Source: Candidatus Lloydbacteria bacterium RIFCSPHIGHO2_02_FULL_50_18 (GTDB taxonomy: Bacteria; Patescibacteriota; Minisyncoccia; Phycocordibacterales; UBA6899). From it: a stretch of 57,064 nucleotides of DNA. The notes beneath the pieces were generated by a model that saw nothing but the letters and a program-made list of their open reading frames with translations, was not told the origin of the DNA and did not search any database. The stretch covers positions 1-57,064 of the forward strand of contig MHLM01000010.1 of NCBI GenBank assembly GCA_001821395.1, in the 5' to 3' direction. Shown here piece after piece: positions 1 to 57,064 of this stretch. A program made the position numbers and the translations under genes. Every line of letters starts with the position of its first letter. Positions within the stretch are counted from its first letter, which is position 1.

Positions 1-3000
1 CCCGCATGCGCACCGGAATTGCGCGTTGTTGATGCCGCAAAATTCGCGGTCGTAGACCACTGGATCTCATACAACAAATCATCAGATTGCGGGTCTATTG
101 CCATGAATTCGAAGTATGGTGTGCGCGTCGCGATCTTTTGATTATCAAACGAAACGTACAATGTCGGCGTATCAACCTTATATCCCCACGAAATAGACCA
201 CTCGTTCACCACCTGAGTAGCAACGCTGAAATTAGCCTTGATGCGGAGAATCGGGTAATCCACGGGGTCGATACTGAGGAGTGACACGCCGGAGTTCGAG
301 AATCCTGCGCTATTTCCGGGAAGACTCGTATCGGGGACAAGTATCCATCCCGACGACGGAGAGGAATATTCGATCTGATAAAGCAGACTTCCTGATGGCT
401 CTCTGTCGTTCCACGTAAGCGAACCCCATACCGTCCCCGTCGTATGCAGCGCAAAATCGATCGCATCGGAATACGCCGTCGCGGTTGTTGACCCTACGTT
501 GACCACGATGGAATCGGTGGCATTCGCATTCGATCCATTGAACGTCGTCGCCGCCTGGAACTGATCGCGGGTCGTCTGATGCCATGTCGATATTGTTACC
601 GCAGTGTCAACGGTGAAGCTTTGCGCGCTATTCCAATCACTCCAGGTATTCGAATTGTTCGTATCCTTTGCGCGAATGCGCAACCAATACGTCGCACCAT
701 TCTGCAATGTACCGCTGACCGGCTTGAATTCGATGATATTTGCAGAGGTGAATGGTGCCTTATTCGTCGGATCGGTTATGTTGCTAAATAGTTCAGGGTT
801 GTTGATCGAGTCTGCATCAATGACCGATGAGGTGAAGGTTGCGGAGTATGATATTTGTATCTGATAATCGATATCGTTCGATTCTGTATCAGCCGAGCTG
901 AACTGAATGGACGGGGTTGTCGTTCCGATCTTTTCATACGAGAAGGGTGCCGCCTCGATCGGAATATTTGGTGCGGCATTGGTGAGTATCTGCGGATAGT
1001 TCGTATATGCATCAAGCGGCGTCCCGTCAGTCTCCACCATACGAAAACAGTAGAGCGTCGAAGACGTCGCCTGAAGTTGCTCGACGACCCAATCCCATTC
1101 TGCAAACCCGTCTTGAGCTATGAGATTAGGATTCACCGCCGAATTATTTTCCTCCACATAACTCTCCGCAACGGTTGACGAAGTAAGGAGGTAGGACGGG
1201 AGTGTTGCATTATGCGTCACGCTCGTATTGTTGTAACCGCGCCACGGCACACCCGTTGCACTCATCGCGGCAACGTCCGTCCAATTGAGTGCGGACGGAC
1301 AGTCATCTGCGGCAACATATTGCAACTTAAAGGCGACGCTACTCGTTGAGGTCGTTGCATTTGTTATCGCCAAGCTCATGCGGATACGCAGTCGGGTATT
1401 CGCGCTGATACTTTCTCCGGGCGTATTTATTTCGATATTCTCGTCATAATCACTTGCTCCCTGCGGCCACGGGTCGGTTGGAGTGATCGCATTTGTATTA
1501 TCGTAAAAGCGGAATGAATCTTGCGCGTAGACGGAAATACCGCTCAGACTTTTTGCAAATATCACATCGACATACGGTGGGAGCTGACTGTCGTCGGAAA
1601 AACCACTGATGTCAACCGTGTGCATATGTGCGGCACGAGCCTGTGCGTTCGCGGTGTTCGAACGATAGTCATTCAGATTATTTGCCACCCCCGTCACTGC
1701 TCCGTTGATGTTTGCATGGATATGAGAAGTCCCCCCACCGGTCGAGCCGTAGGTCGTCGACCCCTTCAAAAACTGACCGGCAAGCGCTCCTCCTGCATCC
1801 GAAACATTGACCCAACCCGCAGGTGGCGTATCGTCCCACATACCAATAAGATAATTCGGTGTCGACGATGCGACCGACATTCTGGCAAAAAGTACTTCGG
1901 TATACGGCGGCTCGTTGTTGACGACGTCAGTCGACGTCGCGGTCAATGTGTGCGTATGCGCAACATCGGTCGCGCCATTCGTCACACCGGTGCGCAAACG
2001 TAATCCTGATTGGGGAGGAGCCGAGGTGGTACCGGTCACTGCGTGACCATGCGTATTAGCGCCACCCGATGAGGTCACCGATGACTGGCTGCGAATATAG
2101 CGGCCGTCGAGCGGAGCATAGCGATACCAACCCGTCGGGAGCGACGATGAGGCGACATCGAACATGCCGATGGCTCCCGCAGGGATCGTTCCCGGATCAC
2201 CCGCAGATATCGACTTGATCACGCGCAGATCGCGGTAAAGCGGATAATTCGAGGAGGGAGCGATCGTTGGTGTAAGGGAGTGCGTATGTCCTATCGGAGC
2301 ATTAAGCGTACTCGCGGTCGAGTTTTCTCCGACACCTGTGGACGTAGTCAGATTGACTACGGCGATCGCGGTCGGTGTATGCGTTGCCGTTCCGCCGCCA
2401 AGGCCATTGTATGATGATGAACCCACCACGAGCTTCTCGAAGAACGGATCAATGGTAGCGCATGATACGCATAACCAGCCGGGAGGTAAAGCGCCCGCAC
2501 TGTCATAAAAGAGCATCATCTTTCCCGCAGCATCGGAAGCTATCTGCCATGCACGCAACTCAGTGAGATCGGCTCCCCCGTTCGTACTCTGCATCTCGAG
2601 AGGTCCGAGCAAATACAGATCAGGCGAGCGGTCCGGCGCATCAAAAATATACTGCAGGTCGATCGACCCGCCGGCGGGAAGCTTGACTGCCCATGTTGCG
2701 GTAAGAAACGAATGTTCGACATCTCCCCATTCGAGGTTGGCGTTCCCGCGATCAATGAACACAAAATCCCCCGGCACACGTTCAACGATATTACCCTCGA
2801 ATGCCTCGTTTGCCTGCACGCGGATCTTCATCGGATAGTGTGCAATCGGATAGATACGCGTCGGTCCCACACGCTCGATCGAATACGGCACGGTTGCTCT
2901 CACCTCAAAACTATCACTGACCTGGCTTGCGATATTTTGATCCTGATCAAAGCGTACAAGCTTGACCCGGTAAGTTCCTGTTGCCGCGGGCAGATATGTC

Positions 3001-6000
3001 GCAGCATAGTCCGGCACATCAATGACATTGTTCCCATCACAGAGACCGGACGGCGTGACCGACACTTCACTTTCAGCCCCGACCGTGTCCGTGACCCACA
3101 TCTTGAGTTGTGCATCGCAGATCGTATTACCATTATTCGACAGCGCACCGATGGAGATCACTGCGTTCTCTCCGGGGGTGAACATGCTCTTGTTGAAATT
3201 GATCGCGAGCACGCCCCAATAAAAATCGTATTCGTCGACGTAGGACTCCCCTCCCTCTTCAATCTCAACATGCAATGTATATTTTCCGGGACGTACGTTG
3301 CCGTGCGCATCACGGAGCGATACTGACCACTCATTATTGTCGCCGTAGCTGATATCGTAGTCGACGGGAATATCTCCCGCAACAACATGCTTGAGCACCA
3401 CGCGTGAAACCGTGAATGGCTTCACTCCAAACACGTCGCGCACCCCCTGCAGCAAACTGTTCGCCTGACGTTTGTACTTGAAAGTAAACGAAGGCATCTG
3501 TCGAATAGAGAACTCACGATCTTTCGAAAGCAGCGTATCGACATGATCTTTTTCACGACCATCAACGTCGACATCGAGCTTACGATGCTCTCCCGGAATG
3601 ACGAACTCCTCCCCGCCCATAGAGATATTGGGGTGGAGCGCCCCCGGCGTGCGCGTCATCTGCGGCGAGATAAGCGGAATGAGTCCGTAATGCCCACTTC
3701 CGTCGGTGCTCGCTTTCATGCTCGGAACAATGGCGGCGAGGAATGTCCGGGATATATCGCGAGAAAGGGAGCGCACAAAAGACCCCGCTGCAAACACCCC
3801 CTGCTCGGGTGTGATGAATGTTTTTCCCGGATATGCACCCCGCGCTGCACACGTTGAAGAAGCCATCAATCCTCCTTGAGAATTAAAGACACCGACGGCA
3901 AAAGCCTCCGCTCCGGGAGCACAGAGCACCGCGACACCGACGGCATCACTCGGGGAAATGTATGCGGATGCAAATTCCGTCTCGGGGAGCGCGCTCGTAA
4001 GATCGTCGCGAGACACGTCGACAAGACCTATCGCAGTACTTGCATCCATGACGCGAACGGCATCAGCCAAAAGTCCGCCCCCGGCTGCGCAATGGTTGAG
4101 GTTCACGCTCGACCCTGCTCTCCGTCCGTCAATATTTTGGCGTGCCTCATTTCCGCACGCGATCGTGAGTGCGGTTGCATCATCCCCGATACCAATGACA
4201 CTTTTCCCGACCTGAAAACCGTAGAGGTCTTCCATCGTAGCGGGATAGAGCGACGCTGATAAGGACTGTGCATTCGTTCCGAGTACGGCGATCATTCCCT
4301 GCGTTCCCGTGAGTGAGATACTGTCGGAAAGAGTGACTCCTCGCATGACGATAGACCCTTCGACCGGGTCAAGGATCGCGGGACCATCGGGAAGATCGAG
4401 CTCTGCATGAGTGACCTCTCCACCCGTTGTACCAAGTGCAAGTTCGCGTTCACCCCCGATACCGGGTATCACGAAATCATCGCCCAGATACCCCGTCGGA
4501 ACGAACGTAGCGTTCGCACCGGGCGCTTCGATGGAAGCGGTGATCGGACCGTCTGCGGATACGACGGTACCCGGCTTCATTCCGTCAAAAAGCGCACTTT
4601 CTCCGTATTTGAGGACAACTTCCGGTTTGCCGGGAACGCTGACGCGCACATGGTCATCGAGTGCTATGACATGAAGCGTCATGTCCGACTGACTACCCCC
4701 GAAAATGAGACCGCGCGGCGCGGGGAGAGCACTGCGGAACGGCGCAGCGGGATCAGAACGCGACGTCGTCGTTGCATAACCGTAATACATCGCGATCGTT
4801 GTTGATGTCCCCAATCCTTTTTCGTTCACCCGAACCCATGCCGAACCGGAGCGTGTCGTACTGTCAAAGCGAGATACCCAATATGGCAGCTCGGTTCCAC
4901 TCTCTTCATCGACGAAGCGAATGTCACTTCCGTCGCTCGCAATATGCTTCCAAAAATCAGGAGAAGCATCGTCAAGTGAAATAGGGACGGCAAATGTACC
5001 CGTAGCGGTCACGTTGCTATTGTCGATGGAGATGTGCGTGCGATAATTCCACGAACCATCCCACTCTGCCCTCACCAATCCGTATGCGCCCGACTGTGCA
5101 GCAGCCTCGACAAAAAAATCTCCGCGACCGTTCAACGGTACGGCGATGTCAGCGCGGAAGTACGCGGTAGCCCCAGGCTGGATCACCACCGAGTCAGCAA
5201 GATTCGCGATGGGAGCGATAACTGAGGGAATGATGTCCGGAGGCAGCTGGTTCAACAACAGGTCTATTGCTTTTGCAAAAAGCCCCTCAGTGTCCGAGAT
5301 CGCACCCGGCAGAAGTGCTTCATCTTCCCATCCGTCACGATATTCAGTACCTTCAGTGAGCCCGACGCGTGCACCGGCAGTGATACAGTTCGTGCGATCA
5401 TCATTGAGCCGATCACACGAGCGCACTTCATCGCTTGTGGCGCAGTGAAATGCCGTCGATGATGTTCCCACGGTCCAACCCGTATCACAAAAATATCCGA
5501 CATCATCGTACCGAAGCTGCCCCACCTTGTAGGGAACATTGTGCACGAATCGGGAAAGCGCACGCACACTTGCTCCTTCTGTCGGGAAATGAAACTGGAG
5601 CCGAACCACCTGCGGATCAGGACTCTCGTTGGTCACATTCACATAGGTACGACCTTCACCAAGTGCATCATAGATATTCTTGTCGGTCTTCACCGAAAGT
5701 ATCGCACCCTCGTACTCTTGTGCATTAACGAAAGCGAGTGCTTCGCCGTCAGGGAGCGTCAGCTGATCACGACGTGCCTTTCGCGCCTCGGCATCTTTAG
5801 CCGCGAGGGCGCTGCGCACGTTCATTCCCGAAAGAGCAACTTCCTCGGGTGACGCATCGACGATCGCATCGTTCGCGTATCGCGCATTGATCCAAATGCC
5901 GTCGACATACGCGGATGCATCAGCATCGCTGGTGCGGTCATATTCAACGACAACCTTGAGGTCAGTCAGATCCTCCCAATCGCCAATATCCGAAAGTTCA

Positions 6001-7100
6001 TATTTCAGGTAACTTCCGCGGTTTCCATTCGAGATGTCACCGCGCAACTCCGTGGCACCAAGAAATTGCCAATGCCCCGCATGATACGCACGGACGAGCA
6101 CGCGATCATACTCCCCCGACGTGAATGCTCCTCGTCCCGCGAGCGAAAGTTCCAGTGTCGCTCCAAGGAGCGGATTCTTGTCGAGCGCACCGCCCAATCC
6201 AAAACCATCGTACTCCATGACGTGACACGTTTTGCCGAGTGTAGTGCAGAGCGCTACCGTGTATGGGTCTGCACTTTCAACGGTCGGAATATTCGTGATC
6301 TTCGGAGTTTCCGTTCCACTCGTCGCGACGTCCGTTCCGGATGCACTGTTAAGATCGATCACTTCAAGTGACGATGTTGCTCCATCGCCGTCCGTTCTGC
6401 CCGATGCGAGCGGTGGCACTGAAAGCGAACCGATCCCGCTCGAAATAAATTTGTCCGTAATGGGCAGAGGAGCAGATGCATCGTTCACCTCCGCGATCGT
6501 ACTCGTTGGAACCTCAAGAGCAAGAGCAGAACGAGGATCCGACACGCGAGAAAGGAATTCGAACATTGCTCGGTCAAGCCTTGATTGGATACTGCTTGAG
6601 GCGATCTGTTCCATGCTCGGTATCGGAAGCAGTGTCGGCGTCTCAATGTTCAACCCCGATGGAACGAATGAATCGGGAAATTGCGATGAGATGATCGGTG
6701 TCGATGTCGCGACGGGAGACACCTCTTCAGGGATGACTTCAGGAGTGAACGCAGGAACAAGCGAGGTATCTATCGATACCGCGGGTAGCACATTTTCCGA
6801 TAACCCGTTCGTTGATGTCGCAGCGAGCGTACTCGTTGAGGCCCGAGTACCGTAAAATACTTGTGCGGAATTCTCATGTGTAAAATCAGCAAGCTCTGCA
6901 TCCGGAGAAAGATCCTGCATGAGCGACGCTTCATCACTCTCCCAGCCGTCACTCATGAGAGCGCTCGGAAAGATGTATACATTCGCCTCTTTTTCCGCGA
7001 GCACAAATTGCGTAAATGCCCACGATATCCCGATGAGCAGCAGTGCACCAAAAACGATACGCGCGCGTAGAGAAAAAGAGCTATTGAGCCGCCGCAACAT
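1..7100 (-). CDS. Giant secreted/surface protein, partial (ATG at 7100-7098; C-terminus beyond window start). N-terminus MLRRLNSSFSLRARIVFGALLLIGISW is a signal peptide/anchor. Contains repeated phage-tail-collar-like modules with HxH motifs.
   Basis: Hand translation confirmed the frame is open at 7100-7020, ~3000-2940 and ~2340-2210. All reported minus-strand ORFs in 1..7144 lie in other frames and are Arg-rich (wrong-frame signature). No ORF in the track terminates in this frame, so it runs off the edge. Repeats such as STASTLNAPIGHTHSL and GAIGMFDVASSSLPTGWY (about 2290-2130) resemble the tail-collar consensus (GxIxMF...PxGW...TxTL...PxHxH). Confidence 0.6.
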   Translation of the reverse strand, partial: MLRRLNSSFSLRARIVFGALLLIGISWAFTQFVLAEKEANVYIFPSALMSDGWESDEASLMQDLSPDAELADFTHENSAQVFYGTRASTSTLAATSTNGLSENVLPAVSIDTSLVPAFTPEVIPEEVSPVATSTPIISSQFPDSFVPSGLNIETPTLLPIPSMEQIASSSIQSRLDRAMFEFLSRVSDPRSALALEVPTSTIAEVNDASAPLPITDKFISSGIGSLSVPPLASGRTDGDGATSSLEVIDLNSASGTDVATSGTETPKITNIPTVESADPYTVALCTTLGKTCHVMEYDGFGLGGALDKNPLLGATLELSLAGRGAFTSGEYDRVLVRAYHAGHWQFLGATELRGDISNGNRGSYLKYELSDIGDWEDLTDLKVVVEYDRTSDADASAYVDGIWINARYANDAIVDASPEEVALSGMNVRSALAAKDAEARKARRDQLTLPDGEALAFVNAQEYEGAILSVKTDKNIYDALGEGRTYVNVTNESPDPQVVRLQFHFPTEGASVRALSRFVHNVPYKVGQLRYDDVGYFCDTGWTVGTSSTAFHCATSDEVRSCDRLNDDRTNCITAGARVGLTEGTEYRDGWEDEALLPGAISDTEGLFAKAIDLLLNQLPPDIIPSVIAPIANLADSVVIQPGATAYFRADIAVPLNGRGDFFVEAAAQSGAYGLVRAEWDGSWNYRTHISIDNSNVTATGTFAVPISLDDASPDFWKHIASDGSDIRFVDEESGTELPYWVSRFDSTTRSGSAWVRVNEKGLGTSTTIAMYYGYATTTSRSDPAAPFRSALPAPRGLIFGGSQSDMTLHVIALDDHVRVSVPGKPEVVLKYGESALFDGMKPGTVVSADGPITASIEAPGANATFVPTGYLGDDFVIPGIGGERELALGTTGGEVTHAELDLPDGPAILDPVEGSIVMRGVTLSDSISLTGTQGMIAVLGTNAQSLSASLYPATMEDLYGFQVGKSVIGIGDDATALTIACGNEARQNIDGRRAGSSVNLNHCAAGGGLLADAVRVMDASTAIGLVDVSRDDLTSALPETEFASAYISPSDAVGVAVLCAPGAEAFAVGVFNSQGGLMASSTCAARGAYPGKTFITPEQGVFAAGSFVRSLSRDISRTFLAAIVPSMKASTDGSGHYGLIPLISPQMTRTPGALHPNISMGGEEFVIPGEHRKLDVDVDGREKDHVDTLLSKDREFSIRQMPSFTFKYKRQANSLLQGVRDVFGVKPFTVSRVVLKHVVAGDIPVDYDISYGDNNEWSVSLRDAHGNVRPGKYTLHVEIEEGGESYVDEYDFYWGVLAINFNKSMFTPGENAVISIGALSNNGNTICDAQLKMWVTDTVGAESEVSVTPSGLCDGNNVIDVPDYAATYLPAATGTYRVKLVRFDQDQNIASQVSDSFEVRATVPYSIERVGPTRIYPIAHYPMKIRVQANEAFEGNIVERVPGDFVFIDRGNANLEWGDVEHSFLTATWAVKLPAGGSIDLQYIFDAPDRSPDLYLLGPLEMQSTNGGADLTELRAWQIASDAAGKMMLFYDSAGALPPGWLCVSCATIDPFFEKLVVGSSSYNGLGGGTATHTPTAIAVVNLTTSTGVGENSTASTLNAPIGHTHSLTPTIAPSSNYPLYRDLRVIKSISAGDPGTIPAGAIGMFDVASSSLPTGWYRYAPLDGRYIRSQSSVTSSGGANTHGHAVTGTTSAPPQSGLRLRTGVTNGATDVAHTHTLTATSTDVVNNEPPYTEVLFARMSVASSTPNYLIGMWDDTPPAGWVNVSDAGGALAGQFLKGSTTYGSTGGGTSHIHANINGAVTGVANNLNDYRSNTANAQARAAHMHTVDISGFSDDSQLPPYVDVIFAKSLSGISVYAQDSFRFYDNTNAITPTDPWPQGASDYDENIEINTPGESISANTRLRIRMSLAITNATTSTSSVAFKLQYVAADDCPSALNWTDVAAMSATGVPWRGYNNTSVTHNATLPSYLLTSSTVAESYVEENNSAVNPNLIAQDGFAEWDWVVEQLQATSSTLYCFRMVETDGTPLDAYTNYPQILTNAAPNIPIEAAPFSYEKIGTTTPSIQFSSADTESNDIDYQIQISYSATFTSSVIDADSINNPELFSNITDPTNKAPFTSANIIEFKPVSGTLQNGATYWLRIRAKDTNNSNTWSDWNSAQSFTVDTAVTISTWHQTTRDQFQAATTFNGSNANATDSIVVNVGSTTATAYSDAIDFALHTTGTVWGSLTWNDREPSGSLLYQIEYSSPSSGWILVPDTSLPGNSAGFSNSGVSLLSIDPVDYPILRIKANFSVATQVVNEWSISWGYKVDTPTLYVSFDNQKIATRTPYFEFMAIDPQSDDLLYEIQWSTTANFAASTTRNSGAHA

Positions 7101-7414
7101 GAATGTAAATCGATTGTGCATGAAACAAAATACCAGTCCTCCAACGGGATCGGTTATGCTGTGTATTTTACCAAAAAATGGCTAAAAATGGTGTTATTTC
7201 TACGCAATAATGAGCAGTGAACAGTGGCTCAACCGCACCACATTTGCTCTATGGTAAAAGTTTTCCACAGGTTAGTCTCCGTCGTGCGTCTTCTTCATTT
7301 TTTGATTGACAAATTTTTCATTGGATGATAGAAAGTGCAAGGATTTTTCTATCTTGAAAAGGCGCTACCGTGGTACAAAAAATATTGGCACGTGCAACCG
7401 TATCAGAGGCATCA

Positions 7415-7759
7415 ATGATGTCCGTACTGTCGATCTTTTTCGTTTTTCCGCTACTTTTTTTGAGCAATTGGTTCCTCGGCAAAAGAGGTTTGACACTCGC
7501 CATGAGTGACGCGGTGCTCGTCTGGACTTTGGCAATGGCGATTACGCACTCCTTGTTCTCACCGGTATCGTATACCGGGATTCTTGTTGCAGTTGCAGAA
7601 TCATTCGGGTACACCGTAGCGTTCAGTCTTGTTTACTGGCCGCTACCCAAACTTGAAGTATTGCTTATCTTCATTATTTTCGGTGTGGTGTCTTACTGCT
7701 TTGGACTCCTGCGCATCAAGCGCCTCAAGAAAAAAGGTTACGTAGAAAAAATAGCCTGA
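7415..7759 (+). CDS. Small hydrophobic membrane protein (hypothetical). The ORF-track start at 7370 is GTG; the ATG at 7415 is preceded by an AGAGG SD.
   Basis: ORF-track entry 7370..7759 has 3-4 predicted TM helices. An internal ATGATG at 7415 follows a Shine-Dalgarno (cagaggc). No family recognised. Confidence 0.4.
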   Translation: MMSVLSIFFVFPLLFLSNWFLGKRGLTLAMSDAVLVWTLAMAITHSLFSPVSYTGILVAVAESFGYTVAFSLVYWPLPKLEVLLIFIIFGVVSYCFGLLRIKRLKKKGYVEKIA

Positions 7760-7767
7760 CTAAAAAC

Positions 7768-7798
7768 AAACGCCATCCGGAACGGACGGCGTTTTTTT
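7768..7798 (+). terminator. Rho-independent terminator after the 7415..7759 gene
   Basis: GC-rich hairpin aacgccatccgg aac ggacggcgtt followed by TTTTTTT, 9 nt after the TGA at 7757-7759. Confidence 0.55.
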
Positions 7799-7912
7799 AT
7801 CCACATTTTTCAAACCCTACACCACACCGATCTCTTTAACGTGGGCATTCTTCATTAGAAAAACCTGCACATTAAAACATCCACAAAATCAGTACTACGC
7901 GTAGTAAAATTT

Positions 7913-7982
7913 CCAAATTGAGGTGCACCACAAGAGAACTTCATTTTTCTAAAACGGATTACCGTTAAGAAAAATTGGTCGC
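7913..7982. repeat. Intergenic repeat module A, copy 1 (contains the AACGG-ATTA-CCGTT hairpin); second copy at 17087..17151
   Basis: About 65 bp, ~85% identical to 17087..17151 (tgcaccac...acttcatttttctaa[a/g]acgg..taccgttaagaaaaattggtcgc). The stem ACGG/CCGT is conserved and the loop differs (atta vs ggta). Confidence 0.5.
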
Positions 7983-8060
7983 GATGCGAGGCAAAACAAG
8001 AGCACAAAAGTAAACTACGATAAAAGCTTTCACAATTTGGATGCGATTCGGCAAGTGCGC

Positions 8061-8162
8061 AATTTGGGATGAGCTGCGAGGCGACAAGGGGTGCGATGTC
8101 CGAGTGGACATACGTTGAGTATGTTCACCGGACTCGATCCCGCAGACAAAAAAGCAGATCGC
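8061..8162. repeat. Intergenic repeat module B, copy 1 (15-bp-stem hairpin GTCCGAGTGGACATAC/GTATGTTCACCGGAC); second copy at 17423..17523
   Basis: About 100 bp, >90% identical to 17423..17523 (gggatgagctgcgaggcgacaagggg.gcgatgtccgagtggacatac.ttgagtatgttcaccggactcg.tcc.cgcag...aagcagatcgc). Lies in non-coding DNA between convergent genes. Confidence 0.55.
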
Positions 8163-8178
8163 ACAAATTGCGTGCTTG

Positions 8179-9702
8179 CTACATGAGGAGCTTGCGGACG
8201 TCTTCCGCCTCTTTCGATATCAGCTCCTCCGAAAGATCGATCGCTTCATTGATGTTTTCCATGACCTCTCTGTCTTGAGCAGAAGGGTTCGGTTTTTGAA
8301 ATAAAGCTCCTGCCTGCTCCCCTATCTCCTCACGGAGTGCTGCAAAAATATTTCCCAAACTATCGCGGAGTTCATCCGCCTCACGTTTAGTGAGATACTT
8401 CTCTTTCCGAAACGCTTTTCGCTCATACCATAAATATCCGATCAGGAACGCAACAAGCGCAATAAGGAAAATGTTAGCGATAAGCGACCAGTCTGTTGGC
8501 TTTGGCGTATCGTCAACGGCGGCTTTTGCCGTCGCGGAAGGAACCTCTCCTTCGATCATAAACTTGCCGTCTACAGGAGTGTAATTCCCCGCTTTGTCAT
8601 AAGCCTTGAGCGTGGCGGAGTGCTCACCGGGTGTCTGGTTCGCTAGTGTATATTCACCATCTTTGATCTCGGCTAAGAGTATCTTTATCGGATTTCCCGC
8701 ATCAATGACAACTTCATAACGATCGATCCCCGACATCGTATCGGTTGCGGAGAATTTCATCTTTACATCGGTAGAAGAAGCGGGGACGGTAATATCCAGC
8801 GTGAATTCCGGTGGTGGCGTCTTGTCGACCATGATCTTTTTGTGCGTCACCGGACCCCAACCTCCTTCATTTTGATACTTCAAATGAAAGTACATCACCC
8901 CGTCGGTGAGTTGATCGAACTCCTTTTCATTGATCGCCGGATCGTAGCTCGTCTTAGGATCGGTCTTGGCACTCTTGTCGAGATCCATGCGCACGACCAT
9001 CACATCTGGCGGCAACTCCCACAAGAACCTTGCTTTGGGCGCATTGTAGTAAAGAGCCTCATCAGGATGAGATGTAGAAGTAACGTCCGGAGCTTCAGGT
9101 TTCGGTCCTAATGAGCCTACGTCGCCGCCCGAAGGAGCGGGAGGTGGTGGGGTGTTACTTGGAGCGGAGGCTGACACCGTATATGTGGCAATGCTTTTTG
9201 TACTTAAAATATCCGTACCTTTTCCGTCCGCCGCAAGTACAGAGCCCGTCGTGAAGGTGACATCGCTTTTCCCTTCTTTGACCCCCTTCAACGTGATGGT
9301 CAATATGGTCTTCTTTCCGGTAAGCCCGATCGTTCCCCCTCCGCCAAAGCTCAGTTTTCCTTCAGCGTTAGCAATGGTCGGCTCTTCCGGCCAGAATGAG
9401 AATGCTGAACTTGCCTTCGAGACACTTTCGAATGAAAGAATATTCTTATCAAAATTGATGACGGCATTCGCCGAGTTGAATGGTGCCGGCGACTCAACTG
9501 CAACAGTCACCGTAAGCGTCTTCCCTACCCCCATCGTTCCCGAAGGTGGACTGAACGAAAGCACCGCGCCCGTCGTCTGCACTTCTCCCGCCTGTTGCGC
9601 GAAAAGAATGCCCGGCGTACCGATGACCGCAAGTACGCAAAGGAAAATTCCAATAAGGCGTCTAGTAAGTGAGCGATGCATAAAGGTATGGCGGAGGAAC
9701 AT
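8179..9702 (-). CDS. Membrane-anchored surface protein: signal peptide, cohesin-like beta-sandwich domain, Pro-rich linker, C-terminal TM anchor, cytoplasmic coiled tail
   Basis: The ORF-track start at 9708 is GTG; ATGs at 9702 and 9681 both give MHRSLTRRLIGIFLCVLAV-type signal peptides. The N-terminal region GKTLTVTVAVESPAPFNSANAVINFDKNILSF...GKLSFGGGG...ILTITLKGVKEGKSDVTF matches the cohesin pattern. C-terminal hydrophobic stretch WSLIANIFLIALVAFLIGYLWY. Confidence 0.55.
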   Translation of the reverse strand: MFLRHTFMHRSLTRRLIGIFLCVLAVIGTPGILFAQQAGEVQTTGAVLSFSPPSGTMGVGKTLTVTVAVESPAPFNSANAVINFDKNILSFESVSKASSAFSFWPEEPTIANAEGKLSFGGGGTIGLTGKKTILTITLKGVKEGKSDVTFTTGSVLAADGKGTDILSTKSIATYTVSASAPSNTPPPPAPSGGDVGSLGPKPEAPDVTSTSHPDEALYYNAPKARFLWELPPDVMVVRMDLDKSAKTDPKTSYDPAINEKEFDQLTDGVMYFHLKYQNEGGWGPVTHKKIMVDKTPPPEFTLDITVPASSTDVKMKFSATDTMSGIDRYEVVIDAGNPIKILLAEIKDGEYTLANQTPGEHSATLKAYDKAGNYTPVDGKFMIEGEVPSATAKAAVDDTPKPTDWSLIANIFLIALVAFLIGYLWYERKAFRKEKYLTKREADELRDSLGNIFAALREEIGEQAGALFQKPNPSAQDREVMENINEAIDLSEELISKEAEDVRKLLM

Positions 9703-9708
9703 GGGCAC

Positions 9709-10224
9709 CTAGGTGGCGGAATCTACCCGCTCAACATGCATGCGCATCTTGTTTGCACTGTGACCCTTGAGCGGCAAATGAAGGACAAGGACACCGTCCT
9801 TTACTTTCGCTTGTGCGGCAGCTGCATCGACTTCTTGAGGAAGAATGATCTGTCTGAAAAATTTTCCCCATGCGCATTCTTCAAGAGTGAACCCGTCATG
9901 CTCTTCATCTTTGGATTGTACGCCCTGATTGATCGGTAGACTGCCTTCTCCCATGTGCGGCATAAGGTCCTCAGGCCGACGTGAGGTACCCTGGATCGTG
10001 ATGACATCATTGTCCCCTTCGATCGACACATCAATATCCTTGATCTCCGTTCCCGGCACCTGGGCATAGATCGTGATCTCAGTATCACCTTGTTCTACGT
10101 CGACCGGAAGCTGTGTCACGCCGGAAGGAATTTCCGACTTCGCAGGAAGATTAGCCGAGGAAACAGCATGGTCCTCCGAAACTCCGATTCCCTTCCCTTT
10201 GAGCTTTTGTAAAAAAGAACTCAT
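9709..10224 (-). CDS. Hsp20/alpha-crystallin family small heat-shock protein
   Basis: The alpha-crystallin core WGKFFRQIILPQEVD...AKVKDGVLVLHLPL is diagnostic of small HSPs. 171 aa. Confidence 0.85.
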   Translation of the reverse strand: MSSFLQKLKGKGIGVSEDHAVSSANLPAKSEIPSGVTQLPVDVEQGDTEITIYAQVPGTEIKDIDVSIEGDNDVITIQGTSRRPEDLMPHMGEGSLPINQGVQSKDEEHDGFTLEECAWGKFFRQIILPQEVDAAAAQAKVKDGVLVLHLPLKGHSANKMRMHVERVDSAT

Positions 10225-10410
10225 ATGATCAAAAAGTACAATTAACTAGTAACCCCAGCCTCCCTAAAACAAATTTCTAAAAGTTGTTCGGGCGAACATT
10301 TTTTATCAGAAAAAAATGTTTTAGCCCAAAATATTTACCACGGTAGAGTTAGATACATTATACGTGAGTTTACGAATGATGTGCAATGCATATGTGAACA
10401 AGAAGTGGAT

Positions 10411-10603
10411 ACCGCTCGGGTAATAACTTTTCGGAGCATATTTGCCCGCTGAGAGCGGTCGGGCAAAACCATCCTCAATATGAATGCCGCTTGCAAGGCC
10501 TAGCGGACCAAGCCATTCATCTGCAGGGGCAACTTTGTTTTCTTAAAAGCGTAGCGAATGAGAAATACAAGAAGTACCCTTGTGGCGCTCCGAAAGTCTT
10601 ACT
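10411..10603. repeat. Intergenic repeat D, copy 1 (candidate structured element); second copy at 23466..23671
   Basis: A ~120-bp core (CCGCTT..GCCATTC.TCTGC.GGGGC.ACTTTGTTTTCTTA...AG.GAAT.AGAAA.ACAAGAAGTACCC.TGTGGC.CTCC.AAAGT) is ~85% identical to 23555..23665. It carries the internal hairpin tttgcccgctgagagcggtcgggcaaa. Both copies sit immediately upstream of minus-strand genes. Confidence 0.5.
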
Positions 10604-10654
10604 TTCGCGTTCAGAGAAAATGCTTTGATCTTCACCCTATGAAGAAATAGATTT

Positions 10655-10690
10655 GTAGTATAAAAAAGGCGCTGTCTATACAGCGCCTTC
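10655..10690 (-). terminator. Rho-independent terminator downstream of the PmbA-like gene
   Basis: Hairpin aggcgctgt ctata cagcgcct (10667-10689), with the T-run on the minus strand (plus-strand aaaaaa at 10661-10666), 14 nt after the stop at 10703. Confidence 0.55.
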
Positions 10691-10702
10691 AAACATAACT
10701 AC

Positions 10703-12046
10703 CTAATCCCCTGCCACCATCATTTCATCGATCAAGCAGCTCGGGGCATTCGCTCCATAAGGATTATCGGAACAATCATCAGCCGGGATCATGTTCCGGA
10801 ACATCGCAAGCAAGTTCCCGGCAATGGTCACCTTATTCACCGCACGAACGATCTCCCCGTGCTCGATGAGAAAGCCTTCCGCTCCCACTGAATATGCTCC
10901 GGTCGCGATATTTGTTCCTCGACCCATGAGATCGGTGACGAGGAAACCCCGATCGATCTTGCGAATGAGCTCATCCAATGAATTCATCGAAGGACAGAGG
11001 AGCAGATTGAGTGCGCCCGATGCGTGCCCCGTTGATGAATGTAGACCAAGCTTTGAGGCGGACTCGATCGAGGTTGCCCACATCATGAGTCTTCCTTGGT
11101 CGGACAGCGTCCACGGCGTGGTCTTTACGCAATCGTCGTCAAAGAGCTCCGATCCTAGTCGACGCGGCAGATGCGGCTGCTCGATGATGCGCACGTCATC
11201 ACGGAAAATACGTGATCCGAGATGATCAAGCAAAAATGTCTCTTTCTGGTAGACACGTTCGCCACTAATGGCACCAAAGAACGCACCCAGCAGTCGCGGA
11301 GAAACTCGTTTATCGAAGAGCACTGGCATCGCTTCCGTTTTGATAGAACGCGCACCAAGCTGCTTCACTGCATACTCCCCTGCACGACGCGCACACTCCT
11401 CGTCTCCCATGAGATCGGCACAGTGGGTTGCCATATGCCAGTGCGATGACGATTTCATCTCGCCGGCTTTTTCTGCAATGACACTTGTGCTTTTTGAATA
11501 TTGCGTCGACGGTGAGACGACCGAGAAACCGTTCGACAAGAGTTGGACCGACATATCGCTTTGAAAACCAAAACTGGTTCCCTCGCTGCGGGCAATTCCC
11601 GGAAACGCACACGCACATCGGTCGAGCGCAAGCGCCCGCATCTTTAGCTCCTTCAGTGTCGGCGGCAGACTTCCGTCGCAACGATCCAGTTGTGCAATAC
11701 GCCCCGGAAGTTCCTCCACTCCACACGGCCATTCATCCGGCCGAGCGAGGCGAACATGTTTGTTCCCGCTCACCTGAAGGGCCGAAAGTACTGCTTCTTT
11801 TGCGGTACGCGCCAGATCATCGTTCTCGAACGAGGAACTGCTCGCATACCCGCGCCTATTTCCGACGATCGCCGTGACCATGAAACCCGCACTACTTGAA
11901 AATGCGACATCATCGAGCACACCATCACGCACGGTGACAGAACGTTCCGTCGATGTATCTACTGACACAACGGCGTCGGTTGCACCGGCACTCTTTGCAT
12001 GGCGCAGCAATTGCTTGCCGACACGCATCATCTCTTTTTGATCCAT
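10703..12046 (-). CDS. pmbA: PmbA/TldE-family metalloprotease (TldD partner)
   Basis: The sequence from MDQKEMMRVGKQLLRHAKSAGATDAVVSVDTSTERSVTVRDG onward matches PmbA. The ORF-track N-terminal extension (to 12160) is Arg-rich and overlaps tldD. The ATG at 12046 is preceded by GAGGGG, 10 nt after the tldD stop. Confidence 0.75.
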   Translation of the reverse strand: MDQKEMMRVGKQLLRHAKSAGATDAVVSVDTSTERSVTVRDGVLDDVAFSSSAGFMVTAIVGNRRGYASSSSFENDDLARTAKEAVLSALQVSGNKHVRLARPDEWPCGVEELPGRIAQLDRCDGSLPPTLKELKMRALALDRCACAFPGIARSEGTSFGFQSDMSVQLLSNGFSVVSPSTQYSKSTSVIAEKAGEMKSSSHWHMATHCADLMGDEECARRAGEYAVKQLGARSIKTEAMPVLFDKRVSPRLLGAFFGAISGERVYQKETFLLDHLGSRIFRDDVRIIEQPHLPRRLGSELFDDDCVKTTPWTLSDQGRLMMWATSIESASKLGLHSSTGHASGALNLLLCPSMNSLDELIRKIDRGFLVTDLMGRGTNIATGAYSVGAEGFLIEHGEIVRAVNKVTIAGNLLAMFRNMIPADDCSDNPYGANAPSCLIDEMMVAGD

Positions 12047-12057
12047 GATATCCCCTC

Positions 12058-13500
12058 TTATTCCGGTGATGTTTCTGTTCCGCCGACGGTCACTCCGCCG
12101 GAAAGTCGCAATGTCGGTTGGCCAATACCGACCGGCACGCTCTGCCCACCCTTGCCGCATGTTCCTGCGCCGCCAAGCCTGCTATCGTTTCCGACGAGGT
12201 CGACGTGCGTGAGCACTGTGGCACAGTTCCCAATGAGCGTTGCGCCAACGACAGGTGTCGTCAACTTCCCGTCCTCGATCTTGTAGGCCAGCTCACAACT
12301 GAACACAAATTGTCCCGTGACCGGGTCAACTTGTCCTCCGCCAAAAGATGGCATGTACAGCCCGCGTTTTGTTGCGGCAATGATGTCCTCGGGTGGCGTC
12401 GCGCCTCCCACCATCAATGTATTCCGCATGCGCACCTGCGTACGATATTCATACGACTCGCGGCGACCGCTACCGGTCGGACGCATCGCAAGCAATCTCG
12501 CGCTCTGTCTGTCATGCATGAAGCCGACCAACATGCCGTCTTTGATAAGTACGGTGCGTTCTGTTGGTGTCCCCTCATCATCGATGGTGAGTGACCCCCT
12601 CTCGTCTGCCAGCGTGCCATCATCAACGACCGTCACCAGCTCGCTTCCCACGCGCTTCCCGATAAGGTCCGCAAAGACCGTCGTCTTCCGCCATACACAG
12701 TCCGCTTCAAGCCCATGACCGATCGCTTCATGAAGCAATACCCCGGCCCAACCCGGACCCAGGACGACAGGCATGACGCCCGAAGGACACGGTCCCGCGC
12801 GAAGCATTTCTTTTGCATTCTTGATCGCGCGATCGACCTCAGGTTTCCAAATTCCGGGAGTGATGAGCCTTGCATAATCGTACCGCCCGCCGATACTTGC
12901 GGATGCACCTTCGCGCTTCCCACCTTCGGCACATTGCGCCGTGACGGACATACTCGCCATAGGGCGAACATCGCTCGCGATAGTTCCGTCCGCACGCACA
13001 ATGAGCACACTAACGAGACTTGCTGCAAAATATGCATCAACGTTCGTCACCGCTTTATCTTTTCGCGCATAACGGTCGATCGCACGGAGTACCTTCACCC
13101 GTGCCGCAAGCGACAGCGAAGTGAGCTTACCGGCATAACGAGCTTTCGGTTGCGGAAACTCTTCCCGCACCTCGTACCGCTGCTTTGCCGTTGCGATCTC
13201 GCGCAGCTCCTTGCCCGCGCGAATGATCGCCCGTGCAGTGATCGTATTACCGTGCGCATAGAGCACTGATTCTCCGTTCACGCGGCGCAGTCCAAATCCT
13301 TGGTCCACGCTTCGCGATGGAGATTCAATACGCCCGTCGTCAAGCGAAACACTTTCACTTTCCGAGCGCTCCAAATAGAGCTCTCCGTCTTCCGCACCCA
13401 AGAGTGCGCGCGTTACGAGCGCATTCATGCCCGCCGCATCAAGGCCAAGTAGCCTCCCGAAATAGCGGACGGGGTCGATCGCGTTATCAGTATTTTTCAC
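12058..13500 (-). CDS. tldD: TldD-family metalloprotease
   Basis: MKNTDNAIDPVRYFGRLLGLDAAGMNALVTRALLGAEDGELYLERSESESVSLDDGRIE... is a typical TldD sequence. GTG start at 13500 with AAGGAGA 5 nt upstream. Confidence 0.8.
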   Translation of the reverse strand: MKNTDNAIDPVRYFGRLLGLDAAGMNALVTRALLGAEDGELYLERSESESVSLDDGRIESPSRSVDQGFGLRRVNGESVLYAHGNTITARAIIRAGKELREIATAKQRYEVREEFPQPKARYAGKLTSLSLAARVKVLRAIDRYARKDKAVTNVDAYFAASLVSVLIVRADGTIASDVRPMASMSVTAQCAEGGKREGASASIGGRYDYARLITPGIWKPEVDRAIKNAKEMLRAGPCPSGVMPVVLGPGWAGVLLHEAIGHGLEADCVWRKTTVFADLIGKRVGSELVTVVDDGTLADERGSLTIDDEGTPTERTVLIKDGMLVGFMHDRQSARLLAMRPTGSGRRESYEYRTQVRMRNTLMVGGATPPEDIIAATKRGLYMPSFGGGQVDPVTGQFVFSCELAYKIEDGKLTTPVVGATLIGNCATVLTHVDLVGNDSRLGGAGTCGKGGQSVPVGIGQPTLRLSGGVTVGGTETSPE

Positions 13501-13651
13501 TCGCTTCTCCTTAAGATGAACGTTATTTCAACGTACGAAATCCTTGCTCAAACTAACACAACCGCCACCAAAGTCGAGGCCGATAATGCCGGGGTTTTTA
13601 AAAGATCCGCTTCTTCAACGAAGAACGGATGCACTTAAAAATAGAAGTATC

Positions 13652-13776
13652 GGGTAGCGTGTAATTTGCGATGCAGAACGCGAAGCAAACAAAACGTGAA
13701 ACGAGGCGTACTCGGAGTACGTTGAGTGAGCGTTGCAGTTTGCGACAAAGTGCTGCGCGCAAATTACACGCTACCC
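13652..13776. repeat. Long inverted repeat: perfect 19-bp arms GGGTAGCGTGTAATTTGCG/CGCAAATTACACGCTACCC separated by 87 bp, overlapping the stop codon of 13771..15531
   Basis: Arms at 13652-13670 and 13758-13776. The spacer has its own hairpin (gcgtactcggagtacg). The minus-strand transcript would have TATTTTTA 5 nt after the stem, so this may be an unusually long terminator or a MITE-like element. Confidence 0.5.
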
Positions 13777-15531
13777 TGTCCAGTTGGCGAGCATGATCGA
13801 AAAGTCCACAAGATTCACCGTCCCATCCTGGTTGATGTCTGACACAGGGTCTGCACCTTTCCAATTGAAGAGCAATATCGAAAAGTCGATGAGATTCACC
13901 TTCTTGTCTTTGTTCAAGTCTGAACGATTTGAAAAATCGGGATTCGGAGAGCCGCCTATCCCGATATAGACGATCGGACTCAAAAGACTCTGGTCTTTCT
14001 TAGAGATCTGCGAAAGGGCTTTCACTTCAAAGGTCCCCTTCAGCAGTCCATCAGTAGGCAGCGTCATGCTCCAAGAGCCATTCCCATTCGCTGTCGTTGT
14101 TCCCGTAACGATCTTTCCCGACAGGGCATTCCCCTGCATGTTCATGATCGCAAGCACGGGGACGAGTGGTGCCCCATAACCGCTTAATCGTATCGTGTCA
14201 CCAACACCGATGGTCGTTGAAGCGGCAGTGATCGTTGGAGAAACATACACGGGGGCGATGATATTGTTCGTGCGGGCGATAAGATAGATCGTCGAGGAAT
14301 ACGTTGAGGAGAGCCTGCCCTTTTCATCGCGCACATAGACCCCCCATGTATAAGTGCCACGCTGCAGGTCGGTGAATTTTTCCGAAAAATCACCGCTCTG
14401 CGAAACGGTTCCCTCTCGTACGATCACACCGTCTTTTAATATCACGAAGGCAGAGAGCGGCGCGGCCTTTCCTTCAAGCGTCACGTCACCTCCGTTCATA
14501 AAAAGACCACCACCACCACCGGGACCCGATATGCCACCGCCGCCGGGAGAAGCAGGAGGTGGTGGCGGCGGTAAAGGAGGTGTGCTGGACGCTCCCGGTT
14601 CGACGCCTACCTCAAAATAAATAAGCATGTCGTCCGAATTCGCTACCAACGATGGTGTCTGACACCGTACATAAAAACTATAAATGGTATTCGTTGCCAC
14701 CGCCTCGGAACGATAGTGAAGCGATCCAAAATTCGCTGCGGTAAAACTCGTACTCCCCAGCATGTTCGTGTAGAGCACTCCGCTCGTTGTCGCATAGCGA
14801 CATGTTGCCGGGATATCGGTATTGAGCGATAACCAAACATTCTGTGTGGTACCCGGCAACAGCCCAGAAGGAAGACCGTTGCTCCGCGTCGGTTCGAAGA
14901 TCGGCAGCTCAACCGAGATACCCACCGGGAGAATGATGACAACGACTGTTGATCCGAAATCCAATTCACCATTGAGTACATTAGTGGTCAAAAGACGCAG
15001 GTGGCGCGAACCGACCGAAGCGGGATTTTCAATCGATAAAGTTCCAACCCCGCCGAACGTCGCAATGTCACCGATAGTGATCTTCACCGTATCCCCCGCA
15101 AGAATTCCCGCTCCGGAAGCGAGCGAAAAGACAATCTGACCGGATGCACCGGAAGTAACAGCGACGCCGATATTTGCCGCACTTGGTGTCGCCGCAAGCG
15201 TACGGTTTGTGAATGGTCCGGACGATGTACCTGCAACAGACAGATCGATATCCAAAAAACTCAATGCCGCGGGAATGATAAACCCCTCAGTAGGGCTGAT
15301 CACAATATGTCCGCTTGGAGGTATCGCCGTTGTGGCAGTGAACTGAATGACATGTGAGGTCGTCGTCGCTCCGGGCGCTGAGTTCGATATGGTGTCACTG
15401 ACAAAAGAAAGCGTCCCCGCATACGCAAACGGGGTCGATATGAAAAAAAAGAAAGCAGCAGAAACCCCGAGTGCGAGCGAGCGTACATATCGGCGTTGTT
15501 GATTAAAATGATGTAGGGAAAATTGTCTCAT
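13771..15531 (-). CDS. Secreted protein with a Pro/Gly-rich region and a C-terminal type I dockerin domain
   Basis: Signal peptide at the N-terminus. The C-terminus DLNKDKKVNLIDFSILLFNW...DINQDGTVNLVDFSIMLANW shows two dockerin Ca-binding repeats (DxNxDGxVNxxD). A PPLPPPPPPASPGGGG linker is present. Confidence 0.7.
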   Translation of the reverse strand: MRQFSLHHFNQQRRYVRSLALGVSAAFFFFISTPFAYAGTLSFVSDTISNSAPGATTTSHVIQFTATTAIPPSGHIVISPTEGFIIPAALSFLDIDLSVAGTSSGPFTNRTLAATPSAANIGVAVTSGASGQIVFSLASGAGILAGDTVKITIGDIATFGGVGTLSIENPASVGSRHLRLLTTNVLNGELDFGSTVVVIILPVGISVELPIFEPTRSNGLPSGLLPGTTQNVWLSLNTDIPATCRYATTSGVLYTNMLGSTSFTAANFGSLHYRSEAVATNTIYSFYVRCQTPSLVANSDDMLIYFEVGVEPGASSTPPLPPPPPPASPGGGGISGPGGGGGLFMNGGDVTLEGKAAPLSAFVILKDGVIVREGTVSQSGDFSEKFTDLQRGTYTWGVYVRDEKGRLSSTYSSTIYLIARTNNIIAPVYVSPTITAASTTIGVGDTIRLSGYGAPLVPVLAIMNMQGNALSGKIVTGTTTANGNGSWSMTLPTDGLLKGTFEVKALSQISKKDQSLLSPIVYIGIGGSPNPDFSNRSDLNKDKKVNLIDFSILLFNWKGADPVSDINQDGTVNLVDFSIMLANWTG

Positions 15532-15566
15532 GGATCTCTGTTGTCACACGACACCGAAATGACCGA

Positions 15567-16508
15567 TCACTTCACACAGCGGAATCCGACGGCAGATCCG
15601 GCAAACGAAGGCTGAATTGTGGCGTTGATCGTAAAAATTCCCGCCTTGTCGGTCAAATTCCAAAATCCGCCGCGGAACATTCCTCTCACGCTATTCGGAT
15701 CAAGGAAGAGGTAGTCATCTCCAAATATCGCGGATGATGTTGCTGCCGTCTGCACGGGAACACCGTCCGTATCCGCCTCGGTGATATATCCCTCGGTCGG
15801 GAGTGGGTGCCCGTTGAGTGTCCCATCGACGACATTCGCGTCAACCCATTCCCACACGTTACCCACCATGTCATATGCGCCAAATGAGGAGACGCACCCG
15901 TCGTGTACTCCCGAGAGTTCAGCCTGACTCACGCCAACGCGCCCGAGGACGCACCCCGACTTCCCTCCATTCACCGTATCGGGAGTGCCAAGCGCAGCAC
16001 GATACCATTCTCCGGGAGCAGGGAGTCTCTTCCCTGCTCGTGCACATAGGGCCATTGCCTGAGAAAGAGAGGCATTCACCCACGGGTCTTTCCCTTTTAC
16101 TGATTCCGGCTTACACGTCGCAATCGCGAGATTCTCATTGGTCTGCATATCACTCGACGGGTGCACGCGCGGACACGTCAGGCCCGTCGTCACTTCGTAT
16201 CGGTCGATACAGAACCCTCCGAGAGAGGTAGGAACATAGACCATCTCCGGTGGGCAACGCAATACTTCCGTCGATCTTCCCGTTCCGGCAAGTAAGAGTG
16301 CATCGCTGATATGGAATGAGTCGCTTGCCTTACTCGCAAGCGTCGTCAGCAACATCGCACCGATCACGACGAGCGATCCTTTCCACAAACCACCTCCGCG
16401 CCTTTTCTTTGGCGGAAGAGTAGGCAACGGAGGCGCATACTGCACGCGTCCCTCTTTCCGAATGGTCAATCGCACCGGCGCGGGAGTGATGTGTGGTCGT
16501 TCGTGCAT
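15567..16508 (-). CDS. Formylglycine-generating-enzyme (FGE/SUMF1)-domain protein, membrane-anchored
   Basis: GNVWEWV, GGFWN and GFRCV motifs of the FGE-sulfatase domain, with an N-terminal TM segment. Confidence 0.65.
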   Translation of the reverse strand: MHERPHITPAPVRLTIRKEGRVQYAPPLPTLPPKKRRGGGLWKGSLVVIGAMLLTTLASKASDSFHISDALLLAGTGRSTEVLRCPPEMVYVPTSLGGFCIDRYEVTTGLTCPRVHPSSDMQTNENLAIATCKPESVKGKDPWVNASLSQAMALCARAGKRLPAPGEWYRAALGTPDTVNGGKSGCVLGRVGVSQAELSGVHDGCVSSFGAYDMVGNVWEWVDANVVDGTLNGHPLPTEGYITEADTDGVPVQTAATSSAIFGDDYLFLDPNSVRGMFRGGFWNLTDKAGIFTINATIQPSFAGSAVGFRCVK

Positions 16509-16514
16509 GTGATC

Positions 16515-16949
16515 TTATAATCGTGTGGTGAACTCGTCAGCGTGCGATGACACATGGCCTTCTACCGGCGTGTCACGTTTCCAGTCAAAATAAAAATTGA
16601 GCGAAATGAGCATGAGCAGGAGCCCCGTGATACCAAAAAGCACATTGAGAGTAATGCGATCGTTGCCGGAGAGGAGCGCCTGTTCACGGAGCGCGAGGTC
16701 TTGTTCACGCATCGTGAGCGACTTATCCTTTTGGTCGAACTGTGCGGCCAACGCATTGTATTCATTCGGTGCGACCGTTCCGGCGACCCCGATGATGCCG
16801 GCAATGTTCTCCGTTGCACGAAGCGCAATATTTTTGACTGGCGTCAAACCGGACAATGAAAGTTGTGCAAAAACAGCGATCATTACAAGAAGAAGTGCGG
16901 CGTATTGCACTGCTACTTTTGTATTCGGTTTATTCTCCCAAATGGCCAT
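16515..16949 (-). CDS. Small membrane protein (hypothetical), 2 TM helices plus a coiled-coil
   Basis: ATG-started ORF with hydrophobic segments. Co-oriented with the upstream FGE gene, 7 bp apart. Confidence 0.45.
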   Translation of the reverse strand: MAIWENKPNTKVAVQYAALLLVMIAVFAQLSLSGLTPVKNIALRATENIAGIIGVAGTVAPNEYNALAAQFDQKDKSLTMREQDLALREQALLSGNDRITLNVLFGITGLLLMLISLNFYFDWKRDTPVEGHVSSHADEFTTRL

Positions 16950-17086
16950 ATAGCGTCATTTTATGGCGAAAGTCGAGTCCAGTAAAGGTCTTTCACGCAC
17001 TGATCGTGCTAAATTTTAAAAAAATTAACCAAACGTTATACCATCCACAATTAACCATTTCCGAATAAGTTTCCAAGGAGAGACCT

Positions 17087-17151
17087 TTCAAGGCACCACC
17101 GGGAGTACTTCATTTTTCTAAGACGGGGTACCGTTAAGAAAAATTGGTCGC
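17087..17151. repeat. Intergenic repeat module A, copy 2
   Basis: See copy 1 at 7913..7982. Confidence 0.5.
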
Positions 17152-17222
17152 CAAGGACTCACCTTTGAAGCTTTCAGCATCAGAAAGAGTTAATTGGGGA
17201 TGGTATTTTTTTTTCGCTAGCC

Positions 17223-17279
17223 GATGACAAATATGCAGCTGTGGGCAAAGTCCCACTACTGCGTATTTGCTTTGGCGTC
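17223..17279. repeat. Hairpin module C, copy 1 (conserved flanks gatgacaaat / ttgctttggcgtc; stem atatgcagctgtggg/cccactactgcgtat; loop caaagt)
   Basis: Paired with 17544..17600. The flanks and the caaagtcc segment are conserved, while the stem sequences are entirely different but remain complementary in both copies. This is compensatory variation. Confidence 0.5.
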
Positions 17280-17422
17280 TCCAGTAAAAACTTTCATAAT
17301 TGGGATGCACCACGGGGGCACTTCCAATTTCATACTCCCTTCGGTCGGTGAAATTTAGGTCGAAGGACGAGGTGAAATCTAATCGTACTTTTTTATAGCA
17401 GAAGTACTCGAAAAAATACGAT

Positions 17423-17523
17423 ATTCGGGATGAGCTGCGAGGCGACAAGGGGGCGATGTCCGAGTGGACATACTTTGAGTATGTTCACCGGACTCGCTCC
17501 CCGCAGTCAACAAAGCAGATCGC
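17423..17523. repeat. Intergenic repeat module B, copy 2
   Basis: See copy 1 at 8061..8162. Locus 2 carries an extra ~115-bp insertion upstream that is homologous to 27238..27289. Confidence 0.55.
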
Positions 17524-17543
17524 CCGAATTTCGTATTTTAACC

Positions 17544-17600
17544 AATGACAAATTCATAGCATCAGACAAAGTCCAGATGCTATGAATTTGCTTTGGCGTC
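17544..17600. repeat. Hairpin module C, copy 2 (stem attcatagcatc/gatgctatgaat, 12 bp perfect)
   Basis: See 17223..17279. Confidence 0.5.
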
Positions 17601-17727
17601 GTGATGCTTTCAAATTGAGATGAAGAACGAGTTGAAATACAGATTTTGCTAGCAAGCCTTACTCCTGTAAGGTGAGGCGCAAAATCTGTATTTCAACGAA
17701 GTAATTCGCTCAATTTGGAAACATCAC
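17601..17727. repeat. About 127-bp imperfect palindrome with a perfect 18-bp inner stem (ttgaaatacagattttgc / gcaaaatctgtatttcaa) overlapping the stop codon of 17724..18788
   Basis: Outer arms gtgatgctttcaaattgag... / ...ctcaatttggaaacatcac are imperfect. The inner arms at 17631-17648 and 17678-17695 are perfect. No U-tract follows on either strand. Confidence 0.5.
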
Positions 17728-18788
17728 CCGAAATAGAAGAAGAGGATCAATAGTCCCACAATGATCGCAAACAATAACCCGATCGCCACTGCCGCCAAAC
17801 GCGAGATACCTCGCGCACCGCGCACCGCTCCCCCTCCGCGTGTACCCACCACTCCCGCTAACTGTCGACGCACATAGAGGCGGATCAAGACGTAGAGCAC
17901 GAGAATGAATGTGAAGAGTCCTCCAACGACCGGCCCGATGATGTTCATGGGGAGTATCCAGAATGATGTCACCGAGGAAATGGTCTGATTCCCTCCGTCA
18001 ACGAGAGGGATGACGAGCGCGACGACCGCCTCGAAGTGTCCGATCACAAATCCTTCAGGCTGCCACTTTACCTCATACTTTCCCGTACTATTCGGGGAAA
18101 TAACGTATGCGGTCTCATTGACGAGCAGTGATTCGACCTTCTTTCCGAACATATCGGTGATGTCGATCAAGCCTTGCGGTCGAGAAAGCGTATTCCCTTT
18201 ATTCTCCGCTTCAACGGTAAAGATCACGTTTGGAGAGCCGTAAATGAGCTTGTCGGTGAGGAATGCACGCATGCGTGTGTCTTCTTTGACATCACCCGCC
18301 ATTTGAAAATGAAGAATAGCCCCAATGTCAAACCCGACGGCAGAACCCTCCTTGAGATCGGGCGGTTTCTGCGTCAGAAACAATCCCGCAAGGTGTGAGC
18401 CGGGGCGCGCGTCAGCGGGAAATTTAACGGTAAAATGCAGCGTCGCACTACCGCCGGCAGGAACATCGAGCATTGATTCTGAATACGTGATCCACGACGC
18501 GAGCTCGGTCGCATTTGCATCGGCACCCTCCACGTAAACCGGCTGATGATCTAGAGCGATGGTGGCAATGTTCCGGGCAACGGGGTATAGCACAGTCCCC
18601 TGGTCGCCGCGATTTTCGACACGCATCGAATATGAGTGTTCCGAACTCGGCTCAACCTTATCTTCGATCGTCGTCGGGGAAAGATTAAAACTCACCTTAT
18701 TTTGCGCGAAGACCGCAAACGGCGTCATCAGCATGGCGGAACATGCGACAACAACAGCACCTCTTAATATCGTATTAGATCTCAACAT
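17724..18788 (-). CDS. Surface protein with signal peptide, beta-rich ectodomain, C-terminal TM helix and Arg/Gly-rich tail (DUF916/DUF3324-like architecture, assigned from memory)
   Basis: Signal peptide MLRSNTILRGAVVVACSAMLMTPFAVFA and C-terminal FWILPMNIIGPVVGGLFTFILVLYVLIRLYVRRQ. Paralogous to 24432..25817 and 25838..27109, which share the FWI(I/M)PW...TM motif. Confidence 0.5.
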   Translation of the reverse strand: MLRSNTILRGAVVVACSAMLMTPFAVFAQNKVSFNLSPTTIEDKVEPSSEHSYSMRVENRGDQGTVLYPVARNIATIALDHQPVYVEGADANATELASWITYSESMLDVPAGGSATLHFTVKFPADARPGSHLAGLFLTQKPPDLKEGSAVGFDIGAILHFQMAGDVKEDTRMRAFLTDKLIYGSPNVIFTVEAENKGNTLSRPQGLIDITDMFGKKVESLLVNETAYVISPNSTGKYEVKWQPEGFVIGHFEAVVALVIPLVDGGNQTISSVTSFWILPMNIIGPVVGGLFTFILVLYVLIRLYVRRQLAGVVGTRGGGAVRGARGISRLAAVAIGLLFAIIVGLLILFFYFG

Positions 18789-18949
18789 AAAAATTTAGAA
18801 CCTCTCCCTCCCGGCGAGGCGTGTATGCTATGTGTATAAATTTTCCTTTTTCTCCACTCTGACACTAGAAGCTATTGTACCCAATCATTATGGAAGTGGA
18901 AAGGAATAACCCTGCATATGTGTCTTTTGTAGCGATCTTTTGCACAAAT

Positions 18950-18990
18950 ATACAAAAGTACCACCGATCTATCGTGATCGATGGTACTTT
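18950..18990 (-). terminator. Possible terminator after paralog 1
   Basis: Hairpin agtaccaccgatc tatcgt gatcgatggtact (one mismatch) followed on the minus strand by a short CTTTTG run, 45 nt after the stop. Confidence 0.35.
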
Positions 18991-19033
18991 CCACTACGGA
19001 ATCAAAGCAGGCGATACTATCTGACGAACTCGC

Positions 19034-20185
19034 CTAGAAGATCGGAGTACAGACGTAGGTGATAACGTTGTTGTAGTCGACAGCGGCTTCCTGGAGTGCG
19101 GTGACCTGTACGCGATATCCGACACGTGTCTTTCCGATGTTGTCAGTTGTTCCATCCGCAACAGCATTATGATAGAGCACGGTTCGTGTCGACGTCGCGG
19201 TAAGTCCGGCATAGAGCGACGTACCAAAGGCATCTGTTGGAAGCGATGAATCTTCAGATGTCACACCCATATGTCCATAGGTCTCGGTAACTCCAAGAGT
19301 TCCAGCGGGTGTCGTCCATGCAACAGGGGCACCAGTCACCGCTTCATTGTCCTTAAACGCATTAATGTTCGCACCATTTGCTGAGGTAAGATCCTGGTTT
19401 TCAGTGATCGTCACAGAGAAGCCATTGAATGCATTCGTCGCTACGGTGATGTCTTGCGCTGCTATTGAGGATGTACCGACAGAGATGACACCGAACCCAA
19501 TAGCAGTTGCTGATGTTGAGGTCGACGTCGTATCACCATTTATCATAGAACTTGAAGCAACGCCGGCAATCGTAAAGGTCAAATTAGTGTCGACGATGGC
19601 GGTCATAGTGACGGAACTAATGATCGCGATGCGTGTATCTGCGGCATCAGTCATGGTGCCGTTTATACGAACAACATAGGATCCATTCGTACCATTGACG
19701 ACATGCGCATTGGAGATATTCACGAGAATAGCTCCTGCGGCGATAGAATCACCAGTACATGTAGTAAATTCTATATAATCGGGATTGGTGCCTTGATTTG
19801 AGGCATATATCTCATCTGTACCCCCCGCACACGCACCGATATTTGCAACCTGAGTAAGACCACCACCGGTACGTGAAATATGCACATCGGTACCGAGGGC
19901 CACCGCAGAAACATCAAAAGTATTCCCGGTCGGATCAAACGTGATGCGTGTTGTGGATCCGGTAGAACCACCGATGGGATTTACGGTCGTGAATCGCACC
20001 ATATAGTTAGTAGAAACCGATGGCGCTGATGAGGACGCGGTTGCGCTCACAGACAGCAACTGCGACGCAGATGCAGTATTAAAAAGAAACGGGAGGCCGA
20101 GTGCCCATGAAAGGGTTGCGACGACGAGGGTCGTGGCGAGCCACTTCATACGAATTAAAGAACGAAATGCGCTTGTGTAGTCCAT
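19034..20185 (-). CDS. Secreted Ser/Thr-rich beta-rich protein, paralog 1 of a tandem triplet (conserved N-terminus ASQLxSVSATASSSAPS..TNYMVRFTTVN and C-terminus ITYVCTPIF)
   Basis: About 60% identical to 20608..21765 and 21805..22980 over the full length. Signal peptide present and 4 conserved Cys. No recognised domain; the WxL-like idea is unconfirmed because no W-x-L motifs were seen. Confidence 0.6.
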   Translation of the reverse strand: MDYTSAFRSLIRMKWLATTLVVATLSWALGLPFLFNTASASQLLSVSATASSSAPSVSTNYMVRFTTVNPIGGSTGSTTRITFDPTGNTFDVSAVALGTDVHISRTGGGLTQVANIGACAGGTDEIYASNQGTNPDYIEFTTCTGDSIAAGAILVNISNAHVVNGTNGSYVVRINGTMTDAADTRIAIISSVTMTAIVDTNLTFTIAGVASSSMINGDTTSTSTSATAIGFGVISVGTSSIAAQDITVATNAFNGFSVTITENQDLTSANGANINAFKDNEAVTGAPVAWTTPAGTLGVTETYGHMGVTSEDSSLPTDAFGTSLYAGLTATSTRTVLYHNAVADGTTDNIGKTRVGYRVQVTALQEAAVDYNNVITYVCTPIF

Positions 20186-20390
20186 AGTGTGAACTTTTAT
20201 TTTGATAACGAATAACGGCTTGCAAAATTGGAGAATTTGCAGCGGGAGAAAGTGAAGCGTCTATGTTCTCATCGTATGCATATTCTTTGTGGGAAGAATA
20301 TGCGGATCGCCTAGAACACTTCTGTTATTCGCGAATGGGATGTTTTGTGTTGTTCGCTGTTTGGTTAAACATCGAACTCACCTGTCGTTA

Positions 20391-20523
20391 ATTATACAGT
20401 ACCTGTGGAAAAACAGTGCGCTAACGGTGGATAACTGTGGATAACTATTAACGAGAACCATACTTCCACTGTAACAGAGGGGTGTCGGACCACAGCATTA
20501 ATTCAACTTTTGTTATCCACAGG
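20391..20523 (-). promoter_or_regulatory. Promoter of paralog 1: a -10 TATAAT (plus-strand attata at 20391-20396) directly abutting a conserved ~45-bp element with three direct TGTGGAWAA-like repeats, plus an inverted TTATCCACA at 20513-20521
   Basis: The element cctgtggaaaaa.agtg....aac.gtg.ata.ctgtggataact (20402-20446) is near-identical to 23362-23406 and lies at the same distance from a TATAAT in both copies. The -35 is poor, which suggests activator dependence. Confidence 0.5.
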
Positions 20524-20547
20524 AGTGGACAACTTCCCCACAACAAA

Positions 20548-20592
20548 CAAAATACCCCGCCATATTGAAATAGGGCGGGGTATTTTATTTCT
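20548..20592 (-). terminator. Rho-independent terminator after paralog 2
   Basis: Hairpin aataccccgcc atattgaaatag ggcggggtatt, with a T-rich run on the minus strand, 16 nt after the stop at 20608. Confidence 0.6.
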
Positions 20593-20607
20593 TCTAGTAA
20601 ACTAAGA

Positions 20608-21765
20608 CTAGAAGGTAGATGTGCAGACGTATGTGATCTGGTTCGTGTAGTCTGATGCAGCCTCCTGCAATGCCGACACTTGAATACGGAATCCAACCCG
20701 AGTTTTACCAATATTCGCCGTGGTACCATCAGCAGGTCCAGTGTGAAAGAGGATTGTACGCGTCGATGTCGACGAAAGCCCTGCATAAAGCTGTGAGCCA
20801 AAGTCGTCACCGGGAAGCGATACGTCTTCCGAAGTAATACCCATATGCCCGTAAGTATTTGGACTACCGATCGTTCCCACTGGTGCTGTCCAAGCTGTCG
20901 GCGAGCCGGTCACTGCATTCCCATCCTTAAATGCATTGATCGTTGCGCCATTTGCCGAAGTGAGATCCTGATTTTCGGTCACCGTAACACTAAAGCCGTT
21001 CAACGCATTAGTTGAGACCGAAACATCCTGTGCTGCAACAGAAGAGGTTCCAACAGAGAGTGTCCCGAATCCAATTGCGGTCGCAGTACTCGACGTCGAA
21101 GTCGTATCGCCGTTCACGGGGGAACTCGACGCTACTGTGGCGATAGTAAACGTTAGGTTCGTATCGACGATTCCCGTCATGGCAACCTGATTAATGATCG
21201 CAACGCGTGTATCAGCGGAGTCAGCCATCGTACCATTAATCCGTACGACATACGATCCGGATGCAGAAGGATTCACGGCATGTGCACCAGCTATATTTAC
21301 CGTTATAGTACCGGCAGCAATGATATCCCCGGGGCACGTTAAAAGCTCTACATAGTCGGATGCACCTGCAACGACTTGAGACACATACATTTCGCTCACG
21401 GCTCCCGAACACGATCCGAATGCAGCAACCTGCGTAAGACCTCCAGTTAAACGAGAAACTGTTACATTGCCGTTCGTAAGCGCAGTGAGATCAAAGAGTC
21501 CGCCTTGGGGATCAAACGTGATACGCGTTGTCGAAGCCGTAACTGCCTGCCCTATTGCATTCACTGTCGTGAATCGCACCATATAGTTTGTCGCAATGGA
21601 AGGCGCTGACGACGATGCGGTTGCGCTCACAGAATTTAGCTGTGATGCGTAAGTCGGAGTGAATAGCTGGAATGCCGGAAATATCCAACCGACCATTGCG
21701 ATGATGATCGCGGCAGAGATGACTCTCGAGCTCATGAGATGCAATGATCGGTTGTAATAGTTCAC
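20608..21765 (-). CDS. Secreted Ser/Thr-rich protein, paralog 2 of the triplet
   Basis: See paralog 1. Only 39 bp separate it from paralog 3 upstream, so the two are probably co-transcribed. Confidence 0.6.
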   Translation of the reverse strand: MNYYNRSLHLMSSRVISAAIIIAMVGWIFPAFQLFTPTYASQLNSVSATASSSAPSIATNYMVRFTTVNAIGQAVTASTTRITFDPQGGLFDLTALTNGNVTVSRLTGGLTQVAAFGSCSGAVSEMYVSQVVAGASDYVELLTCPGDIIAAGTITVNIAGAHAVNPSASGSYVVRINGTMADSADTRVAIINQVAMTGIVDTNLTFTIATVASSSPVNGDTTSTSSTATAIGFGTLSVGTSSVAAQDVSVSTNALNGFSVTVTENQDLTSANGATINAFKDGNAVTGSPTAWTAPVGTIGSPNTYGHMGITSEDVSLPGDDFGSQLYAGLSSTSTRTILFHTGPADGTTANIGKTRVGFRIQVSALQEAASDYTNQITYVCTSTF

Positions 21766-21804
21766 AGGTAATTCTTATTGGTTGAATAAATAGACACGAG
21801 AAAG

Positions 21805-22980
21805 TTAGAAGATCGGCGTGCAAACGTACGTGATCTGATTGGTATAGTCTGTCGCTGCCTCCTGAAGTGCGCTGATCTGTACGCGGAATCCAACGCGCGT
21901 TGCACCAACATTTGCAGTCGTTCCGTCTGCGGGTCCGGTGTGATAGAGAACGGTACGCGTCGATGTCGCAGTCAGTCCGGCATAGAGCTGGGTACCAAAT
22001 TCATCAGCATCACCGACAAGAGTGGCGTCCTCTGAGGTAATACCCATATGACCATACGTATTTGGACTACCGATCGTCCCTGTTGGATCGGCACCCCAAG
22101 CTGTCGGTGAACCAGTCACCGCATTCCCATCCCTAAATGCGTTGATCGTTGCACCATTCGCCGAGGTAAGGTCTTGATTCTCGGTCACGGTGACGCTAAA
22201 ACCATTCTTCGCATTCGTTGAGACCGAAATGTCCTGTGCCCCGATAGAAGAGGTTCCAACGGAGAGGGTCCCGAATGGAATAGAGGTTGCCGTAGAGAGC
22301 ACATTGGTTGTGTCACCGTTCACCATAGAGCTTGAGGCAACAAGGCCGATCGAGAAGCTGAGGCTACTGTCGACCGAAGCGGTCATCGTGACGGTACTCA
22401 CGATCGCTACGCGGGTATCCCCTGTATCCGTCATCGTGCCGCCGATGCGCACGACATAGGAGCCGGTTACTGCGGGATTCGTGACGTGTGCATTCCTGAA
22501 AGTTACCGTTATAGCACCCGCTGCGATAACGTCCGTATCGCAAGTTTTAAATTCGACATAGTCAGCCGGCTCTGTTTTTCCAATGCGATCTACATAAATT
22601 TGACTAGCGCCACCGTTACACGCCGCAAGATCAGCAACTTGCGTCAACTCGGCCCCCGTAATTACAATATCGGCAGTGCTCGTTGCCAAAGAAGTAAGAT
22701 CGAAGGAATTTCCCGTAGGATCAAAAGTAATACGTGTTGTTGAAGCAAAAGTTGCTGCAGCACTACCAATTGCATTCGCAGTGGTAAATACGACTGCATA
22801 ATTCGTGGAGAGCGATGGTGCGGACGAAGACGCCGTCGCAGAGACCGACGCAAGCTGTGCTGCCGATGAAGTATTAATAAGAAACGGAATACCGACTGCC
22901 CAACCGATAGTGGCGGTGAGAAGTACGATTCCGAGCCCTTTCAATCGGGCAAGATATCGAAACATGTGTGTGTAGCTCAT
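21805..22980 (-). CDS. Secreted Ser/Thr-rich protein, paralog 3 of the triplet
   Basis: See paralog 1. Ends ITYVCTPIF. Confidence 0.6.
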   Translation of the reverse strand: MSYTHMFRYLARLKGLGIVLLTATIGWAVGIPFLINTSSAAQLASVSATASSSAPSLSTNYAVVFTTANAIGSAAATFASTTRITFDPTGNSFDLTSLATSTADIVITGAELTQVADLAACNGGASQIYVDRIGKTEPADYVEFKTCDTDVIAAGAITVTFRNAHVTNPAVTGSYVVRIGGTMTDTGDTRVAIVSTVTMTASVDSSLSFSIGLVASSSMVNGDTTNVLSTATSIPFGTLSVGTSSIGAQDISVSTNAKNGFSVTVTENQDLTSANGATINAFRDGNAVTGSPTAWGADPTGTIGSPNTYGHMGITSEDATLVGDADEFGTQLYAGLTATSTRTVLYHTGPADGTTANVGATRVGFRVQISALQEAATDYTNQITYVCTPIF

Positions 22981-23350
22981 AAAGAACTAGTGGGATAAAA
23001 AACATCAAGTTGACGAAACTATGCGCAACGATCCACGAATTCTTGCTCCAACGTTCAGAAACTTGTTGTGACACGCACCTGCATGTCCTCGTTTTCCTCC
23101 GTCAGCGCACGCAGTCTGTGGATCATTATTCACAAGTTTTGCAACTTGGTGGGATGAATAATGGCAAACTGAACATTCCAACAAAAAATGCGCTATTCGT
23201 TCTTCTTCATCGGCGAGTGCCGAGAATAAGCCGAGACATTAAAAAACTTGTGGATCGTTTTTCAATGCAACAATTGGGATGGTGATTCCTCCTGTACCGT
23301 CGTCCTCGGAGTGTGGATATCCGAGAATACATAGAATGCACCTAGTATTT

Positions 23351-23406
23351 ATTATAACCTGCCTGTGGAAAAAGAGTGGACAAACTGTGAATAGCTGTGG
23401 ATAACT
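23351..23406 (-). promoter_or_regulatory. Promoter of paralog 3: a -10 TATAAT (plus-strand attata at 23351-23356) abutting a second copy of the TGTGGAWAA-repeat element (23362-23406)
   Basis: Same architecture as 20391..20446. Further TGTGGAT copies occur at 23115-23124, 23249-23258 and 23312-23321 between this promoter and the start codon. Confidence 0.5.
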
Positions 23407-23465
23407 TTCGCTCCAGATTTCACTATTTGAAAAACACATCATCAATTTTTCCAGCAAAAAATTGT

Positions 23466-23671
23466 GATTCCGCTCGGCGGGTCTGCTTCACCAAGAGGCG
23501 AAGACCATGCCAGACCCAGCTGCCTCCGCGAGGTTTTTCAAACAGTGAAACCCTCCGCTTCACAGAGTACATCGACCGAGCCATTCGTCTGCGGGGGCGA
23601 CTTTGTTTTCTTATGAACGAAGTGAATTAGAAAAACAAGAAGTACCCCTGTGGCACTCCCAAAAGTTTATC
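23466..23671. repeat. Intergenic repeat D, copy 2
   Basis: See 10411..10603. A flanking direct repeat c.ctccatagggagg occurs twice (23680-23692 and 23737-23749). Confidence 0.5.
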
Positions 23672-23775
23672 CTCGCTCCATAGGGAGGAACAACACCGTC
23701 GCGGTCCGTAGCCCCTCGAACAGTAATACCTCACTCCATAGGGAGGTCATTATTCATTCACTTATACCGGCCCTC

Positions 23776-24054
23776 CTATCGAAAAAGAGAGTCGTGTGAT
23801 CCCAAGTCAACGAGGAGAAGTACGAGTATACCCTCGTGCTTCTGATACACGAGCAGTATGTCATTCCCAACGTGGCACTCGCGATAATTCTTTAGATCAC
23901 CAGAGAGTTGATGGTCACGATACCCGGTTGAAAGCTTTTCTCCGACGGCAAGTGCGTCAATCACGACATCGAGATCATGCTGAACAAAATCCTTGTGCCG
24001 CAAAATCCGCTTGTATGCTTTTCGATATGCTTTTGTGGAGCGAACAATATACAT
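23776..24054 (-). CDS. relE: RelE/YafQ-family type II toxin (mRNA interferase)
   Basis: HQLSGDLKNYRECHVGNDILLVYQKHEGILVLLLVDLGSH matches the YafQ/RelE C-terminal catalytic region. 92 aa, 2 bp downstream of the antitoxin gene. Confidence 0.75.
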   Translation of the reverse strand: MYIVRSTKAYRKAYKRILRHKDFVQHDLDVVIDALAVGEKLSTGYRDHQLSGDLKNYRECHVGNDILLVYQKHEGILVLLLVDLGSHDSLFR

Positions 24055-24056
24055 AC

Positions 24057-24332
24057 CTAGCGATTGCCAAGAATGTCATCGTGCAATTCTTTTGCGGTAC
24101 GGTATGAGGGACCATGCTTGAGTGCATACTCTGCCTCCTTGATCAGCTGTCGTTTCTTCTTCGTCGGCCAGTAGTCGGCACTGACGACGGGAAACGGTAT
24201 CGCCTGTTTATTGACGACTTGGGTAAGATACAATTTCACCCCGGAGGACATATCGAGTCCCATTGCACTAAATGTTTTTTGTGCCAACTCTTTTGTTTTT
24301 TTATCAATGCGGATTTGTAGCGTGGTATTCAT
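24057..24332 (-). CDS. relB: RelB/DinJ-family antitoxin
   Basis: MNTTLQIRIDKKTKELAQKTFSAMGLDMSSGVKLYLTQVV is typical of DinJ/RelB. The ORF-track start at 24338 is TTG; the ATG at 24332 is preferred. Confidence 0.75.
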   Translation of the reverse strand: MNTTLQIRIDKKTKELAQKTFSAMGLDMSSGVKLYLTQVVNKQAIPFPVVSADYWPTKKKRQLIKEAEYALKHGPSYRTAKELHDDILGNR

Positions 24333-24359
24333 GGGCAAAGTGTACCCTCCCTCTGTTTG

Positions 24360-24395
24360 AGTGTCAATACAATGTAATTACACTATAAGTTCAGT
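24360..24395 (-). promoter_or_regulatory. Putative relBE promoter/operator with a perfect 10-bp palindrome TGTAATTACA (24373-24382)
   Basis: The palindrome lies 41 nt upstream of the relB ATG and overlaps TTGACA-like and TACACT-like hexamers. This is the expected geometry for an autoregulated TA operator. Confidence 0.4.
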
Positions 24396-24431
24396 TCAAA
24401 CTCCTCAACATTATGGGCAAGAGCCCTCCCC

Positions 24432-25817
24432 TTACCCCTTGGGGCGGATCTCGGTCACCTGATAGGTGCGCTCCTCCTGGAAGACTTCGGCGAAATACCA
24501 ACCGACAAGTGCACATCCGAAAATAAATACAAAAACGAAGAGAATGAACATGCGATAGCGTTTTGCCCACTCTATATATGAAGTATGCTGGCGGTGTTTG
24601 CCGTGGACCGCTTTTGCATGCGAGACATGAGCGGCTCGGACTCCCCCTTTTGACAACTCCGCCGCACCGAGGATGAGCGGGCGCTTGAGCAACTCGAGTG
24701 TGAGGCGAGGGCTTGTCGCTTCGTGGTGACGGGGTTTTGCATGTGGCGCGTGCGCAACTTCGTGAGGTACAACCTTTGGCTCCTCTGCAGCTGTTCCAAA
24801 TAGATGCTCGCGCTCAAGCTGCAGTGCACGGCGAATGTACCGCCTGATGGACCACGTGAAGAACCAGATCAAAAAGACGATAGTGAAAAGCGTTGCTCCG
24901 ACCTTGCCCCACGGAATGATCCAGAAATATGTCGTGCGTACTGCACTCTGTTTATTCTCCTCCCCGTACGAAAGCACAGCCTCCGCTTTGTAGCGACCGA
25001 TATCAAAAAGGGATTCTTCCCCTTTCCATTCAAAAGCGAATTTTCTCGTCGAGCCGGGCAGCACATTCCCAAATGAACTTGCTTCATTGACTTTGATCGT
25101 CCCGCGCGTCTTTCCCCACATATTGGTGATGACGATCTCCCCCTGCGGAACGAGATGAACATTGCCTTTATTCTCGAAACGCAGCGCGAATGACTGCTCC
25201 GGTGTCGGGACGATGTCTTTCGCAGTATAAAAATCACGGATGAGCCCTTCTTCGACAACCTCTCCGGGGACACGCAGGAAGATGAGCGAAGTGAGCATTG
25301 AGCCCACGCTTGCACCGGAACCCTGCGAGATATCCGGCGGAAGTGTTCCCACCATGATCGCTCCGTAGTGTCCGCCCGGGTCCGCGTTCACGGGCACCAT
25401 GATCGAGAATGGTATCTCATATGAACGATCGGGGAGGACGGTGATATCACCCGACGGGAGTGTGATCCATCCCGACATGAGGCGCGTATCCACGGCGCTT
25501 CCGTGCGACAAATTATCGAACACCGCATTTCCCGTTTCTCCATTCGGATGAAAATCGGCTACGGTAGTATGAACGATGAGCGGATAGGGATTCGTATTTA
25601 CCACGCGCAACGTGCTTTTCCATAGCGTGCCCGGAGCGATCGTGAGCTGATAGAGCGGCGGTGCAATCGTGATCGACATCTTGCTCGTATCGACCTGTGC
25701 GAACGAAGCAGAAGGAATACAAAAAGAAAGCAGGAGCAGCAAGGCAGTGGCGAGCGCGAACTGATGACGCGAGAGTGCGGCAATGTGAGCGAAAATGTGT
25801 TGAGTTATTTTTTGCAT
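24432..25817 (-). CDS. Surface protein, DUF916/DUF3324-like paralog (signal peptide, beta-rich ectodomain, C-terminal TM FWIIPWGKVGATLFTIVFLIWFF, long basic/His-rich cytoplasmic tail)
   Basis: Same architecture as 17724..18788 and 25838..27109. Confidence 0.5.
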   Translation of the reverse strand: MQKITQHIFAHIAALSRHQFALATALLLLLSFCIPSASFAQVDTSKMSITIAPPLYQLTIAPGTLWKSTLRVVNTNPYPLIVHTTVADFHPNGETGNAVFDNLSHGSAVDTRLMSGWITLPSGDITVLPDRSYEIPFSIMVPVNADPGGHYGAIMVGTLPPDISQGSGASVGSMLTSLIFLRVPGEVVEEGLIRDFYTAKDIVPTPEQSFALRFENKGNVHLVPQGEIVITNMWGKTRGTIKVNEASSFGNVLPGSTRKFAFEWKGEESLFDIGRYKAEAVLSYGEENKQSAVRTTYFWIIPWGKVGATLFTIVFLIWFFTWSIRRYIRRALQLEREHLFGTAAEEPKVVPHEVAHAPHAKPRHHEATSPRLTLELLKRPLILGAAELSKGGVRAAHVSHAKAVHGKHRQHTSYIEWAKRYRMFILFVFVFIFGCALVGWYFAEVFQEERTYQVTEIRPKG

Positions 25818-25837
25818 GATAGACGCGCCGGAGTGCC

Positions 25838-27109
25838 CTACTTCCTTCGCCCGAGCGTGACGATATGATCGGGGTCGATGTGTTTCTCTTTCTTGATCAA
25901 ATGGACCTTGTGCCCATCGGTGTGCGCGCGGAGAGCTTGCACTCCGCCCTTGCCATCTGAAACTGTTCCGATCTCCTCGCGAAGCACGTGCGCATGATCG
26001 ACATGCATTCTCGACGGTGCGGAAGTCACGCTGTATCTCGTGCGGGCTCGGGGCGGTATCGCGACTTCAGTGATCCCGTTCACATGCGTCTGCTGTACTG
26101 CGTCATCATCGTAAGGAGAATAATCGCTTGATGGAACATTCTCCTCCGATCCGTCCGCAAACGAAAATACGAATCGTCTCCGCGGTCCACGCTGTGCTAA
26201 TCCCCACGAATGGACGACGAGCGCCAAGATGATACCCATCATGCCGATCGTGGCAAACATGCCGAGCAGTTTTGTCCATGGCATGATCCAAAAATACACT
26301 GTGTCTTGAACGACGCCACGTACTCCATAATCAAGTTCGAGCATCGCCTTATAACGTCCGAAGTGTCCGTCGGCAGCCCACACTGATGCGAGGAGTTCCT
26401 TCTGATTCGGTTCAAGTCGACGTGCATCCTTGTTCGCATCGATCGCGGCGACCTCCTCTCCGCGCCGATCAAAGATGTGGATCTTCCCCATGGGGGTGAC
26501 TCCACGATTACCGATGTTCTCAATACGATAATTGAACGACGCATCATTGCCGCTGAAAAAATTCTTATCGGGAACGAACGTATTCAATTCGAGGCGCTCA
26601 TGGACATCATCGAGCACTTCTATATTGACTGCGACGTCGCGCGTACCCTCCGCGTTCGCCTCAGCAGCAGCGCGATTAGTGCCGTCACTCAAATGAATGA
26701 ACGCGTGATAGATTCCCGGCGTAGCATTCATGTCTATCTGCAAGAGGATCGGAATATCTTTCTTTTCTCCGGGAAGGAGATCGATCACCGCACGCGTCAC
26801 TTCGATCCAGCGTGCGGGAGAAGCGGCCCGCGCTTCACCCGGCGAGCCTCCTCCAAGATCAGTTCCGCCCGTCGTGCCGGAGAGGGCATCGAGATCGGCA
26901 ACCCACGGGTAGAGCTGCAGCATATGCTTCGTGTCATTTTCAACCGAGAGTGTATAGCGGAGGATCTCACGCGTCTTCCCTTTTCCGTCGATGACCGCCG
27001 GCGTGACCGAAAAATCCGCAGCATAGGCGAGCGGGGCGATAAAAAGTGAGCACGCAAAAGAAAACAGCAATGCATGCCAAAATGCCTTCGGACTCCTCTT
27101 TTCCGTCAT
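25838..27109 (-). CDS. Surface protein, DUF916/DUF3324-like paralog
   Basis: The ORF-track start at 27358 gives an 83-aa Arg-rich leader. The ATG at 27109 (MTEKRSPKAFWHALLFSFACSLFIAPLAYA) is a clean signal peptide. C-terminal FWIMPWTKLLGMFATIGMMGIILALV TM. Confidence 0.5.
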   Translation of the reverse strand: MTEKRSPKAFWHALLFSFACSLFIAPLAYAADFSVTPAVIDGKGKTREILRYTLSVENDTKHMLQLYPWVADLDALSGTTGGTDLGGGSPGEARAASPARWIEVTRAVIDLLPGEKKDIPILLQIDMNATPGIYHAFIHLSDGTNRAAAEANAEGTRDVAVNIEVLDDVHERLELNTFVPDKNFFSGNDASFNYRIENIGNRGVTPMGKIHIFDRRGEEVAAIDANKDARRLEPNQKELLASVWAADGHFGRYKAMLELDYGVRGVVQDTVYFWIMPWTKLLGMFATIGMMGIILALVVHSWGLAQRGPRRRFVFSFADGSEENVPSSDYSPYDDDAVQQTHVNGITEVAIPPRARTRYSVTSAPSRMHVDHAHVLREEIGTVSDGKGGVQALRAHTDGHKVHLIKKEKHIDPDHIVTLGRRK

Positions 27110-27237
27110 ACTTCTTATTATAGAGTACGTTTGCGCAGATAAGCTGGGGACAACTCTAGAGTTCAACAAATAAACCCCAACTTCTTTGTTGCGGTGCCCA
27201 TGCGACTCGGTCAACGTATATGAATACGTCTTCTCCC

Positions 27238-27289
27238 CTACGGGGACTTCCAAATTCATACTCCCCATGGTCGTTGAATTTCTGGTCGC
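27238..27289. repeat. Intergenic repeat module E (homologous to 17309..17367)
   Basis: ctacggggacttccaaattcatactcc.catggtcg.tgaatttc.ggtcg is ~80% identical to the segment inserted in the 17-kb repeat locus. Confidence 0.4.
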
Positions 27290-27367
27290 TCGTCGCTTTT
27301 CCCGCGCCTCGCATCTGGGGTTATTTGATGAACTCCTACGTTTGATAGATGTTTGCATACGGAATAT

Positions 27368-30300
27368 TTAGAACGTCGGAACGACGAGGTATATCAGTCT
27401 TACCGAATAACTTCCCGCGGGCTGGGCGTTCCTCACATCAAGCCGATAGACCATATTCGCGACATCAGCGGTAACCGGTCCAGAATTGTACATGACCTCT
27501 TCGAGTGTTGTAGAGGCGAACGGAGCGTATGTATCATTCATCAGAAAACGCGTCGAGCCCGCTCCCAGCGTGTCATCCCCCGCATGATATCCGAAACATC
27601 CGGAGAGCGTCCCGGGACAGGCTGTCGCCCAATCGAGCGGAACCGCGTTCGTACTTTCCACGTCGGGAATATCTCCAACGGATGCAGTGAACCGGCCATC
27701 TGTGCCCAAAAATACCTGATACCCATTTTCCGCATTCGTCGTGACCGAAAGTTGCTGTGCGGCGGTCTTCCCCGTCCCCGGAGTAATGGTCATGAATGAG
27801 GTTTGTGTCGGCGTCGTTCCCACATCGGTCGTCACCCCCTCCGTCACCGTCGATGTCGCGAGCCCGGAAATACTGAACGAGAGCGTCGTGCCCTCTACGG
27901 AGAGCGACGGATAGCTCGCGAGCGCTGCGAGCGGGACCGGGCGATTGTGATTCACATCGTACGCGCGGAAGAAGTACGTAGTATTGAAATATGCACGACG
28001 CCCGATGATCGTGAATTCGTATTCCGTTGCGGTCGACGCCGGCGCATAAAATGTCGTCGTGTTCGTCGCCGACTCATTATGTGTACCATTCGCAGCGGAG
28101 TCGGAGAGTACGCGCGCGGTGATCGGATCATTATTGGTATCAACTCCGTTCCCATAGCACCACTGTGACATCGCCACACATGTCGAGGTCGACTCAACGT
28201 AATTCACATTCGTGGAAAAATCAGAGTAGGTTGAGAATTGCAGACGGAATTTCTGATTCGGGCCCATCGATGCATTGGTCTCGTTGATCGTGAGACGGAG
28301 TTTGATCGTGTTGCCGTTCGCGACATTTGACGGTGCGACGATCTCGCCCGCACCCGAAAGCGATACGGATGGATTCGCACTGGTCTCATCATCATACCAA
28401 TGCCATTTTTTCTCCTCGGGCATAAAACCGCGCGTCGTGATGACGGGGTAAAAATCGTAACTGAAAAGCGCACTACCGTCCGATTTTGTCATTCGGAAAC
28501 AGTACGGCGTATTCGTCGCGGCATTATTACTCTGAATATTCCAGTCATATTCAACATCATTTCCCACGATCACCGCAAATGGATTCACTGCCGTCGGATT
28601 GGATTCCTGATATGTTCCTGCGGAATCAGACACTGAGAGGAGCACGGTGCCCCCTGGTGGAGGATCTCCTCCTGCAAGCTGTGCCCCATCGGTAATAGTT
28701 GGTGCGTTGTATCCTCTCCAAAGTACACCCGAGGCAGGAGCGCCAAGATCGGTCCACGAAGCGACCGCTCCGCACGAGGTCACTTTTTGCGCGAACTGCA
28801 AATTGAATTGCGTCGATGACGCGGTCATCGTCGTGGTCGCGACCTTGAGTGACATGCGCAGGCGTATGCGGTCCCCATTTGCGGGAGGATTGTCCGCCGC
28901 GGTGATCTCCGCATTCTCACCAAGATTTCCCAGACCCGATGGCCACGCGACGGTCGGGGTGAGCGCACCATTGTCCTGATAGAGTCGGAAATAATTTTGC
29001 GTAAATGTCGGGACCAAAAGCTCTTGATTCGCGTCGTAGGTCACGACCACGATATTCGCGAATGATGCCAAGTTTGCCTGACTCTTCGACTCATTGATCT
29101 CGATAACGCGCTCATTCCATAAAATAGTATTACCGTTCGAGAACGTCGATGATGCGATCGGGGCGAAATAGGTTGAAACATACGCTTCATTCAATGTCGC
29201 GTTGGTATCGACAGACTCTTGCACCACAGTAGAAGAGCCATTCACGCCGATGGTAAGATTTCCGATAGCAATATTCGTTGCCTGTGAGTGCATGAACTTC
29301 GTCTCAAGATATGCGCTCCGGTATGTCTTTGTCACTGTCTCGGGAAGATCGATATATGCAGGTCGATTATTGTAATCATTCGCTATCGCATCGAGTCCTT
29401 GCTGAGCGGCCGAAAATGTCACCGTCTGCGTTTGCGGACCGCCAAATTTTCCGCTCCACGTGAACGTGAAATATACCTCGACCGCCATCGGGGCCGCGCC
29501 AGCCGTATACTGCTCGGCCCCTGCAATCGCAGTTGCGGCGGTAAAGAAATTTTCCGCCTTGTCGGACAGATCGAATATCAAATTGAAATCATCACCCGAA
29601 CGCGGATTCACACCACCGATAGTAATGGCGCGTGAAACTTCCGACGATGTCCCCACCTTGCCATAGATAGTGATATTCGCAGTCGAGGTTGCTGCCACAT
29701 GCGCCTTGAACCACACATTCTGCATTGAAAGCCCCGTGTTCGATATGGTCATCGTTGTCGTAGGAAATTCACTGCGTGCGTTCCCCGGAGTGGAGGTCGC
29801 GTCCTGATTCATAAAGTAGCGCACTGTTTCTGTTTGTGCTGCCGCACCAGTCGAGTAATTGTACGTCACCACGAGTTCACCACCCAAGGCGTTCATCGGG
29901 ATAGTCCCCATGAGGACATTAAATTTCATGGTTGCATTGCGCTGAAAATTAGGACTTCCCACCGTGGGACGCCAGATGGCTGTCTTTGTGTTGTCGTCGG
30001 TAAGTGCTTCTGTCCAATTGTATGCAGTTGATGTCGCATTCCCCCCACTCCCACCCTGAATACCGATCTGAAAAGTCGATGCAGCCGCAACAGTGTCAGT
30101 CTCTCCGTGTATCTCTACATACACATCAACAATGTCCGCATCAGCAACGGCATCGGGTGTCGTCGATGTTGCTAGGAAAGAACAAGTTGTCGCCGCCGCA
30201 CATGCGGTGCTTCGTGTTCCGCGATCACCTGCGACCATTGAGGATAGCGGGAATCGTACTGTCTTCGTTTCCGTGTGTGGAACGAGCGAAAAGTTTTCTT

Positions 30301-32701
30301 CATACGTCACAACGAGCCTCACCGTCGTTAAGGAATGTGATGGACCGGTCACCGAGATTGAGGTCACAATGGGTATTCCCGCATTAAAACTCGCATCTCC
30401 CTGCCGATCAAAAAATGCAGTGACATCATACTGGTGACGCTGATACCCCGAGAGCCCGCTTTGTGCCCACAGTGATGCACCAAGCAACTCGGAAATGCGT
30501 GCGTTCGTTCCTCCGGAAGAAGAACCTCCAACGTCAATAAAGACATTTTCATTCGTCACGTTTGCGGCGGTATTGATGACATATGACACATCGAGGTATG
30601 CATTCTTCACTGCGATGCCAGAACCCTGAATCTTCATCAATCGAGTTCCCGCTGTTGCCTTCACGGTATTCCATGTTGCCCCACCATAAACTACTGTTGC
30701 CGTCGTACGCGATGTCGTGTCCGTACCGCCACCCAATACAAATTCAACGGTGCGCAGATGTTTCACTGGCGGAGTATCTTGTGTTAAAGAAAAATCCGCA
30801 TCGTAGGTCACCACGACCATATTCGCGAACGAGGTAAGATTTGCCACATTTTTTCCTTCGCTGATCTCAATGGTGCGCTCGGTCCAAAGGATCGTATTTC
30901 CGTCAGAAAATGTCGATGATGCGATCGGAGCGAAATAGGTCGAGGCATATGCCTCACTTGTTGTATCCGCAGATTCAGTTACTACAGTCGATGAACCGTT
31001 CACACCGATAGTCACCGTACCGACAGTTATACTTGTGCCCTGTGAATGCATATACTTCGTCTCAAGATAGGCACTGCGGTACGTCTTCGTCACCGTCTCA
31101 GGGAGATATAAATAGGCGGGGCGATTATTAAAATCTCCGGTAATCGCATTAACACCTTGCTGGGCTCCGGAAAATGATACGGTTTGCGTCTGTGGTCCGC
31201 CCGCACTTCCTGCCCACGTAAAAGTAAAATACGCCTCGACGCCGGGTGGCGCACCACCGGCAGAGAACTGTGTCGCACCGGTGACATCCGTTGCAGCCGT
31301 AAAGAAATTTCCCGCCACGTCGGACATGTCAAAGATCAAATTATGGTCGTCTCCTGAACGCGGATTCGCAGCCGTAATGGCTATTCCACGAGTGACCTCA
31401 GTTGATGTGCCCACCTTGCCGAACGTCGTAAACGTATTTGCAGCAACAGGTGCGGTGTGTATCTTAAACCAAATGTTTTGCATTGAGAGTCCCCCATTCG
31501 ATACAACCATCGACGTTGTAGCAAAATTATTGCGCGTCGTACCAGGAGCCGCAGTTTCTTGGTCCATAAAGTAACGCACTGTTTCCGTTTGTACTGCAGC
31601 ACCCGTTGAATAGTTGTAGGTGATGACGAGCTCACCACCAAGCGCATTCATTGGAATAGTTCCCGTGAGCACATTAAACTTCATTGTTATATTACTCTGA
31701 AAGTTGGTAGCCCCAACGGTGGGACGCCAAATAGCGGTCTTCGTATTATCGTCAATGAGTGTTTCTGTCCACGCATATGCCGTAGAGGATGCGTTGCCGC
31801 CAGTACCGCCCTGGATACCTATCTGAAATGTCGAAGCAGATGCTACGGCATTGTCCGTTTCCCCGTGTATCTCAACATATACATCAATGATATTTCCATC
31901 GCTCCCATCGGGTATCGTCGATGTCGCAAGAAAAGAACATGTTGAAGCGGCGGCACATGCAGTACTGCGTGTACCGCGGTCACCTGCAACCATTGAAGAA
32001 AGCGGAAATCGCACCGTCTTCGTTTCCGTATGTGGCGTGAGTGAATAATTTTCTTCGTACGTAATGACAAGCTTCACAGTAGTAAGTGCGCGAGTAGGTC
32101 CGGTGATCTGAGTGCCTATAACGACTGGGATCCCTGCATTAAAACTTGCATCACCCTGTCGATCAAAAAATGCAGTGACGTCGTACTGATGCCGCTGATA
32201 GCCGGAAAGGCCACTGTTCGCCCAAAGGCTCGCACCGATATATTCAGAGACGCGTGCGTCGGTTCCACCCGACGAAGAACCGCCGACATCGATATAGACA
32301 TTTTCATTCGTAAGATTGACCGCAGTATTTAAAATATAAGAGACATCAACATATGCATTCTTCACCTCAATACCCGACCCCTGGAGGGCGATCAACCGAG
32401 TTCCTGCCGTTGCCTTAACGGTGTTCCAAGTAGTACCCCCATAGGTTAAAAGGTTGCTTGCGCGCGATGTCGTATCTGTCCCGCCTCCCAAGACAAATTC
32501 GACGGTTCGTAGATGCTTCCCCGTATACGCGGCCTCTGCCCCCCGCGGTGCGAACGGCGTCATGAACCCCAAATAAAAATCGAGTCCGCCAAAACTATAG
32601 AAAATGGTAAGAAGGGTCAAAAAAAATATTCCCGATGTGCGAAAAATGCGACGCGCAGAACGCCGACAGATGCGTTTCACGTTTGCGAAGGGGTTTATCA
32701 T
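27368..32701 (-). CDS. Giant (1777 aa) secreted/anchored protein with two ~586-aa tandem repeat units followed by a unique ~545-aa C-terminal region
   Basis: ATG at 32701 overlaps the upstream stop (ATGA). Hydrophobic N-terminus. Repeat units begin KHLRTVEFVLGGGTDTTSR... and are ~85% identical. Confidence 0.7.
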   Translation of the reverse strand: MINPFANVKRICRRSARRIFRTSGIFFLTLLTIFYSFGGLDFYLGFMTPFAPRGAEAAYTGKHLRTVEFVLGGGTDTTSRASNLLTYGGTTWNTVKATAGTRLIALQGSGIEVKNAYVDVSYILNTAVNLTNENVYIDVGGSSSGGTDARVSEYIGASLWANSGLSGYQRHQYDVTAFFDRQGDASFNAGIPVVIGTQITGPTRALTTVKLVITYEENYSLTPHTETKTVRFPLSSMVAGDRGTRSTACAAASTCSFLATSTIPDGSDGNIIDVYVEIHGETDNAVASASTFQIGIQGGTGGNASSTAYAWTETLIDDNTKTAIWRPTVGATNFQSNITMKFNVLTGTIPMNALGGELVITYNYSTGAAVQTETVRYFMDQETAAPGTTRNNFATTSMVVSNGGLSMQNIWFKIHTAPVAANTFTTFGKVGTSTEVTRGIAITAANPRSGDDHNLIFDMSDVAGNFFTAATDVTGATQFSAGGAPPGVEAYFTFTWAGSAGGPQTQTVSFSGAQQGVNAITGDFNNRPAYLYLPETVTKTYRSAYLETKYMHSQGTSITVGTVTIGVNGSSTVVTESADTTSEAYASTYFAPIASSTFSDGNTILWTERTIEISEGKNVANLTSFANMVVVTYDADFSLTQDTPPVKHLRTVEFVLGGGTDTTSRTTATVVYGGATWNTVKATAGTRLMKIQGSGIAVKNAYLDVSYVINTAANVTNENVFIDVGGSSSGGTNARISELLGASLWAQSGLSGYQRHQYDVTAFFDRQGDASFNAGIPIVTSISVTGPSHSLTTVRLVVTYEENFSLVPHTETKTVRFPLSSMVAGDRGTRSTACAAATTCSFLATSTTPDAVADADIVDVYVEIHGETDTVAAASTFQIGIQGGSGGNATSTAYNWTEALTDDNTKTAIWRPTVGSPNFQRNATMKFNVLMGTIPMNALGGELVVTYNYSTGAAAQTETVRYFMNQDATSTPGNARSEFPTTTMTISNTGLSMQNVWFKAHVAATSTANITIYGKVGTSSEVSRAITIGGVNPRSGDDFNLIFDLSDKAENFFTAATAIAGAEQYTAGAAPMAVEVYFTFTWSGKFGGPQTQTVTFSAAQQGLDAIANDYNNRPAYIDLPETVTKTYRSAYLETKFMHSQATNIAIGNLTIGVNGSSTVVQESVDTNATLNEAYVSTYFAPIASSTFSNGNTILWNERVIEINESKSQANLASFANIVVVTYDANQELLVPTFTQNYFRLYQDNGALTPTVAWPSGLGNLGENAEITAADNPPANGDRIRLRMSLKVATTTMTASSTQFNLQFAQKVTSCGAVASWTDLGAPASGVLWRGYNAPTITDGAQLAGGDPPPGGTVLLSVSDSAGTYQESNPTAVNPFAVIVGNDVEYDWNIQSNNAATNTPYCFRMTKSDGSALFSYDFYPVITTRGFMPEEKKWHWYDDETSANPSVSLSGAGEIVAPSNVANGNTIKLRLTINETNASMGPNQKFRLQFSTYSDFSTNVNYVESTSTCVAMSQWCYGNGVDTNNDPITARVLSDSAANGTHNESATNTTTFYAPASTATEYEFTIIGRRAYFNTTYFFRAYDVNHNRPVPLAALASYPSLSVEGTTLSFSISGLATSTVTEGVTTDVGTTPTQTSFMTITPGTGKTAAQQLSVTTNAENGYQVFLGTDGRFTASVGDIPDVESTNAVPLDWATACPGTLSGCFGYHAGDDTLGAGSTRFLMNDTYAPFASTTLEEVMYNSGPVTADVANMVYRLDVRNAQPAGSYSVRLIYLVVPTF
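29002..32518. repeat. Intragenic tandem duplication, 2 x ~1758 bp, inside 27368..32701
   Basis: ORF-track artefacts 30093..30437 and 31851..32048 encode near-identical peptides exactly 1758 bp apart. Confidence 0.7.
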
Positions 32702-34365
32702 ATCGTCGTGTCGGTACTTGTTCCGTTATTGTCATCACCGGCACCCGTGCCACGCATTGCCGTACTTGTGCCTGTCGTCGAGGCAGTTCCCGGGAGCGCC
32801 AGTGGCTCGGGTGCGGGATGCGGTGTCTGAGGCACGTAGGGCTTGTTGTCATCGATGACATTGCGTGCGGCCTCTGTCATGTCGACCTTCCCGCCGGTTG
32901 CAATGTCGTACCCCACCATACGCGTCTCTCCGTTCGCTCCGCGCTCATCCCATGTAACCGCAAAGCGCGGATTCTCACTCTTTGCTCCGTCATCCGAAAG
33001 CTTCGTCGTCTTCCCCGAGGTCACCGAGTATGCGTAGACACTCCAAACCCCTCCCTCGAACGATTGCCAGGTGACGAGTCCTCCCGAGATCGCGGGAAAC
33101 ATATCGTGCACAGAATTCTGCGTGATACGCACGACGTGCCACGTGCCGTCAATACCGAGCATCGTATTTAATTTCGGCATCTTATCCGCAGCATAATAGG
33201 AAGTTGACGATAATTTATCCGCGAGAAAAATTTCCCAATTTCCGTCCGCCCACCCCTGCCAAACGACACTCTCGCCGTCTACGCGAGGATTGAAATTACT
33301 CTCGGTGCCATGTGTGAGTTGCAAGATCGTCGGCGAGCTCGAAGACACACCTGCCTGCGCAGACAGGTCTGCAAAATAGATTTGCCAACGACCTGCCTCC
33401 TGTGTCTGCCACACAACATGTGTACCTCCAACATCCTTCGCGGGGAATGCGTCCTCGACCTCATTGTCGGTCAGTCGTATTGTCTCGGTGCCGCGCTCCG
33501 CAATGATCTCTTTGTCGGTACCACCAACGACAACATCCGTATGCACGGCAGTGATGGCCTGCGATGGTGTTCCGGAAGCGACCGCGCGCGCGTCGTCTTT
33601 CAAACAATAATACCCTACCCCATCAAGTGTGAGGCAGCCCTTCAGCACATCAGCTTCAATCTCTTTTTTCAATTCCTGGCGCATCGTGATCGAGCGACTC
33701 TCCAGCTCGCGTGCAATGATTTCTTCTTTTGTGAGTTCTGGTGCGACAACTTCTTCCGGCTGTACTTCTTCGGTTGGTGCGACCTCCTCAATAGTAGCGA
33801 CTTCCTCAGTAGTAGGAGTCGCGATCTCTTCGGTTATTGTAGGTGAAACTTCTACGCTCGCAGGTGTTTCGATCACTTCCGGCGTACTACTTGCCACAGT
33901 GGAATCACCAAATACCTCACCGGCGGCGGGCACATCTTCGGGTATCACTTCGCTCGTCGTTGCAGTGCTCGGAGTCTCAGTCTCAGCCGGTACCACTTCG
34001 GCAGGGATCTCCGTCACTGGCGGCAATTCCGTGGGAATCTCAGTCGTCACAGTATCTACCGGTGCATCAGTCGTAGACACCGGAAGTGATTCTTCAGGTG
34101 TCACCGCTTCTTCTGGTGTGACCTCGGGAGCCGGAGTCGTCTCAACGGGAAGTGATACCTCTGCTACGGGGGCAACTTCAACGGGAACTAATACTTCTGC
34201 TACGGGGGCAATCTCAACAGGAGCGGGTGCGACACTCTCATCGGCGGCATACAGAGGAAGCAGCGGGCGAAAGATCAGCACAGGGACGATCAGGATCACG
34301 GCGAATTTCGAGAAAAAACCCGCAACGTCGTTAACAGTAAAGGAAGATCGAGTAGACGTATGCAT
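32698..34365 (-). CDS. Membrane-anchored protein with a Pro/Glu/Val-rich low-complexity stalk and a beta-propeller-like repeat domain (PD40/TolB-like W-x-I-Y/F repeats)
   Basis: The ATG at 34365 is preceded by a strong SD AAGAGGAGGG. The ORF-track start at 34539 adds an Arg-rich 58-aa extension. Repeats VVWQTQEAGRWQIYFADL, VVWQGWADGNWEIFLADK and VTWQSFEGGVWSVYAYSV are present. Confidence 0.6.
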   Translation of the reverse strand: MHTSTRSSFTVNDVAGFFSKFAVILIVPVLIFRPLLPLYAADESVAPAPVEIAPVAEVLVPVEVAPVAEVSLPVETTPAPEVTPEEAVTPEESLPVSTTDAPVDTVTTEIPTELPPVTEIPAEVVPAETETPSTATTSEVIPEDVPAAGEVFGDSTVASSTPEVIETPASVEVSPTITEEIATPTTEEVATIEEVAPTEEVQPEEVVAPELTKEEIIARELESRSITMRQELKKEIEADVLKGCLTLDGVGYYCLKDDARAVASGTPSQAITAVHTDVVVGGTDKEIIAERGTETIRLTDNEVEDAFPAKDVGGTHVVWQTQEAGRWQIYFADLSAQAGVSSSSPTILQLTHGTESNFNPRVDGESVVWQGWADGNWEIFLADKLSSTSYYAADKMPKLNTMLGIDGTWHVVRITQNSVHDMFPAISGGLVTWQSFEGGVWSVYAYSVTSGKTTKLSDDGAKSENPRFAVTWDERGANGETRMVGYDIATGGKVDMTEAARNVIDDNKPYVPQTPHPAPEPLALPGTASTTGTSTAMRGTGAGDDNNGTSTDTTI

Positions 34366-34535
34366 TTGCCTACCCTCCTCTTGAAGTGCACGAGGGGAAG
34401 GGGTAATACATCTTACTGTAGTACCGCGTGAAGGAGTGCCCCCACGAGGAGAAAGTGCTGTCGCAACGAATACCGGATGCGACGCACCCGCACGCTGCCC
34501 TAATCGCACGACATGATCATTGTTGCTCTTGCTGG

Positions 34536-35030
34536 TCATATGCGCAGTGCTGAGAACAATAATTCACGCTCAGGCAGTTGAGCGGTCACTGGGATCGCTT
34601 GCCCGTTCGTCAAGCTGATCGTCGGCGTATTTTCGATAAGGCGTGCTTTTGCGCGCTCCTGCATACGGTGGTCGAGAGCGACCGAAAGAAAATAAAATAG
34701 TACCAGGAGGGCAATCGAAAGTATCACCAAGATGACGTAGAGCATGTAAGAAAGCACGCGGCTTCCGTCGCGATCGAGCAGCGTCTGCATCAGGCGCTCC
34801 TGTGTCCACGCCGCTTTCTCCTTTTCTCCTTTTCCTGTGCGTTTCTCTTTAGCGAGATATTCTTCCATCGCCTCCGGAGTCGTCATCCATGCGACGTTTG
34901 CGTAGACCTGCTTCCCCTCAAGCTTTCCCTTCCGAATGAGTTGCCCAATATAATCGGGAGAGTAGCCAAAACGCTCACTCGCCTCTTTGAGTGTGATGAA
35001 TCCGGCTTTCTTTTGCTCTTGCGAGGTCAT
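34536..35030 (-). CDS. Membrane-anchored helix-turn-helix protein (excisionase/MerR-like HTH at the N-terminus, single TM), first gene of the surface-protein operon
   Basis: ITLKEASERFGYSPDYIGQLIRKGKLEGKQV looks like an HTH; TM segment VLSYMLYVILVILSIALLVLFYFLSVAL. Confidence 0.5.
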   Translation of the reverse strand: MTSQEQKKAGFITLKEASERFGYSPDYIGQLIRKGKLEGKQVYANVAWMTTPEAMEEYLAKEKRTGKGEKEKAAWTQERLMQTLLDRDGSRVLSYMLYVILVILSIALLVLFYFLSVALDHRMQERAKARLIENTPTISLTNGQAIPVTAQLPERELLFSALRI

Positions 35031-35295
35031 TCGAGGTGCTCGAGGGTCGAGATTTCAGAAGATATCGACGGTCGATATATATATTCTACATTGTAAAATA
35101 AGGAAATAATAAAAGTTATCCCCAAACAAGAATCTTGCAGGTATGTCAAAGATATTTTAATTGATATTAATGAAATATCAGCGAAGCCGCTATTTTGCAC
35201 AGTCAAAATACCTATATAAATTCACGAATCTCCGGAAGCAATAAAAGACGCTTACGATGATGATAATGGTGTACAAAAAAGTTGCATAATACAAA

Positions 35296-35907
35296 ATGTT
35301 GTGGTATACTGTAAGAATGGTACATATTCCAATAGCTATCGAGAAGGAGAAGATCTCGGTGTTCTCGCGAATGTACGTCGGATCGATACTCGGAACATTT
35401 CTTGTGGGAATGCTGCTCGGAGTTTTTGCGACTGGCAATTTCAATGTTGGCCTCCCAATAAATACGTCTCGGCAACTCGCCGGTGTCGGAGAAGCACTTT
35501 CCGAAGACGGTGCTCTCACCGTATTGCAGAACGAAACTCCTATTGTGATGAGCGCAGCAGAAGACGCTACCGTCGACGAGACACTAGGCCTGGATGGCAT
35601 CGCTCTGCCTGCGACCCTACTCCCCTCACCCGAGGAGGTACGCACATCATTGAATACGATGATCAATGAGCGGACCGTAGCGGCAGACCGCCTTGGAGAG
35701 GAGATGCTTCGCATAAAAAATGAATCGATAGCATTGATCGAAGGGTTCGATCAGAATTGTGCTAATTGGAATGACGCATGTGCAGCTCCATACAAAGAAG
35801 CGCTTGATAAGAACAATGCAGGGTATGAGCGCCTCGTACAAACGCTTGCCACATGGAATCAGGAGATAAGTGACGCCCGAGCTACGCTCGCGCTCACGAC
35901 AGAATAA
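35296..35907 (+). CDS. Hypothetical membrane-anchored protein. The true start may be downstream (ATG at 35317 or 35371), because a TTGCAT-N17-TATACT promoter overlaps the ORF-track start.
   Basis: ORF with one TM helix (MYVGSILGTFLVGMLLGVFA). No family recognised. Confidence 0.4.
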   Translation: MLWYTVRMVHIPIAIEKEKISVFSRMYVGSILGTFLVGMLLGVFATGNFNVGLPINTSRQLAGVGEALSEDGALTVLQNETPIVMSAAEDATVDETLGLDGIALPATLLPSPEEVRTSLNTMINERTVAADRLGEEMLRIKNESIALIEGFDQNCANWNDACAAPYKEALDKNNAGYERLVQTLATWNQEISDARATLALTTE

Positions 35908-35924
35908 ATGTATTGCTCGCACAA

Positions 35925-35955
35925 AAAACCCCGCACTTACGTGCGGGGTTTTTTG
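35925..35955. terminator. Bidirectional rho-independent terminator between the convergent genes 35296..35907 and 35973..36281
   Basis: aaaaaa ccccgcac ttac gtgcgggg ttttttg. Confidence 0.7.
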
Positions 35956-35972
35956 TATGTTGGATCGCAATA

Positions 35973-36281
35973 TTAATTGCGTTCGCGCCACTCGCGGCGC
36001 TGTCCACCTTGAGCACCACCCGCTGGGCGGTCCTCCTTTGGGCGGGCAATGTTCACTGTGAGCGTACGCCCACCGAACTCTTTGCCGTGCCACATATCAA
36101 TAGCGGCATTTGCCTCAGCCTCCGACGCCATCTCGACGAAGCCGAATCCGCGTGAGCGGCCGGTCATTCGATCGGTGACGATCGACGACGAAACCACGGT
36201 GCCTGCTGATGCAAATGCATCACCGAGCTCCTGATCTGTCGTTGAATAAGGTAATCCACCAATGTATAGCTTTTGAGCCAT
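35973..36281 (-). CDS. RRM-type RNA-binding protein (glycine/arginine-rich tail)
   Basis: RNP-2 LYIGGL and RNP-1 RGFGFVEM motifs. Confidence 0.85.
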   Translation of the reverse strand: MAQKLYIGGLPYSTTDQELGDAFASAGTVVSSSIVTDRMTGRSRGFGFVEMASEAEANAAIDMWHGKEFGGRTLTVNIARPKEDRPAGGAQGGQRREWRERN

Positions 36282-36472
36282 TTTGTGTCAGAACTAGTTG
36301 CATAAAACTTCGCGTACGACCTTCTCGACTCGCACGCGACAAACGCAGCAGCATCCGAGAAACACACGAATACAAATATTGTACACACTAATATTAAAAG
36401 CGCAAGCCTATTTTCGGCTAACATTCCGGCATCAACACGGGGTGCCCATTTGGCCCTTTTGCTCAGTAGATA

Positions 36473-38767
36473 CTAGAACCTATTGCTGAGATATTCCCAG
36501 AACGGCTGCGCGATGCCCTTATAGCCCTTTGCGATCAAAACGGTCTTCCTGCGACAATTCTTTGCAACCTGCTCAGGTATCGAACCAACGCCGATCGCTC
36601 GCGTGATACGACCACGGGCAGCGGGAAGAAGCACTACGTCATACCCGGATGCCACTCGTAGTATGCCTGACGAGAGATAGTCCGAATACACCAGCATTGA
36701 CTCGACTTGCCCTGGAGCTTTGATCTTGAGCTCACGCACACGTATTTCGAGTATTTTCTTGAAACGCTCATCCTCTTTCCCTAATACATCAGTCGGCACC
36801 ACCATCACGACCATGACTGTTGAATCAAATGAGTGGCAGAGCGCGGTCGCCACCTTACCGGTGAAACGAAGATTTGGATTCGCATCGATCGCAACGGGAA
36901 TGATCACTTTTTTCTTGTGATCCTCAAGACCAAGCTTGACGGTGAGCAAGTCGCACTTCGCGCGATGCAGCACGACGTCGATCTTGCGACCAAAGATGAA
37001 CCCTTTTGTGTTTACGTCGCCGTCCCAATTCAAGAGCACAAGATCGGCATTCTCAGATTGAATGGTATCGAGAATAGCCTCCGGCACAGAGCGGGACGCA
37101 ACGATTCGCGTATCGATATTCATCTTCATGCTTGCCATATCCTCTTCGATTTCCTCAAGGACACGCTTGTCGCGCGATGAATGAAAAGCATCGGCAATAA
37201 CGTCATTGGCCTTCATTTCGTGGATGCGGAGCGCGATAAGGTCACCCCCTTCTTCTTTGGTCATGGCGGACGCGATCTGTGCAAAACTATGCCAATTCTT
37301 CTCACTGCCCACGGGAAGTACCACGCGATACTCGCTCTTCGGATGAAAACGGGTTGAATGTTCGTAGACCACCTCACGCGCATGATCCTCACGCTCCACA
37401 CGCTTCGCGTAACCATAATAATTGACCAGTCCGATAAGTACCCAGATCAATAGGAAATATATGGCGAGCGGACTGACGTGGAACAGGGCAATAGCAAGCA
37501 GAACATATAAAAACACGGCGACGAGCGGAAGATACGGTTCAAACGGAACAATGTATTGCCATTTTGCTTCGGGTTTTTGTCGGCGCAATTGTATGTATGC
37601 GATGTTGAGCTGCATGAACAATACGATAAAAAGAATATCGGCAGCGCTCGCAATATCTTTCAGCGGCAAAAAGGTGGCAACCGCAGCAATGAATGCGAGC
37701 GACAAGAGGAGTGCGCGCGTCGGGATAAAATAAATAGGATGCATTTTTCCGAGTGACGGGAACACTAGCCGATCTCGACCAAGCGAGAAAAGTACCCGTG
37801 ATGAAGAATATATTGTCGCATTGAGCGCGGCGAGATTTGCCAGGAGTCCCGCGATAAGCATGATCAAATACCCGAACGGCATGATCCCCTCTGCACTTAC
37901 AATAATGGCGCGTTCAGATGCTTGCCCCAAAAACTGAGCCGATGAGATGCCGCCCCCGTCGGTTGCACCAATAAGGATGACGGCAATAAACACGTAGATG
38001 ATCGAAACGACCGCCCAGGACGCAAAGAGTCCCACCTTGAGCACTTTGGCCGGATTCTCCACTTCTTCTCCTGCTTGCGCCTGAACCTCAGAGCCCTCAA
38101 ACGCAATATAAAAAAGTGCCGCCGCCTGGATCACCCCCGCGAGACCCATGGGGAGCAGCGGTGAAAAATTGATACGTAGCAGTTCCGGATTGAGCGCCAT
38201 GTGTTTCAGTCCATAAGTGACATAGAACGCAAGGATGCCAACAATGATCATCGCGATTCCGCCGCCTATCTTTCCCGATAATTTTACGCCGCGATAATTG
38301 ATGAACCCAAAGAGCAGCAGGATGGAGAGCGTAAATGTTATTTCCCAACCCACCTCCGACAAAGATCCGTGAGGAAGATGCAGGTAATCAAATATGAGTT
38401 CTTGCATGAAGAACCCGAAGGAAACCGAATAGAGCGCGCATGCGACCGCTGATGCCATCCACGAGCACCACCCAGAGAGAAAGCCGGAGAGATCACCGAG
38501 ACCTTCTTTCACCCAGTGGTATCCTCCGCCTGCCTGCGGAAATGTGGTCGCAAGCGCAACATAAGCGTTCAAATTAATGAATGCGATCCCGGACCCAAGC
38601 AGCATTGAGAAAACGAGTCCTCCTCCGGCAAGGCCAGCCGCCGTTCCTAGTAAGGTAAAAATTCCACCGCCCAAGAGTGCGCCGATACCAAGCAGTGTAA
38701 CTTCGGGAATACCGAGCGTACGAGCGAGCTGAATTTCCGGCGTTTTTTGCTGACGTTGATTTTGCAT
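36473..38767 (-). CDS. APC-family amino-acid permease fused to C-terminal tandem UspA (universal stress protein) domains
   Basis: Twelve TM helices with APC signatures (GIGALLGGGIF...) and a ~300-aa C-terminal Usp-like region. Confidence 0.75.
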   Translation of the reverse strand: MQNQRQQKTPEIQLARTLGIPEVTLLGIGALLGGGIFTLLGTAAGLAGGGLVFSMLLGSGIAFINLNAYVALATTFPQAGGGYHWVKEGLGDLSGFLSGWCSWMASAVACALYSVSFGFFMQELIFDYLHLPHGSLSEVGWEITFTLSILLLFGFINYRGVKLSGKIGGGIAMIIVGILAFYVTYGLKHMALNPELLRINFSPLLPMGLAGVIQAAALFYIAFEGSEVQAQAGEEVENPAKVLKVGLFASWAVVSIIYVFIAVILIGATDGGGISSAQFLGQASERAIIVSAEGIMPFGYLIMLIAGLLANLAALNATIYSSSRVLFSLGRDRLVFPSLGKMHPIYFIPTRALLLSLAFIAAVATFLPLKDIASAADILFIVLFMQLNIAYIQLRRQKPEAKWQYIVPFEPYLPLVAVFLYVLLAIALFHVSPLAIYFLLIWVLIGLVNYYGYAKRVEREDHAREVVYEHSTRFHPKSEYRVVLPVGSEKNWHSFAQIASAMTKEEGGDLIALRIHEMKANDVIADAFHSSRDKRVLEEIEEDMASMKMNIDTRIVASRSVPEAILDTIQSENADLVLLNWDGDVNTKGFIFGRKIDVVLHRAKCDLLTVKLGLEDHKKKVIIPVAIDANPNLRFTGKVATALCHSFDSTVMVVMVVPTDVLGKEDERFKKILEIRVRELKIKAPGQVESMLVYSDYLSSGILRVASGYDVVLLPAARGRITRAIGVGSIPEQVAKNCRRKTVLIAKGYKGIAQPFWEYLSNRF

Positions 38768-38899
38768 ATCATCTCGTTTCGATACTCGATGAATGTTTGG
38801 ACCCGAGAAAGAGCACGGATAAAAACGAGTTTATTGTACAATGCTTCACCGCTCTCTGCCACCAGTTGAACACAGAATTGAAAGTGGACGGAAAAACTC

Positions 38900-39127
38900 C
38901 TATGCCGTACGCACGCGAATCGTTTTTGTCGGCAGATTGTGTCCGCGAACAATACTGACGTCACACACGGGAACTGAAAGAAATTCTGCGACAAGCCCTC
39001 GAGCGCGCTCATTCGCTCTCCCCTCCACTCTCTTAGCATTCACCGATACGAGTAACCGTCCGTCGCGTGCACGCTCAACGCTCTCTCTTTTTTGCTCCGC
39101 CAGCACCTTGATACGATATTCCTTCAT
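38900..39127 (-). CDS. DUF167 (YggU) family small protein
   Basis: LLVSVNAKRVEGRANERARGLVAEFLSVPVCDVSIVRGHNLPTKTIRV matches the DUF167 pattern. Its ATG overlaps the DJ-1 stop by 1 nt. The overlapping 38647..39039 ORF is judged spurious. Confidence 0.55.
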   Translation of the reverse strand: MKEYRIKVLAEQKRESVERARDGRLLVSVNAKRVEGRANERARGLVAEFLSVPVCDVSIVRGHNLPTKTIRVRTA

Positions 39128-39657
39128 TATAGAGATTGTTCAGAAAGCGCGGTGACAATCACCTCACCCCAGTCCGCTGCGGCCATCGGTCCGTTCGCGG
39201 TGATAACGCGTCCGTCACGCGTAACAGATTGCGCGGTATGAATACATCCCCCATTTTCACAGATCGCCTCAAGCTTGCCGTCATTATCCCAGCCGGTAAT
39301 GCGCACACCCCGAAGCAATCCTGCTTTCGCTAGGATGCGCGGAGCAACACAGATCGCCCCGTAGAGCATCGTCTCGCTCTCTTTCGCCTCTCTTATGATA
39401 CGTACCGTCTCTTCATTATCGAGATGAGTGAGACATCCCGGTCCGCCAATAACGAATACGCCATCAAAATCCGTAGCGTGCACATCAGCGAGCGCGACAT
39501 CCGTGATCACCCCCTCATCGGCCGTCGAACGTGCGATGCCACCGTCTCGCGATGCCGTCATGACCATATGCCCCGCATGAGCAAGCACATGCCTCGTGTC
39601 ACCATATTCTTTGGTTTGAAAGCCCGATTGAGCAAGGAGCAGAAGTATTTTTGCCAT
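39127..39657 (-). CDS. DJ-1/PfpI-family protein
   Basis: FVIGGPG...AICVAP nucleophile-elbow region; 176 aa. Confidence 0.8.
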   Translation of the reverse strand: MAKILLLLAQSGFQTKEYGDTRHVLAHAGHMVMTASRDGGIARSTADEGVITDVALADVHATDFDGVFVIGGPGCLTHLDNEETVRIIREAKESETMLYGAICVAPRILAKAGLLRGVRITGWDNDGKLEAICENGGCIHTAQSVTRDGRVITANGPMAAADWGEVIVTALSEQSL

Positions 39658-39719
39658 AATGTCATTATACTAACTAATAGACACAGGCTATCGCGAAAGC
39701 CATGCATCAAATAAGTGGG

Positions 39720-40142
39720 TTAGTCTACCTTTGGAGACTCCAGGAGCCACGACAGTGCTTCGTCTTTCATGCGAAACTGTTTGATATTCGTGCGACCGGA
39801 GAGTGAAACAGCGGCGTCGACCATCATACGCGTCATAGGCTTTGCACCAACGATCGCCGTCTTCAGCGTATATTTTTTGTCGTGATCAAAAAGGGACCGA
39901 AGCGCCATGACCGGCTTTGTTTCAAAACAGATGACACCGGTCGCATCGGCACAAATGAGCATCGGGGACTTCCCCTTTGTCGCCTGCATATCGATCATAG
40001 CCTTAACGCGCTCGCACCAGGCAATAAACTCATCAATATGCTCATTCGTTAACCTACCCCCGACAACGAGATAGATAACGCCGTCTATCCCGAGCTCTAC
40101 CTCGAGCTGTCTTTTCGTCATATCGGATCCTTCGTTCAGCAT
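39720..40142 (-). CDS. Hypothetical protein (possibly STAS/SpoIIAA-like)
   Basis: 140-aa ORF with an ATG start. No confident family assignment. Confidence 0.4.
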   Translation of the reverse strand: MLNEGSDMTKRQLEVELGIDGVIYLVVGGRLTNEHIDEFIAWCERVKAMIDMQATKGKSPMLICADATGVICFETKPVMALRSLFDHDKKYTLKTAIVGAKPMTRMMVDAAVSLSGRTNIKQFRMKDEALSWLLESPKVD

Positions 40143-40211
40143 GGCTACATTTTATCATAAAGATCGGAAGAGAACACGCTTTACTATCTCCATACCCAGA
40201 GCAAGATGACA

Positions 40212-40245
40212 ACAAAAAACCACCCGTGTACGGTGGTTTTTTATG
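40212..40245. terminator. Rho-independent terminator after 40257..42800
   Basis: aaaaaa ccacccgtgtacggtgg tttttt. Confidence 0.6.
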
Positions 40246-40256
40246 CTACTGATCTA

Positions 40257-42800
40257 CTAATTCTCCTCAACCTTAAATACTGCCGCAACTCCCGCCCCGG
40301 TGATGGTGAAATCATACAGTTGCGGCAACAGCGTACCTATTCTTGTATAGCTCTGCACGGCAATTGGCTGAAAATGCAGCGTGACAGTCTTCGAACCCAA
40401 AGGAGGGATGATGAATGCCGAAGCACAGTCGGATGCCGGCACGCAGCTATATGGTGCGGGTACAGTGATCGTCGAAGGACCTGCCGGAAACGTTGAGATG
40501 TTTCTGACGACCAGGGGTAAGTCTTTCGATCTGATGAGCGGTACATTTCCAAAGTTTACGGGGTCCGGCACAAAAACGATCGGCGAGACACCTTTCCCCC
40601 ATACCTGTTTTTCGTACGGAGCAAGCGGCGCATTGTCAGTAAAACGAATGAACCCGCTATCAGTGAACCCAATGACTGTCGGAAGGTATGTCACGACAAT
40701 ATCCTGCCAACCGTTGACGGGGATATTCGTATAGCTGCACGGAGCACAGGAGAAATGCGAGTCGGTGAGGATGACCGTACCCGAGAGGAGCGAGCCGGCA
40801 TCACCGGTCGGATTTGATACACGGAATGTGACGACGCCTGTATCTCCACCCAGGGGAATCTCACCGAAGTTGCCCGGAACCGGATCTACCGCCCTACTCG
40901 GAATAGAAGTACTGACCGTCACCACCGAAGTACTCAAAGGTGACCATTGACCGTATGTGTCCTTGCAGCGTGCGCTATAGGTCGCAGTACCCGGCCCGAT
41001 GAATGCACCAGCTGCGGCATTCGCGGTGAACGAGAGTCCCACCATTGCAGGCGGAATATTTCCATAGACAGCACTCGTCCGTTCGAATTCACAATCAACT
41101 GATGAACCGGTTCCCGTCATCGAGACGCTCCACACTGCTCCACTGCTCACGGTCTGGTTAGGGGTCATTGTGGGAGCGGGAGGAGGAGGTACCTGCGTGA
41201 ATGTGGCACTGATCGTATGCGGAGCGAGCACATTGGTAAAGGTATATGTTCCACTCAGCACCGCAGCGGGGTTGTTGATGGTGTCAACGAGTACTGTAGC
41301 GATAGTATGTGCTCCCGTTGGAGTAATGCTATACGTCTGACTTCCGCCACTCATAACATTGGTCACCCCAAGTGGGGTAAGTGTGCCGTTCGCGGCAGGA
41401 GCTGCGGTGATGGTAAAGGAACACGATGACGCGGTGATCGCGGTGGTTTCAAGAACTGACCAAGCGGAGGGGCCGCGTGTCTGTATCGCACGTACGAGAT
41501 AAGAATATGGCGTTGCATCGTTCAAGCCGGTATCCGTATACGCGGTGACGTTCCCAACATCCACCGGTACTTCATTGTCACGTTTGATCTCATAGCTTAT
41601 CGCCCCCGAAGACGGACTCCACGTAAGGTTTATCTCCTTCGATCCACAAGATGCATTGGCGATTGCCGTGACAACGGGAAGTCTGCTTATGGTGAAATTT
41701 TGTACCGCACTCGTTGTGACATTCCCGGCTCCGTCAGTTGCAACTGCGTAATAGGGATGCGTCGTTCCTTCAGCATACGGACCGACCACAACAACACATG
41801 CTGATGGTGTATGTTTATAATTAAAGTCTTGGTTGCACTCAAGCGTTCCGTCTACGAAGACTTTCACATTCACGATTCCCGCGAGTGCATCGCTCGCACT
41901 TCCGGTCACCGTCACCTCTTCCGACGAATACGGATCTGTGGGGGTGTGCCCCGTTGTTGGATCGATACTCGGCGGCGTTGTATCAAGCATGAACGGCCAA
42001 TTACGGGTAGCAAGACCTGATTTCAATTCTTGAGTTGGTACATAGCCTCCCGTATTATGGCTTCCATTGAGACCGAGATAAAACATCCAAACATAGACCC
42101 CGTCTGCAATAGACTGAGCAGGGATAGTTTTAACTCCGACACCCCCGCTCAAAGGAAAATCTGCGTTTATTTTCGTCGCGCCGTATGTATTATTCACGAG
42201 ATCCCATTCCACAACAAAGAGACGTGACCTGCTCAATCCCGTTGCTCCGTATGTTGGAGGAAACGCATTAAGCTGCAGACGATAACTCGGATTGATATTC
42301 GTAATGATATTCACCGGAGAGAGCTGAGTGTATTCCACCTGCCCTGCCGGAGTAGGGGTCAACCAGACCGTCCCTCTCATGTGTTTATTTCGAGGAAGAG
42401 TAGCGGGGTTTTCCATGATACTATTCGCACCGAAGTCATAATAGCCTGAACCGCCGCTAATTTGGACATTAATTACTTGTGTATCAGGATCAAAGCAGAT
42501 CGGTCCGATAATTGATCCGGTGCCGTTTACAGAAGTTACCATGACACCAGTCACCTGGTTTGATACGGCAAGCAAAGCACTACTTACCCCTACAACAGGA
42601 TTGCCGGTCGTGACATCCCTGATCATGAGCTCAAGGTTCACGCTGGTCAAACCACAGCTTGCGTCATCGCCAAGGATGTCAGAGATAGGCGAGTGCCAAC
42701 CAAGCCGCCCCACTGGTCCCGCCGCCTGAGCGGTCGCCCCGGGAAGGAGTGCGGCAAGAGCGATAAGGGTGAACGTCAAATATGCAAATTTAATTTTCAT
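40257..42800 (-). CDS. Large (847 aa) secreted protein with at least one fibronectin type III domain and Ig-like beta-sandwich repeats
   Basis: Signal peptide MKIKFAYLTFTLIALAALLPGATAQA. The FN3 signature INLTWSPSSGAISYEIKRD...YSYLVRA is present. Confidence 0.65.
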   Translation of the reverse strand: MKIKFAYLTFTLIALAALLPGATAQAAGPVGRLGWHSPISDILGDDASCGLTSVNLELMIRDVTTGNPVVGVSSALLAVSNQVTGVMVTSVNGTGSIIGPICFDPDTQVINVQISGGSGYYDFGANSIMENPATLPRNKHMRGTVWLTPTPAGQVEYTQLSPVNIITNINPSYRLQLNAFPPTYGATGLSRSRLFVVEWDLVNNTYGATKINADFPLSGGVGVKTIPAQSIADGVYVWMFYLGLNGSHNTGGYVPTQELKSGLATRNWPFMLDTTPPSIDPTTGHTPTDPYSSEEVTVTGSASDALAGIVNVKVFVDGTLECNQDFNYKHTPSACVVVVGPYAEGTTHPYYAVATDGAGNVTTSAVQNFTISRLPVVTAIANASCGSKEINLTWSPSSGAISYEIKRDNEVPVDVGNVTAYTDTGLNDATPYSYLVRAIQTRGPSAWSVLETTAITASSCSFTITAAPAANGTLTPLGVTNVMSGGSQTYSITPTGAHTIATVLVDTINNPAAVLSGTYTFTNVLAPHTISATFTQVPPPPAPTMTPNQTVSSGAVWSVSMTGTGSSVDCEFERTSAVYGNIPPAMVGLSFTANAAAGAFIGPGTATYSARCKDTYGQWSPLSTSVVTVSTSIPSRAVDPVPGNFGEIPLGGDTGVVTFRVSNPTGDAGSLLSGTVILTDSHFSCAPCSYTNIPVNGWQDIVVTYLPTVIGFTDSGFIRFTDNAPLAPYEKQVWGKGVSPIVFVPDPVNFGNVPLIRSKDLPLVVRNISTFPAGPSTITVPAPYSCVPASDCASAFIIPPLGSKTVTLHFQPIAVQSYTRIGTLLPQLYDFTITGAGVAAVFKVEEN

Positions 42801-42814
42801 CTTCGTTGTATCGT

Positions 42815-43315
42815 TTAATTTGCGCCCATAATAAGACCGGACCGCATCTCATCTAATACATTTCCTTCCAAATTAGCCCCTGCTACTACCGACACATCGA
42901 TCGTCTGAGCAAGGAAATCGTATGATTCCGTATTGGGAAGTTTGAGTGCAATGATAGTAACCTTTGAAAATGGCTCTAACGCAGTAAGACTAAAGGCAGC
43001 ACCATCTCGGGTAACTTTTGTATCAGTATTTATCCCAACTGAATAAAGGGAGTCCTTCGTGACTCCGAGCTGGATGAATGCATTCCCTTCGCCAAGCATT
43101 AAAACGGTTCCACTCAGTTCTTGCATCTGCGCCTGCTCGCTCTCTACGCTGTTTACAAGTACGGCCTTCCTATCATCGCGTCGAACCGTGTTCAATAAAA
43201 GAACAAAAAGCGCACTGACAAACAATAGGATGCACACGGCGAGGAGGAGTCCACTTTTTGTGCAAAACAGTGAACGCAGGTACTGAGAAACTGACGAACT
43301 TTTTTCTGATTCCAT
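42815..43315 (-). CDS. Hypothetical membrane-anchored protein
   Basis: 166-aa ORF with an N-terminal TM helix. Confidence 0.45.
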   Translation of the reverse strand: MESEKSSSVSQYLRSLFCTKSGLLLAVCILLFVSALFVLLLNTVRRDDRKAVLVNSVESEQAQMQELSGTVLMLGEGNAFIQLGVTKDSLYSVGINTDTKVTRDGAAFSLTALEPFSKVTIIALKLPNTESYDFLAQTIDVSVVAGANLEGNVLDEMRSGLIMGAN

Positions 43316-43540
43316 ATGATCAAATGTATTATCCCGTCTTTCGATTAAATATCAGTATGTGAAGATATCCACGCTAAGTCCTTTAAATGAGGGGTCTTTT
43401 CAATGTACGCAAATTATTTATTAACGCACAGTAAAATTAGTAACGACAATAGTACTCTTCATATTTTACCACTGCAATCCGTGTTTATACTATGCCGCTA
43501 TGCACACAATGAATAAATTCAGGATATTACGCGATCAAAA

Positions 43541-43567
43541 AAATATCACGCATCGTGCGTGATATTT
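43541..43567. promoter_or_regulatory. Perfect 12-bp inverted repeat AAATATCACGCA tcg TGCGTGATATTT in the 424-bp region upstream of dedA and of 42815..43315
   Basis: Preceded by A7 on the plus strand, so it could act as a minus-strand terminator, or it may be an operator. Confidence 0.3.
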
Positions 43568-43739
43568 CTTGGGCCAAAAAAGGTGGCTGCTGCTCCTTCG
43601 CGTTGCATACCGGCTGCACCCGATAAGAGATCTTGAAAAAATACCCATTGCTATTATTTGAAGAATTCATACATTCCATTATCCCTCCGCTTCCGTGAGT
43701 ATAATGGTATAAATCAAAGAAATCCCTTACACTCTAAGT

Positions 43740-44327
43740 ATGGAATATCTTCAGGGGGTCATCATCGGGTTTGGCTATGCCGGTGTCGGAGGTGCGATCT
43801 TTGCCGAATCGGGACTTTTCTTCGGTGCATTCCTTCCGGGCGATTCTCTGCTCTTCACGGTAGGCCTCCTTGCGTCACAGGAACATTTCAATATTGCAAT
43901 CCTCTGGGCGATCGTCGTCACCATGGCCATCCTCGGAGATAACGTCGGATACATGTTCGGGAAAATGGTCGGAAAACGGATCTTTACCAAAGAAGACTCT
44001 TTCTTTTTTCGCAAGTCTCACGTCCTTAAGGCGCAGACCTTCTATGAAGCGCATGGCAAGAAAGCTATAGTCATGGCACGATTTGTACCGATCATCCGCA
44101 CCTTTGCACCGATTGTCGCCGGCGTCGCCCACATGGAATACCACACGTTCTTTGCGTTCAATGTGATCGGTGGAGTATTGTGGGGCACACTCCTTCTTTT
44201 TTCCGGCTACTTCGTCGGTCAATACGTACCGAATGCCGGCCACTATCTTGAGTGGATTATCATTGCCATCATCCTCCTCTCGATCCTTCCCATCGCTATC
44301 GAGTATTATCGGGTGAGAAAAAAGTAA
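43740..44327 (+). CDS. dedA: DedA-family membrane protein
   Basis: The DedA/SNARE-associated core GLFFGAFLPGDSLLFTVGLLA...ARFVPIIRTFAPIVAG is typical. Confidence 0.85.
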   Translation: MEYLQGVIIGFGYAGVGGAIFAESGLFFGAFLPGDSLLFTVGLLASQEHFNIAILWAIVVTMAILGDNVGYMFGKMVGKRIFTKEDSFFFRKSHVLKAQTFYEAHGKKAIVMARFVPIIRTFAPIVAGVAHMEYHTFFAFNVIGGVLWGTLLLFSGYFVGQYVPNAGHYLEWIIIAIILLSILPIAIEYYRVRKK

Positions 44328-44348
44328 AAGGTATGATCAAGGCCTCAT

Positions 44349-44538
44349 CCATTAATAAGTTGCCATAAAAAATGGATGATGCACAAAGGACCGTCACCAC
44401 CAATAACTATGAAGTTATTGGTGGACGAGTCCTAATGCCCCGTCCATTAATAAGTGGATAGATATGGCCGTGGCACAAGGGGCCGTAATCACGAATAACT
44501 ATCATGTTATTAGTGAACGGCCCCTAAGCTCACTCCTT
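44349..44538. repeat. Two tandem ~95-bp direct repeats, each carrying a palindrome (CACCAATAACT atga AGTTATTGGTG at 44398-44423; a degenerate copy at 44484-44501)
   Basis: The units begin ccattaataagt at 44349 and 44444. They lie between the convergent dedA and pilin genes. Confidence 0.5.
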
Positions 44539-44557
44539 CTGCCATTCACGCAAGGCG

Positions 44558-45085
44558 TTATTTTACCTTTTCGTAACACCGCTCAGGACCCACGGCTCCG
44601 AAACAGTCCGCGCTTAAGCCATCAAACGACAATGCCGCAAGTGCGACATCCTGGTCGGACTGAAGCGAAGGATGATCATCCCGCTCCAATTCCACCGCAA
44701 GAATATACCCCTGACATGGCTCGACGGTGGCACACTCCGTGACCGGCGTCCCCTCTTCGTTGGTACCGTAATAAAAATATCCCGTCGATGGTGCAACCGC
44801 GGATGGCAGTGAGGAGAGAGCCCCGCGTGTAACGAGCATTTGCAATGCGGCATCCGAGCCGATGAAACCACTCGGCGTCGTTGGAGGATAAGAGTTCGCT
44901 TCAACATAATAGAGCTCAAGTGCTTTTGAAATAGAATCCATCTCTGCGACCCTCTTTGCATCGCGCGCCTTTTGGCGAGCAGTCGAGAGACTCGCTAATA
45001 TCACCGAGCTGAGTAACCCAACAATAGCGATCACAACAAGAAGTTCGATGAGGGTGAAGCCTCTTTTATGCGCAGGGTGATGCAT
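44558..45085 (-). CDS. Type IV pilin / pseudopilin (class III signal peptide)
   Basis: The N-terminus KRGFTLIELLVVIAIVGLLSSVILASL has the prepilin cleavage/methylation motif G|FTLIE. Confidence 0.75.
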   Translation of the reverse strand: MHHPAHKRGFTLIELLVVIAIVGLLSSVILASLSTARQKARDAKRVAEMDSISKALELYYVEANSYPPTTPSGFIGSDAALQMLVTRGALSSLPSAVAPSTGYFYYGTNEEGTPVTECATVEPCQGYILAVELERDDHPSLQSDQDVALAALSFDGLSADCFGAVGPERCYEKVK

Positions 45086-45087
45086 CG

Positions 45088-45109
45088 ACCCATTGTAACA
45101 AACAATGGG
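45088..45109. promoter_or_regulatory. Perfect 8-bp inverted repeat CCCATTGT aacaa ACAATGGG, 3 nt upstream of the pilin ATG, overlapping a TGnTACAAT-like -10
   Basis: It lies between a TTGTGA -35-like hexamer and the start codon. Confidence 0.35.
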
Positions 45110-45199
45110 AGGCTCTCACAATTTTTTTGTCAGCGTTGACAACGGCAGTCCGGATGCAACTACGATATCCTTCGTCGACCTGTGCCGGATAACATACAG

Positions 45200-45232
45200 A
45201 AAAAAACCGCTCCTTTCGGAGCGGTTTTTTAG
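45200..45232. terminator. Bidirectional rho-independent terminator (after the csp gene)
   Basis: aaaaaaa ccgctcc tttc ggagcgg tttttt. Confidence 0.7.
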
Positions 45233-45241
45233 ACTGGAGTC

Positions 45242-45439
45242 TTATGCGAGCTGCACGTTGACTGCATTCTTTCCTTTTGGAGAGTCCTCTACTTCGAAGG
45301 TGACTTCCTGTCCTTCGCGAAGCGCGTCGAACTCAACACCTACGAGACCATTGCGGTGAAAGAACAGATCCTTGTCCATTCCTTCTGCAGTGATAAAACC
45401 AAAACCATTCTCCTTCTTTGTCTTTACAATACCCTTCAT
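45242..45439 (-). CDS. Cold-shock-domain protein (CspA family)
   Basis: [16 protein letters not shown]...GQEVTFEV. The preferred start is the second ATG (45439); the ORF track began 7 codons upstream. Confidence 0.8.
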
Positions 45440-45591
45440 ACGTTTATATTTATTGACCAACTAATATACAAAATAGAGCTCTAGAAAATCGACTTATTCC
45501 AAACAAAAATTTTGTGTTTTCAGGATAGCAATTCCACGGCAAAAGTCAATAGGCATCCAACTTTCCCCAAAAAGCTATATAATAGTGGGAT

Positions 45592-46428
45592 ATGACGATC
45601 ATGACCGCGGGGCGACTTCGTACCTCTGCACTGCTCTCTTTTGTCGGACTACTCGGCCTTTACTGGTATGGGACTCCCCTCCCGGAAAGAAGTGCTGTGG
45701 TGCCGGATGTCCTTCGCGGTGCACCGCTGCAGGTCGAAGCAACCTCTACAACGCCCTTTGATGTCACCATGGGAGATCTGCGTTACACCTTCACGCCGCA
45801 TGCATCCTACACGCTTCCGGGCCTCGTTGTATCGCTTCACCACAGCGATAGTTGGATCGACATCAGCCACAAGGGTGACCCGGCACAAACAGTCGATATC
45901 TGCGTCGTATGGGGTCCAAATATCTCAACGAATGGTTACCGGATGGTGACCTATGATCACGGCGATTGGACATGCTACTACAGATGGACGACTGAATATG
46001 ATCCCCCGTTCAGCGGGAATTTCCTGTCGAACAATCACTTGATACCCACGACACCAAAGCTCGCATCATTGATCAAGAGCATACATGTTGGTGATCAGAT
46101 TCTGCTTTCTGGGACACTTGTCGACTATGCAATCGCAAGCAAGAATAGCTCAGGTGGCTCGCGAAATACCAGTCTTGTGCGCACCGATGGAGGAAATGGC
46201 GCCTGCGAGATACTCTACCTTACCGATGCAAGGATATTGCGACGACATATGCCGTGGAGAGACCCGCTATGGAACCTCTTGCTTATGATTATGATCGGTG
46301 GAAGTATCGGGAGCTTTTATCTCAGTATGCCGAAATTCCACAAGAGTCCGATACGCGACTTTCCGCATACTGAAAATCCCTTTGATGTAAAAAGTTTTAT
46401 TGACAAGAACATCGACGCGAAGGAGTAA
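45592..46428 (+). CDS. Hypothetical membrane protein (N- and C-terminal TM helices). A TATAAT lies 12 nt upstream of the ATG, so it is probably near-leaderless.
   Basis: 278-aa ORF. No family recognised. Confidence 0.45.
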   Translation: MTIMTAGRLRTSALLSFVGLLGLYWYGTPLPERSAVVPDVLRGAPLQVEATSTTPFDVTMGDLRYTFTPHASYTLPGLVVSLHHSDSWIDISHKGDPAQTVDICVVWGPNISTNGYRMVTYDHGDWTCYYRWTTEYDPPFSGNFLSNNHLIPTTPKLASLIKSIHVGDQILLSGTLVDYAIASKNSSGGSRNTSLVRTDGGNGACEILYLTDARILRRHMPWRDPLWNLLLMIMIGGSIGSFYLSMPKFHKSPIRDFPHTENPFDVKSFIDKNIDAKE

Positions 46429-46597
46429 GGACTCCTGACGGGACCAGAGTATCGTCGGCCCCCTCTTGCTCGCTCTGTCCTCATCGAGTTGTCGCTCGAT
46501 CTCTTCGATGCGCATAAGCGTACCGTCTACCACCGGAGCAGGAACTTCATGTCTTGCTCCGTCTCCCTCCGCATATTGCGAATCTATGGGCTCCCCA

Positions 46598-47524
46598 CTA
46601 CCGATCGAATATCGAGATCAGGTACTGATCAATGGTCCTCTGCTCGAGATCGTAGAAATATTTATTTTCAATATGCAACCGAAGTGCCAGGCTTTTCCCC
46701 ACAAAACGAAAATGCCATGGCTCAAAGACGTAATACGTATTCTCCTTAGGGTATGACAACACAAAACCGTACTCATATGCATGCTCCATAAGCCACCGAT
46801 ACGCATCGTCCTTTTCAAATGCGGTGTACCTTGCTCCCAATTGTTTTGTCGTGAGATCAACGGCGGTACCGAGTTGGTGTTCTGAGTATCCCTGATCTGC
46901 GGAAAATCTGTTCGACGTTCCCGCCCCATAAAGCACGGAATAAACCGACTTGAGAGTACTCTGCTCACCGAATGAGCGATAGGCGGAAAGAACCCGCAGA
47001 TCAATACCGTCGCCAACCGCATCATTCAGGAGCTCGAAAAGAAACGGGAGCATTTCCCCGTACACTTTCTTTTCTTTTTCAGGCTGAAAAACATACTGAG
47101 AAGGAACGACTTCGAGCGTCTTGGGGGTGAAATTCTCATTCAAAAAATACACGCGTGAATATTTTTTAAGCAACTCTGTATCGGTAGTACTAAGCTTCTC
47201 AAGCGTTCCCACCGTTCCTAGCGCCGACTCAACCTGCAGCTGCATCGCGCTAATAAGGACCTGCTCCTCTCGAAGAGTTTTTTCAAGATCATCCCGCTTG
47301 CTCGTTGTTGTCGCGAGTAAGCGCTGCAGTACGTCGATATTTTCAAGCAGAAATGCCGAGCGTGATGCGTATTCCTCTTTTGTATGCGCAAGTTCACTCT
47401 CAAGTTTTGCCTTCGTGTCGAGAAGCACCCAATATGCATACCCCGAAAAGCCCACAATGCAGGCGATAAAAAATGTCAGCAGGATGATAAATATGGTGTC
47501 CTTGCGTGTCGTATCAGGTTCCAC
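46598..47524 (-). CDS. D-alanyl-D-alanine carboxypeptidase, VanY/M15B family, membrane-anchored
   Basis: SEHQLGTAVDL and EPWHFRFVG are VanY active-site motifs. GTG start with a TATAAT 10 nt upstream. Confidence 0.75.
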   Translation of the reverse strand: MEPDTTRKDTIFIILLTFFIACIVGFSGYAYWVLLDTKAKLESELAHTKEEYASRSAFLLENIDVLQRLLATTTSKRDDLEKTLREEQVLISAMQLQVESALGTVGTLEKLSTTDTELLKKYSRVYFLNENFTPKTLEVVPSQYVFQPEKEKKVYGEMLPFLFELLNDAVGDGIDLRVLSAYRSFGEQSTLKSVYSVLYGAGTSNRFSADQGYSEHQLGTAVDLTTKQLGARYTAFEKDDAYRWLMEHAYEYGFVLSYPKENTYYVFEPWHFRFVGKSLALRLHIENKYFYDLEQRTIDQYLISIFDR

Positions 47525-47650
47525 AGGAGCATTATATCACGTGCGAAATGTAGCCCGAAAACAATGACGATCGCTCGCCTCTTGCGCAAGTTGCAATCTT
47601 TGATAGGATGCCCTAGGAATTTTGTTCAACAAACTTAAAGGAAATTTCAA

Positions 47651-48169
47651 ATGGCTCACACGCTCGACGACAAGACGACACTCGCTGCAGTGCGCGTGTT
47701 GATCAAACGCGAGGCTCACTACTCCGCCGTACGCACACTTATTGCACACTCACGATCACAGCCGCATGTTGTCACATGCACTATTCGCATCCTGCTTTCT
47801 CAATGGAATGCAGTGCAGAGCGTGACGCTGGCGAAAAGCCTAGAGCCGATATTCTTTGCCATCGACCTGCTTGCAATCGCAAGACCCGGAAAAGCACTTA
47901 TTGATTCAGTGATAAAAGAGGCCGCACGTGCAGGACTCTGTGGATATTTTCCTGATCTTCCGAAACGCGTACTTGGGCGAAACCCCGACGAGACAGAGAT
48001 GACACTGCTGATCAGTAATTACGTCAAGAACAAGGCAGTGCAATCGAGTACCGCCGAGGCGAAACTGGTCCGCATGGCTGAGAGCTATTGTTCAAAGCAT
48101 GTAGCAGAAGAACAGATTGCGCGTATCCGTGCATTCAAAAAAGAATGGGACGAAGATATTAGCCTGTAA
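47651..48169 (+). CDS. Hypothetical protein
   Basis: 172-aa ORF with an AAAGGA SD. No family recognised. Confidence 0.45.
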   Translation: MAHTLDDKTTLAAVRVLIKREAHYSAVRTLIAHSRSQPHVVTCTIRILLSQWNAVQSVTLAKSLEPIFFAIDLLAIARPGKALIDSVIKEAARAGLCGYFPDLPKRVLGRNPDETEMTLLISNYVKNKAVQSSTAEAKLVRMAESYCSKHVAEEQIARIRAFKKEWDEDISL

Positions 48170-48172
48170 ACT

Positions 48173-48200
48173 AAGCCGCAGCAAACGCTGCGGCTTTTTT
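48173..48200 (+). terminator. Rho-independent terminator after 47651..48169
   Basis: aagccgcagc aaac gctgcggctt tttt, 4 nt after the stop. Confidence 0.65.
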
Positions 48201-48281
48201 ATATGAAAATGTCAGCGGGCATGAAAACAGCGGCACCTCGCTTCGGAGATACCGCTGTTCTTTTATGCTCGTACGAATTTC

Positions 48282-49475
48282 CTATTGCACGAACGTTCCT
48301 ATCTTGAGCGAAACAAGAGCGTTTGCCGGATTTGCTTGTCCGCCATGCTGGGCACTAAACGATGACGTGCCATCCTTCCCGCAGATCGCGAGAATGATAC
48401 TCCCGCCGGGATGAGCGGCAACATATGACGTGAGGTCATACACAGTACCTGATACCACTGAGTAACAACTTGCTGCTGTGTTGTGTGTTGCGACCTGCGC
48501 AAGTGTGAATGTTGGCGTAGACGGTACCTGAGGCAGTGTGCCTGTTGCAACAAATGACCCCTCTACTGTTGTGATCTTAGCGTTATTCGCATCCGTGCTT
48601 TCCGCAACGAAATAGTAGGTCGTGTTCGCGAAGAGTCCGCTCAACAATGCACGGTGAGATGTAATGCGTGTGCCATCCGACCAAACAAGCGCACTCGTAG
48701 TCGATACAGGAGACGTCGTTGCATAGAATACCTTCGCATCCGCAGGACGGTTCGTTGTCCATGCAAGCATCTCAGATGTCGAACTGACCGAAGAAACGGT
48801 CACCGTCGACATCGTGAGTGATGTTGTGGAATTTCCTACCTCACGACAAGGAAGCGAGAGGCGATAGTCATTCTTACTGCCACGCTCGTAACGTTTTTCG
48901 TTATCCCGATCATCACTATCGTCATCTTCTTCATCGTCGTCATCACGATCTTCCAGTGTTGAAGAGGTCGATCCTGATACGACTGCACTGACACATGGAA
49001 GCGCATTCCCCTTGTTGCTCTCTCGTTCGTTCTTCTCCCTTTCTTTCTTTGCTATTTCGAATATCTTTTCAAACGCTTCGGCGGTCTTTCTATCGAATTT
49101 TCCGTCAATACGAAGTCCGTGTTTTTTTTGAAATCGCTTGACCGCCTCTCTCGTGAGCTTACCGTAATAACCGGTCACCTTTCCCTCAGGATAGATACTT
49201 GCATCACCCGCAAGCGCGGTCTGAAGGAGTTTTACCTGTTCTCCGGTCATTCCCTCGCTCATTTCACCCAAGAGCCCGAGTGTAGTATTGATACTCGCCT
49301 GCGTTATAGCGACAGACTTCTGCGCCTCAAGCAATGCGGCAACCTGCGCGGTAAGTGACGCGATCTGCTGCTGCAGCTGTGCGATCAACTGGTCTGTCGT
49401 TGTACTTGCGAACGCGGTCGTACTCCCCGCAAAAAGGACCGCGCTCATGATAAATATTGCTACCGTTTTTTTCAT
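48282..49475 (-). CDS. Secreted protein with a peptidoglycan-binding (PG_binding_1-like) domain, an acidic D/E-rich segment, a beta-rich region and a C-terminal cytochrome b5-like heme-binding domain
   Basis: LLQTALAGD...GYYGKLTREAVKRFQKKHGLRIDG matches PG-binding repeats. The C-terminus LAQVATHNTAASCYSVVSGTVYDLTSYVAAHPGG...FSAQHGG has the cyt b5 HPGG motif. Confidence 0.6.
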   Translation of the reverse strand: MKKTVAIFIMSAVLFAGSTTAFASTTTDQLIAQLQQQIASLTAQVAALLEAQKSVAITQASINTTLGLLGEMSEGMTGEQVKLLQTALAGDASIYPEGKVTGYYGKLTREAVKRFQKKHGLRIDGKFDRKTAEAFEKIFEIAKKEREKNERESNKGNALPCVSAVVSGSTSSTLEDRDDDDEEDDDSDDRDNEKRYERGSKNDYRLSLPCREVGNSTTSLTMSTVTVSSVSSTSEMLAWTTNRPADAKVFYATTSPVSTTSALVWSDGTRITSHRALLSGLFANTTYYFVAESTDANNAKITTVEGSFVATGTLPQVPSTPTFTLAQVATHNTAASCYSVVSGTVYDLTSYVAAHPGGSIILAICGKDGTSSFSAQHGGQANPANALVSLKIGTFVQ

Positions 49476-49862
49476 ATATTCTTTATTGTTTGATAATCGC
49501 TACAACACATCATCCTTTCCACACTCACGTCCCTGCGAAAATGGAATGAAGATGAATAATGCTACACCGATACAATGCGGCAAAACGACTGTAACGTTAC
49601 AATTATGACACACATTGAGCATGCCGCCAGATAAGCCGTGCGCTCATCAATGGTTCGGCTCGGTTGCTTCTTTGGGCTGAACCGGGCAAAAGATCACCGC
49701 GGCAAGCGTTTGCGCAAAAAGATGCGCCTATGCTTGCTCGGACCGCATCTTGCATTTGTTCAATTCTTCCTTAAGCTCTACCATTTTCAACTCGCGTCCG
49801 ATAAGGAATTTATTCATCTTTTCCAGTTCATCGGCCTTTTCGAGAAGCTCCTGCTGCGTTCG

Positions 49863-50357
49863 CTACCGTTCCGATGCTAAGGGAATTTCGGTCATGCGGG
49901 GCAAATCGGATGATGATGGCGTCGATAAGAACATCTGATAGGTACTACCCTCTTCAGTTTCAATACGGACGTCCAAGATATCGGTGACCTCATGAAGCCG
50001 TTTCATAAATTCGCCGGTCGGACTATTCAATATACTCTCCGCGGTCGCATACTTACTTAAAAACTGCGTCACTACCTCCCCAATAACATCCATTTGTTCA
50101 ATGAAATTATTCAATTGCTCAATGTCTTCCCCTTCCGACCTTTTTTTGGCTAAATATTTGACGTAGAACGTCTCATTTTCGAGTTTCAGATGCTGAAATA
50201 GATCGCTCTTGAATTTCGAGAGTTCGTCATAGACGAGATCGACATTCGATCGATCGAGCGATGTCGCATGCGCCAATATCGCCGCAACATCCTCCCGAAG
50301 CTCCTGATGCTGAGCGATAAGCGCACTGACAAGTTTTTGTTCGCTTGAGGTATCCAT
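49863..50357 (-). CDS. Hemerythrin-like (HHE cation-binding) domain protein
   Basis: H/E-rich helices (LIAQHQELRED, LFQHLKLENETFY). The ATG at 50357 is preferred over the TTG at 50459. Confidence 0.5.
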   Translation of the reverse strand: MDTSSEQKLVSALIAQHQELREDVAAILAHATSLDRSNVDLVYDELSKFKSDLFQHLKLENETFYVKYLAKKRSEGEDIEQLNNFIEQMDVIGEVVTQFLSKYATAESILNSPTGEFMKRLHEVTDILDVRIETEEGSTYQMFLSTPSSSDLPRMTEIPLASER

Positions 50358-50506
50358 GAGTATAGTATACCCATAGGTCACACTTTCTTCCAGCGTGTTT
50401 TCGTACGATCCTTGCCACGTATCGGTGAAGCGCCAAAAACGCAGAGAAGGATAGAACAAACCGCCCGTATGGGCGGCCTTTCTGTACGCTATTCCGACGT
50501 AACCGT

Positions 50507-52687
50507 CTAAACGCTCGGTACTTTCAGAATACGTTTTATTCGCAGACTATTTCCCACGACGCTCACACTTGAGAGCGCCATGGCTCCTCCGGCAATCATC
50601 GGATCGAGCATGCCAAAGGCCGCAAGCGGAAGCGCAGCGATATTATAGAAGAATGCCCAAAAGAGATTCTGCTTAATCGTGCGGAATGTGAGCGCCGAAA
50701 GCATCAAGGCTTCAACGACCTTCATGGGGCTCCCCTTCACAAGAACGATATTGCCCGCTTCGATTGCGATGTCGGTACCGGTACCGATCGCGATACCCAA
50801 GTCCGCCTGTACCAACGCAGGAGCATCATTGATGCCATCACCGACAAATGCCACATGCACGCCACCCCCCTGAAGTGCTCTGACCTGCTCGGCCTTCTCG
50901 CCGGGAAGCACTTCGGCGAAGATCTCATCGATACCGGCAGCTCGCGCTATCGCTTCGGCGGTCCTCACATTATCGCCGGTGATCATCACCGCTCTCATGC
51001 CCGCCGCCTTCAATTTGCTGATTGCCTCAAACGCATCGGGTTTCAGTGTATCGGCAATCGCAAGCATACCGACCGCCTGTGCATTCCGAGCAAGGACGAT
51101 GACCGTCTTCGCTTCCGCCTCCAATGCTTCGATCCTTGACTCCGCCGCAGTGAGCACGATGCCGCTCTCTTTCATAAAGCGCGCACTACCGATCAGCACG
51201 CTCGCACCATCGATGTCCCCCTTTACTCCTTTTCCCGCGACACTCTCAAATTGCGCCACCTCCGAAAGTAGGAGCTGCTTTTCTTTCGCAATATTCACTA
51301 CCGATTGTGCCAGAGGATGTTCAGAAAATGCCTCGAGGCTTGCTCCCAACCTCAACACATCATCGGCGGTAAATTCTTCGTTAAGAGCAAGCATGTCGGT
51401 CACCACGGGTTTTCCGAGCGTGAGCGTCCCTGTTTTGTCGAATACGACCACGTTGATATTACTCCCCTTCTGCAGCGCCTCACCGTTCTTGATGAGAATG
51501 CCGCGCTTCGCACCCAGTCCCGTTCCAACCATGATGGCCGTCGGCGTCGCAAGACCCAATGCGCATGGGCAGGCAATCACCAAGACCGCAATAGCGCGGA
51601 CGATCGAGAGCGCAATATCTCCGGAGGTGAGATACCAAACCGCTGCCGTGACAACGGCGATACCGAGCACGATGGGTACGAATATTCCCGAGATCTTGTC
51701 GGCAAGCTTTTGGATAGGAGCCTTATTCATTTGCGCCTCGCTCACCATATTGACGATTTGCGCAAGCACCGTATCGGACCCGACCTTCGCTGCTTGTATG
51801 TAGAGGACGCCGGCGGAATTCATCGTTGCACCATATACACCGTCACCGACGTTCTTCGTCACGGGCATACTCTCTCCCGTCAGCATCGACTCGTCAACGC
51901 TCGATGTGCCTTTCCATACCTTTCCGTCGACGGGAACCTTCTCACCGGGCTTCACGAGGAGGATGTTGCCCACGACGACCGACTCGACGGGGACATCGTG
52001 GACATCATCACCGGAAACAAGATGTGCCGTCTTTGCGCCAAGCAGGACCAATTTTTCGATCGCCTCGCTCGCCTGTCCGCGGCTCAGCGTTTCAAAATAT
52101 CTCCCAAGAAGAATGAGTGCGGCAATGACCGCGCCGGTCTCAAAGAAGAAGTGTCCGCCGGTCGCCATCGCGACATAGCTATAGATGAGCGCAGAAAGCA
52201 CCCCCATCGAAACGAGCGTATTCATGTCCGCGGAACGTTGAAGCAGTTGTTTCCACATCCCAATATGGAACTCCCGTCCAAGCACCAGAATGACGAAGTT
52301 TGCGAGGATCGCCTCGATCCACGTACTCAAGTTGTTTCCCAAGAACGTAAGGGGAAGCTCTATGGCGAACATGCCGAGGAAAAGTACGGGTAATGCGAAA
52401 CCGATAGCGATTGTTGCACGTCGCTTCGACATGCCCAATTCCTTTCGTGCGGCATCCTTTTGCGCTTCGACGGTTGCTCCGCTTAGCACCTGATACCCAT
52501 TCTTAATAATGACCCCTTCTATCTGTTTCTCGTCGGTCACCGTTTCGTCGTAAAGCACACGCGCGCTATTTGTCGCGAGATTTACCGAAGCGCTGCTCAC
52601 CCCTTTCAATTTTTGGAGCGACCGTTCATTGCGCACGACGCATGACGCGCAATGCATTCCCGCGATATTGATCGTTGTTGTTTTCAT
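50507..52687 (-). CDS. copA: Copper-translocating P1B-type ATPase
   Basis: N-terminal HMA domain (GMHCASCV), the CPC motif, DKTGTLT and GDGINDAP. Confidence 0.9.
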
Positions 52688-52693
52688 GATAGG

Positions 52694-53098
52694 TTAGTTG
52701 AATTGTATCTGGAGCGAATACATCCCCATACTGCAGAGTGCCGTGATCGAACTTCCTACCGGCAGGAGAGGAAGATCAAAAACGGTGACCCCCGTTGCGG
52801 GAAGCATTTTTCGCACTCCTAGGCTTGGGATCGTGAACGCAGCGGAGCAATCATAGGTCCCCTTTGTTTCAACCTCAAGCTTTGTCGGGGTCCCCGCTTT
52901 TGCGATCACCTCATTCGGCGTATATCCTCCGCGTGCGATGACGTGAATAACCTGTACTCCGTTTTCCACGCGCACCGTCTCGACGCTCGGACGGGAAGGA
53001 TCGGCGGGAATGCGTGCTCCGCCGTCAGTGCTCACAATAAGCCAAATGAGTCCGAATATTCCGATGGTACAAAGCGCAATGTATATCTTTTGTTGCAT
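52694..53098 (-). CDS. Membrane-anchored cupredoxin-like domain protein
   Basis: The ATG at 53098 is 1 nt after the upstream stop. A TM helix is followed by a ~100-aa beta domain with conserved Cys/Met (TYDCSAAF, ALCSMGMYSL). Cupredoxin-like proteins often accompany copA. Confidence 0.45.
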   Translation of the reverse strand: MQQKIYIALCTIGIFGLIWLIVSTDGGARIPADPSRPSVETVRVENGVQVIHVIARGGYTPNEVIAKAGTPTKLEVETKGTYDCSAAFTIPSLGVRKMLPATGVTVFDLPLLPVGSSITALCSMGMYSLQIQFN

Positions 53099-53099
53099 A

Positions 53100-54110
53100 T
53101 CAGATATTGAACAACGGGCGAATATATCCGAGGCTTGCAAGTGATGCGGAGAGTGCAAAGCAACCGAAGCCGATCACGACGACCCCTGCCGTCTTGAAGA
53201 AAAGCGGAGCAAAACGGGATTGCGCGAAACTGAACGATCCGAACGAAAGAAGTGCAAGCATCGGCAGCGTACCGAGCGCGAACATTCCCATGATCGAAAG
53301 CCCGTCCATAAAAGAACCGCTCGAGAGTGCTGCGATTTGCATTGCTTGAGTAAAGCCGCATGGCAAAAAGAACGTCCCCATACCCACGAGGAAGGGAGCA
53401 AGAAACCCTCCTTCGATCGCGGAGAGACGATCAAATATTCCCTTCGGCAACACAAGCTGGAATCGCCGAGCGAAATGAAAGATATCAAGCAAATTGAATC
53501 CGAGCATGATCATGACGAGCGCAGCAACAATGCCGAGCACTGTCGCCACCCCACCGCTCAATGAAAGTCCCGCGCCGATGACGCCAAGCACGCCCCCAAG
53601 CACTGCGAATCCTGACATACGCCCGACGTGAAAAAAGAGGAACGGACGCACGGACGATACATCTTTTGCGATACGTGCGGAAAGGGAGAGCACCAATCCC
53701 CCGACAACCGCGAGGCATGTCGAGAGCGAGGCAACAACGCCGATCATGAATGCCGTGGAGGGGGTCAGTCCCCCCTCAAAACCAAGGTTCAATAACCCCG
53801 AACGCTGCAATAAGACAAAGAGCGCAAGCACGACCGCTCCGATCAGAACGGCAAGCAGCGTCGTTCCATGTCCCGTTGCGGACACTTCTCTTTCGGTCGT
53901 GAGACGATAGTTGTGGGGAGTAAGCAACGCGGAAAACCGGGATGCGATCTGCTCCGCATCATCAGAGATGTCTCCTTCGATCGTGACGACTTGTTTTGCG
54001 AGGTCGACGTTCACGCGAGCAACGTCGGGTTGCTCGCCGAGAATATCCTCGATAAGTATCTTGCAGGAGGGGCAGTGAGTGCCGCTCACGTGGAGAATAT
54101 GAATTGTCAT
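53100..54110 (-). CDS. Fusion of a heavy-metal-associated (HMA) domain with a CcdA/DsbD-like 6-TM thiol-disulfide transporter
   Basis: N-terminus HVSGTHCPSCK (HMA CxxC). The TM region has Cys in TM1 (STCLAVVGG) and TM4 (FLPCGFTQA), typical of CcdA. Confidence 0.65.
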   Translation of the reverse strand: MTIHILHVSGTHCPSCKILIEDILGEQPDVARVNVDLAKQVVTIEGDISDDAEQIASRFSALLTPHNYRLTTEREVSATGHGTTLLAVLIGAVVLALFVLLQRSGLLNLGFEGGLTPSTAFMIGVVASLSTCLAVVGGLVLSLSARIAKDVSSVRPFLFFHVGRMSGFAVLGGVLGVIGAGLSLSGGVATVLGIVAALVMIMLGFNLLDIFHFARRFQLVLPKGIFDRLSAIEGGFLAPFLVGMGTFFLPCGFTQAMQIAALSSGSFMDGLSIMGMFALGTLPMLALLSFGSFSFAQSRFAPLFFKTAGVVVIGFGCFALSASLASLGYIRPLFNI

Positions 54111-54184
54111 AGTATATTATTGTTTGTTTATAGTACGCACTGATGTGTCAGGGTCAAAGATCCCGAAGCACAAAAACACGCGCC

Positions 54185-54583
54185 TTATGCAAACAGCCGT
54201 GAATGAAGTATGCCTCGTGAGAACGCGGAAAAAAGTGTCGCAAAAAACCTCACGCGTGCATTACGCGCACGCAGATGTTCAAGAGAGAGAGGAGGACGAT
54301 CTATCCGCTCCGCAAAATATTGCACGAAGAAAAGGAGAACGAGCGCAATAACAGCAAGCGAAACATCAGTGGGTCGCGCCGTTGAGAGCTGCTGCCAATC
54401 GGCAATATGGGCCACGAGCGACATCGGACAGCTTGCTCCATTGTCATCCATGAATGGACACGGGGTCATCGTCCCATTCGTCTGCATCGTCATCCCCATT
54501 GAGATACTCCATCCTCCAACGAGAAAAAAGACGCTCAACATGATGAGCGCAACCGCCTTCTTGGCCGTATGGGGGGCAAACAT
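54185..54583 (-). CDS. Small membrane protein with a Met/Cys-rich periplasmic segment (putative copper-binding)
   Basis: The ATG at 54583 is preferred (MFAPHTAKKAVALIMLSVFFLVGG). The motif SISMGMTMQTNGTMTPCPFMDDNGASCPM is present. It sits upstream of the copper operon. Confidence 0.35.
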   Translation of the reverse strand: MFAPHTAKKAVALIMLSVFFLVGGWSISMGMTMQTNGTMTPCPFMDDNGASCPMSLVAHIADWQQLSTARPTDVSLAVIALVLLFFVQYFAERIDRPPLSLEHLRARNARVRFFATLFSAFSRGILHSRLFA

Positions 54584-54694
54584 ATAGATAGGATAATATA
54601 TTAACGATGGATTGCAAGAGGTCGACCGTCGCAATCCGCGCAAAAAAATCGCCGCACAGTGAATTGTGCGGCGTGGGAACCCAAACGTTCATGT

Positions 54695-55834
54695 CTACGC
54701 AGTGAGCGAATACATGATGTTGATGAGCTCTTGAAGGCGAGACTTTTCCCAGCTTGGCGGATAATAATCCGCGATACGTTGGAACCCGGGGAGGCACCAC
54801 CGTGCGACATCCTTGTGCCCCATCGAGTATTGCCAGGGTGAACAGCTGTAGAAATTCCGATTGAACAGATCTTCAAGCACTTCCGAAAGCGGGCTTGGAG
54901 CCATGGCATACGCGATGCGAATGAACTCGTTCCACGGCTGATGGAACTCGTTCGTCGGGTGGTCCCACAGATGGAATGCCGGCTCGCCAACTCCTGATGA
55001 CCAAGAACTATGCGGGATGCACGACCGTTTCTTTTCGAACCCCTCGTAGATCGCATTGAGCGGAACGAGGTCCGCCTCACTACTTTCGCTAATCTCATCA
55101 CAGAACGGGCGAAGGAAGTGCTCGAGGAGACCGGGGCGGTGATGGTCAAAAGTTTCACCATCAAGGTAGAGGTAGAGATAGCTTGCACCGTCGTGATGCA
55201 ATTTTTCTCGCCACTCTTTTTGTCCAATGATCAGTTCGCGCGCATACCGACGGCCATTGAACACATCCTTGAAGGCGAGTTCCACCGATCGCTCTCTTGA
55301 ACGCAGGAGGACACCAACACCATATGCTTCGGGAATCCACGTCGAGGGCGCCCGCAAATGATCTTCCATGTTGCTCCGCTGGTGGACAAAAATCTTGTCG
55401 TCTGCGACGCACCATTTATACCCCAGGTCGCTAAATAGTTTCGCCAGCGACTGCTTGAATGCCATTTCCGGAGGAAAGATTCCGGGAAGCGGATCATTAT
55501 CAATGATGTGCTTCCGATAAAAATCCTCATTCATTCGGATCTGCTTCACCAAAAGTTCGCGTGGGGTGATCGGTGCAAGAGGATGGAAAGCGATGGTGTT
55601 CACCATCTCCAGCTGACCCTTCTTATACAGCGCTTTCAGCCGTTCGAGATATTCCTGAGGCAAGTGCTCACCAAGCGACAATGAGAGGTTCATCGACAGC
55701 TTGATGCACGGATAGCGCTCCATGTATGCAACCATCGGCTCGTAACAAACGCGATAGATCTCATCGCGCACATGTTTGAGCTGGGTCGGCGGTTGATATA
55801 GATGCACGCCGAGACTGAATAGTGACCGTGACAT
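54695..55834 (-). CDS. Glycoside-hydrolase family 57-like protein (N-terminal catalytic region)
   Basis: The ATG at 55834 has AAGGAGA 7 nt upstream; the ORF-track start is TTG. GVHLYQPP and GQLEMVNTIAFHPLAPI resemble the GH57 HQP and GQxE...HPIxPL motifs. The overlapping 54601..55227 ORF is judged spurious. Confidence 0.45.
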   Translation of the reverse strand: MSRSLFSLGVHLYQPPTQLKHVRDEIYRVCYEPMVAYMERYPCIKLSMNLSLSLGEHLPQEYLERLKALYKKGQLEMVNTIAFHPLAPITPRELLVKQIRMNEDFYRKHIIDNDPLPGIFPPEMAFKQSLAKLFSDLGYKWCVADDKIFVHQRSNMEDHLRAPSTWIPEAYGVGVLLRSRERSVELAFKDVFNGRRYARELIIGQKEWREKLHHDGASYLYLYLDGETFDHHRPGLLEHFLRPFCDEISESSEADLVPLNAIYEGFEKKRSCIPHSSWSSGVGEPAFHLWDHPTNEFHQPWNEFIRIAYAMAPSPLSEVLEDLFNRNFYSCSPWQYSMGHKDVARWCLPGFQRIADYYPPSWEKSRLQELINIMYSLTA

Positions 55835-56002
55835 GATATTCTCCTTCAATAAAATGAACGTAACAAAATTATTCCTGAATTAATCCTGTAACAACCCTGC
55901 ACGAATGTCAACAAATTTCACGGTTGAATAGCAATAGCACAAACAGACGAACCGTTTTCAACGGAATCGTATGGAAAAAAATAACTACCGACCTCATTGT
56001 GT

Positions 56003-56026
56003 CACAAAAAAGCCGCATGAGGCTTC
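56003..56026 (-). terminator. Terminator after the PNPOx-like gene
   Basis: Hairpin agcc gcatga ggct with the T-run on the minus strand (plus-strand aaaaaa at 56005-56010). Confidence 0.45.
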
Positions 56027-56081
56027 TCTTGCTGCTTTGCCTTCTCGAACTATTCCCTATTACGAATGAGGGCGGAACTGT

Positions 56082-56543
56082 TTAAAGCAACTGCTGAAAA
56101 TCCTTACCGTACGTCTCCGGATATGTCATTTTGTCGAGATTGAGCCATGTGAGCCATCGCGGTTTCACCTTGATCGTAACGAATCCGGTTTTATTCACCT
56201 GCGAAAGCGGAAGCTGATCCGCTTCATAGAGCTGTATCCGTTCGATGATCTTTGCAAAAAGGTTGAAATCCACATCTTCGATGATCTCGACTTCGCCCGC
56301 CCCCTGGACCGTGCTCACCATCTTACCAAACCCAATGACAATACTCGCCCGCTTGTTGACCATGAGATTTTTTATCTTTTGCGAGTCTTTCGAAGAAATA
56401 AAATAAAAATTGAAGTCGTCATCGACATCATAATAGAGCACCGCCGACTGAGACTCTCCGCTAAGTGAGCTCGTCGCGAGGACAGCAGTGATATGCTGGC
56501 GCAAAAATGCAAGCGCATGTTTTTGCAATTCTTCTTTGGGCAT
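56082..56543 (-). CDS. Pyridoxamine 5'-phosphate oxidase-like FMN-binding split-barrel protein
   Basis: HITAVLATSSLSGESQSAVLYY...ASIVIGFGK pattern; 153 aa. Confidence 0.7.
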   Translation of the reverse strand: MPKEELQKHALAFLRQHITAVLATSSLSGESQSAVLYYDVDDDFNFYFISSKDSQKIKNLMVNKRASIVIGFGKMVSTVQGAGEVEIIEDVDFNLFAKIIERIQLYEADQLPLSQVNKTGFVTIKVKPRWLTWLNLDKMTYPETYGKDFQQLL

Positions 56544-56654
56544 AATGAGTTATGATTACCAAACTCTTTTAAGCGAGAGCACGCCCGGAGAAGATGGTGC
56601 TCGTACTTAAAGTATAGCACAGAACCGTAGCGAATGCCACTCCTATAACGCGCA

Positions 56655-56921
56655 TTATTTCTCAACATATACCTCGAGGGCGCCATCGCCGCCGTCCTGA
56701 ATTTTTGACTGACTGAAGCGAATGTTTCTCGAGGTCAGATAATTCTTCACGAAGTCGCGCAAAACGGGACCCCCCTTGCTGTGGATGCCTTTGCCGACGA
56801 TAATCCGCACGTGCAAAGGACCGTCCTTTGCAAAAAGGTCGCGCAGGATGCACTCGGTCTCCGTGATGATGCGGCCATGAAGATCGATGATCTCATCCGG
56901 TTGCTGAGGATATTTATTCAT
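56655..56921 (-). CDS. Smr (small MutS-related) domain protein
   Basis: IDLHG...VRIIVGKGIHS...LRDFVKNYL are the canonical Smr motifs. Confidence 0.8.
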   Translation of the reverse strand: MNKYPQQPDEIIDLHGRIITETECILRDLFAKDGPLHVRIIVGKGIHSKGGPVLRDFVKNYLTSRNIRFSQSKIQDGGDGALEVYVEK

Positions 56922-57064
56922 AGGATGCTAAAGATAGTATGACACATCTATCCTCGTTCAATTGAATTTACTTAAATTCTATCTTGAAACGCAACATGCT
57001 CCGAATACCTTGCAAGGAGTTTCCCAGTGAAGTGACTTTCGTGGACGATGATTAATCATGCGCA

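Follow-up and report, generated by a model that had tools for sequence, protein, structure and literature searches.

Hairpin modules that fill intergenic gaps on contig MHLM01000010.1 of Candidatus Lloydbacteria bacterium RIFCSPHIGHO2_02_FULL_50_18, a groundwater member of the Parcubacteria (CPR), are intergenic palindromic/hairpin repeats at gene 3' ends, with membership of neither the BIME nor the Correia families. Module C folds into a hairpin that covaries between copies and is restricted to a single locus; the modules are patchily present among relatives and anchored at stop codons, and those other than C fold better on the + strand. We tentatively favor, at somewhat less than an even chance, a lineage-specific hairpin mosaic that is BIME/Correia-like in behavior, with C as a terminator-type hairpin whose base is recognized and whose apex is free.

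The genomes of CPR/Patescibacteria are small and, as a rule, dense in coding sequence. In the window (the whole 57,064-nt stretch of DNA analyzed), the locus of interest is a gap of 774 nt whose borders in the initial annotation, the - strand genes 16515..16949 and 17724..18788, agree with the ORF list. The flanking genes encode secreted/surface-type proteins (cohesin, dockerin, Ig-like and WxL-like domains), a TldD/PmbA pair and HSP20 (Pfam), and the same locus is also found in GCA_001818945.1. The whole gap folds with an MFE of -316 kcal/mol on the + strand (z = -17.7 vs. shuffles) and -292 kcal/mol on the - strand (z = -11.2 vs. shuffles). It forms a chain of long hairpins and contains, in order, the long hairpin H1 with module A at its tip, a run of nine T (T9), the first copy of module C (C1), a conserved 25-nt P motif, module A', a small hairpin, module B, the second copy of C (C2) and H7.

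The left limit of the inserted module cluster is marked by a promoter-like site of the 144-aa gene (TTTACT-17-TAAAAT, 16958..16986, - strand); the block that holds this site, CATTTTATGGCGAAA...CAGTAAAG, is present in the empty site of relative L035 and in all filled sites. H1 (17038..17206, + strand) has 27-nt arms (17038-17064 / 17180-17206) that are 85% complementary, a 3' arm that resembles the P motif (TAATTGGGGATG), and module A (~17094-17155) at its tip. The T9 run (17206..17214), read from the sequence as terminator-like on the + strand, lies directly 3' of H1. The P motif TAAAAACTTTCATAATTGGGATGCA (17285..17309, + strand) is an imperfect inverted partner of the R end (CCAAATTTGGAAGTTTTA). 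Module A' (17307..17366, + strand; GCACCAC-N6-ACTTC, a hairpin, GGTCGA) is a paralogue of segment 27226-27296, and it is followed by the small hairpin GTACT...AGTAC (17385..17407, + strand; sequence and fold). Module B (17413..17539, + strand) is a long hairpin whose basal arms lie at 17413-17429 / 17523-17539; its core (GGGCGATGTCCG...CGGACTCGCTCC) is conserved, whereas its apical hairpin varies. H7 (17601..17727, + strand) comprises a P-like arm (GTGATGCTTTCAAATTGAG), an inner 19-bp perfect stem, the module X core (GCAAGCC-hairpin-GGTGAGGCGC, with a homologous X in L032), AACGAAGTAATTCGC, and an R-like arm, which shares bases with the stop codon of the 354-aa gene.

Several of these modules recur in the window, in agreement with the repeats first proposed for the gap: A at 17103-17151 matches 7934-7982 (92%), B at 17449-17501 matches 8089-8141 (94%; BLAST 94% over 98 nt), and the extra segment with a homologue near 27.2 kb aligns at 17311-17362 vs. 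27239-27288 with a score of 51 (shuffle maximum 24). The A and B homologues belong to locus 1 (7908..8176, + strand; order P'-A-P-B), which ends 3 nt from the stop codon (8179-8181) of a cohesin-domain gene, and the A-type module A'' (27226..27296, + strand) lies behind the stop codon of a 1777-aa gene. A repeat with an A-type head (GCGCCACAAGGGTACTTC...) occurs upstream of the HSP20 gene (10500..10640, - strand), and the repeat comparison gave a paralogue of it at 23570-23680 (- strand).

Module C was said to occur twice, and it does: C1 (17220..17279) and C2 (17541..17600), neither assigned to a strand, lie within a direct repeat (17218-17279 / 17539-17600, 71% identical) and score 84.9 and 93.8 bits, respectively, with the covariance model described below. 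The flanks attributed to both copies are exact for ATGACAAAT (9 nt) and ATTTGCTTTGGCGTC (15 nt), except that the g placed at the head of the former is g in C1 and a in C2; the common loop CAAAGTCC is found in both. The lower helix of C1 combines GCCGA/UUGGC with CAAAU/AUUUG, the two being separated by a G-C pair that has a bulged A and a U.U mismatch on its flanks; its upper helix of 13 positions (ATGCAGCTGTGGG / CCCACTACTGCGT) carries the loop CAAAGT. C2 repeats this lower helix (CCAA/UUGG and CAAAU/AUUUG around the G-C pair with its bulged A and U.U) below an upper helix of its own (TCATAGCATC / GATGCTATGA), and the inverted-repeat search gave 15-nt arms for C2 that are 100% complementary. 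Also upheld was the statement that the stems are different yet self-complementary: the 13-nt arms differ while each copy pairs, and the 32-nt stem-loop cores are identical at only 16/32 positions, with the loop giving much of that identity. The folds of C1 and C2 reach -32 and -27 kcal/mol (z = -5.8 and -6.5; 0/200 shuffles as good), and the pattern ATGACAAAT-N20-45-ATTTG occurs twice in the window vs. 0.05 times expected.

Synteny through TldD and the 354-aa protein led to four further copies of C in two sister species. Each of them sits at the orthologous intergenic position and is oriented alike; L024 has three (the variant C0 and one clear orthologue each for C1 and C2), and L031 has one. 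There are thus six distinct copies across three species, at a single orthologous locus and in one orientation. Across these copies C is ~55-60 nt long and an almost perfect DNA palindrome, with the lower helix CCRA/UUGG, G-C pair with bulged A and U.U, CAAAU/AUUUG, and an upper helix of 7-13 bp that is free in sequence, keeps its complementarity and ends in a small loop. The bulged A and U.U mismatch are kept in 5/6 copies, variant C0 differing at this pair. The six-copy alignment extends the 5' flank to ATTTCGYA(TTT)TA-RCCR-ATGACAAAT. The spacer between the flank half-sites is 20, 30 or 32 nt, a variation that fits recognition of a folded hairpin base rather than of B-form DNA half-sites.

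The initial annotation had proposed that copies sharing these flanks be collected, aligned and examined for covariation, and that additional copies with non-complementary stems would speak against a selected structure; all four added copies keep their pairing. In the alignment of six sequences, which include two orthologue pairs, both sides change at 11/23 pairs and 91.7% of cells are paired (31-42% in slid registers), values reached by 0/500 shuffles. Between the window and L024, C1 changes from GTGGG/CCCAC to GCGGG/CCCGC and from U.G to C-G, and C2 changes at three adjacent pairs (AGC/GCT to CAT/ATG), with two further changes that repair mismatches; not one Watson-Crick pair is broken between the orthologues. 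The L031 copy shows a symmetric TC/GA addition. The compensatory pattern is therefore real and extends to orthologues, but the selected RNA structure for which it had been called classic evidence is not established by it, since C is a near-perfect palindrome without strand bias and symmetric block changes may come from palindrome-templated repair. Substitutions in blocks could reflect mutation (template switching in palindromes) instead of selection.

A covariance model built from the six copies and run with filters off over the 57-kb window and 82 kb of relatives recovered no C copy outside the orthologous site; its best outside match (27 bits) is a canonical terminator at 20533-20606 on the - strand (AAAAUA-stem-UAUUUUGUUUG). 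The exact pattern GACAAAT-N-AAAGT-N-ATTTGCTTTGG gave only chance matches in viral contigs, GTDB species genomes and JGI metagenomes, collections from which the carrier genomes are evidently absent; these matches were rejected, having no comparable hairpin or belonging to a promoter palindrome from the human gut that is unrelated to C. Nothing came up when viral sequences were scanned for P, for A and for a relaxed form of the C pattern, and blastn of the locus against phage and plasmid records gave no match. Rfam 15 yielded 0 matches at gathering score over the whole window; in E-value mode, there was nothing at the module loci in the whole window, and only miRNA-shaped chance matches (E ≥ 0.22) in 16900-17780. 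The tRNA/tmRNA search found none.

Some other identities for C were considered. A small ORF starting from ATGACAAAT was rejected (in-frame stop at codon 5 of C2, no obvious ribosome-binding site), as was a box C/D or k-turn motif (the 3' strand has UU where GA is required). The stem arms, taken as guides, had no match elsewhere in the window or in the relatives, and the flanks and loop, taken as antisense seeds, gave only chance-level 9-10-mers within the 57 kb.

The remaining modules follow a comparable design, in that families A, B and X share the logic of C (conserved junctions and a variable apical helix that is still paired). The P motif (TAAAAACTTTCAYAATTKGGRTRYA) has 8 instances in 4 genomes, always in one orientation. 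Four units, 134-190 nt in length, have P (TAAAAACTTTCAYAATTKGG) paired with R (CCMAATTTGGAAGTTTTA) along ~20 nt; when folded, these four P..R units form single long hairpins with U4-6 runs 3' of the stem on both strands. Their ends resemble terminal inverted repeats (TIRs), start and end with TA, and surround a short non-coding body, as in MITEs. A promoter scan read TTGGCG(17272)-17-CATAAT(17300), which overlaps the P motif, as promoter-like. P as a plain sigma-70 promoter is doubtful, given that it has no conserved -35 element and pairs with R, and an invertible promoter is unsupported, all eight P motifs sharing one orientation.

The modules have a mosaic distribution among relatives. In 6/6 cases, module clusters or P..R units begin 0-3 nt from the stop codon of the opposite-strand gene. 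At the orthologous spot the window holds A, C1, P-A', hairpin, B, C2 and H7; L024 holds a gene for an APH-family kinase, then C0, P, C1, hairpin, C2 and hairpin; L031 holds the APH gene, then C, P and B'-R; and L023, L032 and L033 hold P'-A-X and P-B'-R without C. The sites of L035, L036, L030 and L034 are empty, with intergenic spacers of ~63-126 nt. Occupancy is patchy: filled sites go with a 354-aa protein at 100%, 83% and 71% identity, and empty sites with one at 79%, 73% and 59%. Only in L024 and L031 does the kinase gene lie inside the module cluster, adjoining a C copy. Elsewhere, a P-A unit interrupts B at its apex in locus 1 of L024, and a P..R unit stands behind a Big_6 gene in L031 and is missing in L024 and the window. 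Junctions of filled sites fall at stop codons (TAA followed directly by AAACTTCC), where a TA duplication is inseparable from the A/T-rich ends. The C flanks are 100% identical across species in which the neighboring 354-aa protein is just 83% identical, and the A core is 95% identical at 71% protein identity. This near-identity of flanks and A core beside proteins at 71-83% identity, with stems that have diverged, points to a constraint that acts on the hairpin bases and not on the stems. The existence of sister species without any of these elements means that no essential function is implied.

Strand preference separates C from the other modules. For C there is no bias (summed MFE -159.7 on + vs. 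-160.4 on -; 4 G.U vs. 4 A.C cells), whereas the non-C modules favor the + strand in both stacked G.U pairs (43 vs. 23) and total MFE (-962 vs. -893 kcal/mol), and each of the four P..R units folds better on + by 4-22 kcal/mol. This modest evidence suggests that the non-C modules may be under RNA-level selection on the strand convergent to the flanking genes.

In the mosaic that we favor, C would be one module type among A, B, C and X, enclosed by inverted P/R ends, and the whole would have arisen through insertion, duplication and recombination immediately after the stop codons of genes for surface proteins. The mosaic occurs in a few Candidatus Lloydbacteria species, the same sites being empty in sister species. 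The modules would be putative transcribed intergenic palindromic elements, with the long P..R hairpins and C as candidate transcript-end structures, their A-rich 5' and U-rich 3' flanks resembling those of bidirectional terminator or RNA-stabilizer hairpins. Such hairpins may punctuate or insulate the convergent surface-protein gene, the promoter of the next gene, and any small + strand RNAs of the cluster. The invariant base of C (bulge, mismatch and flanks) would be read by a protein or a polymerase, whereas the apex need only pair. We infer that the modules may be transcribed, act as terminators or insulators and have a protein partner. C has the shape of a terminator, given that the best outside match of its model is a canonical terminator and that its 3' flank is AUUUGCUUUGG; this shape, the position between a stop codon and the next promoter, and the cross-match of the model to a terminator favor a transcript-end hairpin. 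The invariant base suggests that some protein or polymerase reads C. The tail AUUUGCUUUGG has an interrupted U-tract (6 U in 11 nt) and the adjoining helix is A-U rich, unlike the canonical terminators of this genome, and a terminator scan of the window did not call C. Ordinary terminators need no invariant flank of 9-15 nt and no conserved loop.

A possible but doubtful account holds that the C copies are sibling small-RNA genes: each C plus a conserved leader of ~25 nt (AAUUUCGCAUUUUAGCCAAUGAC) would form a ~75-nt + strand RNA, with the single-stranded leader, loop and tail serving as seed or protein-binding sites and the variable stem as terminator only. P (with CAYAAT as -10) would then act as promoter, the cluster would correspond to tandem families such as the LhrC, Qrr or csRNA siblings, and discrete 60-90-nt + strand RNAs with a 3' end at AUUUGCUUU would be expected. 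Fixed flanks and loop with a free stem are indeed the conservation pattern of sibling sRNAs, but the 'seed' (CCAAUGACAAAU) is for the most part base-paired to the 3' flank, and matches to it within the 57 kb are chance-level 9-10-mers, with no complementary target. A P motif lies 25 nt upstream of C1 in L024, a degenerate P (GTTAATTGGGGATGG) lies upstream of C1 in the window, and TTGGCG/TTGGCA/TTGGTG stands 17-18 nt upstream of CAYAAT at three C-P junctions; against this, 3/6 C copies have no P directly upstream, the conserved P block spans ~-22 to +10 without a conserved -35 element, and the pairing of P with the R end marks it as a stem arm rather than a promoter. Modules within each locus are all co-oriented and the non-C modules fold better on the + strand, yet C itself has no strand bias and the elements are missing from sister species. 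That lack of strand bias is what would be expected of DNA, and it is unlikely, though conceivable, that C and perhaps the P/R ends are DNA-level hairpins, i.e., single-stranded or cruciform sites for a recombinase or HUH-type transposase encoded elsewhere (REP/RAYT-, IS200/IS605- or attC-like), which would account for the insertion, shuffling and gene capture seen here. Presence/absence polymorphism and mosaic rearrangement between close relatives, the kinase gene beside C inside the cluster of L024 and L031 only, the TIR-like P/R ends that begin and end with TA, and a helix whose conserved base carries an extrahelical A and a mismatch and whose terminal structure varies (as in attC/IS608-style recognition) are all consistent with it. 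However, Pfam detects no transposase, integrase or HUH protein among the window's main ORFs or the called genes at the relatives' loci (for the latter, in precomputed labels), nor any reverse transcriptase, Nop/Tas protein or RAYT-type transposase among the window's main ORFs; C is undispersed (two copies in 57 kb at one locus, none extra in 82 kb of relatives); there is no GTAG head, no RYYYAAC/GTTRRRY core and no clean target-site duplication that can be defined; and the stems differ between copies, unlike those of recently mobilized repeats. A recent burst of identical mobile copies is unlikely because the stems have diverged.

Two further accounts fare worse. That the modules are neutral palindromic debris, left over from local duplications (inverted and tandem) within a surface-protein island prone to recombination, and that their pairing is upheld mechanically by quasi-palindrome template switching without function, is decidedly improbable. 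The symmetric block changes (three adjacent C2 pairs, the TC/GA addition in L031), the sister species without elements and the absent strand bias of C are in keeping with such an origin. Debris of this kind, however, would not conserve flanks, and here flanks and P motifs are identical across species at 71-83% identity of the adjacent protein while the stems between them diverged; template switching would also 'correct' the bulged A and U.U mismatch, which are nevertheless kept in 5/6 copies, and the non-C modules favor the + strand. The idea of a guide-RNA array of the TIGR-Tas stem-loop type, or of another programmable system in which variable stems, set between conserved repeats, carry the specificity, seems extremely remote. 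CPR bacteria are one lineage with TIGR-Tas systems (PMC12045711), whose arrays have stems that are 'variable but consistently palindromic' (PMC12045711), and of the three C units in L024, two are separated by 103 nt; the likeness lies in CPR hosts and in a tandem arrangement where conserved sequence alternates with palindromic stems that vary (Faure et al. 2025, PMC12045711). Module C differs from TIGR-Tas (PMC12045711) in having no Tas/Nop protein near the locus (Pfam), no box C/D motifs and no dual loop spacers: its loops are 6 nt, not ~40 nt with two 8-12-nt spacers and box C/D motifs, its 3' strand lacks the GA needed for a k-turn, its stems match nothing in the window or relatives, and 1-3 units are too few. 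These missing defining features largely refute a TIGR-Tas array.

Comparison with known repeat families places the modules close to, and outside, each of them. As to a REP-like family, which had been offered as the alternative to a selected RNA, the extragenic position, the location at gene 3' ends and the mosaic behavior agree, but there is no GTAG-type head, no dispersal and no RAYT in the window. BIMEs/REP of enterobacteria are extragenic hairpin units just after stop codons that form mosaics with other short motifs; they are transcribed in 3' ends as RNA stabilizers or terminator-like structures, and their content varies between related strains. The modules described here are likewise extragenic, located at stop codons, arranged in variable mosaics and different in content between relatives. 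In contrast to the near-identical REP, C stems are unlike between copies and C occupies one locus rather than hundreds; the C flanks (CCRATGACAAAT / ATTTGCTTTGGYGTC) bear no GTAG-type head, and the sequences are unrelated. True REP/RAYT membership is disfavored by the restriction of C to one locus, the lack of a GTAG head and the lack of a detectable transposase in the window. Correia elements (Neisseria) and other bacterial MITEs have inverted ends, long hairpins, promoter/terminator-like hexamers and insertion polymorphism. The P..R units resemble them in size (~130-190 nt), in imperfect inverted ends of ~20-30 nt beginning and ending with TA, in their long hairpins and promoter-/terminator-like hexamers, in being gene-adjacent and in insertion polymorphism between relatives. 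They differ in that a clear TA duplication is not demonstrable, copy number in the sampled sequence is low, and the interior consists of exchangeable structured modules; C, apart from its own helix, lacks terminal inverted repeats.

Like rho-independent (bidirectional) terminators, C is a stem-loop with A-rich sequence on its 5' side and U-rich sequence on its 3' side; its stem covaries in orthologues, and its model cross-matches a terminator of the same genome. C departs from them in its interrupted U-tract, its A-U-rich adjoining helix, its invariant 9-15-nt flanks, and a largely conserved loop and bulge/mismatch that terminators do not need. A fixed base, an extrahelical base and a loop on a covarying helix of variable length also recall the IRE, phage coat-protein operators and integron attC sites, although C has no sequence similarity to these and its recognition is putative. 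The attC core sites RYYYAAC / GTTRRRY are absent from the C flanks, and there is no integrase in the window (Pfam). The APH gene beside C in L024 and L031 is the only feature suggestive of attC.

We also consider, as rather unlikely, that modules A, B, C and X constitute an undescribed CPR-specific structured-RNA family with a protein-recognized invariant base, a freely evolving apical helix and + strand transcription convergent to surface-protein genes, in which C would represent sibling regulatory RNAs, or processing/recombination hairpins that assemble the mosaic islands. If true, this would be a new RNA- or hairpin-DNA-based system tied to cell-surface gene variation in episymbiotic bacteria.

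Non-coding gaps of 0.4-0.8 kb filled with conserved hairpin modules thus occur in a CPR genome among genes for secreted/surface proteins (cohesin, dockerin, Ig-like domains). The locus offers, in compact natural form, a test of whether a near-perfect palindrome covaries through RNA selection or through DNA mechanics. Should the modules be transcribed, a Lloydbacteria lineage would have non-coding RNA modules without an Rfam family, and these could show how transcripts are ended, stabilized or insulated in such organisms. Should they be mobile DNA hairpins, they would point to a hot spot of recombination, one that has taken up a kinase gene as well.

In the annotated record L007, which contains a region matching the window, the gene table places 'genes' at window positions 10321-10635, 17134-17488 and 23423-23750. 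These entries coincide exactly with three of the module-bearing non-coding loci, and while they span 315-355 nt, their products are just 27-31 residues long.

A 103-nt repeat pair (10500-10640 and 23570-23680, both on the minus strand; 81-85% identical) begins on that strand with an A-type head (GCGCCACAAGGGTACTTC / GTGCCACAGGGGTACTTC), after which comes a hairpin. One of the two copies is in the 478-nt spacer upstream of an HSP20 gene, a position in which it could serve as a 5'-UTR element; in L024, a sister-genome locus with module C, the HSP20-upstream repeat is not conserved.

Three tandem paralogous genes of 383, 385 and 391 aa (19034-22980) share 62-82% DNA identity, and the array is kept in relatives; a Pfam search with the three gave no match. 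The upstream regions of these paralogs harbor two clusters of DnaA-box-like nonamers (20404-20521 and 23117-23404), each with five occurrences of TTATCCACA at 0-1 mismatch, some of them contained in a 78-nt repeat (20369-20446 and 23329-23406, 76% identical). Over the whole window such nonamers are not above chance (15 observed vs. 10.8 expected), and their grouping into two clusters despite this total is striking. ATCCACA is found before module A at both module loci (locus 1, 7908..8176; locus 2, 16950-17727). The 815-nt non-coding region at 22981-23795 adjoins a RelB/YafQ toxin-antitoxin pair (23776-24338; 4451-5013 in L007). Repeat families D3-D5, D7, D14 and D18 correspond to an internal 1755-nt duplication, 74-84% identical, in a 1777-aa ORF (27368-32701).

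The exact pattern for the module C flanks and loop also hit seven human-gut contigs (L008, L010, L014, L016, L018, L020 and L021) at another hairpin, a perfect palindrome with 21-bp arms (TTGACAAATAAACGACCGTTTAC...GTAAACGGTCGTTTATTTGCTTTGGAGGAAATG) that overlaps a TTGACA box and is followed downstream by a ribosome-binding site and ATG. This hairpin probably serves one gut species as an operator or attenuator. At 45199-45466 (minus strand) and 35894-35992, Rfam gave matches below threshold, with 29 bits for the cspA thermoregulator (E = 0.0011) and 28-35 bits for Thr/Leu leaders (E = 0.008-0.1); these are probably generic hairpins.

Within the module cluster of two sister genomes there is an APH-family (PF01636) kinase gene (L024, 5203-6168; L031, 6277-7236), neighbored in both by a C copy and a module B remnant. 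The gene is absent from the window, from the filled sites without C (L023/L032) and from the empty sites (L035, L036, L030 and L034), and looks like a gain at the same hot spot as the module cluster.

Follow-up and report, generated by a model that had tools for sequence, protein, structure and literature searches.

The 127-bp palindrome at positions 17601-17727 of the window (the whole stretch of DNA analysed, 57,064 nt, from a relative of Candidatus Lloydbacteria) is real and belongs to a hairpin family of which covariance models recovered 12 copies, four in the window (A–D; Table 1) and eight in other contigs of ultra-small (CPR) bacteria. Judged by their sequences, palindromes A and B are homologous, beyond mere likeness, because they have asymmetric motifs in common and 16 compensatory pairs; they are about 57% identical, and the copies are deeply diverged. 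The core of the hairpin is probably mobile. The explanation we prefer, with about an even chance of being right, is a non-coding mobile foldback element akin to ERIC and REPIN with an attC-like strand logic, of which the hairpin at the stop codon would be a side effect.

A hairpin family with an asymmetric core

Copy B lies in the 3' UTR of the minus-strand gene 17724..18788, which encodes a WxL-interacting-like protein of 354 aa with the C-terminus ...FYFG*. The palindrome has the position and arms given in the initial annotation, including imperfect outer arms (19 nt, 89% complementary). The inner arms (17631-17649 / 17679-17697) pair perfectly (100%), as had been described, over 19 nt rather than 18 bp, and the stop codon of the gene does fall within the outer arm, where it is TGA (tca on the plus strand) and not TAG. 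No U-tract follows on the mRNA strand, again as annotated; the bases that come next are GACGCCAAAGC. When folded, the 139-nt B stretch reaches -67.6 kcal/mol (z = -10.9) on the plus strand and -59.4 kcal/mol (z = -9.6) on the minus strand, and none of 200 shuffles folds as well. Copy B scores 143 bits with model R1, and 95.8 bits on the plus against 29.3 bits on the minus strand with model R2.

A second gene that was said to end in the same way, 13771..15531, has its TAG (13771-13773) inside a 19-nt arm of copy A that is 100% complementary to its partner (13652-13670 / 13758-13776). A third gene, 8179..9708, which the initial annotation had missed, ends in copy C in like manner. Model R2 likewise favors the plus strand in both copies (A, 97.8 bits against 23.7, with a fold z-score of -7.8; C, 126 bits against 14). 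Copy D is a second element in tandem, 50 nt downstream of B, and all four copies in the window share one orientation. The host genes are unrelated, as had been noted, and encode cohesin, dockerin and WxL-like surface proteins, the ribosomal proteins S10 and S7, and an M23 peptidase. The proposal of a shared element was thus right and can be put more strongly than it was, since the hairpins form one homologous family.

Table 1. Hairpin copies, remnants and neighboring features of the window
Feature	Position	Strand	Description
Copy A	13652..13776	+	perfect 19-bp basal stem and core; overlaps TAG of dockerin protein gene 13771..15531
Copy B	17601..17727	+ (better-folding strand)	basal stem 17601-17619 / 17709-17727, core 17620-17708
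Copy C	8051..8181	+	model match 8047-8183; overlaps TAG (8179-8181) of cohesin-domain gene 8179..9708
Copy D	17411..17541	+	model match 17407-17545; arms 17413-17429 / 17523-17539
Stop codon TGA of B gene 17724..18788	17724..17726	-	positions 2-4 of the B gene-proximal arm
Small 20-bp hairpin (GCAAATTCAT...ATGAATTTGT)	17546..17594	-	between B and D
Decayed remnant of older K-type copy (...CATCCCAATTATGAAAGTTTTTAC)	17284..17324	-	96% identity to L039, 95% to L042
Decayed J-type remnant (distal arm and flank)	17112..17151	-	95% identity over 40 nt to L042 3701-3740
Short hairpin followed by short U-run (UCUUUUAAAAA)	13607..13631	-	downstream of copy A
Canonical intrinsic terminator	7768..7794	-	12-bp stem with 7 G-C pairs, then GTTTTT

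Each copy is 125–139 nt long, forms one long stem-loop (fold z-scores of -6 to -11) and consists of two parts, an asymmetric core of 90–95 nt and a locus-specific basal stem of about 19 bp. In the orientation antisense to the host gene, the core exhibits a G-C pair, a bulged A, a T·G wobble and a further G-C pair, together with a 5-bp variable helix, an invariant C-G pair and a variable apical hairpin. Its internal loops are rich in purines, and one subtype contains a tandem G·A motif. The G-C / bulged A / U·G / G-C module is found in 10 of 11 copies, the eleventh having C-G, a conservation that is partly by construction in members E–H, which were retrieved by a pattern built from A–D. In the 11-member alignment, the 24 basal pairs are paired in 90.5% of cases against 64.6% in shuffled alignments (0/500 shuffles match), and 19 pairs show double changes.

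The arms measure 16–24 nt, mostly 18, and the length of the basal stem is almost constant. The cores fall into the types C/D/G, I/K, B/J and A/E/F irrespective of locus or genome, and the outer arms (11 bp) show no relation from copy to copy, not even where the cores are 80–94% identical. Cores C and D, for instance, differ at about 6 of 97 positions (approximately 94% identity), and their outer arms are unrelated. The subterminal AAWTTnG is the sole semi-conserved arm motif.

The eight copies outside the window follow rpsJ, rpsG, a peptidase gene, a surface-protein gene and orthologues of the B gene, and they occur in one MAG labelled Saccharibacteria, in Giovannonibacteria, in Lloydbacteria and in contigs without assignment. 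A pattern scan of GTDB genomes gave seven genome matches, of which two were confirmed by the model and the others are due to chance; among 13 matches in a metagenome collection, which evidently lacks the window's own contig, two were confirmed in this way. Copy number appears to be low, with the strict pattern occurring at one site only in each of two GTDB genomes. Viral contigs contained no match to the family pattern, and BLASTN comparisons of copy C with plasmids and of copy B with phages gave none either. In Rfam 15, nothing in the whole window reached the gathering threshold, and positions 7900-18000 gave only two chance-level matches at E ≤ 5. Full-text literature searching found no counterpart of the family, which is apparently undescribed.

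Several known motifs were considered and rejected. A hammerhead core (GAUGAG), a box C/D motif, a kink-turn and domain V of a group II intron (GAGCCGUAU...ACGGU in copy F) have no Rfam support and the wrong structural context, and the tandem guide-array architecture of TIGR-Tas arrays is not seen in the window. A small ORF starting from the conserved GATG was likewise discarded: inspection of the copies showed that the ATG within this motif opens no conserved reading frame, frames and lengths varying by copy, with a frameshift between C and D. A third long inverted repeat (23418-23550) is not a family member, as the model gives no match and its minus strand folds better. The window scan found no tRNA or tmRNA genes.

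Host gene ends and the hairpins built on them

The gene-proximal arm comprises the last 0–4 codons of the host gene, its stop codon and the AAWTTnG motif, and the distal arm is the inverted complement of this host sequence. The stop codon lies in or abuts the stem in copies A, B, C, E, F, G, H, I and K and in the L045 copy; D and J, which are second in tandem, have no adjacent gene. Comparison with homologues identifies the gene-proximal arm as native host sequence. S10 ends in ...VKMM* in all Parcubacteria homologues examined, the end of rpsG (S7) inside the arm consists of a Trp codon and TAA, and the M23 domain match extends to within 2 aa of the protein C-terminus. The B-gene orthologues in L039, L044 and L045 have the C-terminus FYFG* in common (FAFG* in L042), and both FYFG* and NWTG* also occur in an orthologue without the element. 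In L039 and L045, the sequence of the D proximal arm is present although the D core and distal arm are missing.

Gene-adjacent copies therefore place a stable hairpin that starts within 15 nt of the stop codon. REPs at this distance are reported to stall ribosomes and lower expression (PMC12306157, with reference to an earlier study, its reference 17). A host-selected, cis-acting RNA structure of the 3' UTR or intercistronic region, a very stable hairpin that shields translation termination, stops 3'-exonucleases or offers RNase III a site and that spreads through duplication because it is useful, would account for a stop codon in or directly beside the stem in every gene-adjacent copy, and also for copies inside ribosomal-protein operons (rpsJ-rplC and rpsG-fusA). 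In all five Parcubacteria rpsJ-rplC spacers examined, a long hairpin accompanies the stop codon of S10. Three of these hairpins are unrelated in sequence, and their presence at this one site in other Parcubacteria suggests that the host itself selects for a hairpin there. Precedents besides the stop-proximal REPs are RTS, stable mRNA structures immediately downstream of stop codons (PMC7518266), and the ERIC and NEMIS transcripts, which have orientation-dependent effects on mRNA and contain an RNase E site in ERIC and undergo RNase III cleavage in NEMIS (PMC2229807). However, close orthologues lack the element, the tandem second copies D and J have no adjacent gene, and decayed copies persist close by; together with the strand preference described below, these observations make host selection an unlikely explanation. 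RTS, moreover, represent a statistical folding bias of ordinary sequence and not a homologous repeat of approximately 130 nt with a conserved core, and they should favor the sense strand, as the unrelated S10 hairpins do and the hairpin family does not.

A stable hairpin directly downstream of a gene could also be an unusual intrinsic, or Rho-independent-like, transcription terminator, but the hairpins lack a U-tract, and copies occur in the rpsJ-rplC and rpsG-fusA spacers. Furthermore, the organism uses canonical terminators with a G+C-rich stem and a T-run. The terminator scan did not call the long hairpins and placed canonical terminators downstream of copy C, at a distance of about 250 nt (7768..7794), and elsewhere in the region. 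For the A-gene transcript, the hairpin at 13607..13631 (-11 kcal/mol, z = -2.2) is a weak terminator candidate that the scan did not call. Because there is no U-tract and canonical intrinsic terminators stand further downstream, termination is not supported, and we consider it scarcely conceivable as the role of the family.

Turnover and strand preference

The initial annotation had offered two options, an element of 3'-end processing, stability or termination and an inserted palindromic mobile element. The mobile element is the better supported, and the termination part of the first option is not supported. The same core types turn up at loci and in genomes that are unrelated, orthologous sites either lack an element or have a core of another type, and decayed copies accumulate downstream. 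At the B site, the window combines TGA with a B-type core and L042 and L045 combine TAA with a K-type core, while L039, L041 and L044 have no element. The distal arm of B matches TGA, and the old K-type remnant in the window (17284..17324) retains the ancestral TAA version of the distal arm. The genes flanking the window copies are syntenic with those of a related MAG without the elements. No clean filled and empty pair with identical flanks, which would tell insertion from precise deletion, was found, the site flanks being diverged or rearranged, and the palindrome ends of the nine copies with anchored boundaries show no target-site duplication, direct repeat or TA. Pre-existing short hairpins that could represent 'empty' targets (AATTTG-loop-CAAATT with outer pairing) do not occur in the sequences analysed. 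The 57-kb window encodes no transposase, integrase or reverse transcriptase and no RAYT (Y1 transposase).

The surroundings of B contain a further repeat. The small hairpin between B and D is part of a local repeat, GCCAAAGCAAAT...ATTTGTCAT, of which there are two in the window (the second at about 17218-17280) and three in L039. Replication template switching alone, in the form of quasipalindrome correction, would require neither mobility nor function and would attribute the likeness of the cores to local duplication and gene conversion. It agrees with near-perfect arms that follow changes of the host strand, including that from TAA to TGA, and with the clustering of four copies and remnants in 10 kb beside a local tandem repeat of small hairpins. 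Yet related cores occur in distinct lineages (the Saccharibacteria-labelled MAG, Giovannonibacteria and Lloydbacteria) after unrelated genes, the basal stem is near-constant, with arms of 16–24 nt that are mostly 18, and neutral palindrome growth predicts neither a conserved asymmetric module nor a uniform orientation. We therefore rate it as rather improbable that template switching produced the family by itself.

Every one of the 12 copies is oriented alike with respect to the gene upstream, and the better-folding strand is the one antisense to the host gene. In predicted energies, which are confounded with replication direction, the antisense strand folds better by 5–17 kcal/mol with RNA parameters and is also favored with DNA parameters, in both cases in 11 of 11 copies. 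In contrast, the three unrelated S10-linked hairpins prefer the sense strand. G·T-type mismatches number 37 on the antisense and 15 on the sense strand (p = 0.003), and GC skew places the better-folding strand on the leading-strand template. A conserved asymmetry that favors the strand antisense to the mRNA, made up of the conserved wobble, the tandem G·A and the purine-rich loops, would not be anticipated in an element under selection as an RNA structure of the 3' UTR and argues against the cis-acting RNA considered above.

The same asymmetry would suit a small RNA with a transcript of its own, running antisense to the 3' end of the gene upstream, in which the long hairpin is the functional RNA and the 3' arm is complementary to the stop-codon region of the mRNA: the G·U enrichment, the tandem G·A and the purine-rich loops all lie on the antisense strand, as do the exchanges of U·G to C-G and of G·U to A-U. 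However, no conserved promoter or terminator flanks the copies (the promoter scan found no consistent promoter beside them), and some copies are situated within operons of co-transcribed ribosomal-protein genes. At both ends, the putative RNA would consist of coding sequence of the host, different for each locus, and there is no Rfam relative. A small RNA is thus quite improbable.

Relation to known elements and biological meaning

The mobile foldback element that we favor resembles the MITE-like repeats ERIC/IRU (127 bp, of enterobacteria) and Correia/NEMIS, which are non-coding imperfect palindromes of approximately 100–150 bp located in transcribed intergenic regions and forming one stem-loop; the size of ERIC is almost identical to the 125–139 nt of the family. 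ERIC and Correia elements have terminal inverted repeats that are conserved between copies, and they duplicate a TA target. In the family, by contrast, the outer 11 bp or so are host sequence that differs at every locus, without TA or direct repeat, the copies abut a stop codon, the hosts are CPR bacteria and there is no sequence similarity. The copies are small (<200 bp) non-coding stem-loops like bacterial MITEs, and they possess neither the conserved TIRs nor the TSD/TA of these elements.

With REP and REPIN sequences, the family shares the character of hairpin-forming, non-autonomous repeats at the 3' ends of genes. A REPIN is an inverted doublet with the fold of a long hairpin, and the enzyme RAYT mobilises it in trans in the form of single-stranded DNA (PMC3116915; PMC3337134). 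No GTAG or CGTC tag is conserved at the stem foot of the family, the GGGTAG of copy A being a host Gly codon followed by the stop codon, and no REP unit of 20–40 nt is present. Unlike REPINs, the family apparently has a low copy number, and its stem takes in the end of the host coding sequence, which is undescribed for REPINs.

Similarity to attC sites concerns both position and strand. Like these, the hairpins lie at the 3' end of an ORF, often with its stop codon, and conserve structure above sequence, and their length is within the attC range. In attC sites, an extrahelical base and purine-skewed unpaired regions favor the bottom strand, which is antisense to the ORF (PMC5027507), and in sedentary chromosomal integrons this bottom strand is on the leading-strand template (PMC5371416). 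The bulged A, the purine-rich unpaired positions and an antisense strand predicted to be more stable in 11 of 11 copies are the analogous features of the family, and here, too, the strand that folds better would lie on the leading-strand template, judging by GC skew. An integron-type attC site, or another gene-cassette boundary whose folded bottom strand is the substrate of a tyrosine recombinase, is very improbable nonetheless. Inspection of the sequences revealed no core sites of the consensus RYYYAAC ... GTTRRRY (PMC5027507), with no AAC/GTT pair at the required positions; the stem base consists of variable host sequence followed by AAWTTnG / CnCAAWTT. The family lacks R-box core sites, and the window has no intI or attI. 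In place of a cassette array, the neighbors are housekeeping genes, rpsJ and rpsG among them, or genes of surface proteins, all in synteny, and the genes stay put while the elements come and go.

For the mobile foldback element, the conserved asymmetry and the uniform orientation suggest recognition as a folded single strand, putatively by a trans-acting enzyme, in the manner of attC, REP and IS200-type ends. The core would be the mobile unit and would land immediately 3' of AAWTTnG beside a stop codon. The complementarity of its distal arm to the host sequence upstream may be created or maintained through templated copying within the strand (template switching), or it may alternatively be produced as part of the insertion reaction. 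New insertions would displace older copies downstream, where decay would follow. The host mRNA would thereby acquire a hairpin with a folding energy of about -44 to -68 kcal/mol, which starts at the stop codon, upstream of the real terminator, and should, by analogy to ERIC, NEMIS and stop-proximal REPs, be affected in 3' decay, RNase processing or translation termination. The sense-strand hairpin may play a role in processing, stability or translation termination as a consequence of insertion. A more specific proposal, which we regard as doubtful, is that insertion of the core makes an inverted copy of about 17–19 nt of upstream host sequence in place of a direct target duplication, so that the element builds its stem from the last codons of the host gene, and that a putative CPR recombinase reads the folded bottom-strand hairpin.

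CPR/Patescibacteria have small, streamlined genomes that are regarded as poor in repeats, and to our knowledge almost nothing is known about their non-coding elements. As far as Rfam and full-text literature searching shows, no structured repeat of this group was described before the family, which would be the first, and its architecture fits neither the TIR-plus-TSD rule of MITEs nor the tag-plus-RAYT rule of REPINs. In practical terms, the model can serve to flag spurious ORFs such as 17134..17448 and to mark insertion hot spots in CPR MAGs. If the arms arise at insertion, they point to an unknown recombination mechanism, and inverted-copy insertion, if true, would represent a new type of transposition or of site-specific recombination, one that has an attC-like strand logic and no integron. 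If they are instead kept by selection, stop codons would be widely buried in helices of about 19 bp, also in ribosomal-protein operons, and both translation termination and mRNA decay would be affected.

Hairpins of one family at gene ends

The palindrome that the initial annotation had placed at the end of the gene 17724..18788 (- strand; hereafter the B gene) is present as copy B, with both its inner and its outer arms located there. The inner arms are perfect over 19 nt where 18 bp had been claimed, and the outer arms, described as imperfect, are 89% complementary. The stop codon of the gene indeed lies inside the outer arm; it is TGA rather than TAG. The predicted fold of the region is far more stable than that of shuffled sequence on either strand (z = -10.9 and -9.6). 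The second case, palindrome A, was likewise recovered, and the suggestion of a shared element is borne out: A and B are homologous, with common asymmetric, unpaired motifs (in the + strand alignment, GATGnAGAACG at the left and, at the right, AAGTnnTnCGC) and 16 predicted pairs preserved despite changes on both sides. The proposed role in termination was rejected. The hairpins lack a U-tract, as had been noted for B, canonical terminators are present, and copies also separate rpsJ from rplC and rpsG from fusA. A canonical terminator lies ~250 nt downstream of C, and only a weak hairpin with a short U run is a candidate downstream of A. That ordinary intrinsic terminators exist in this organism is shown by four canonical hairpins in the window.

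R1, a covariance model based on A and B, retrieved two additional copies, C and D, and a composite sequence pattern matched exactly these four sites in the window, each on the + strand. A relaxed pattern gave 7 matches in GTDB genomes and 13 in metagenomes, two of each confirmed by the model, and none in viral contigs. Because the pattern that retrieved E-H derives from A-D, conservation of the motifs in these four copies is partly built in; I, J, K and a K-type copy in L045 were obtained independently of it. A second model from 11 copies (R2) again found only A-D in the window and is strongly strand-specific (126 versus 14 bits for C, for example); alignments fitted to a model are biased towards its structure. 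No Rfam 15 family matches the element in a scan of the window, BLASTN of copy C against plasmids and of copy B against phages gave no match, and full-text literature searches did not find the family. A third long inverted repeat (23418-23550) is detected by neither model; its better predicted fold is on the - strand (-63.8 versus -46.5 kcal/mol).

Hairpin copies, remnants and neighbouring features (window coordinates unless another contig is named)
Feature	Position	Strand	Description
A	13652-13776	+	125-bp palindrome, perfect 19-nt outer arms; includes TAG of 13771..15531
B	17601-17727	+	inner arms 17631-17649 / 17679-17697; outer arms 17601-17619 / 17709-17727
C	8047-8183	+	overlaps TAG of cohesin-domain gene 8179..9708
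D	17407-17545	+	50 nt from B
E			MAG labelled Saccharibacteria; directly 3' of rpsG (S7), before fusA
F			Candidatus Lloydbacteria MAG; begins within last rpsJ (S10) codons, rpsJ-rplC spacer
G			3' of M23/LysM peptidase gene
H			3' of FN3-repeat protein gene
I			Giovannonibacteria; 3' of rpsJ; via synteny and models
K and J			tandem, 3' of 71% orthologue of B gene; via synteny and models
K-type copy (L045)			3' of 83% orthologue of B gene; via synteny and models
B-gene site, window			gene end GGG TGA; B-type core
B-gene site, L042 and L045			gene end GGG TAA; K-type core, similar arms
B-gene site, L039, L041, L044			gene end varies; element absent
K-type distal-end remnant	17284-17324	-	
J-type distal-end remnant	17112-17151	-	
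Small-hairpin repeat	17546-17594, ~17218-17280 (- strand); L039 11108-11330		
Seemingly 'empty' spacer	16950-17406	-	~450 nt; contains decayed element fragments
ORF	17134..17448		104 aa, TTG start; overlaps decayed K/J fragments
APH gene	L039 11428-12393; L045 4329-5288		related Lloydbacteria assemblies
TldD/PmbA-family genes	10703..12160, 12058..13500	-	tandem metallopeptidase genes
Third inverted repeat	23418-23550		18-nt arms, 94% complementary, 97 nt apart; intergenic region 22981-24431
Inverted repeats	20542-20593, 35921-35956		G+C-rich stem and A/T run; read as bidirectional terminators
Terminator-scan calls	10665-10690, 7768-7794		G+C-rich stem and A/T run

The element, described along the strand antisense to the upstream gene, is 125-139 nt long. 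From the GATG anchor outward, the basal-stem arms measure 16-24 nt, mostly 18 (~19 bp if counted to the bulged A); the outer ~11 bp differ in each copy with pairing retained, and the inner stem carries the semi-conserved AAWTTnG / CnCAAWTT. Two invariant G-C pairs come next; between them stand a bulged A and then a U·G wobble, kept in 10 of 11 copies and replaced by C-G in the other. Beyond them lie a 5-bp variable helix, an invariant C-G, purine-rich internal loops and a variable apical hairpin. In A, E, F and H the apical region has 5'-CGA(G/A)...UGAG-3', which can be read as a tandem G·A mismatch with C-G as one closing pair and G·U (A-U in H) as the other. In the 11-copy alignment, pairing at the 24 basal pairs amounts to 90.5%; it is 64.6% after shuffling and 31-42% after the partner has been shifted by 1-3 columns. 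Double changes occur in 19 of these pairs.

Host-derived stems and turnover of cores

Wherever a copy adjoins a gene, the stop codon is inside the gene-proximal arm or directly abuts it, and up to four sense codons are part of this arm. These are native host codons. The S10 C-terminus reads ...GVNIDVKMM* in 14 of 14 Parcubacteria homologues inspected, regardless of downstream sequence; the Trp codon and TAA that end rpsG lie inside the arm; in the peptidase hosting G, the M23 domain match extends to within 2 residues of its C-terminus; and the endings FYFG* and NWTG* also occur in an orthologue without the element. With native codons in the proximal arm, the distal arm represents host sequence inverted and complemented. 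Two comparisons point in the same direction: in two related genomes the orthologous place carries the proximal arm of D (AAAATACGAAATTCGG) but neither the D core nor its distal arm, and an element-free orthologue has AATTTTGG three nucleotides 3' of its stop codon.

The cores are distributed separately from the arms. Those of C and D show ~6 differences in 97 aligned positions and those of C and G are 80% identical though their organisms differ, with unrelated arms in both comparisons; the core-type groups C/D/G, I/K, B/J and A/E/F are independent of locus or genome. Sites turn over as well, as the B-gene site shows (see table); no clean filled/empty allele pair was obtained among the orthologous sites compared. 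Decayed K-type and J-type pieces lie downstream of D, where the distal arm of the K remnant keeps the TAA-type version (GTAAAAAC...) and that of B fits the current TGA version (GTGATG...). The ORF overlapping these fragments is probably spurious; the JGI gene call over this region is a 31-aa product across 355 nt.

Another hairpin repeat, of smaller size (GACGCCAAAGCAAAT-stem-loop-ATTTGTCATYGG, with conserved base and variable top), is confined to this one intergenic spacer (two in the window, three in a related Lloydbacteria MAG) and always adjoins copies or remnants of the large element. An aminoglycoside-phosphotransferase-family (APH) gene occupies, in two relatives, exactly the position of window ~16950-17400, where the window has element debris only, so that the B-gene spacer looks like an insertion hot spot. 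Together with the decayed pieces and the small repeat, this gives the appearance of a pile-up site, in which the youngest copy would adjoin the stop codon.

Each of the window's three host genes codes for a cell-surface protein: the cohesin-domain (8179..9708) and dockerin-domain (13771..15531) genes, both on the - strand of this CPR genome, 4 kb apart and each followed by an element copy, and the B gene, a WxL-interacting-like membrane protein. The longest ORFs of the TldD/PmbA-family genes overlap by ~100 nt; public gene calls give the downstream one 447 aa, and its true start is therefore probably internal.

Strand asymmetry

Orientation relative to the upstream gene is identical in 12 of 12 copies, which represent ~7 independent loci and hence a two-sided probability of ~0.016. 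The antisense strand is predicted to fold better in all 11 copies, by 5-17 kcal/mol with RNA parameters and by 0.6-8.4 kcal/mol with DNA parameters. Its unpaired positions are purine-rich (0.61-0.85 in 10 of 11 copies), and of the G·T-type mismatches 37 fall on the antisense and 15 on the sense strand (p = 0.003), or roughly 17 versus 6 by our own subtraction of conserved sites. GC skew is negative over most of the + strand (cumulative value reaching -1.28), which puts the strand that folds better on the template inferred for leading-strand synthesis and confounds gene-relative with replication-relative orientation here.

Five Parcubacteria examined (L009, L028, L029, L032, L036) have an rpsJ-rplC spacer of unusual length (145-295 nt), which in each opens with a hairpin of 130-150 nt that lies at the S10 stop codon or overlaps it. 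Three of the five hairpins show no sequence relationship to the family, and for them the sense strand is predicted to be better by 6-13 kcal/mol. In four spacers, but not in that of L036, rplC is preceded by a conserved ATGACATTnCTnACTTAA-like motif, which may be a promoter for an rplC mRNA with a short leader or none.

Hairpins recurring at the S10 stop codon, like the strict adjacency of the family to stop codons, favour the main rival reading, a cis-RNA element selected by the host; an asymmetry towards the antisense strand and the presence/absence pattern of the copies speak against it, and we consider it unlikely.

Known repeats and a proposed mechanism

Several known identities were rejected: a canonical MITE (termini not conserved between copies, no TSD), REP/REPIN (defining tag lacking), attC (no R-box core sites, no integrase in the window, no cassette array, and syntenic neighbouring genes) and a protein-coding element. 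ERIC, NEMIS and REPIN palindromic repeats are closest in kind and attC sites in strand logic; unlike all of these, the family has a stem taken from the 3' terminus of the host gene.

The reading that we prefer, and to which we give an even chance as a whole, is that the core is a mobile unit that would land 3' of AAWTTnG beside stop codons. Intrastrand templated copying, or else the insertion reaction itself, would produce the distal arm or maintain its complementarity. The asymmetry conserved in the family would reflect recognition of one folded strand by a putative enzyme, paralleling attC sites, in which the bottom strand is selected through extrahelical bases and purine skew (PMC5027507), and its placement parallels sedentary integrons, where the attC bottom strand is kept on the leading-strand template (PMC5371416). 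An inverted copy of the target made on insertion is quite improbable; if true, it would be of high interest as a new insertion mechanism. As a consequence of the proposed insertion, the host mRNA would gain a hairpin of a predicted ~-44 to -68 kcal/mol from the stop codon onward, which should alter decay, processing or termination, with ERIC/NEMIS (PMC2229807), stop-proximal REPs (PMC12306157) and the ribosome termination structure (RTS) concept (PMC7518266) as analogues.

Follow-up and report, generated by a model that had tools for sequence, protein, structure and literature searches.

Does a bacterium of the Candidate Phyla Radiation (CPR) carry a relative of the WxL/Csc cell-surface complexes of Firmicutes, and which of its components can still be recognised as such? 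The question is raised by a cluster of minus-strand genes in a window of 57,064 nucleotides (the whole stretch of DNA that was analysed), where an earlier note had likened positions 17724-35030 to Firmicute Csc/WxL loci. The window matches a contig of Candidatus Lloydbacteria (Paceibacteria) at 100% identity; the host is thus a CPR bacterium and not a Firmicute. The WxL/Csc clusters of Lactobacillales and Listeria consist of CscA/WxLIP, a small WxL protein, a large WxL protein and, in some cases, an LPXTG protein (PMC1534035, PMC9772566, PMC10599100). By definition, such a cluster has adjacent genes for one or more WxLIPs and two or more WxL proteins, its defining layout being a small and a large form with one shared C-terminal domain (PMC10599100). 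The LPXTG-anchored small protein (CscD) is frequent in WxL clusters, not obligatory.

Gene content and conservation of the cluster

The nine minus-strand ORFs described earlier are all present with the same coordinates, and the cluster extends beyond 17724 down to 8179. From the operon head downstream, its genes are as follows:

34536..35030, minus strand: H, HTH (MerR/excisionase-type) protein with one TM helix (residues 99-117), at the operon head (HTH_17, weak, E 6e-4)
32698..34539, minus strand: B, membrane-anchored beta-propeller protein that also has a long Pro/Glu/Val/Thr-rich stretch (TIGR04275)
27368..32701, minus strand: L, 1777-aa large protein with a C-terminal domain at residues ~1590-1777, ending ...YLVVPTF (hhalign, repeats)
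25838..27358, minus strand: A3, WxLIP-like anchor adjoining L, one TM helix (paralogy, FWI(L/I/M)P motif, hhalign against WxLIPs)
24432..25817, minus strand: A2, WxLIP-like anchor directly upstream of the small gene, two TM helices (paralogy, hhalign)
21805..22980, minus strand: S (P3), small secreted protein that combines an Ig-like N-domain with the shared C-terminal domain
20608..21765, minus strand: S (P2), second small paralogue, called from 21735 on identical contigs (375 aa)
19034..20185, minus strand: S (P1), third small paralogue (paralogy)
17724..18788, minus strand: A1, WxLIP-like anchor downstream of the small genes, two TM helices (PF06030, hhalign)
16515..16949, minus strand: m, 144-aa membrane protein of unassigned function, conserved neighbour of A1 (homologues in 45 loci, 39 directly after A1)
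15567..16508, minus strand: f, FGE-sulfatase-like protein with a hydrophobic N-terminal segment (read from the sequence), an optional member (PF03781 at 2.2e-12; 22 loci)
13771..15531, minus strand: N, secreted 586-aa protein with an S-type N-domain, Ig domains and a type I dockerin (hhalign, Dockerin_1)
9709..10224, minus strand: o, small heat-shock protein of the Hsp20 type, in other genomes a conserved gene flanked by N and C (PF00011 at 6.7e-12)
8179..9708, minus strand: C, cohesin protein with a signal peptide, proline-rich linker and charged tail (PF00963; found in 36 loci)

Gene-neighbourhood analysis, one of the checks proposed in the earlier note, shows the cassette order (HTH)(propeller)-Large-A3-A2-Small-A1-m-(FGE)-dockerin protein-Hsp20-cohesin protein to be conserved across 79 species, with all cassette genes on a single strand in their loci. 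Among the 42 loci with enough flanking sequence, 27 have the order anchor-anchor-small-anchor and 25 have an L-type protein in the L position. The identity of each anchor follows its place: the downstream anchor best matches A1 in 46 of 47 loci, the one directly upstream of the small gene best matches A2 in 52 of 52, and the more distant of the upstream anchors best matches A3 in 38 of 38. Tandem small paralogues, which had been regarded as a hallmark of such clusters, do not hold as one, since only one small gene is present in 67 of 75 loci; the triple small gene of the window is lineage-specific. Also local are a RelB/YafQ toxin-antitoxin pair (23776-24338), an insertion that splits the 17-kb stretch, and a second insertion, a TldD/PmbA pair; a non-coding leader of ~0.8 kb breaks the 17-kb stretch as well.

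At the operon head, both the HTH-membrane protein and the beta-propeller stalk protein are as previously described. In 5 other loci an H homologue is similarly placed, upstream of the gene for the large protein, and B adjoins L in other loci also. B matches the TIGR04275 propeller repeats at 2e-20, with 72 bits where the curated cut-off is 85; its N-terminal TM helix (72-90) is followed by the Pro/Glu/Val/Thr-rich stretch, as judged from composition. The ATGA overlap at 32698-32701 is present. The 170-bp gap at 34366-34535 depends on the start of B: it vanishes if the longest ORF is taken, which starts at 34539 and overlaps the stop of H, and it stands if the ATG at 34365 is used. We favour the latter as the likely start because a Shine-Dalgarno sequence, GAGGAGGG, precedes that ATG, 6 nt upstream.

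The anchors are distant homologues of WxLIP

The three proteins with an FWI(L/I/M)P motif immediately N-terminal to a TM helix, noted earlier as DUF916/DUF3324-like, are indeed mutual paralogues (BLASTP 2e-32, 3e-15 and 5e-17), and F276, W277 and P280 show little or no variation among 48 anchor homologues. Compared with 7 Firmicute WxLIPs, the anchor family gives an hhalign match of 98.9% (E 1.6e-17) over 257 columns, covering both domains. The anchor profile also matches EfmWxLIP1, for which a structure is available in the PDB, at 1.4e-7; beside this main match there is a second stretch, colinear but weak. Searches with Pfam HMMs, proposed earlier as a check, gave a marginal outcome, with Firmicute reference proteins scoring strongly as positive controls. 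PF06030 matches 43 of the 48 family members at E<=0.1 (best 1.6e-8), yet none of the three window anchors attains its gathering score: for A1 the match (profile positions 22-119 of 121) has E 0.0026 and reaches 18.2 bits where 27.3 are needed, and nothing is matched in A2 or A3 by the Pfam search. PF11797 (HBD/DUF3324) has no Pfam match either in the window anchors or in the 48-member family; in profile-profile alignment, however, the anchors are colinear with WxLIP through most of the HBD (A2 to 268, WxLIP to 280 of 352). The conserved N-terminal WxLIP motif NQIDKxxxYFDLK (PMC10599100) is absent from the CPR anchors, where the hhalign alignment has an 11-column gap.

On these profile comparisons, A1, A2 and A3 are genuine full-length WxLIP homologues, anciently diverged, each with two Ig-like domains and then a TM helix. 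The cluster accordingly holds the full WxLIP arrangement (DUF916/PGBD, DUF3324/HBD and a TM helix) in three copies. For A3 (506 aa as listed), an internal Met is probably the true start, at 27109, giving a protein of ~423 aa (25838-27109); this 423-aa form is the gene call on a near-identical (99.995%) contig.

Small and large clients share a new C-terminal domain

The tandem secreted Ser/Thr-rich proteins are paralogues, as had been proposed: P1, P2 and P3 are 64-66% identical to one another, acidic, with 26% Ser+Thr and signal peptides, and mature S has ~350 aa. The repeats of the 1777-aa giant likewise proved real, being two tandem units of 585 aa each (63-647 and 648-1232), ~75% identical over the 539 aa compared. 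What had gone unnoticed is that L and the small-protein family have a C-terminal domain in common (hhalign 98.6%, E 1.3e-15), a beta-sandwich of ~195 aa, always at the extreme C-terminus and ending P-x-F/Y. The domain is carried by 1207 representative clusters. Among the 150 matches listed, it lies within a few residues of the C-terminus in all but one partial match, and among the matches listed the C-terminal residue is F or Y in 144 of 145, and position -3 is P in 143 of 145. Forms consisting of a signal and the C-domain only also exist (10 of 145 are <=260 aa). Carriers among the representatives listed range from 129 to 1784 aa, several of the shortest looking like fragments; full-length examples of L-type proteins have 435-2304 aa. 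Predicted alone, the C-domain has nine strands (pLDDT 94.6, pTM 0.89), and the Ig-like fold of donor-strand-exchange pilins is found. In the predicted model of S, the N-domain is complete and confidently folded, between the mature N-terminus and the C-domain.

The cluster thus has a small and a large client with the same, always C-terminal domain, but it lacks two or more proteins with the PF13731 WxL domain and its dual Trp-x-Leu motif. PF13731 matches none of 53 S-family members at E<=1, a WxL HMM gives no significant match in 5555 CPR ORFs, and W-x-L is absent from the S family, the equivalent positions reading F-S-V and Y-V-C/A. The S-family profile finds nothing among PDB sequences, including 9i25_A from the solved WxLIP-WxL complex (PDB 9i25), which a WxL profile finds at 3.4e-11. 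Because of the 0/53 result with PF13731 and the empty PDB-sequence search, we regard the S/L clients as a new partner family, not recognisable by sequence as WxL proteins, in agreement with the earlier suggestion about the secreted paralogues.

Expression signals around the small genes

Three candidate signals flank the small genes:

23351..23405, minus strand: promoter region of the first small gene, a GTTATCCACA-type box array and TATAAT (23351-23356), followed by a leader of ~360 nt (alignment with an orthologous region and the P1 upstream region)
20391..20444, minus strand: second GTTATCCACA box array with TATAAT (20391-20396), upstream of the third small gene (alignment, box positions)
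18954..18991, minus strand: 16-bp GC-rich hairpin followed by Ts, directly after the last small gene, a candidate terminator or attenuator

The GTTATCCACA box is ~11-fold enriched upstream of S genes (80 loci); it also precedes H genes, in 6 of 8 loci, and B. The small-gene leader has ~83% nucleotide identity with that of a relative; the S proteins of the two are 69% identical. A strong hairpin occupies the same intergenic position in most of 45 loci, with differing sequences (median best 60-nt MFE of -26 kcal/mol after S, versus -19 in coding controls).

How the cassette might work

Our preferred reading, to which we give a probability of about 55%, is that the locus is the Lloydbacteria copy of a Paceibacteria surface cassette, a distant and rebuilt relative of the Firmicute WxL/Csc system, whose anchors would hold their clients by strand complementation. 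In AF2 models, a strand of WxLIP completes the WxL sandwich (PMC10599100). By analogy with this prediction, each anchor would complete or clamp the C-terminal domain of the clients by beta-strand complementation, and their invariant free C-terminus would probably take part, as in chaperone-pilin complexes; it is anchor homology and gene context alone that lead us to transfer the binding mode. S and L would then be held non-covalently on the cell surface, S as the abundant unit, with its own promoter with GTTATCCACA boxes, long conserved leader and hairpin terminator, and L as a variable, outward-facing adhesin. The likely role would be attachment to hosts or surfaces, making the cassette a candidate host-attachment structure of ultra-small groundwater bacteria of the CPR, with an undescribed client domain, though the anchors are true relatives of those of WxL complexes.

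Where it can be tested, the Csc/WxL analogy is supported. The anchors are homologous over both Ig-like domains, with an aromatic pair before the TM helix (FW here, NWW or NFW in Firmicutes); small and large multi-domain clients share one C-terminal domain of ~180-200 aa; and the genes form a single colinear cluster, often with an HTH protein nearby. In contrast to WxL/Csc, the CPR cassette has three fixed-position anchor paralogues where one is usual, an extra Ig-like N-domain in the small client, a client domain without detectable WxL signature, and additional conserved members (propeller, 144-aa membrane protein, FGE-like, dockerin, Hsp20 and cohesin proteins). It has no LPXTG protein, a regex scan of all window ORFs giving no credible sorting signal in the cluster. 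We counted against the preferred reading the deletion of NQIDKxxxYFDLK in the CPR anchors, the presence of two TM helices, not one, in A1 and A2, and a minimal cassette of three anchors versus only two types of C-domain client.

Might the C-domain instead be a true WxL domain, peptidoglycan-binding, with F/Y for W and V/A/C for L, in an ordinary but highly diverged WxL cluster new only in its host phylum? We consider this doubtful. In the WxL domain, a buried platform is formed by two aromatic motifs that lie on neighbouring antiparallel strands (PMC9772566). Three sequence motifs do align in the same order by hhalign (ipFG/ldFG; NGFsVTV..GAxI/gWxLtV..GAxL; DYTnxLTYVaTP/YtttLtWxLxxxP), the score of 25.2 exceeding those of reversed controls, of unrelated families and of 60 block shuffles (maximum 24.8). 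The C-domain is also about the size of a small WxL domain, always C-terminal, with an N-terminal strand and then a long irregular segment as in the WxL description (PMC9772566), and its small and large forms lie beside WxLIP homologues. However, the hhalign probability is only 2-7% (P 0.005-0.03), and the searches with PF13731, the WxL HMM and the family profile against 9i25_A speak against it. So do the lack of conservation of Asp/Arg at W1-8/W1-6 and of the GTxAG turn (sequence read against PMC9772566), and the different spacing from the motifs to the C-terminal Pro in a chain ending P-x-F/Y.

Other readings make S a self-assembling subunit. In a donor-strand-exchange (DSE) fibre or pilus, which we think unlikely, S would polymerise head-to-tail as the major subunit, L would be the tip adhesin and the two-Ig anchors membrane-tethered chaperones or the base, a single-membrane counterpart of chaperone-usher (CU) or TasA/TapA systems. 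The S gene does look like a major-subunit gene, with its own promoter, long leader, terminator hairpin and variable copy number, and the invariant aromatic C-terminus may recall the pilin C-terminal strand that CU chaperones anchor. Almost all structural neighbours of the C-domain are subunits of DSE-assembled fibres, including an environmental fibril of unknown origin (PMC11494351), and WxLIP consists of two perpendicular Ig domains donating a strand (PMC10599100), the resemblance to PapD-type chaperones being our own reading. Yet the predicted model of S shows a full N-domain ahead of the C-domain in place of a short donor extension, nine strands are predicted for the isolated C-domain (pTM 0.89), and the cluster has no usher, SipW-type peptidase or sortase/LPXTG. 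Compared with archaic chaperone-usher Csu pili, TasA/TapA, archaeal bundling pili and TLP-1 environmental fibrils, the cassette, known from sequence and models, also lacks sequence similarity. Far less probable is an S-layer or envelope coat in which S would form a two-dimensional lattice as the main wall-surface protein, with anchors, propeller and cohesin proteins as attachment points and no strand complementation. S is acidic, Ser/Thr-rich and widespread, and its layout of promoter, long leader and terminator is also typical of S-layer genes; a Haloferax S-layer protein is among the Foldseek matches (E 1.1e-3). Nevertheless, S is small, domain searches found no SLH or other known S-layer anchoring domains, and the shared C-domain of L and the fixed positions of three WxLIP homologues would be left unaccounted for.

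A possible second docking pair

Neighbouring genes of the cassette encode cohesin and dockerin domains above gathering scores: PF00963 on C has 31.4 bits (cut-off 24.1) and Dockerin_1 (PF00404) on N has 26.9 bits (cut-off 22.9), and 5 of 5 orthologues also pass in each case. The order N-o-C is found in 15 loci. Reading of the sequence of C reveals a hydrophobic stretch near residue 430 resembling a TM helix. As in cellulosome-type assemblies, an apparently membrane-anchored cohesin protein is combined with a secreted type I dockerin protein, and the two form a putative pair; unlike in those assemblies, the cassette has no glycoside hydrolases or CBMs, and the dockerin protein carries the N-domain of the small protein (N against the small-protein family: hhalign 97.8%, E 1.1e-12). 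Within the preferred strand-complementation cassette, docking of N on C would provide a second means of displaying an S-type N-domain.

Organization and conservation of the cassette

Over 21 kb the window matches JGI contig 3300002502|C687J35174_10000351 with 100% identity, and NCBI lists proteins of the window under Candidatus Lloydbacteria bacterium RIFCSPHIGHO2_01_FULL. The host of this DNA is therefore a CPR bacterium (Paceibacteria/Parcubacteria) rather than a Firmicute. Each of the nine minus-strand ORFs listed in the earlier note is indeed present at its coordinates, and the ATGA overlap at 32698-32701 was confirmed. The 170-bp gap placed before the propeller gene holds if this gene starts at 34365, where the ATG has the Shine-Dalgarno sequence GAGGAGGG 6 nt upstream. 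The 506-aa anchor A3 probably starts at an internal Met, which would make it a protein of 423 aa. The genes of the cassette, with inserted genes in place, are as follows.

34536-35030, minus strand: H, HTH-TM head gene
32698-34539, minus strand: B, propeller protein
27368-32701, minus strand: L, giant protein of 1777 aa
25838-27358, minus strand: A3, anchor
24432-25817, minus strand: A2, anchor
24057-24338, minus strand: RelB/DinJ antitoxin, between A2 and the first small gene
23776-24054, minus strand: YafQ toxin (PF15738 at 5e-25)
21805-22980, 20608-21765 and 19034-20185, minus strand: three copies of S, small secreted protein
17724-18788, minus strand: A1, anchor
16515-16949, minus strand: m, 144-aa membrane protein
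15567-16508, minus strand: f, FGE-sulfatase-like protein
13771-15531, minus strand: N, dockerin protein
10703-13500, minus strand: TldD/PmbA metallopeptidase pair
9709-10224, minus strand: o, Hsp20
8179-9708, minus strand: C, cohesin protein

We scanned one genome per GTDB species, which yielded 285 relatives, and retained 79 loci, nearly all of them labelled as Patescibacteria-group lineages and two as Gammaproteobacteria or Pseudobdellovibrionaceae. The gene neighbourhood, on which the earlier note had made its reading depend, is conserved across these loci. Mapping of ORFs with HMMs revealed a colinear cassette on one strand, (H)(B)-L-A3-A2-S(1-3)-A1-m-(f)-N-o-C, with A-A-S-A found in 27 and L-A-A-S-A in 25 of the 42 loci having enough flank. 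Members of the cassette carry secretion or membrane signals. Two insertions, RelB/YafQ (23776-24338) and TldD/PmbA, interrupt the cassette in the window; it thus extends from 35030 to 8179, far past the lower end of 17724 reported previously. The RelB/YafQ pair is flanked by a promoter-like site (24367-24339) and a terminator-like hairpin (23660-23638), and A2 and S directly adjoin in most other genomes. The insertion of the TldD/PmbA pair between N and Hsp20-C is confined to this lineage; the pair was found near the cassette in 0 of 79 other loci. Tandem paralogy of the small gene had been proposed as a hallmark of such clusters. This has to be rejected, since 67 of 75 loci have one copy of S, and for the same reason the triplication seen in the window is lineage-specific.

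There is also a second layout, A-S-C-C-C-B, consisting of one anchor, one small protein, three cohesin-type proteins and a propeller, without L and without a second or third anchor. It is carried by more distant genomes (loci L041, L053, L056, L057, L059, L062, L063, L068, L072 and L077).

The lower part of the cassette contains a cohesin-dockerin pair. N combines an S-type N-domain (hhalign 97.8%, E 1.1e-12) with Ig domains and a type I dockerin, and in C a signal peptide and a hydrophobic stretch resembling a TM helix accompany the cohesin domain; both domains pass the gathering cut-off in 5/5 orthologues each. Together, the apparently membrane-anchored C and the secreted N suggest that a CPR bacterium has a second docking module, of the cellulosome type. 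Between their genes, that for Hsp20 recurs in 15 other loci (N-o-C). Hsp20 has no evident signal peptide, yet it is fixed within a surface-protein cassette. The membrane protein m directly follows A1 in 39 loci, and in about half of those it is followed by f, which has a hydrophobic N-terminal segment. FGE-type enzymes modify Cys or Ser of secreted proteins, and f might modify a protein of the cassette.

Anchors

The three anchored proteins are mutual paralogues (BLASTP 2e-32, 3e-15 and 5e-17), and all have the FWI(L/I/M)P motif before the TM helix. In a Pfam scan of the window anchors, PF06030 (DUF916) gave one match only, marginal and below threshold (18.2 bits vs 27.3), and PF11797 (DUF3324) matched no anchor. 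At the family level, however, the evidence is clear: PF06030 was detected at E<=0.1 in 43 of 48 anchor homologues (best 1.6e-8), and the anchor family profile retrieved the solved EfmWxLIP1 (9i25_C, 9i1y_A) at 1.4e-7. As a reference we took seven Firmicute WxLIPs (DUF916+DUF3324+TM anchors) from annotated plasmids; these positive controls score strongly for both PF06030 and PF11797. Aligned with them by hhalign, the anchor family gave 98.9% probability (E 1.6e-17) over 257 columns across both Ig-like domains. These comparisons show that the anchors are true homologues of WxLIP. There are also differences: the motif NQIDKxxxYFDLK of Firmicute WxLIPs is missing from the CPR anchors in the hhalign alignment, and A1 and A2, unlike Firmicute WxLIP, have a second C-terminal TM helix.

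The position of an anchor predicts its type. The anchor downstream of S best matches window A1 in 46 of 47 loci, the one immediately upstream best matches A2 (52/52), and the one farther upstream A3 (38/38). The three anchors are thus ancient, specialised paralogues.

Client proteins and their C-terminal domain

The small Ser/Thr-rich proteins are paralogues as described (pairwise identity 64-66%, Ser+Thr 26%, acidic), and the giant does contain repeats, two in tandem of 585 aa each with ~75% identity across the 539 aa compared. Searched with Pfam and NCBIfam, neither the small proteins nor the giant gave any meaningful match, and all 233 homologues of the small proteins are unannotated and lack a Pfam domain. 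The AF2 model of S has two beta domains (pLDDT 89). The C-terminal ~195 aa of S have a counterpart with which L, the 1777-aa giant, also ends (hhalign 98.6%, E 1.3e-15), a feature overlooked previously. S and L (full-length examples of the latter span 435-2304 aa) are therefore, by profile alignment, seen to share a C-terminal domain, hereafter the C-domain.

Among 1.84 billion proteins the C-domain profile found 1207 representative clusters at 50% identity. In the matches listed, the domain ends within a few residues of the protein C-terminus, the host proteins ranging from 129 to 1784 aa, although several of the shortest seem to be fragments; in some, nothing but a signal peptide precedes the domain. 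Of 145 representatives, 144 end in F or Y and 143 have Pro at position -3 (P-x-F/Y). Such an end recalls terminal-residue recognition signals, but an outer membrane is believed to be absent from CPR bacteria.

The fold of the C-domain has many Fim, Pap and CFA pilins among its neighbours. TLP-1b, an environmental fibril of unknown source (PMC11494351), shares 14% identity with it; the two belong to the same fold class but not to the same family. Foldseek matches of the full-length S model to two-domain adhesins (SdrE, FnBPA, integrins; TM ~0.2) were set aside because they reflect generic tandem Ig architecture.

As the earlier note had it, the partners are not recognisable WxL proteins: PF13731 matches 0/53 members. 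The client family profile did not retrieve the solved WxL chain 9i25_A, which the WxL profile, as a control, retrieved at 3.4e-11; single E. mundtii WxL proteins searched against PDB with phmmer gave no match, so that the WxL profile alone found this chain. Among 5555 CPR ORFs the WxL HMM found nothing significant. In profile-profile comparisons, by contrast with these searches, the stretch of the first WxL motif aligns repeatedly (NGFsVTV..GAxI vs gWxLtV..GAxL; P 0.0055-0.028), and at a relaxed threshold the alignment spans, in order, ipFG/ldFG to DYTnxLTYVaTP/YtttLtWxLxxxP. Its score of 25.2 exceeds reversed controls, unrelated-family controls and 60 block shuffles (max 24.8). Homology between the C-domain and WxL is thus possible but unproven, and we consider it somewhat doubtful. 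Operationally, the clients are a new partner family.

Regulatory signals

The promoters of S are preceded by arrays of GTTATCCACA, identical to the DnaA-box consensus, and the genes have long leaders.

23351-23405 and 20391-20444, minus strand: GTTATCCACA arrays upstream of S promoters
22981-23350 (~360 nt) and 20186-20390 (~200 nt), minus strand: S leaders, predicted -10 box to start codon

Over 80 loci, GTTATCCACA occurs upstream of S at 3.5/kb vs 0.32/kb overall (~11-fold). It also marks the promoters of H and B, and not those of L, N, m, f and C (loci L003-L082). In many of the examples listed, the box lies ~30-55 nt upstream of a TATAAT-like hexamer. Candidate binders are DnaA or the cassette's own HTH-TM protein. 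The consensus also suggested an oriC at these arrays. This was rejected, because GTTATCCACA is not enriched window-wide (15 vs 10.8 expected) and recurs upstream of S, H and B elsewhere; an origin is also unlikely because the cumulative GC skew falls near-steadily along the window, with a small upward blip at ~20-22 kb and no lasting reversal.

The non-coding stretches holding the S leaders have ~83% nucleotide identity with a Lloydbacteria relative whose S protein is no more than 69% identical. In blastn, nothing matched that relative apart from these two stretches and neighbouring parts of the S genes; no Rfam family reached its gathering score anywhere in the window. Directly after the last S gene there is a 16-bp GC-rich hairpin (18954-18991, minus strand). 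A strong, GC-rich hairpin, often with a U tract, is present between S and A1 in most of 45 loci, the sequences being different, and looks like a conserved terminator or attenuator separating S from A1.

Possible mechanism and implications

WxLIP has been predicted to complete the WxL sandwich by a donated strand (PMC10599100), and a WxLIP-WxL complex has been solved (PDB 9i25). By analogy, the anchors would hold S and L by strand complementation. S would then be the abundant unit and L a variable adhesin. In chaperone-pilin complexes the C-terminus of the subunit is recognised, and on this model the invariant free aromatic C-terminus of the clients is likely part of the recognised edge. The main rival explanation is that S polymerises into a fibre by donor-strand exchange. 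Both the pilin-like fold neighbours of the C-domain and the signals of the S gene agree with a fibre; however, S has a full N-domain and the model of its C-domain is apparently complete, which speaks against it.

What fits best is that WxLIP-type anchors were already known, and that the client domain, the phylum and the added modules are new here. It is tempting to go further and picture a hitherto unrecognised, class-wide surface organelle of Paceibacteria built by donor-strand complementation, with membrane-tethered, chaperone-like two-Ig WxLIP-type anchors, a new pilin-like 'P-x-F/Y-COOH' family, S as its bulk (possibly as a fibre) and a variable giant adhesin, serving attachment to the host; we would give this roughly one chance in five. 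If true, these episymbionts would attach to their hosts by means of this organelle, and WxLIP, far from being special to Firmicutes, would be a strand-donating anchor of ancient origin and general use in single-membrane bacteria. Type IV pili aside, little is known about the means by which CPR/Patescibacteria attach to hosts or surfaces. Because it occurs in many Paceibacteria species with a fixed gene order, and its small and head genes have regulatory signals of their own, the cassette can be put to the test as a concrete candidate major surface structure. About 91% of the WxL sequences known so far belong to Firmicutes (PMC9772566), and the anchor family is now extended to a distant phylum, where it is paired with a different client domain. 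This offers a comparative handle on how WxLIP holds its clients, the structure of the complex (PDB 9i25) being very recent. In the searchable literature, coverage of which is incomplete, DUF916 or WxL was not found together with CPR taxa. Highly expressed secreted Ig-like proteins have been reported for archaea-parasitising Paceibacteria (PMC10936435).

Other genes in the window

Immediately upstream of the cassette, at 36473-38767 (minus strand), lies a gene for a 764-aa fusion of an amino-acid permease with a universal stress protein domain. Further envelope genes nearby, on the same strand, encode an 847-aa protein bearing an ASH/Ig-like domain (40257-42800), a PG_binding_1 + cytochrome b5 fusion (48282-49475) and a VanY D,D-carboxypeptidase (46598-47524). 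The region 50507-54110 (minus strand) looks like a copper or heavy-metal module, with a CopA-type P-type ATPase carrying an HMA domain (50507-52687) and an HMA-DsbD_2 membrane protein (53100-54110).

Follow-up and report, generated by a model that had tools for sequence, protein, structure and literature searches.

A DnaA-box-like element kept in helical register upstream of predicted surface-protein genes in Lloydbacteria and other Paceibacteria

Results

Genes and transcription units of the locus

The window, by which we mean the whole stretch of 57,064 nt analysed here (Candidatus Lloydbacteria bacterium RIFCSPHIGHO2_02_FULL_50_18, contig MHLM01000010.1), carries three paralogous genes on its minus strand, two in unit B (surf391-surf385) and one in unit A (Table 1). 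Since a Pfam search of the three paralogs gave no matches, their surface nature is deduced from a structure model, which predicts an N-terminal helix and two adhesin-like beta-sandwich domains. Going by this model the genes do encode surface-type proteins, as the preliminary description had assumed, and the cluster is probably the main surface-protein cluster. The gene content of the window is chromosomal (PmbA/TldD, a permease, a P-type ATPase). A phage origin was rejected on this content and on a megablast search in which the 14-34 kb segment matched none of 50,697 phage records; Rfam and tRNA searches of the window gave no matches either.

Promoter A heads an independent unit because an intrinsic terminator separates the two units. 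Together with the -10 and the 5' hairpin, which are kept in a sister Lloydbacteria species (L001), this upholds the earlier view of two independent promoters. In L001 the hairpin of the promoter A transcript is fully paired (dG -16.4, z -2.9); one of its pairs is G-C in the window and U-A in L001, and one L001 pair is a mismatch in the window.

Table 1 Features of the locus; positions are those of the window, and negative positions are relative to the predicted transcription start
Feature	Position	Strand	Remarks
Promoter A, box R1	20436..20444	-	TTATCCACA, perfect; about -60 to -52
Promoter A, box R2	20426..20434	-	TTATCCACC, 8/9; -50 to -42; 1 bp past R1
Promoter A, box R3	20415..20423	-	TAGCGCACT, 5/9; -39 to -31; aligns with TTGTCCACT of promoter B
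Promoter A, box R4	20404..20412	-	TTTTCCACA, 8/9; fits TTWTNCACA; -28 to -20
Promoter A, putative -10	20391..20396	-	TATAAT, 7 nt after R4; kept in L001
Promoter B, box R1	23396..23404	-	TTATCCACA, perfect
Promoter B, box R2	23386..23394	-	CTATTCACA, 7/9
Promoter B, box R3	23375..23383	-	TTGTCCACT, 7/9
Promoter B, box R4	23364..23372	-	TTTTCCACA, 8/9
Promoter B, putative -10	23351..23356	-	TATAAT
Face-to-face box pair	20513..20532		TTGTCCACT-cc-TGTGGATAA; about -148 to -129 of promoter A
5'-terminal hairpin, promoter A transcript	20352..20377	-	dG -10.7, z -2.4
Leader hairpin, transcript B	23303..23327	-	loop holds ATATCCACA (23312-23320); kept in L001
Intrinsic terminator	20545..20590	-	closes surf391-surf385; dG -28.6, z -7.1
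Surface-protein paralog (model), 391 aa	21805..22980	-	first gene of unit B
Surface-protein paralog (model), 385 aa	20608..21765	-	second gene of unit B
Surface-protein paralog (model), 383 aa	19034..20185	-	unit A
TTATACACA box	18831..18839	-	43 nt upstream of a DUF916/WxLIP-like gene (17724-18788)
Variant box, cluster-head promoter	35116..35124	+	opposite in orientation to the gene; gene strand reads TGGGGATAA = TTATCCCCA
Cluster-head gene, 164 aa	34536..35030	-	N-terminal Xis/BldC-like winged HTH (HTH_17) and transmembrane helix

Architecture of the promoter element

Read along the minus (gene) strand, promoter A runs from 20446 to 20391 as AGTTATCCACAG TTATCCACCG TTAGCGCACTG TTTTTCCACAGG TACTG TATAAT and promoter B from 23406 to 23351 as AGTTATCCACAG CTATTCACAG TTTGTCCACTC TTTTTCCACAGG CAGGT TATAAT. 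The preliminary description had placed a shared element against a TATAAT -10 in these two intervals, and the pattern TTTTTCCACAGG-N5-TATAAT indeed occurs only at promoters A and B in the 57-kb window (0.05 expected). That the element is shared thus stands; its length of 45 bp does not, as the block common to both promoter regions extends over ~75 bp and includes the -10, an AGGTG motif and the 5' hairpin.

Three direct repeats had been counted, but each promoter carries four phased 9-mers in the same orientation, R1 to R4 (TTATCCACA, TTATCCACC/CTATTCACA, TAGCGCACT/TTGTCCACT and TTTTCCACA). They are spaced by 1, 2 and 2 bp, with their CAC cores 10, 11 and 11 bp apart, and cover the region from -60 to -20. 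As first described, neither promoter has a recognisable -35 element; in promoter A, R3 sits where it would be. Transcription probably starts near 20383-20385 at promoter A and near 23344 at promoter B, which would give the latter transcript a leader of ~365 nt; these starts, like both -10 assignments, are predicted from sequence and conservation.

R1 is a perfect DnaA box in both promoters, in line with the perfect 9-mers noted earlier, and R2 and R4 match the box in 7-8 of nine positions. With its flank, R1 of promoter A reads AGTTATCCACAGT, 13 nt that are identical to E. coli oriC R4. Three of the four perfect TTATCCACA copies of the window lie within the two promoter regions, as do six of its 15 TGTGGAT words (8 expected), and at least ten box-like 9-mers are found from 20404 to 23404. 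The inverted copy reported at 20513-20521 is real and forms one half of a face-to-face pair, which is kept in L001 as TTATCCAC-TTTT-GTGGACAA. Three more TGTGGAT copies are present at 23117, 23249 and 23312, as reported; of these leader copies only ATATCCACA is kept in the sister species. At the cluster-head promoter a TAGAAT (35083-35088) follows 27 nt after a variant box, which is kept in four other Lloydbacteria-like genomes; this promoter is predicted to start transcription at about 35076.

Conservation and promoter geometry

The block is kept in L001, at 69% protein identity and amid diverged flanking DNA. Across the Paceibacteria 42 of 70 genomes have a perfect TTATCCACA in the 450 bp before the homologous gene, compared to 0.9% of random windows from the same loci, and TTATNCACA is present in 53 of the 70 upstream regions (2.2% of random windows from the same loci). 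The 1.22 Mb of loci hold 75 perfect boxes versus 7.6 for permuted 9-mers, and 63 of them fall into 143 kb of intergenic DNA versus 12 in 1,079 kb of coding DNA. An unbiased 8-mer enrichment returned TATCCACA, TTATCCAC and GTTATCCA as top words and recovered the motif (A)GTTATNCACA. In the sampled DNA there are 1.43 boxes per kb before cluster genes and 0.29 per kb elsewhere. Most species have one or two boxes per cluster, and outside Lloydbacteria and close relatives each orthologous promoter has a single 9-mer, which is sometimes inverted.

The gaps between box and -10 cluster at 21-22, 29-33, 39-42 and 47-53 nt (about 21, 31, 40 and 51), with a Rayleigh R of 0.71 at a 10-bp period (99.9% of the null, 0.40), and those of inverted boxes at 26-28 nt. 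Box-linked promoters have a near-consensus -10 (TATAAT, TATACT or TACAAT), while their -35 scores do not exceed random and 7 of 63 have a TG extension. Because these promoters have no -35, the element looks like an activator site, and with their -10 and the phased site they look like class I/II activator-dependent sigma-70 promoters, although these organisms might lack -35 elements in general. The activator-type site array suggested at the outset thus gains weight from the class-wide conservation and from the ~10-bp phasing with the -10.

Across Paceibacteria, both this gene family and the cluster head retain the box upstream, helically phased with the -10. Since the site is kept at fixed helical positions before one gene family throughout the class, the regulatory link is real and probably new; the proteins named below are candidates for its binding partner.

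Match to the DnaA box

Among the single-mismatch variants, position 5 is the most enriched in intergenic over coding DNA (A 19:2, G 14:4), and A>T at position 3 is the next most frequent (14:11), which gives TTWTNCACA overall. Lower counts were obtained for C>A at position 6 (10:10), A>C at position 7 (7:4) and T>A at position 1 (7:6). The motif ends sharply at position 9 with no conservation 3' of it, and on its 5' side G occupies position 0 in 53% and A position -1 in 55% of the instances. The same 5' G is found in E. coli oriC, where R1, R2 and R4 all read G-TTATNCACA.

In a metagenome scan the 10-bp R1-R2 tandem GTTATCCACAGnTATnCAC occurred at at least 120 loci of very diverse bacteria, and many tandem loci among the matches listed have 5-14 boxes within 600 bp. 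At least 22 unrelated metagenomic contigs have the tandem beside a bona fide dnaA ORF, with 23-269 bp between it and the end of that ORF; the DnaA N-termini of these dnaA-bearing matches are actinobacterial or Firmicutes-type. Since no Lloydbacteria locus is among the matches listed, the scan is uninformative on further regulon members in Lloydbacteria. A dnaA signature was found neither in the window nor in 1.2 Mb of related Paceibacteria loci. DnaA of this lineage presumably recognises TTATCCACA, given that the sequence specificity of domain IV is conserved among DnaA proteins in general.

Discussion

DnaA as a candidate activator

Candidatus Patescibacteria (CPR) have tiny genomes with few transcription factors and are attached to their hosts via the surface. 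To our knowledge, almost nothing is known about how they regulate their genes. The element is a precisely defined, class-conserved cis-element with clear positional rules and two candidate binders.

DnaA is an established transcription factor in E. coli, B. subtilis, Caulobacter, and Pseudomonas (PMC4447404, PMC11317965, PMC3193534, PMC13438810). We propose, with a probability of roughly 0.55, that it activates promoters A and B via a DnaA-box operator. DnaA would bind the anchor box R1 (AGTTATCCACAG, high-affinity), and in Lloydbacteria DnaA-ATP would spread cooperatively over R2-R4, as on low-affinity oriC arrays. Acting from that helix face, it could recruit or stabilise RNA polymerase at the -35-less promoter in a class I/II-type manner, while full occupation of the proximal boxes at high DnaA-ATP levels might turn repressive, as in E. 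coli nrdAB. The main surface-protein genes would consequently be expressed in step with the replication-initiation state of the cell. The proposal is strengthened by a degeneracy, flank and tandem geometry like those of dnaA-adjacent boxes, which are likenesses at the level of the DNA. Cooperative double boxes of E. coli DnaA need a spacing of 2-3 bp (PMC11317965); R2-R3-R4 with 2 bp have this spacing, and the 1 bp between R1 and R2 lies outside the tested range. If DnaA is the activator, surface-proteome output would be wired directly to the initiation state of replication, a target class that is unreported for DnaA.

Further points speak against DnaA. The variant TTATCCCCA kept at the cluster head of Lloydbacteria alters A7, which DnaA normally needs, and would be easier to explain with a different protein; furthermore, DnaA and surface proteins have no obvious physiological tie.

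The cluster-head HTH protein and other candidate binders

In the sampled DNA the boxes are almost confined to a cluster that encodes its own DNA-binding protein from a box-bearing promoter, which by the usual reasoning of comparative genomics points to a dedicated regulator. The preliminary description had overlooked this membrane-anchored, Xis/BldC-like protein as a rival binder. It could bind direct repeats head-to-tail like BldC, Xis and Apl, activate the surface genes and autoregulate, with the identity to the DnaA box being coincidence or mimicry. The boxes are concentrated in the cluster that its gene heads (HTH-p613-giant-...) in every locus reaching that far. Its own promoter has a forward perfect box at a gap of 21-22 in four genomes (L029, L043, L066 and L032, the last with TTATGCACA) and the inverted variant box at gap 27 in the Lloydbacteria-like clade. 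The protein matches Pfam HTH_17, and its N-terminal winged HTH is joined through a linker to a transmembrane helix; certain genomes encode a version with a large extracellular domain fused to it, which results in a ToxR-like topology. An AF2 model has the wHTH followed by a long helix and comes closest in structure to Pukovnik Xis (TM 0.74) and BldC (TM 0.70-0.78), with TM taken on the target, although the E-values of the fold search are weak (0.03-0.5). BldC and recombination-directionality factors form cooperative multimers on direct repeats (PMC5859096, PMC7498355), but in most clades there is just one box, forward or inverted, and no repeat. Moreover, Kaiser-/Nomurabacteria-like loci keep boxes at two promoters, with no HTH gene seen within ±10 kb. 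It is also improbable for an unrelated protein to match the DnaA box in all nine positions, the degeneracy, the 5' flank and the tandem geometry, and DnaA is expected to bind such sites anyway. We consider this protein the main rival to DnaA, though a less likely occupant of the boxes. If it is the binder, it would represent a new kind of membrane-tethered one-component regulator with a site indistinguishable from a DnaA box.

Both candidates may also meet at the same sites. It is unlikely, though conceivable, that the HTH protein evolved DnaA-box specificity and competes with DnaA, or hands over to it, at this locus and possibly at oriC. Surface-gene promoters would in that case be tethered to the membrane, and envelope sensing, surface-protein output and replication initiation would be coupled in ultra-small bacteria with few regulators.

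A pho-box-like site of an OmpR/PhoB-family response regulator or another factor, with two dimers on the four direct repeats in place of the -35 and only incidental likeness to a DnaA box, was first favoured. Four direct repeats with a period of 10-11 bp from -60 to -20, beside a -10 without a -35, have this geometry, and the TCCACAG core resembles the TCACAG-type half-sites of Gram-positive PhoP/PhoR/MtrA regulators. However, orthologous promoters beyond Lloydbacteria and close relatives keep one 9-mer, sometimes inverted, and no repeat pair, and what is conserved is the full 9-mer with DnaA-type degeneracy instead of a half-site of 6-7 bp; this reading was dropped for these reasons and appears improbable. 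No response-regulator gene was found among the annotated window genes or the precomputed Pfam domains of related loci, in which other cluster genes are labelled solely by similarity to window proteins.

That the boxes serve replication control, as a cryptic origin or a DnaA titration or recharging site of the datA/DARS/DBC type with incidental promoter adjacency, would fit the accumulation of box-like 9-mers between the two promoters and the identical tandem beside dnaA of other bacteria, but it is highly improbable and was rejected, since the cumulative GC skew falls monotonically from 0 to -1.28 across the window without a switch, dnaA is absent from the window and every related locus, the element goes together with a -10 and a gene throughout the 70 genomes, most species have no more than one or two boxes per cluster, and a titration site does not need quantised distances to the -10 before one gene family; the window element is not an origin, which the preliminary description had already held to be the less likely case.

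Comparison with known systems

The PhoB/PhoP pho boxes resemble the element in that direct repeats of ~11 bp replace the -35 at roughly -60 to -20. They differ in that repeat pairs are not kept in the orthologous promoters here, the 9-mer motif varies in the manner of a DnaA box, and the annotated cluster genes include no response regulator.

BldC, Xis and Apl (PMC5859096, PMC7498355) share the winged-HTH fold with the cluster-head protein, and they bind variable numbers of direct repeats head-to-tail, one helical turn apart, to which the four-repeat array is alike. In contrast, the known members are small and soluble and have AT-rich or phage att-site targets, whereas the domain described here is membrane-anchored, its candidate site is a DnaA box, and most orthologous promoters have one site.

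With the oriC arrays of E. coli and the dnaA-adjacent spacer origins of Actinobacteria and Firmicutes the element shares the box sequence including the 5' G, the AGTTATCCACAGT that R1 of promoter A has in common with E. coli R4, the tandem found beside dnaA in metagenomic contigs, and a high-affinity anchor with weaker sites in the same orientation. Unlike these origins it comes without dnaA, dnaN or a skew switch, and its array borders directly on a TATAAT and a gene and is present in two copies within 3 kb.

The E. coli promoters of nrdAB, mioC, dnaA and purH (PMC11317965) likewise carry equally oriented 9-mers of the TTATCCACA type, separated by 2-3 bp, by or over the promoter, and combine one near-perfect box with weaker neighbours, for which cooperative binding is expected. 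Here, however, four boxes cover -60 to -20 of a promoter without a -35, 1 bp separates the first pair, the arrangement is conserved class-wide and helically phased, and the targets are predicted surface proteins instead of nucleotide or replication genes.

In the literature searched, nothing connects TTATCCACA with CPR, and a surface-protein cluster as main DnaA target in a minimal CPR genome is not described. The DnaA regulons of B. subtilis and Caulobacter (PMC4447404, PMC3193534) differ in comprising cell cycle, sporulation checkpoint and nucleotide genes; what they have in common with the regulation proposed here is that the initiator directly controls non-replication genes by way of promoter-near boxes and can act as an activator.

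Results

The three surface-protein paralogs form two transcription units, with the 391-aa and 385-aa genes 39 bp apart, and the terminator between the units bears out the independence of promoters A and B assumed in the preliminary description. The regions upstream of both units can be aligned only over a block of ~75 bp, surrounded by unrelated sequence, which on the gene strand reads AGTTATCCACAG-yTATyCACmG-TTwGysCACT-sTTTTTCCACAGG-N5-TATAAT-N~8-AGGTG. Of the 45-bp element with three direct repeats described before, the repeats stand, but the extent is ~75 bp and the DnaA-box register gives four 9-mers (R1–R4) in one orientation, spaced by 1, 2 and 2 bp and spanning about -60 to -20 with TATAAT set at -12 to -7. 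As stated before, no -35 is detectable at promoters A and B; TTTTTCCACAGG-N5-TATAAT is unique to these two promoters within the window (0.05 expected). The additional TGTGGAT copies and the inverted copy at 20513-20521 are also present, the latter as one half of a face-to-face pair (TTGTCCACT-cc-TGTGGATAA).

Features of the surface-gene cluster and of promoters A and B
Feature	Position	Strand	Description	Promoter A	Promoter B
Surface paralog, 391 aa	21805-22980	-	Unit B, first gene
Surface paralog, 385 aa	20608-21765	-	Unit B, second gene
Surface paralog, 383 aa	19034-20185	-	Unit A, own upstream region
Terminator hairpin	20545-20590		After 391-aa/385-aa gene pair; dG -28.6 kcal/mol, z -7.1
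5' leader, ~365 nt	22981-23344	-
5' leader, ~200 nt	20186-20384	-
RelB/YafQ toxin-antitoxin pair	23776-24338	-
Giant protein, 1777 aa	27368-32701	-
HTH protein, 164 aa	34536-35030	-	First cluster gene
R1				TTATCCACA	TTATCCACA
R2				TTATCCACC	CTATTCACA
R3				TAGCGCACT	TTGTCCACT
R4				TTTTCCACA	TTTTCCACA

Both 5' leaders are unusually long, begin with a hairpin, match no Rfam family and are largely conserved between two Lloydbacteria species (9636-10000 in the sister species L001). Elsewhere in the window, a perfect TTATCCACA at 7797-7805 (+) overlaps the T-run of a hairpin resembling a terminator, which follows an ORF (7370-7759) for a small membrane protein; TTTTCCACAGG lies upstream of this ORF at 7261-7271.

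The window, identical to Rifle groundwater contigs, is chromosomal DNA of Candidatus Lloydbacteria bacterium (class Paceibacteria, CPR); a phage origin was ruled out, and Rfam and tRNA searches of the window gave no matches. While a Pfam search of the three paralogs found no domain, an AlphaFold model (pLDDT 79) consists of a hydrophobic N-terminal helix and two beta-sandwich domains. The label of surface proteins is reasonable, because the top structural matches of the model are Gram-positive MSCRAMM adhesins, pilins, BslA, TasA and a WxL-interacting protein. The genes belong to a cluster syntenic throughout Paceibacteria: HTH protein, p613, giant protein, two DUF916/WxLIP-like membrane proteins, surface paralog(s), another DUF916-like protein, p144, FGE-sulfatase and a dockerin/Ig protein. 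The giant protein contains an internal duplication of ~640 aa (HLRTVEFVLGGGTDTTSR... present twice) and shares a C-terminal motif (VVPTF) with the paralogs (VCTPIF). The RelB/YafQ pair interrupts the stretch from the DUF916-like genes to promoter B; L001 has other genes there. Immediately upstream of the cluster head, a sister Lloydbacteria locus (L083, 1570-2409) carries a DDE transposase gene that is absent at the matching position in the window.

Lloydbacteria GFS_12411 (protein identity 69%) keeps promoters A and B with four boxes, 7-nt gap, TATAAT, AGGTG motif and 5' hairpin in different surrounding DNA, as well as the upstream face-to-face pair. Hairpin A is fully paired in GFS_12411; comparing the window with GFS_12411, one pair changes from U-A to G-C and one to a mismatch, and in both species the folding beats shuffled controls (z -2.4 in the window, -2.9 in GFS_12411). 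One scan of GTDB species genomes yielded 78 loci with surface-gene homologs (37-69% identity). Perfect TTATCCACA occurs 75 times in the 1.22 Mb of these loci (mean of 7.6 for permuted 9-mers), 63 times in 143 kb intergenic and 12 times in 1,079 kb coding DNA. Of the 70 usable loci, 42 have a perfect box and 53 have TTATNCACA in the 450 bp preceding the surface gene, compared to 0.9% and 2.2% of random windows from the same loci. The top words of an assumption-free 8-mer enrichment were TATCCACA, TTATCCAC and GTTATCCA.

Per kb there are 1.43 boxes upstream of cluster genes, 0.29 upstream of other genes and ~0.02 in coding DNA, with at least two box-bearing promoters per cluster (head and surface gene); within the sampled DNA the regulon appears to be the surface-protein cluster. 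At locus L046 (19683), TTATACACA is found 59 bp 5' of a CTP-synthase (PyrG)-like ORF, a nucleotide-metabolism gene and the sole identifiable box-preceded gene clearly not encoding a surface protein.

Forward boxes with a downstream TAyAnT hexamer show gaps of 21-22 nt (n=4, all cluster-head promoters), 29-33 nt (n=13), 39-42 nt (n=24) and 47-53 nt (n=5), inverted boxes of 26-28 nt (n=11) and 30-32 nt (n=4). With a 10-bp period, the Rayleigh statistic reaches 0.71 (null 99.9% = 0.40), or 0.66 with related promoters down-weighted (null 99.9% = 0.57). Since the sequence between box and -10 is not conserved between clades, the register itself seems to be under selection. The -10 hexamers are TATAAT, TATACT or TACAAT, -35 scores are no different from random positions, and a TG extension is present in only 7 of 63 box-linked promoters. 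Sites on one face of the helix at about -38, -48, -57 and -67 of -35-less promoters look like the signature of an activator contacting RNA polymerase, and this helical phasing upholds the previously suggested activator-type array.

Upstream of a DUF916-like gene at two compared loci (L012, 3827-3893; L017, 4290-4356), a forward perfect box precedes a long perfect hairpin (CACAATCGCACCA...TGGTGCGATTGTG), which is followed by an inverted TTATACACA overlapping the -10 (TGTGTATAAT). Just 3' of the cluster-head -10 is a palindrome, ATCGACC(N)TCGA(T), which is conserved (window ~35060-35078 (-); L083-L086, ~3950) and may act as a second operator or form a 5' hairpin.

Of the 27 single-mismatch variants, those at position 5 show the highest intergenic:coding enrichment (TTATACACA 19:2, TTATGCACA 14:4), and A>T at position 3 is the next most frequent (14:11), which is the degeneracy classically seen in DnaA boxes, TTWTNCACA. 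Conservation breaks off after position 9, and A-G is preferred directly 5' of the motif. At least 120 loci with the R1-R2 tandem GTTATCCACAGnTATnCAC were found in a metagenome collection, in bacteria of 25-70% GC. Among the matches listed, at least 22 have the tandem 23-269 bp past the end of a DnaA ORF (DnaA signature and GxGKTHL both present) and therefore in the dnaA-adjacent intergenic spacer, the classical origin position, and many have 5-14 boxes within 600 bp. Judged from these dnaA-adjacent tandems and multi-box loci, the geometry in the window is that of a genuine DnaA array. In L090, L091 and ~25 of the tandem loci, human-gut contigs with a GC of 0.61-0.63, the flanks are otherwise identical but the 10-bp unit GTTATCCACA(G) is repeated in tandem twice in some and three times in others (GTTATCCACAGTTATCCACAGTTATCCACCG vs GTTATCCACAGTTATCCACCG), a copy-number polymorphism of a DnaA-box unit in a Bifidobacterium-like genome.

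Discussion

On the sequence evidence, we propose DnaA as the binder of the predicted operator (probability roughly 0.55). DnaA is near-universal among bacteria, and its specificity appears to be this very 9-mer with this very degeneracy. At a perfect box, DnaA occupancy would be expected whoever else binds, and DnaA is known to act in transcriptional regulation (PMC4447404, PMC3193534, PMC13438810).

A serious rival, though a less likely one, is binding by the cluster-head HTH protein, in which an HTH_17 domain is followed by a transmembrane helix. The top structural matches of this domain are mycobacteriophage Xis and BldC (TM 0.70-0.78 on target, weak E-values), which form head-to-tail multimers on direct repeats one helical turn apart (PMC5859096, PMC7498355). 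The gene is always at the cluster head, its own promoter has a box, in the Lloydbacteria-like clade as a conserved variant atypical of DnaA (TTATCCCCA), and two genomes encode the domain as part of a fusion with a large extracellular region. However, in most clades there is just one box, which may point either way, and Kaiser-/Nomurabacteria-like loci retain boxes at two promoters and lack an HTH gene within ±10 kb; with this protein as binder, the match to the DnaA box would moreover be an extreme coincidence. Binding by another factor is improbable, and a non-transcriptional DnaA site more improbable still. An origin, considered less likely before, is rejected: cumulative GC skew, the check proposed earlier, falls monotonically across the entire window without a switch, dnaA is absent from the window and all related loci, and two copies of the element lie within 3 kb, both of them directly next to a -10 and a gene.

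For DnaA as regulator, we suggest that it would bind anchor box R1 and, in Lloydbacteria, extend cooperatively as DnaA-ATP over R2-R4 toward the -10, where it may recruit or stabilise RNA polymerase at a promoter unrecognisable through a -35. If R3 and R4 were saturated, the effect could become repressive, as at nrdAB. In other clades, activation might start from one box at -61 to -53, -52 to -44 or -42 to -34, or alternatively from an inverted box at -48 to -40.

Our literature search found no description of a class-wide, helically phased DnaA-box operator on a CPR surface-protein cluster, of a four-box array in place of the -35, or of a membrane-anchored Xis/BldC-like protein encoded beside such an operator, while DnaA boxes at promoters are already known in kind. 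According to ChIP-seq in E. coli, DnaA requires box pairs 2-3 bp apart (PMC11317965); the spacing within R2-R3-R4 is 2 bp. The boxes R1, R2 and R4 of E. coli oriC are all G-TTATNCACA, and the 13-nt stretch comprising oriC R4 and its flanks (AGTTATCCACAGT) recurs unchanged at R1 of promoter A.
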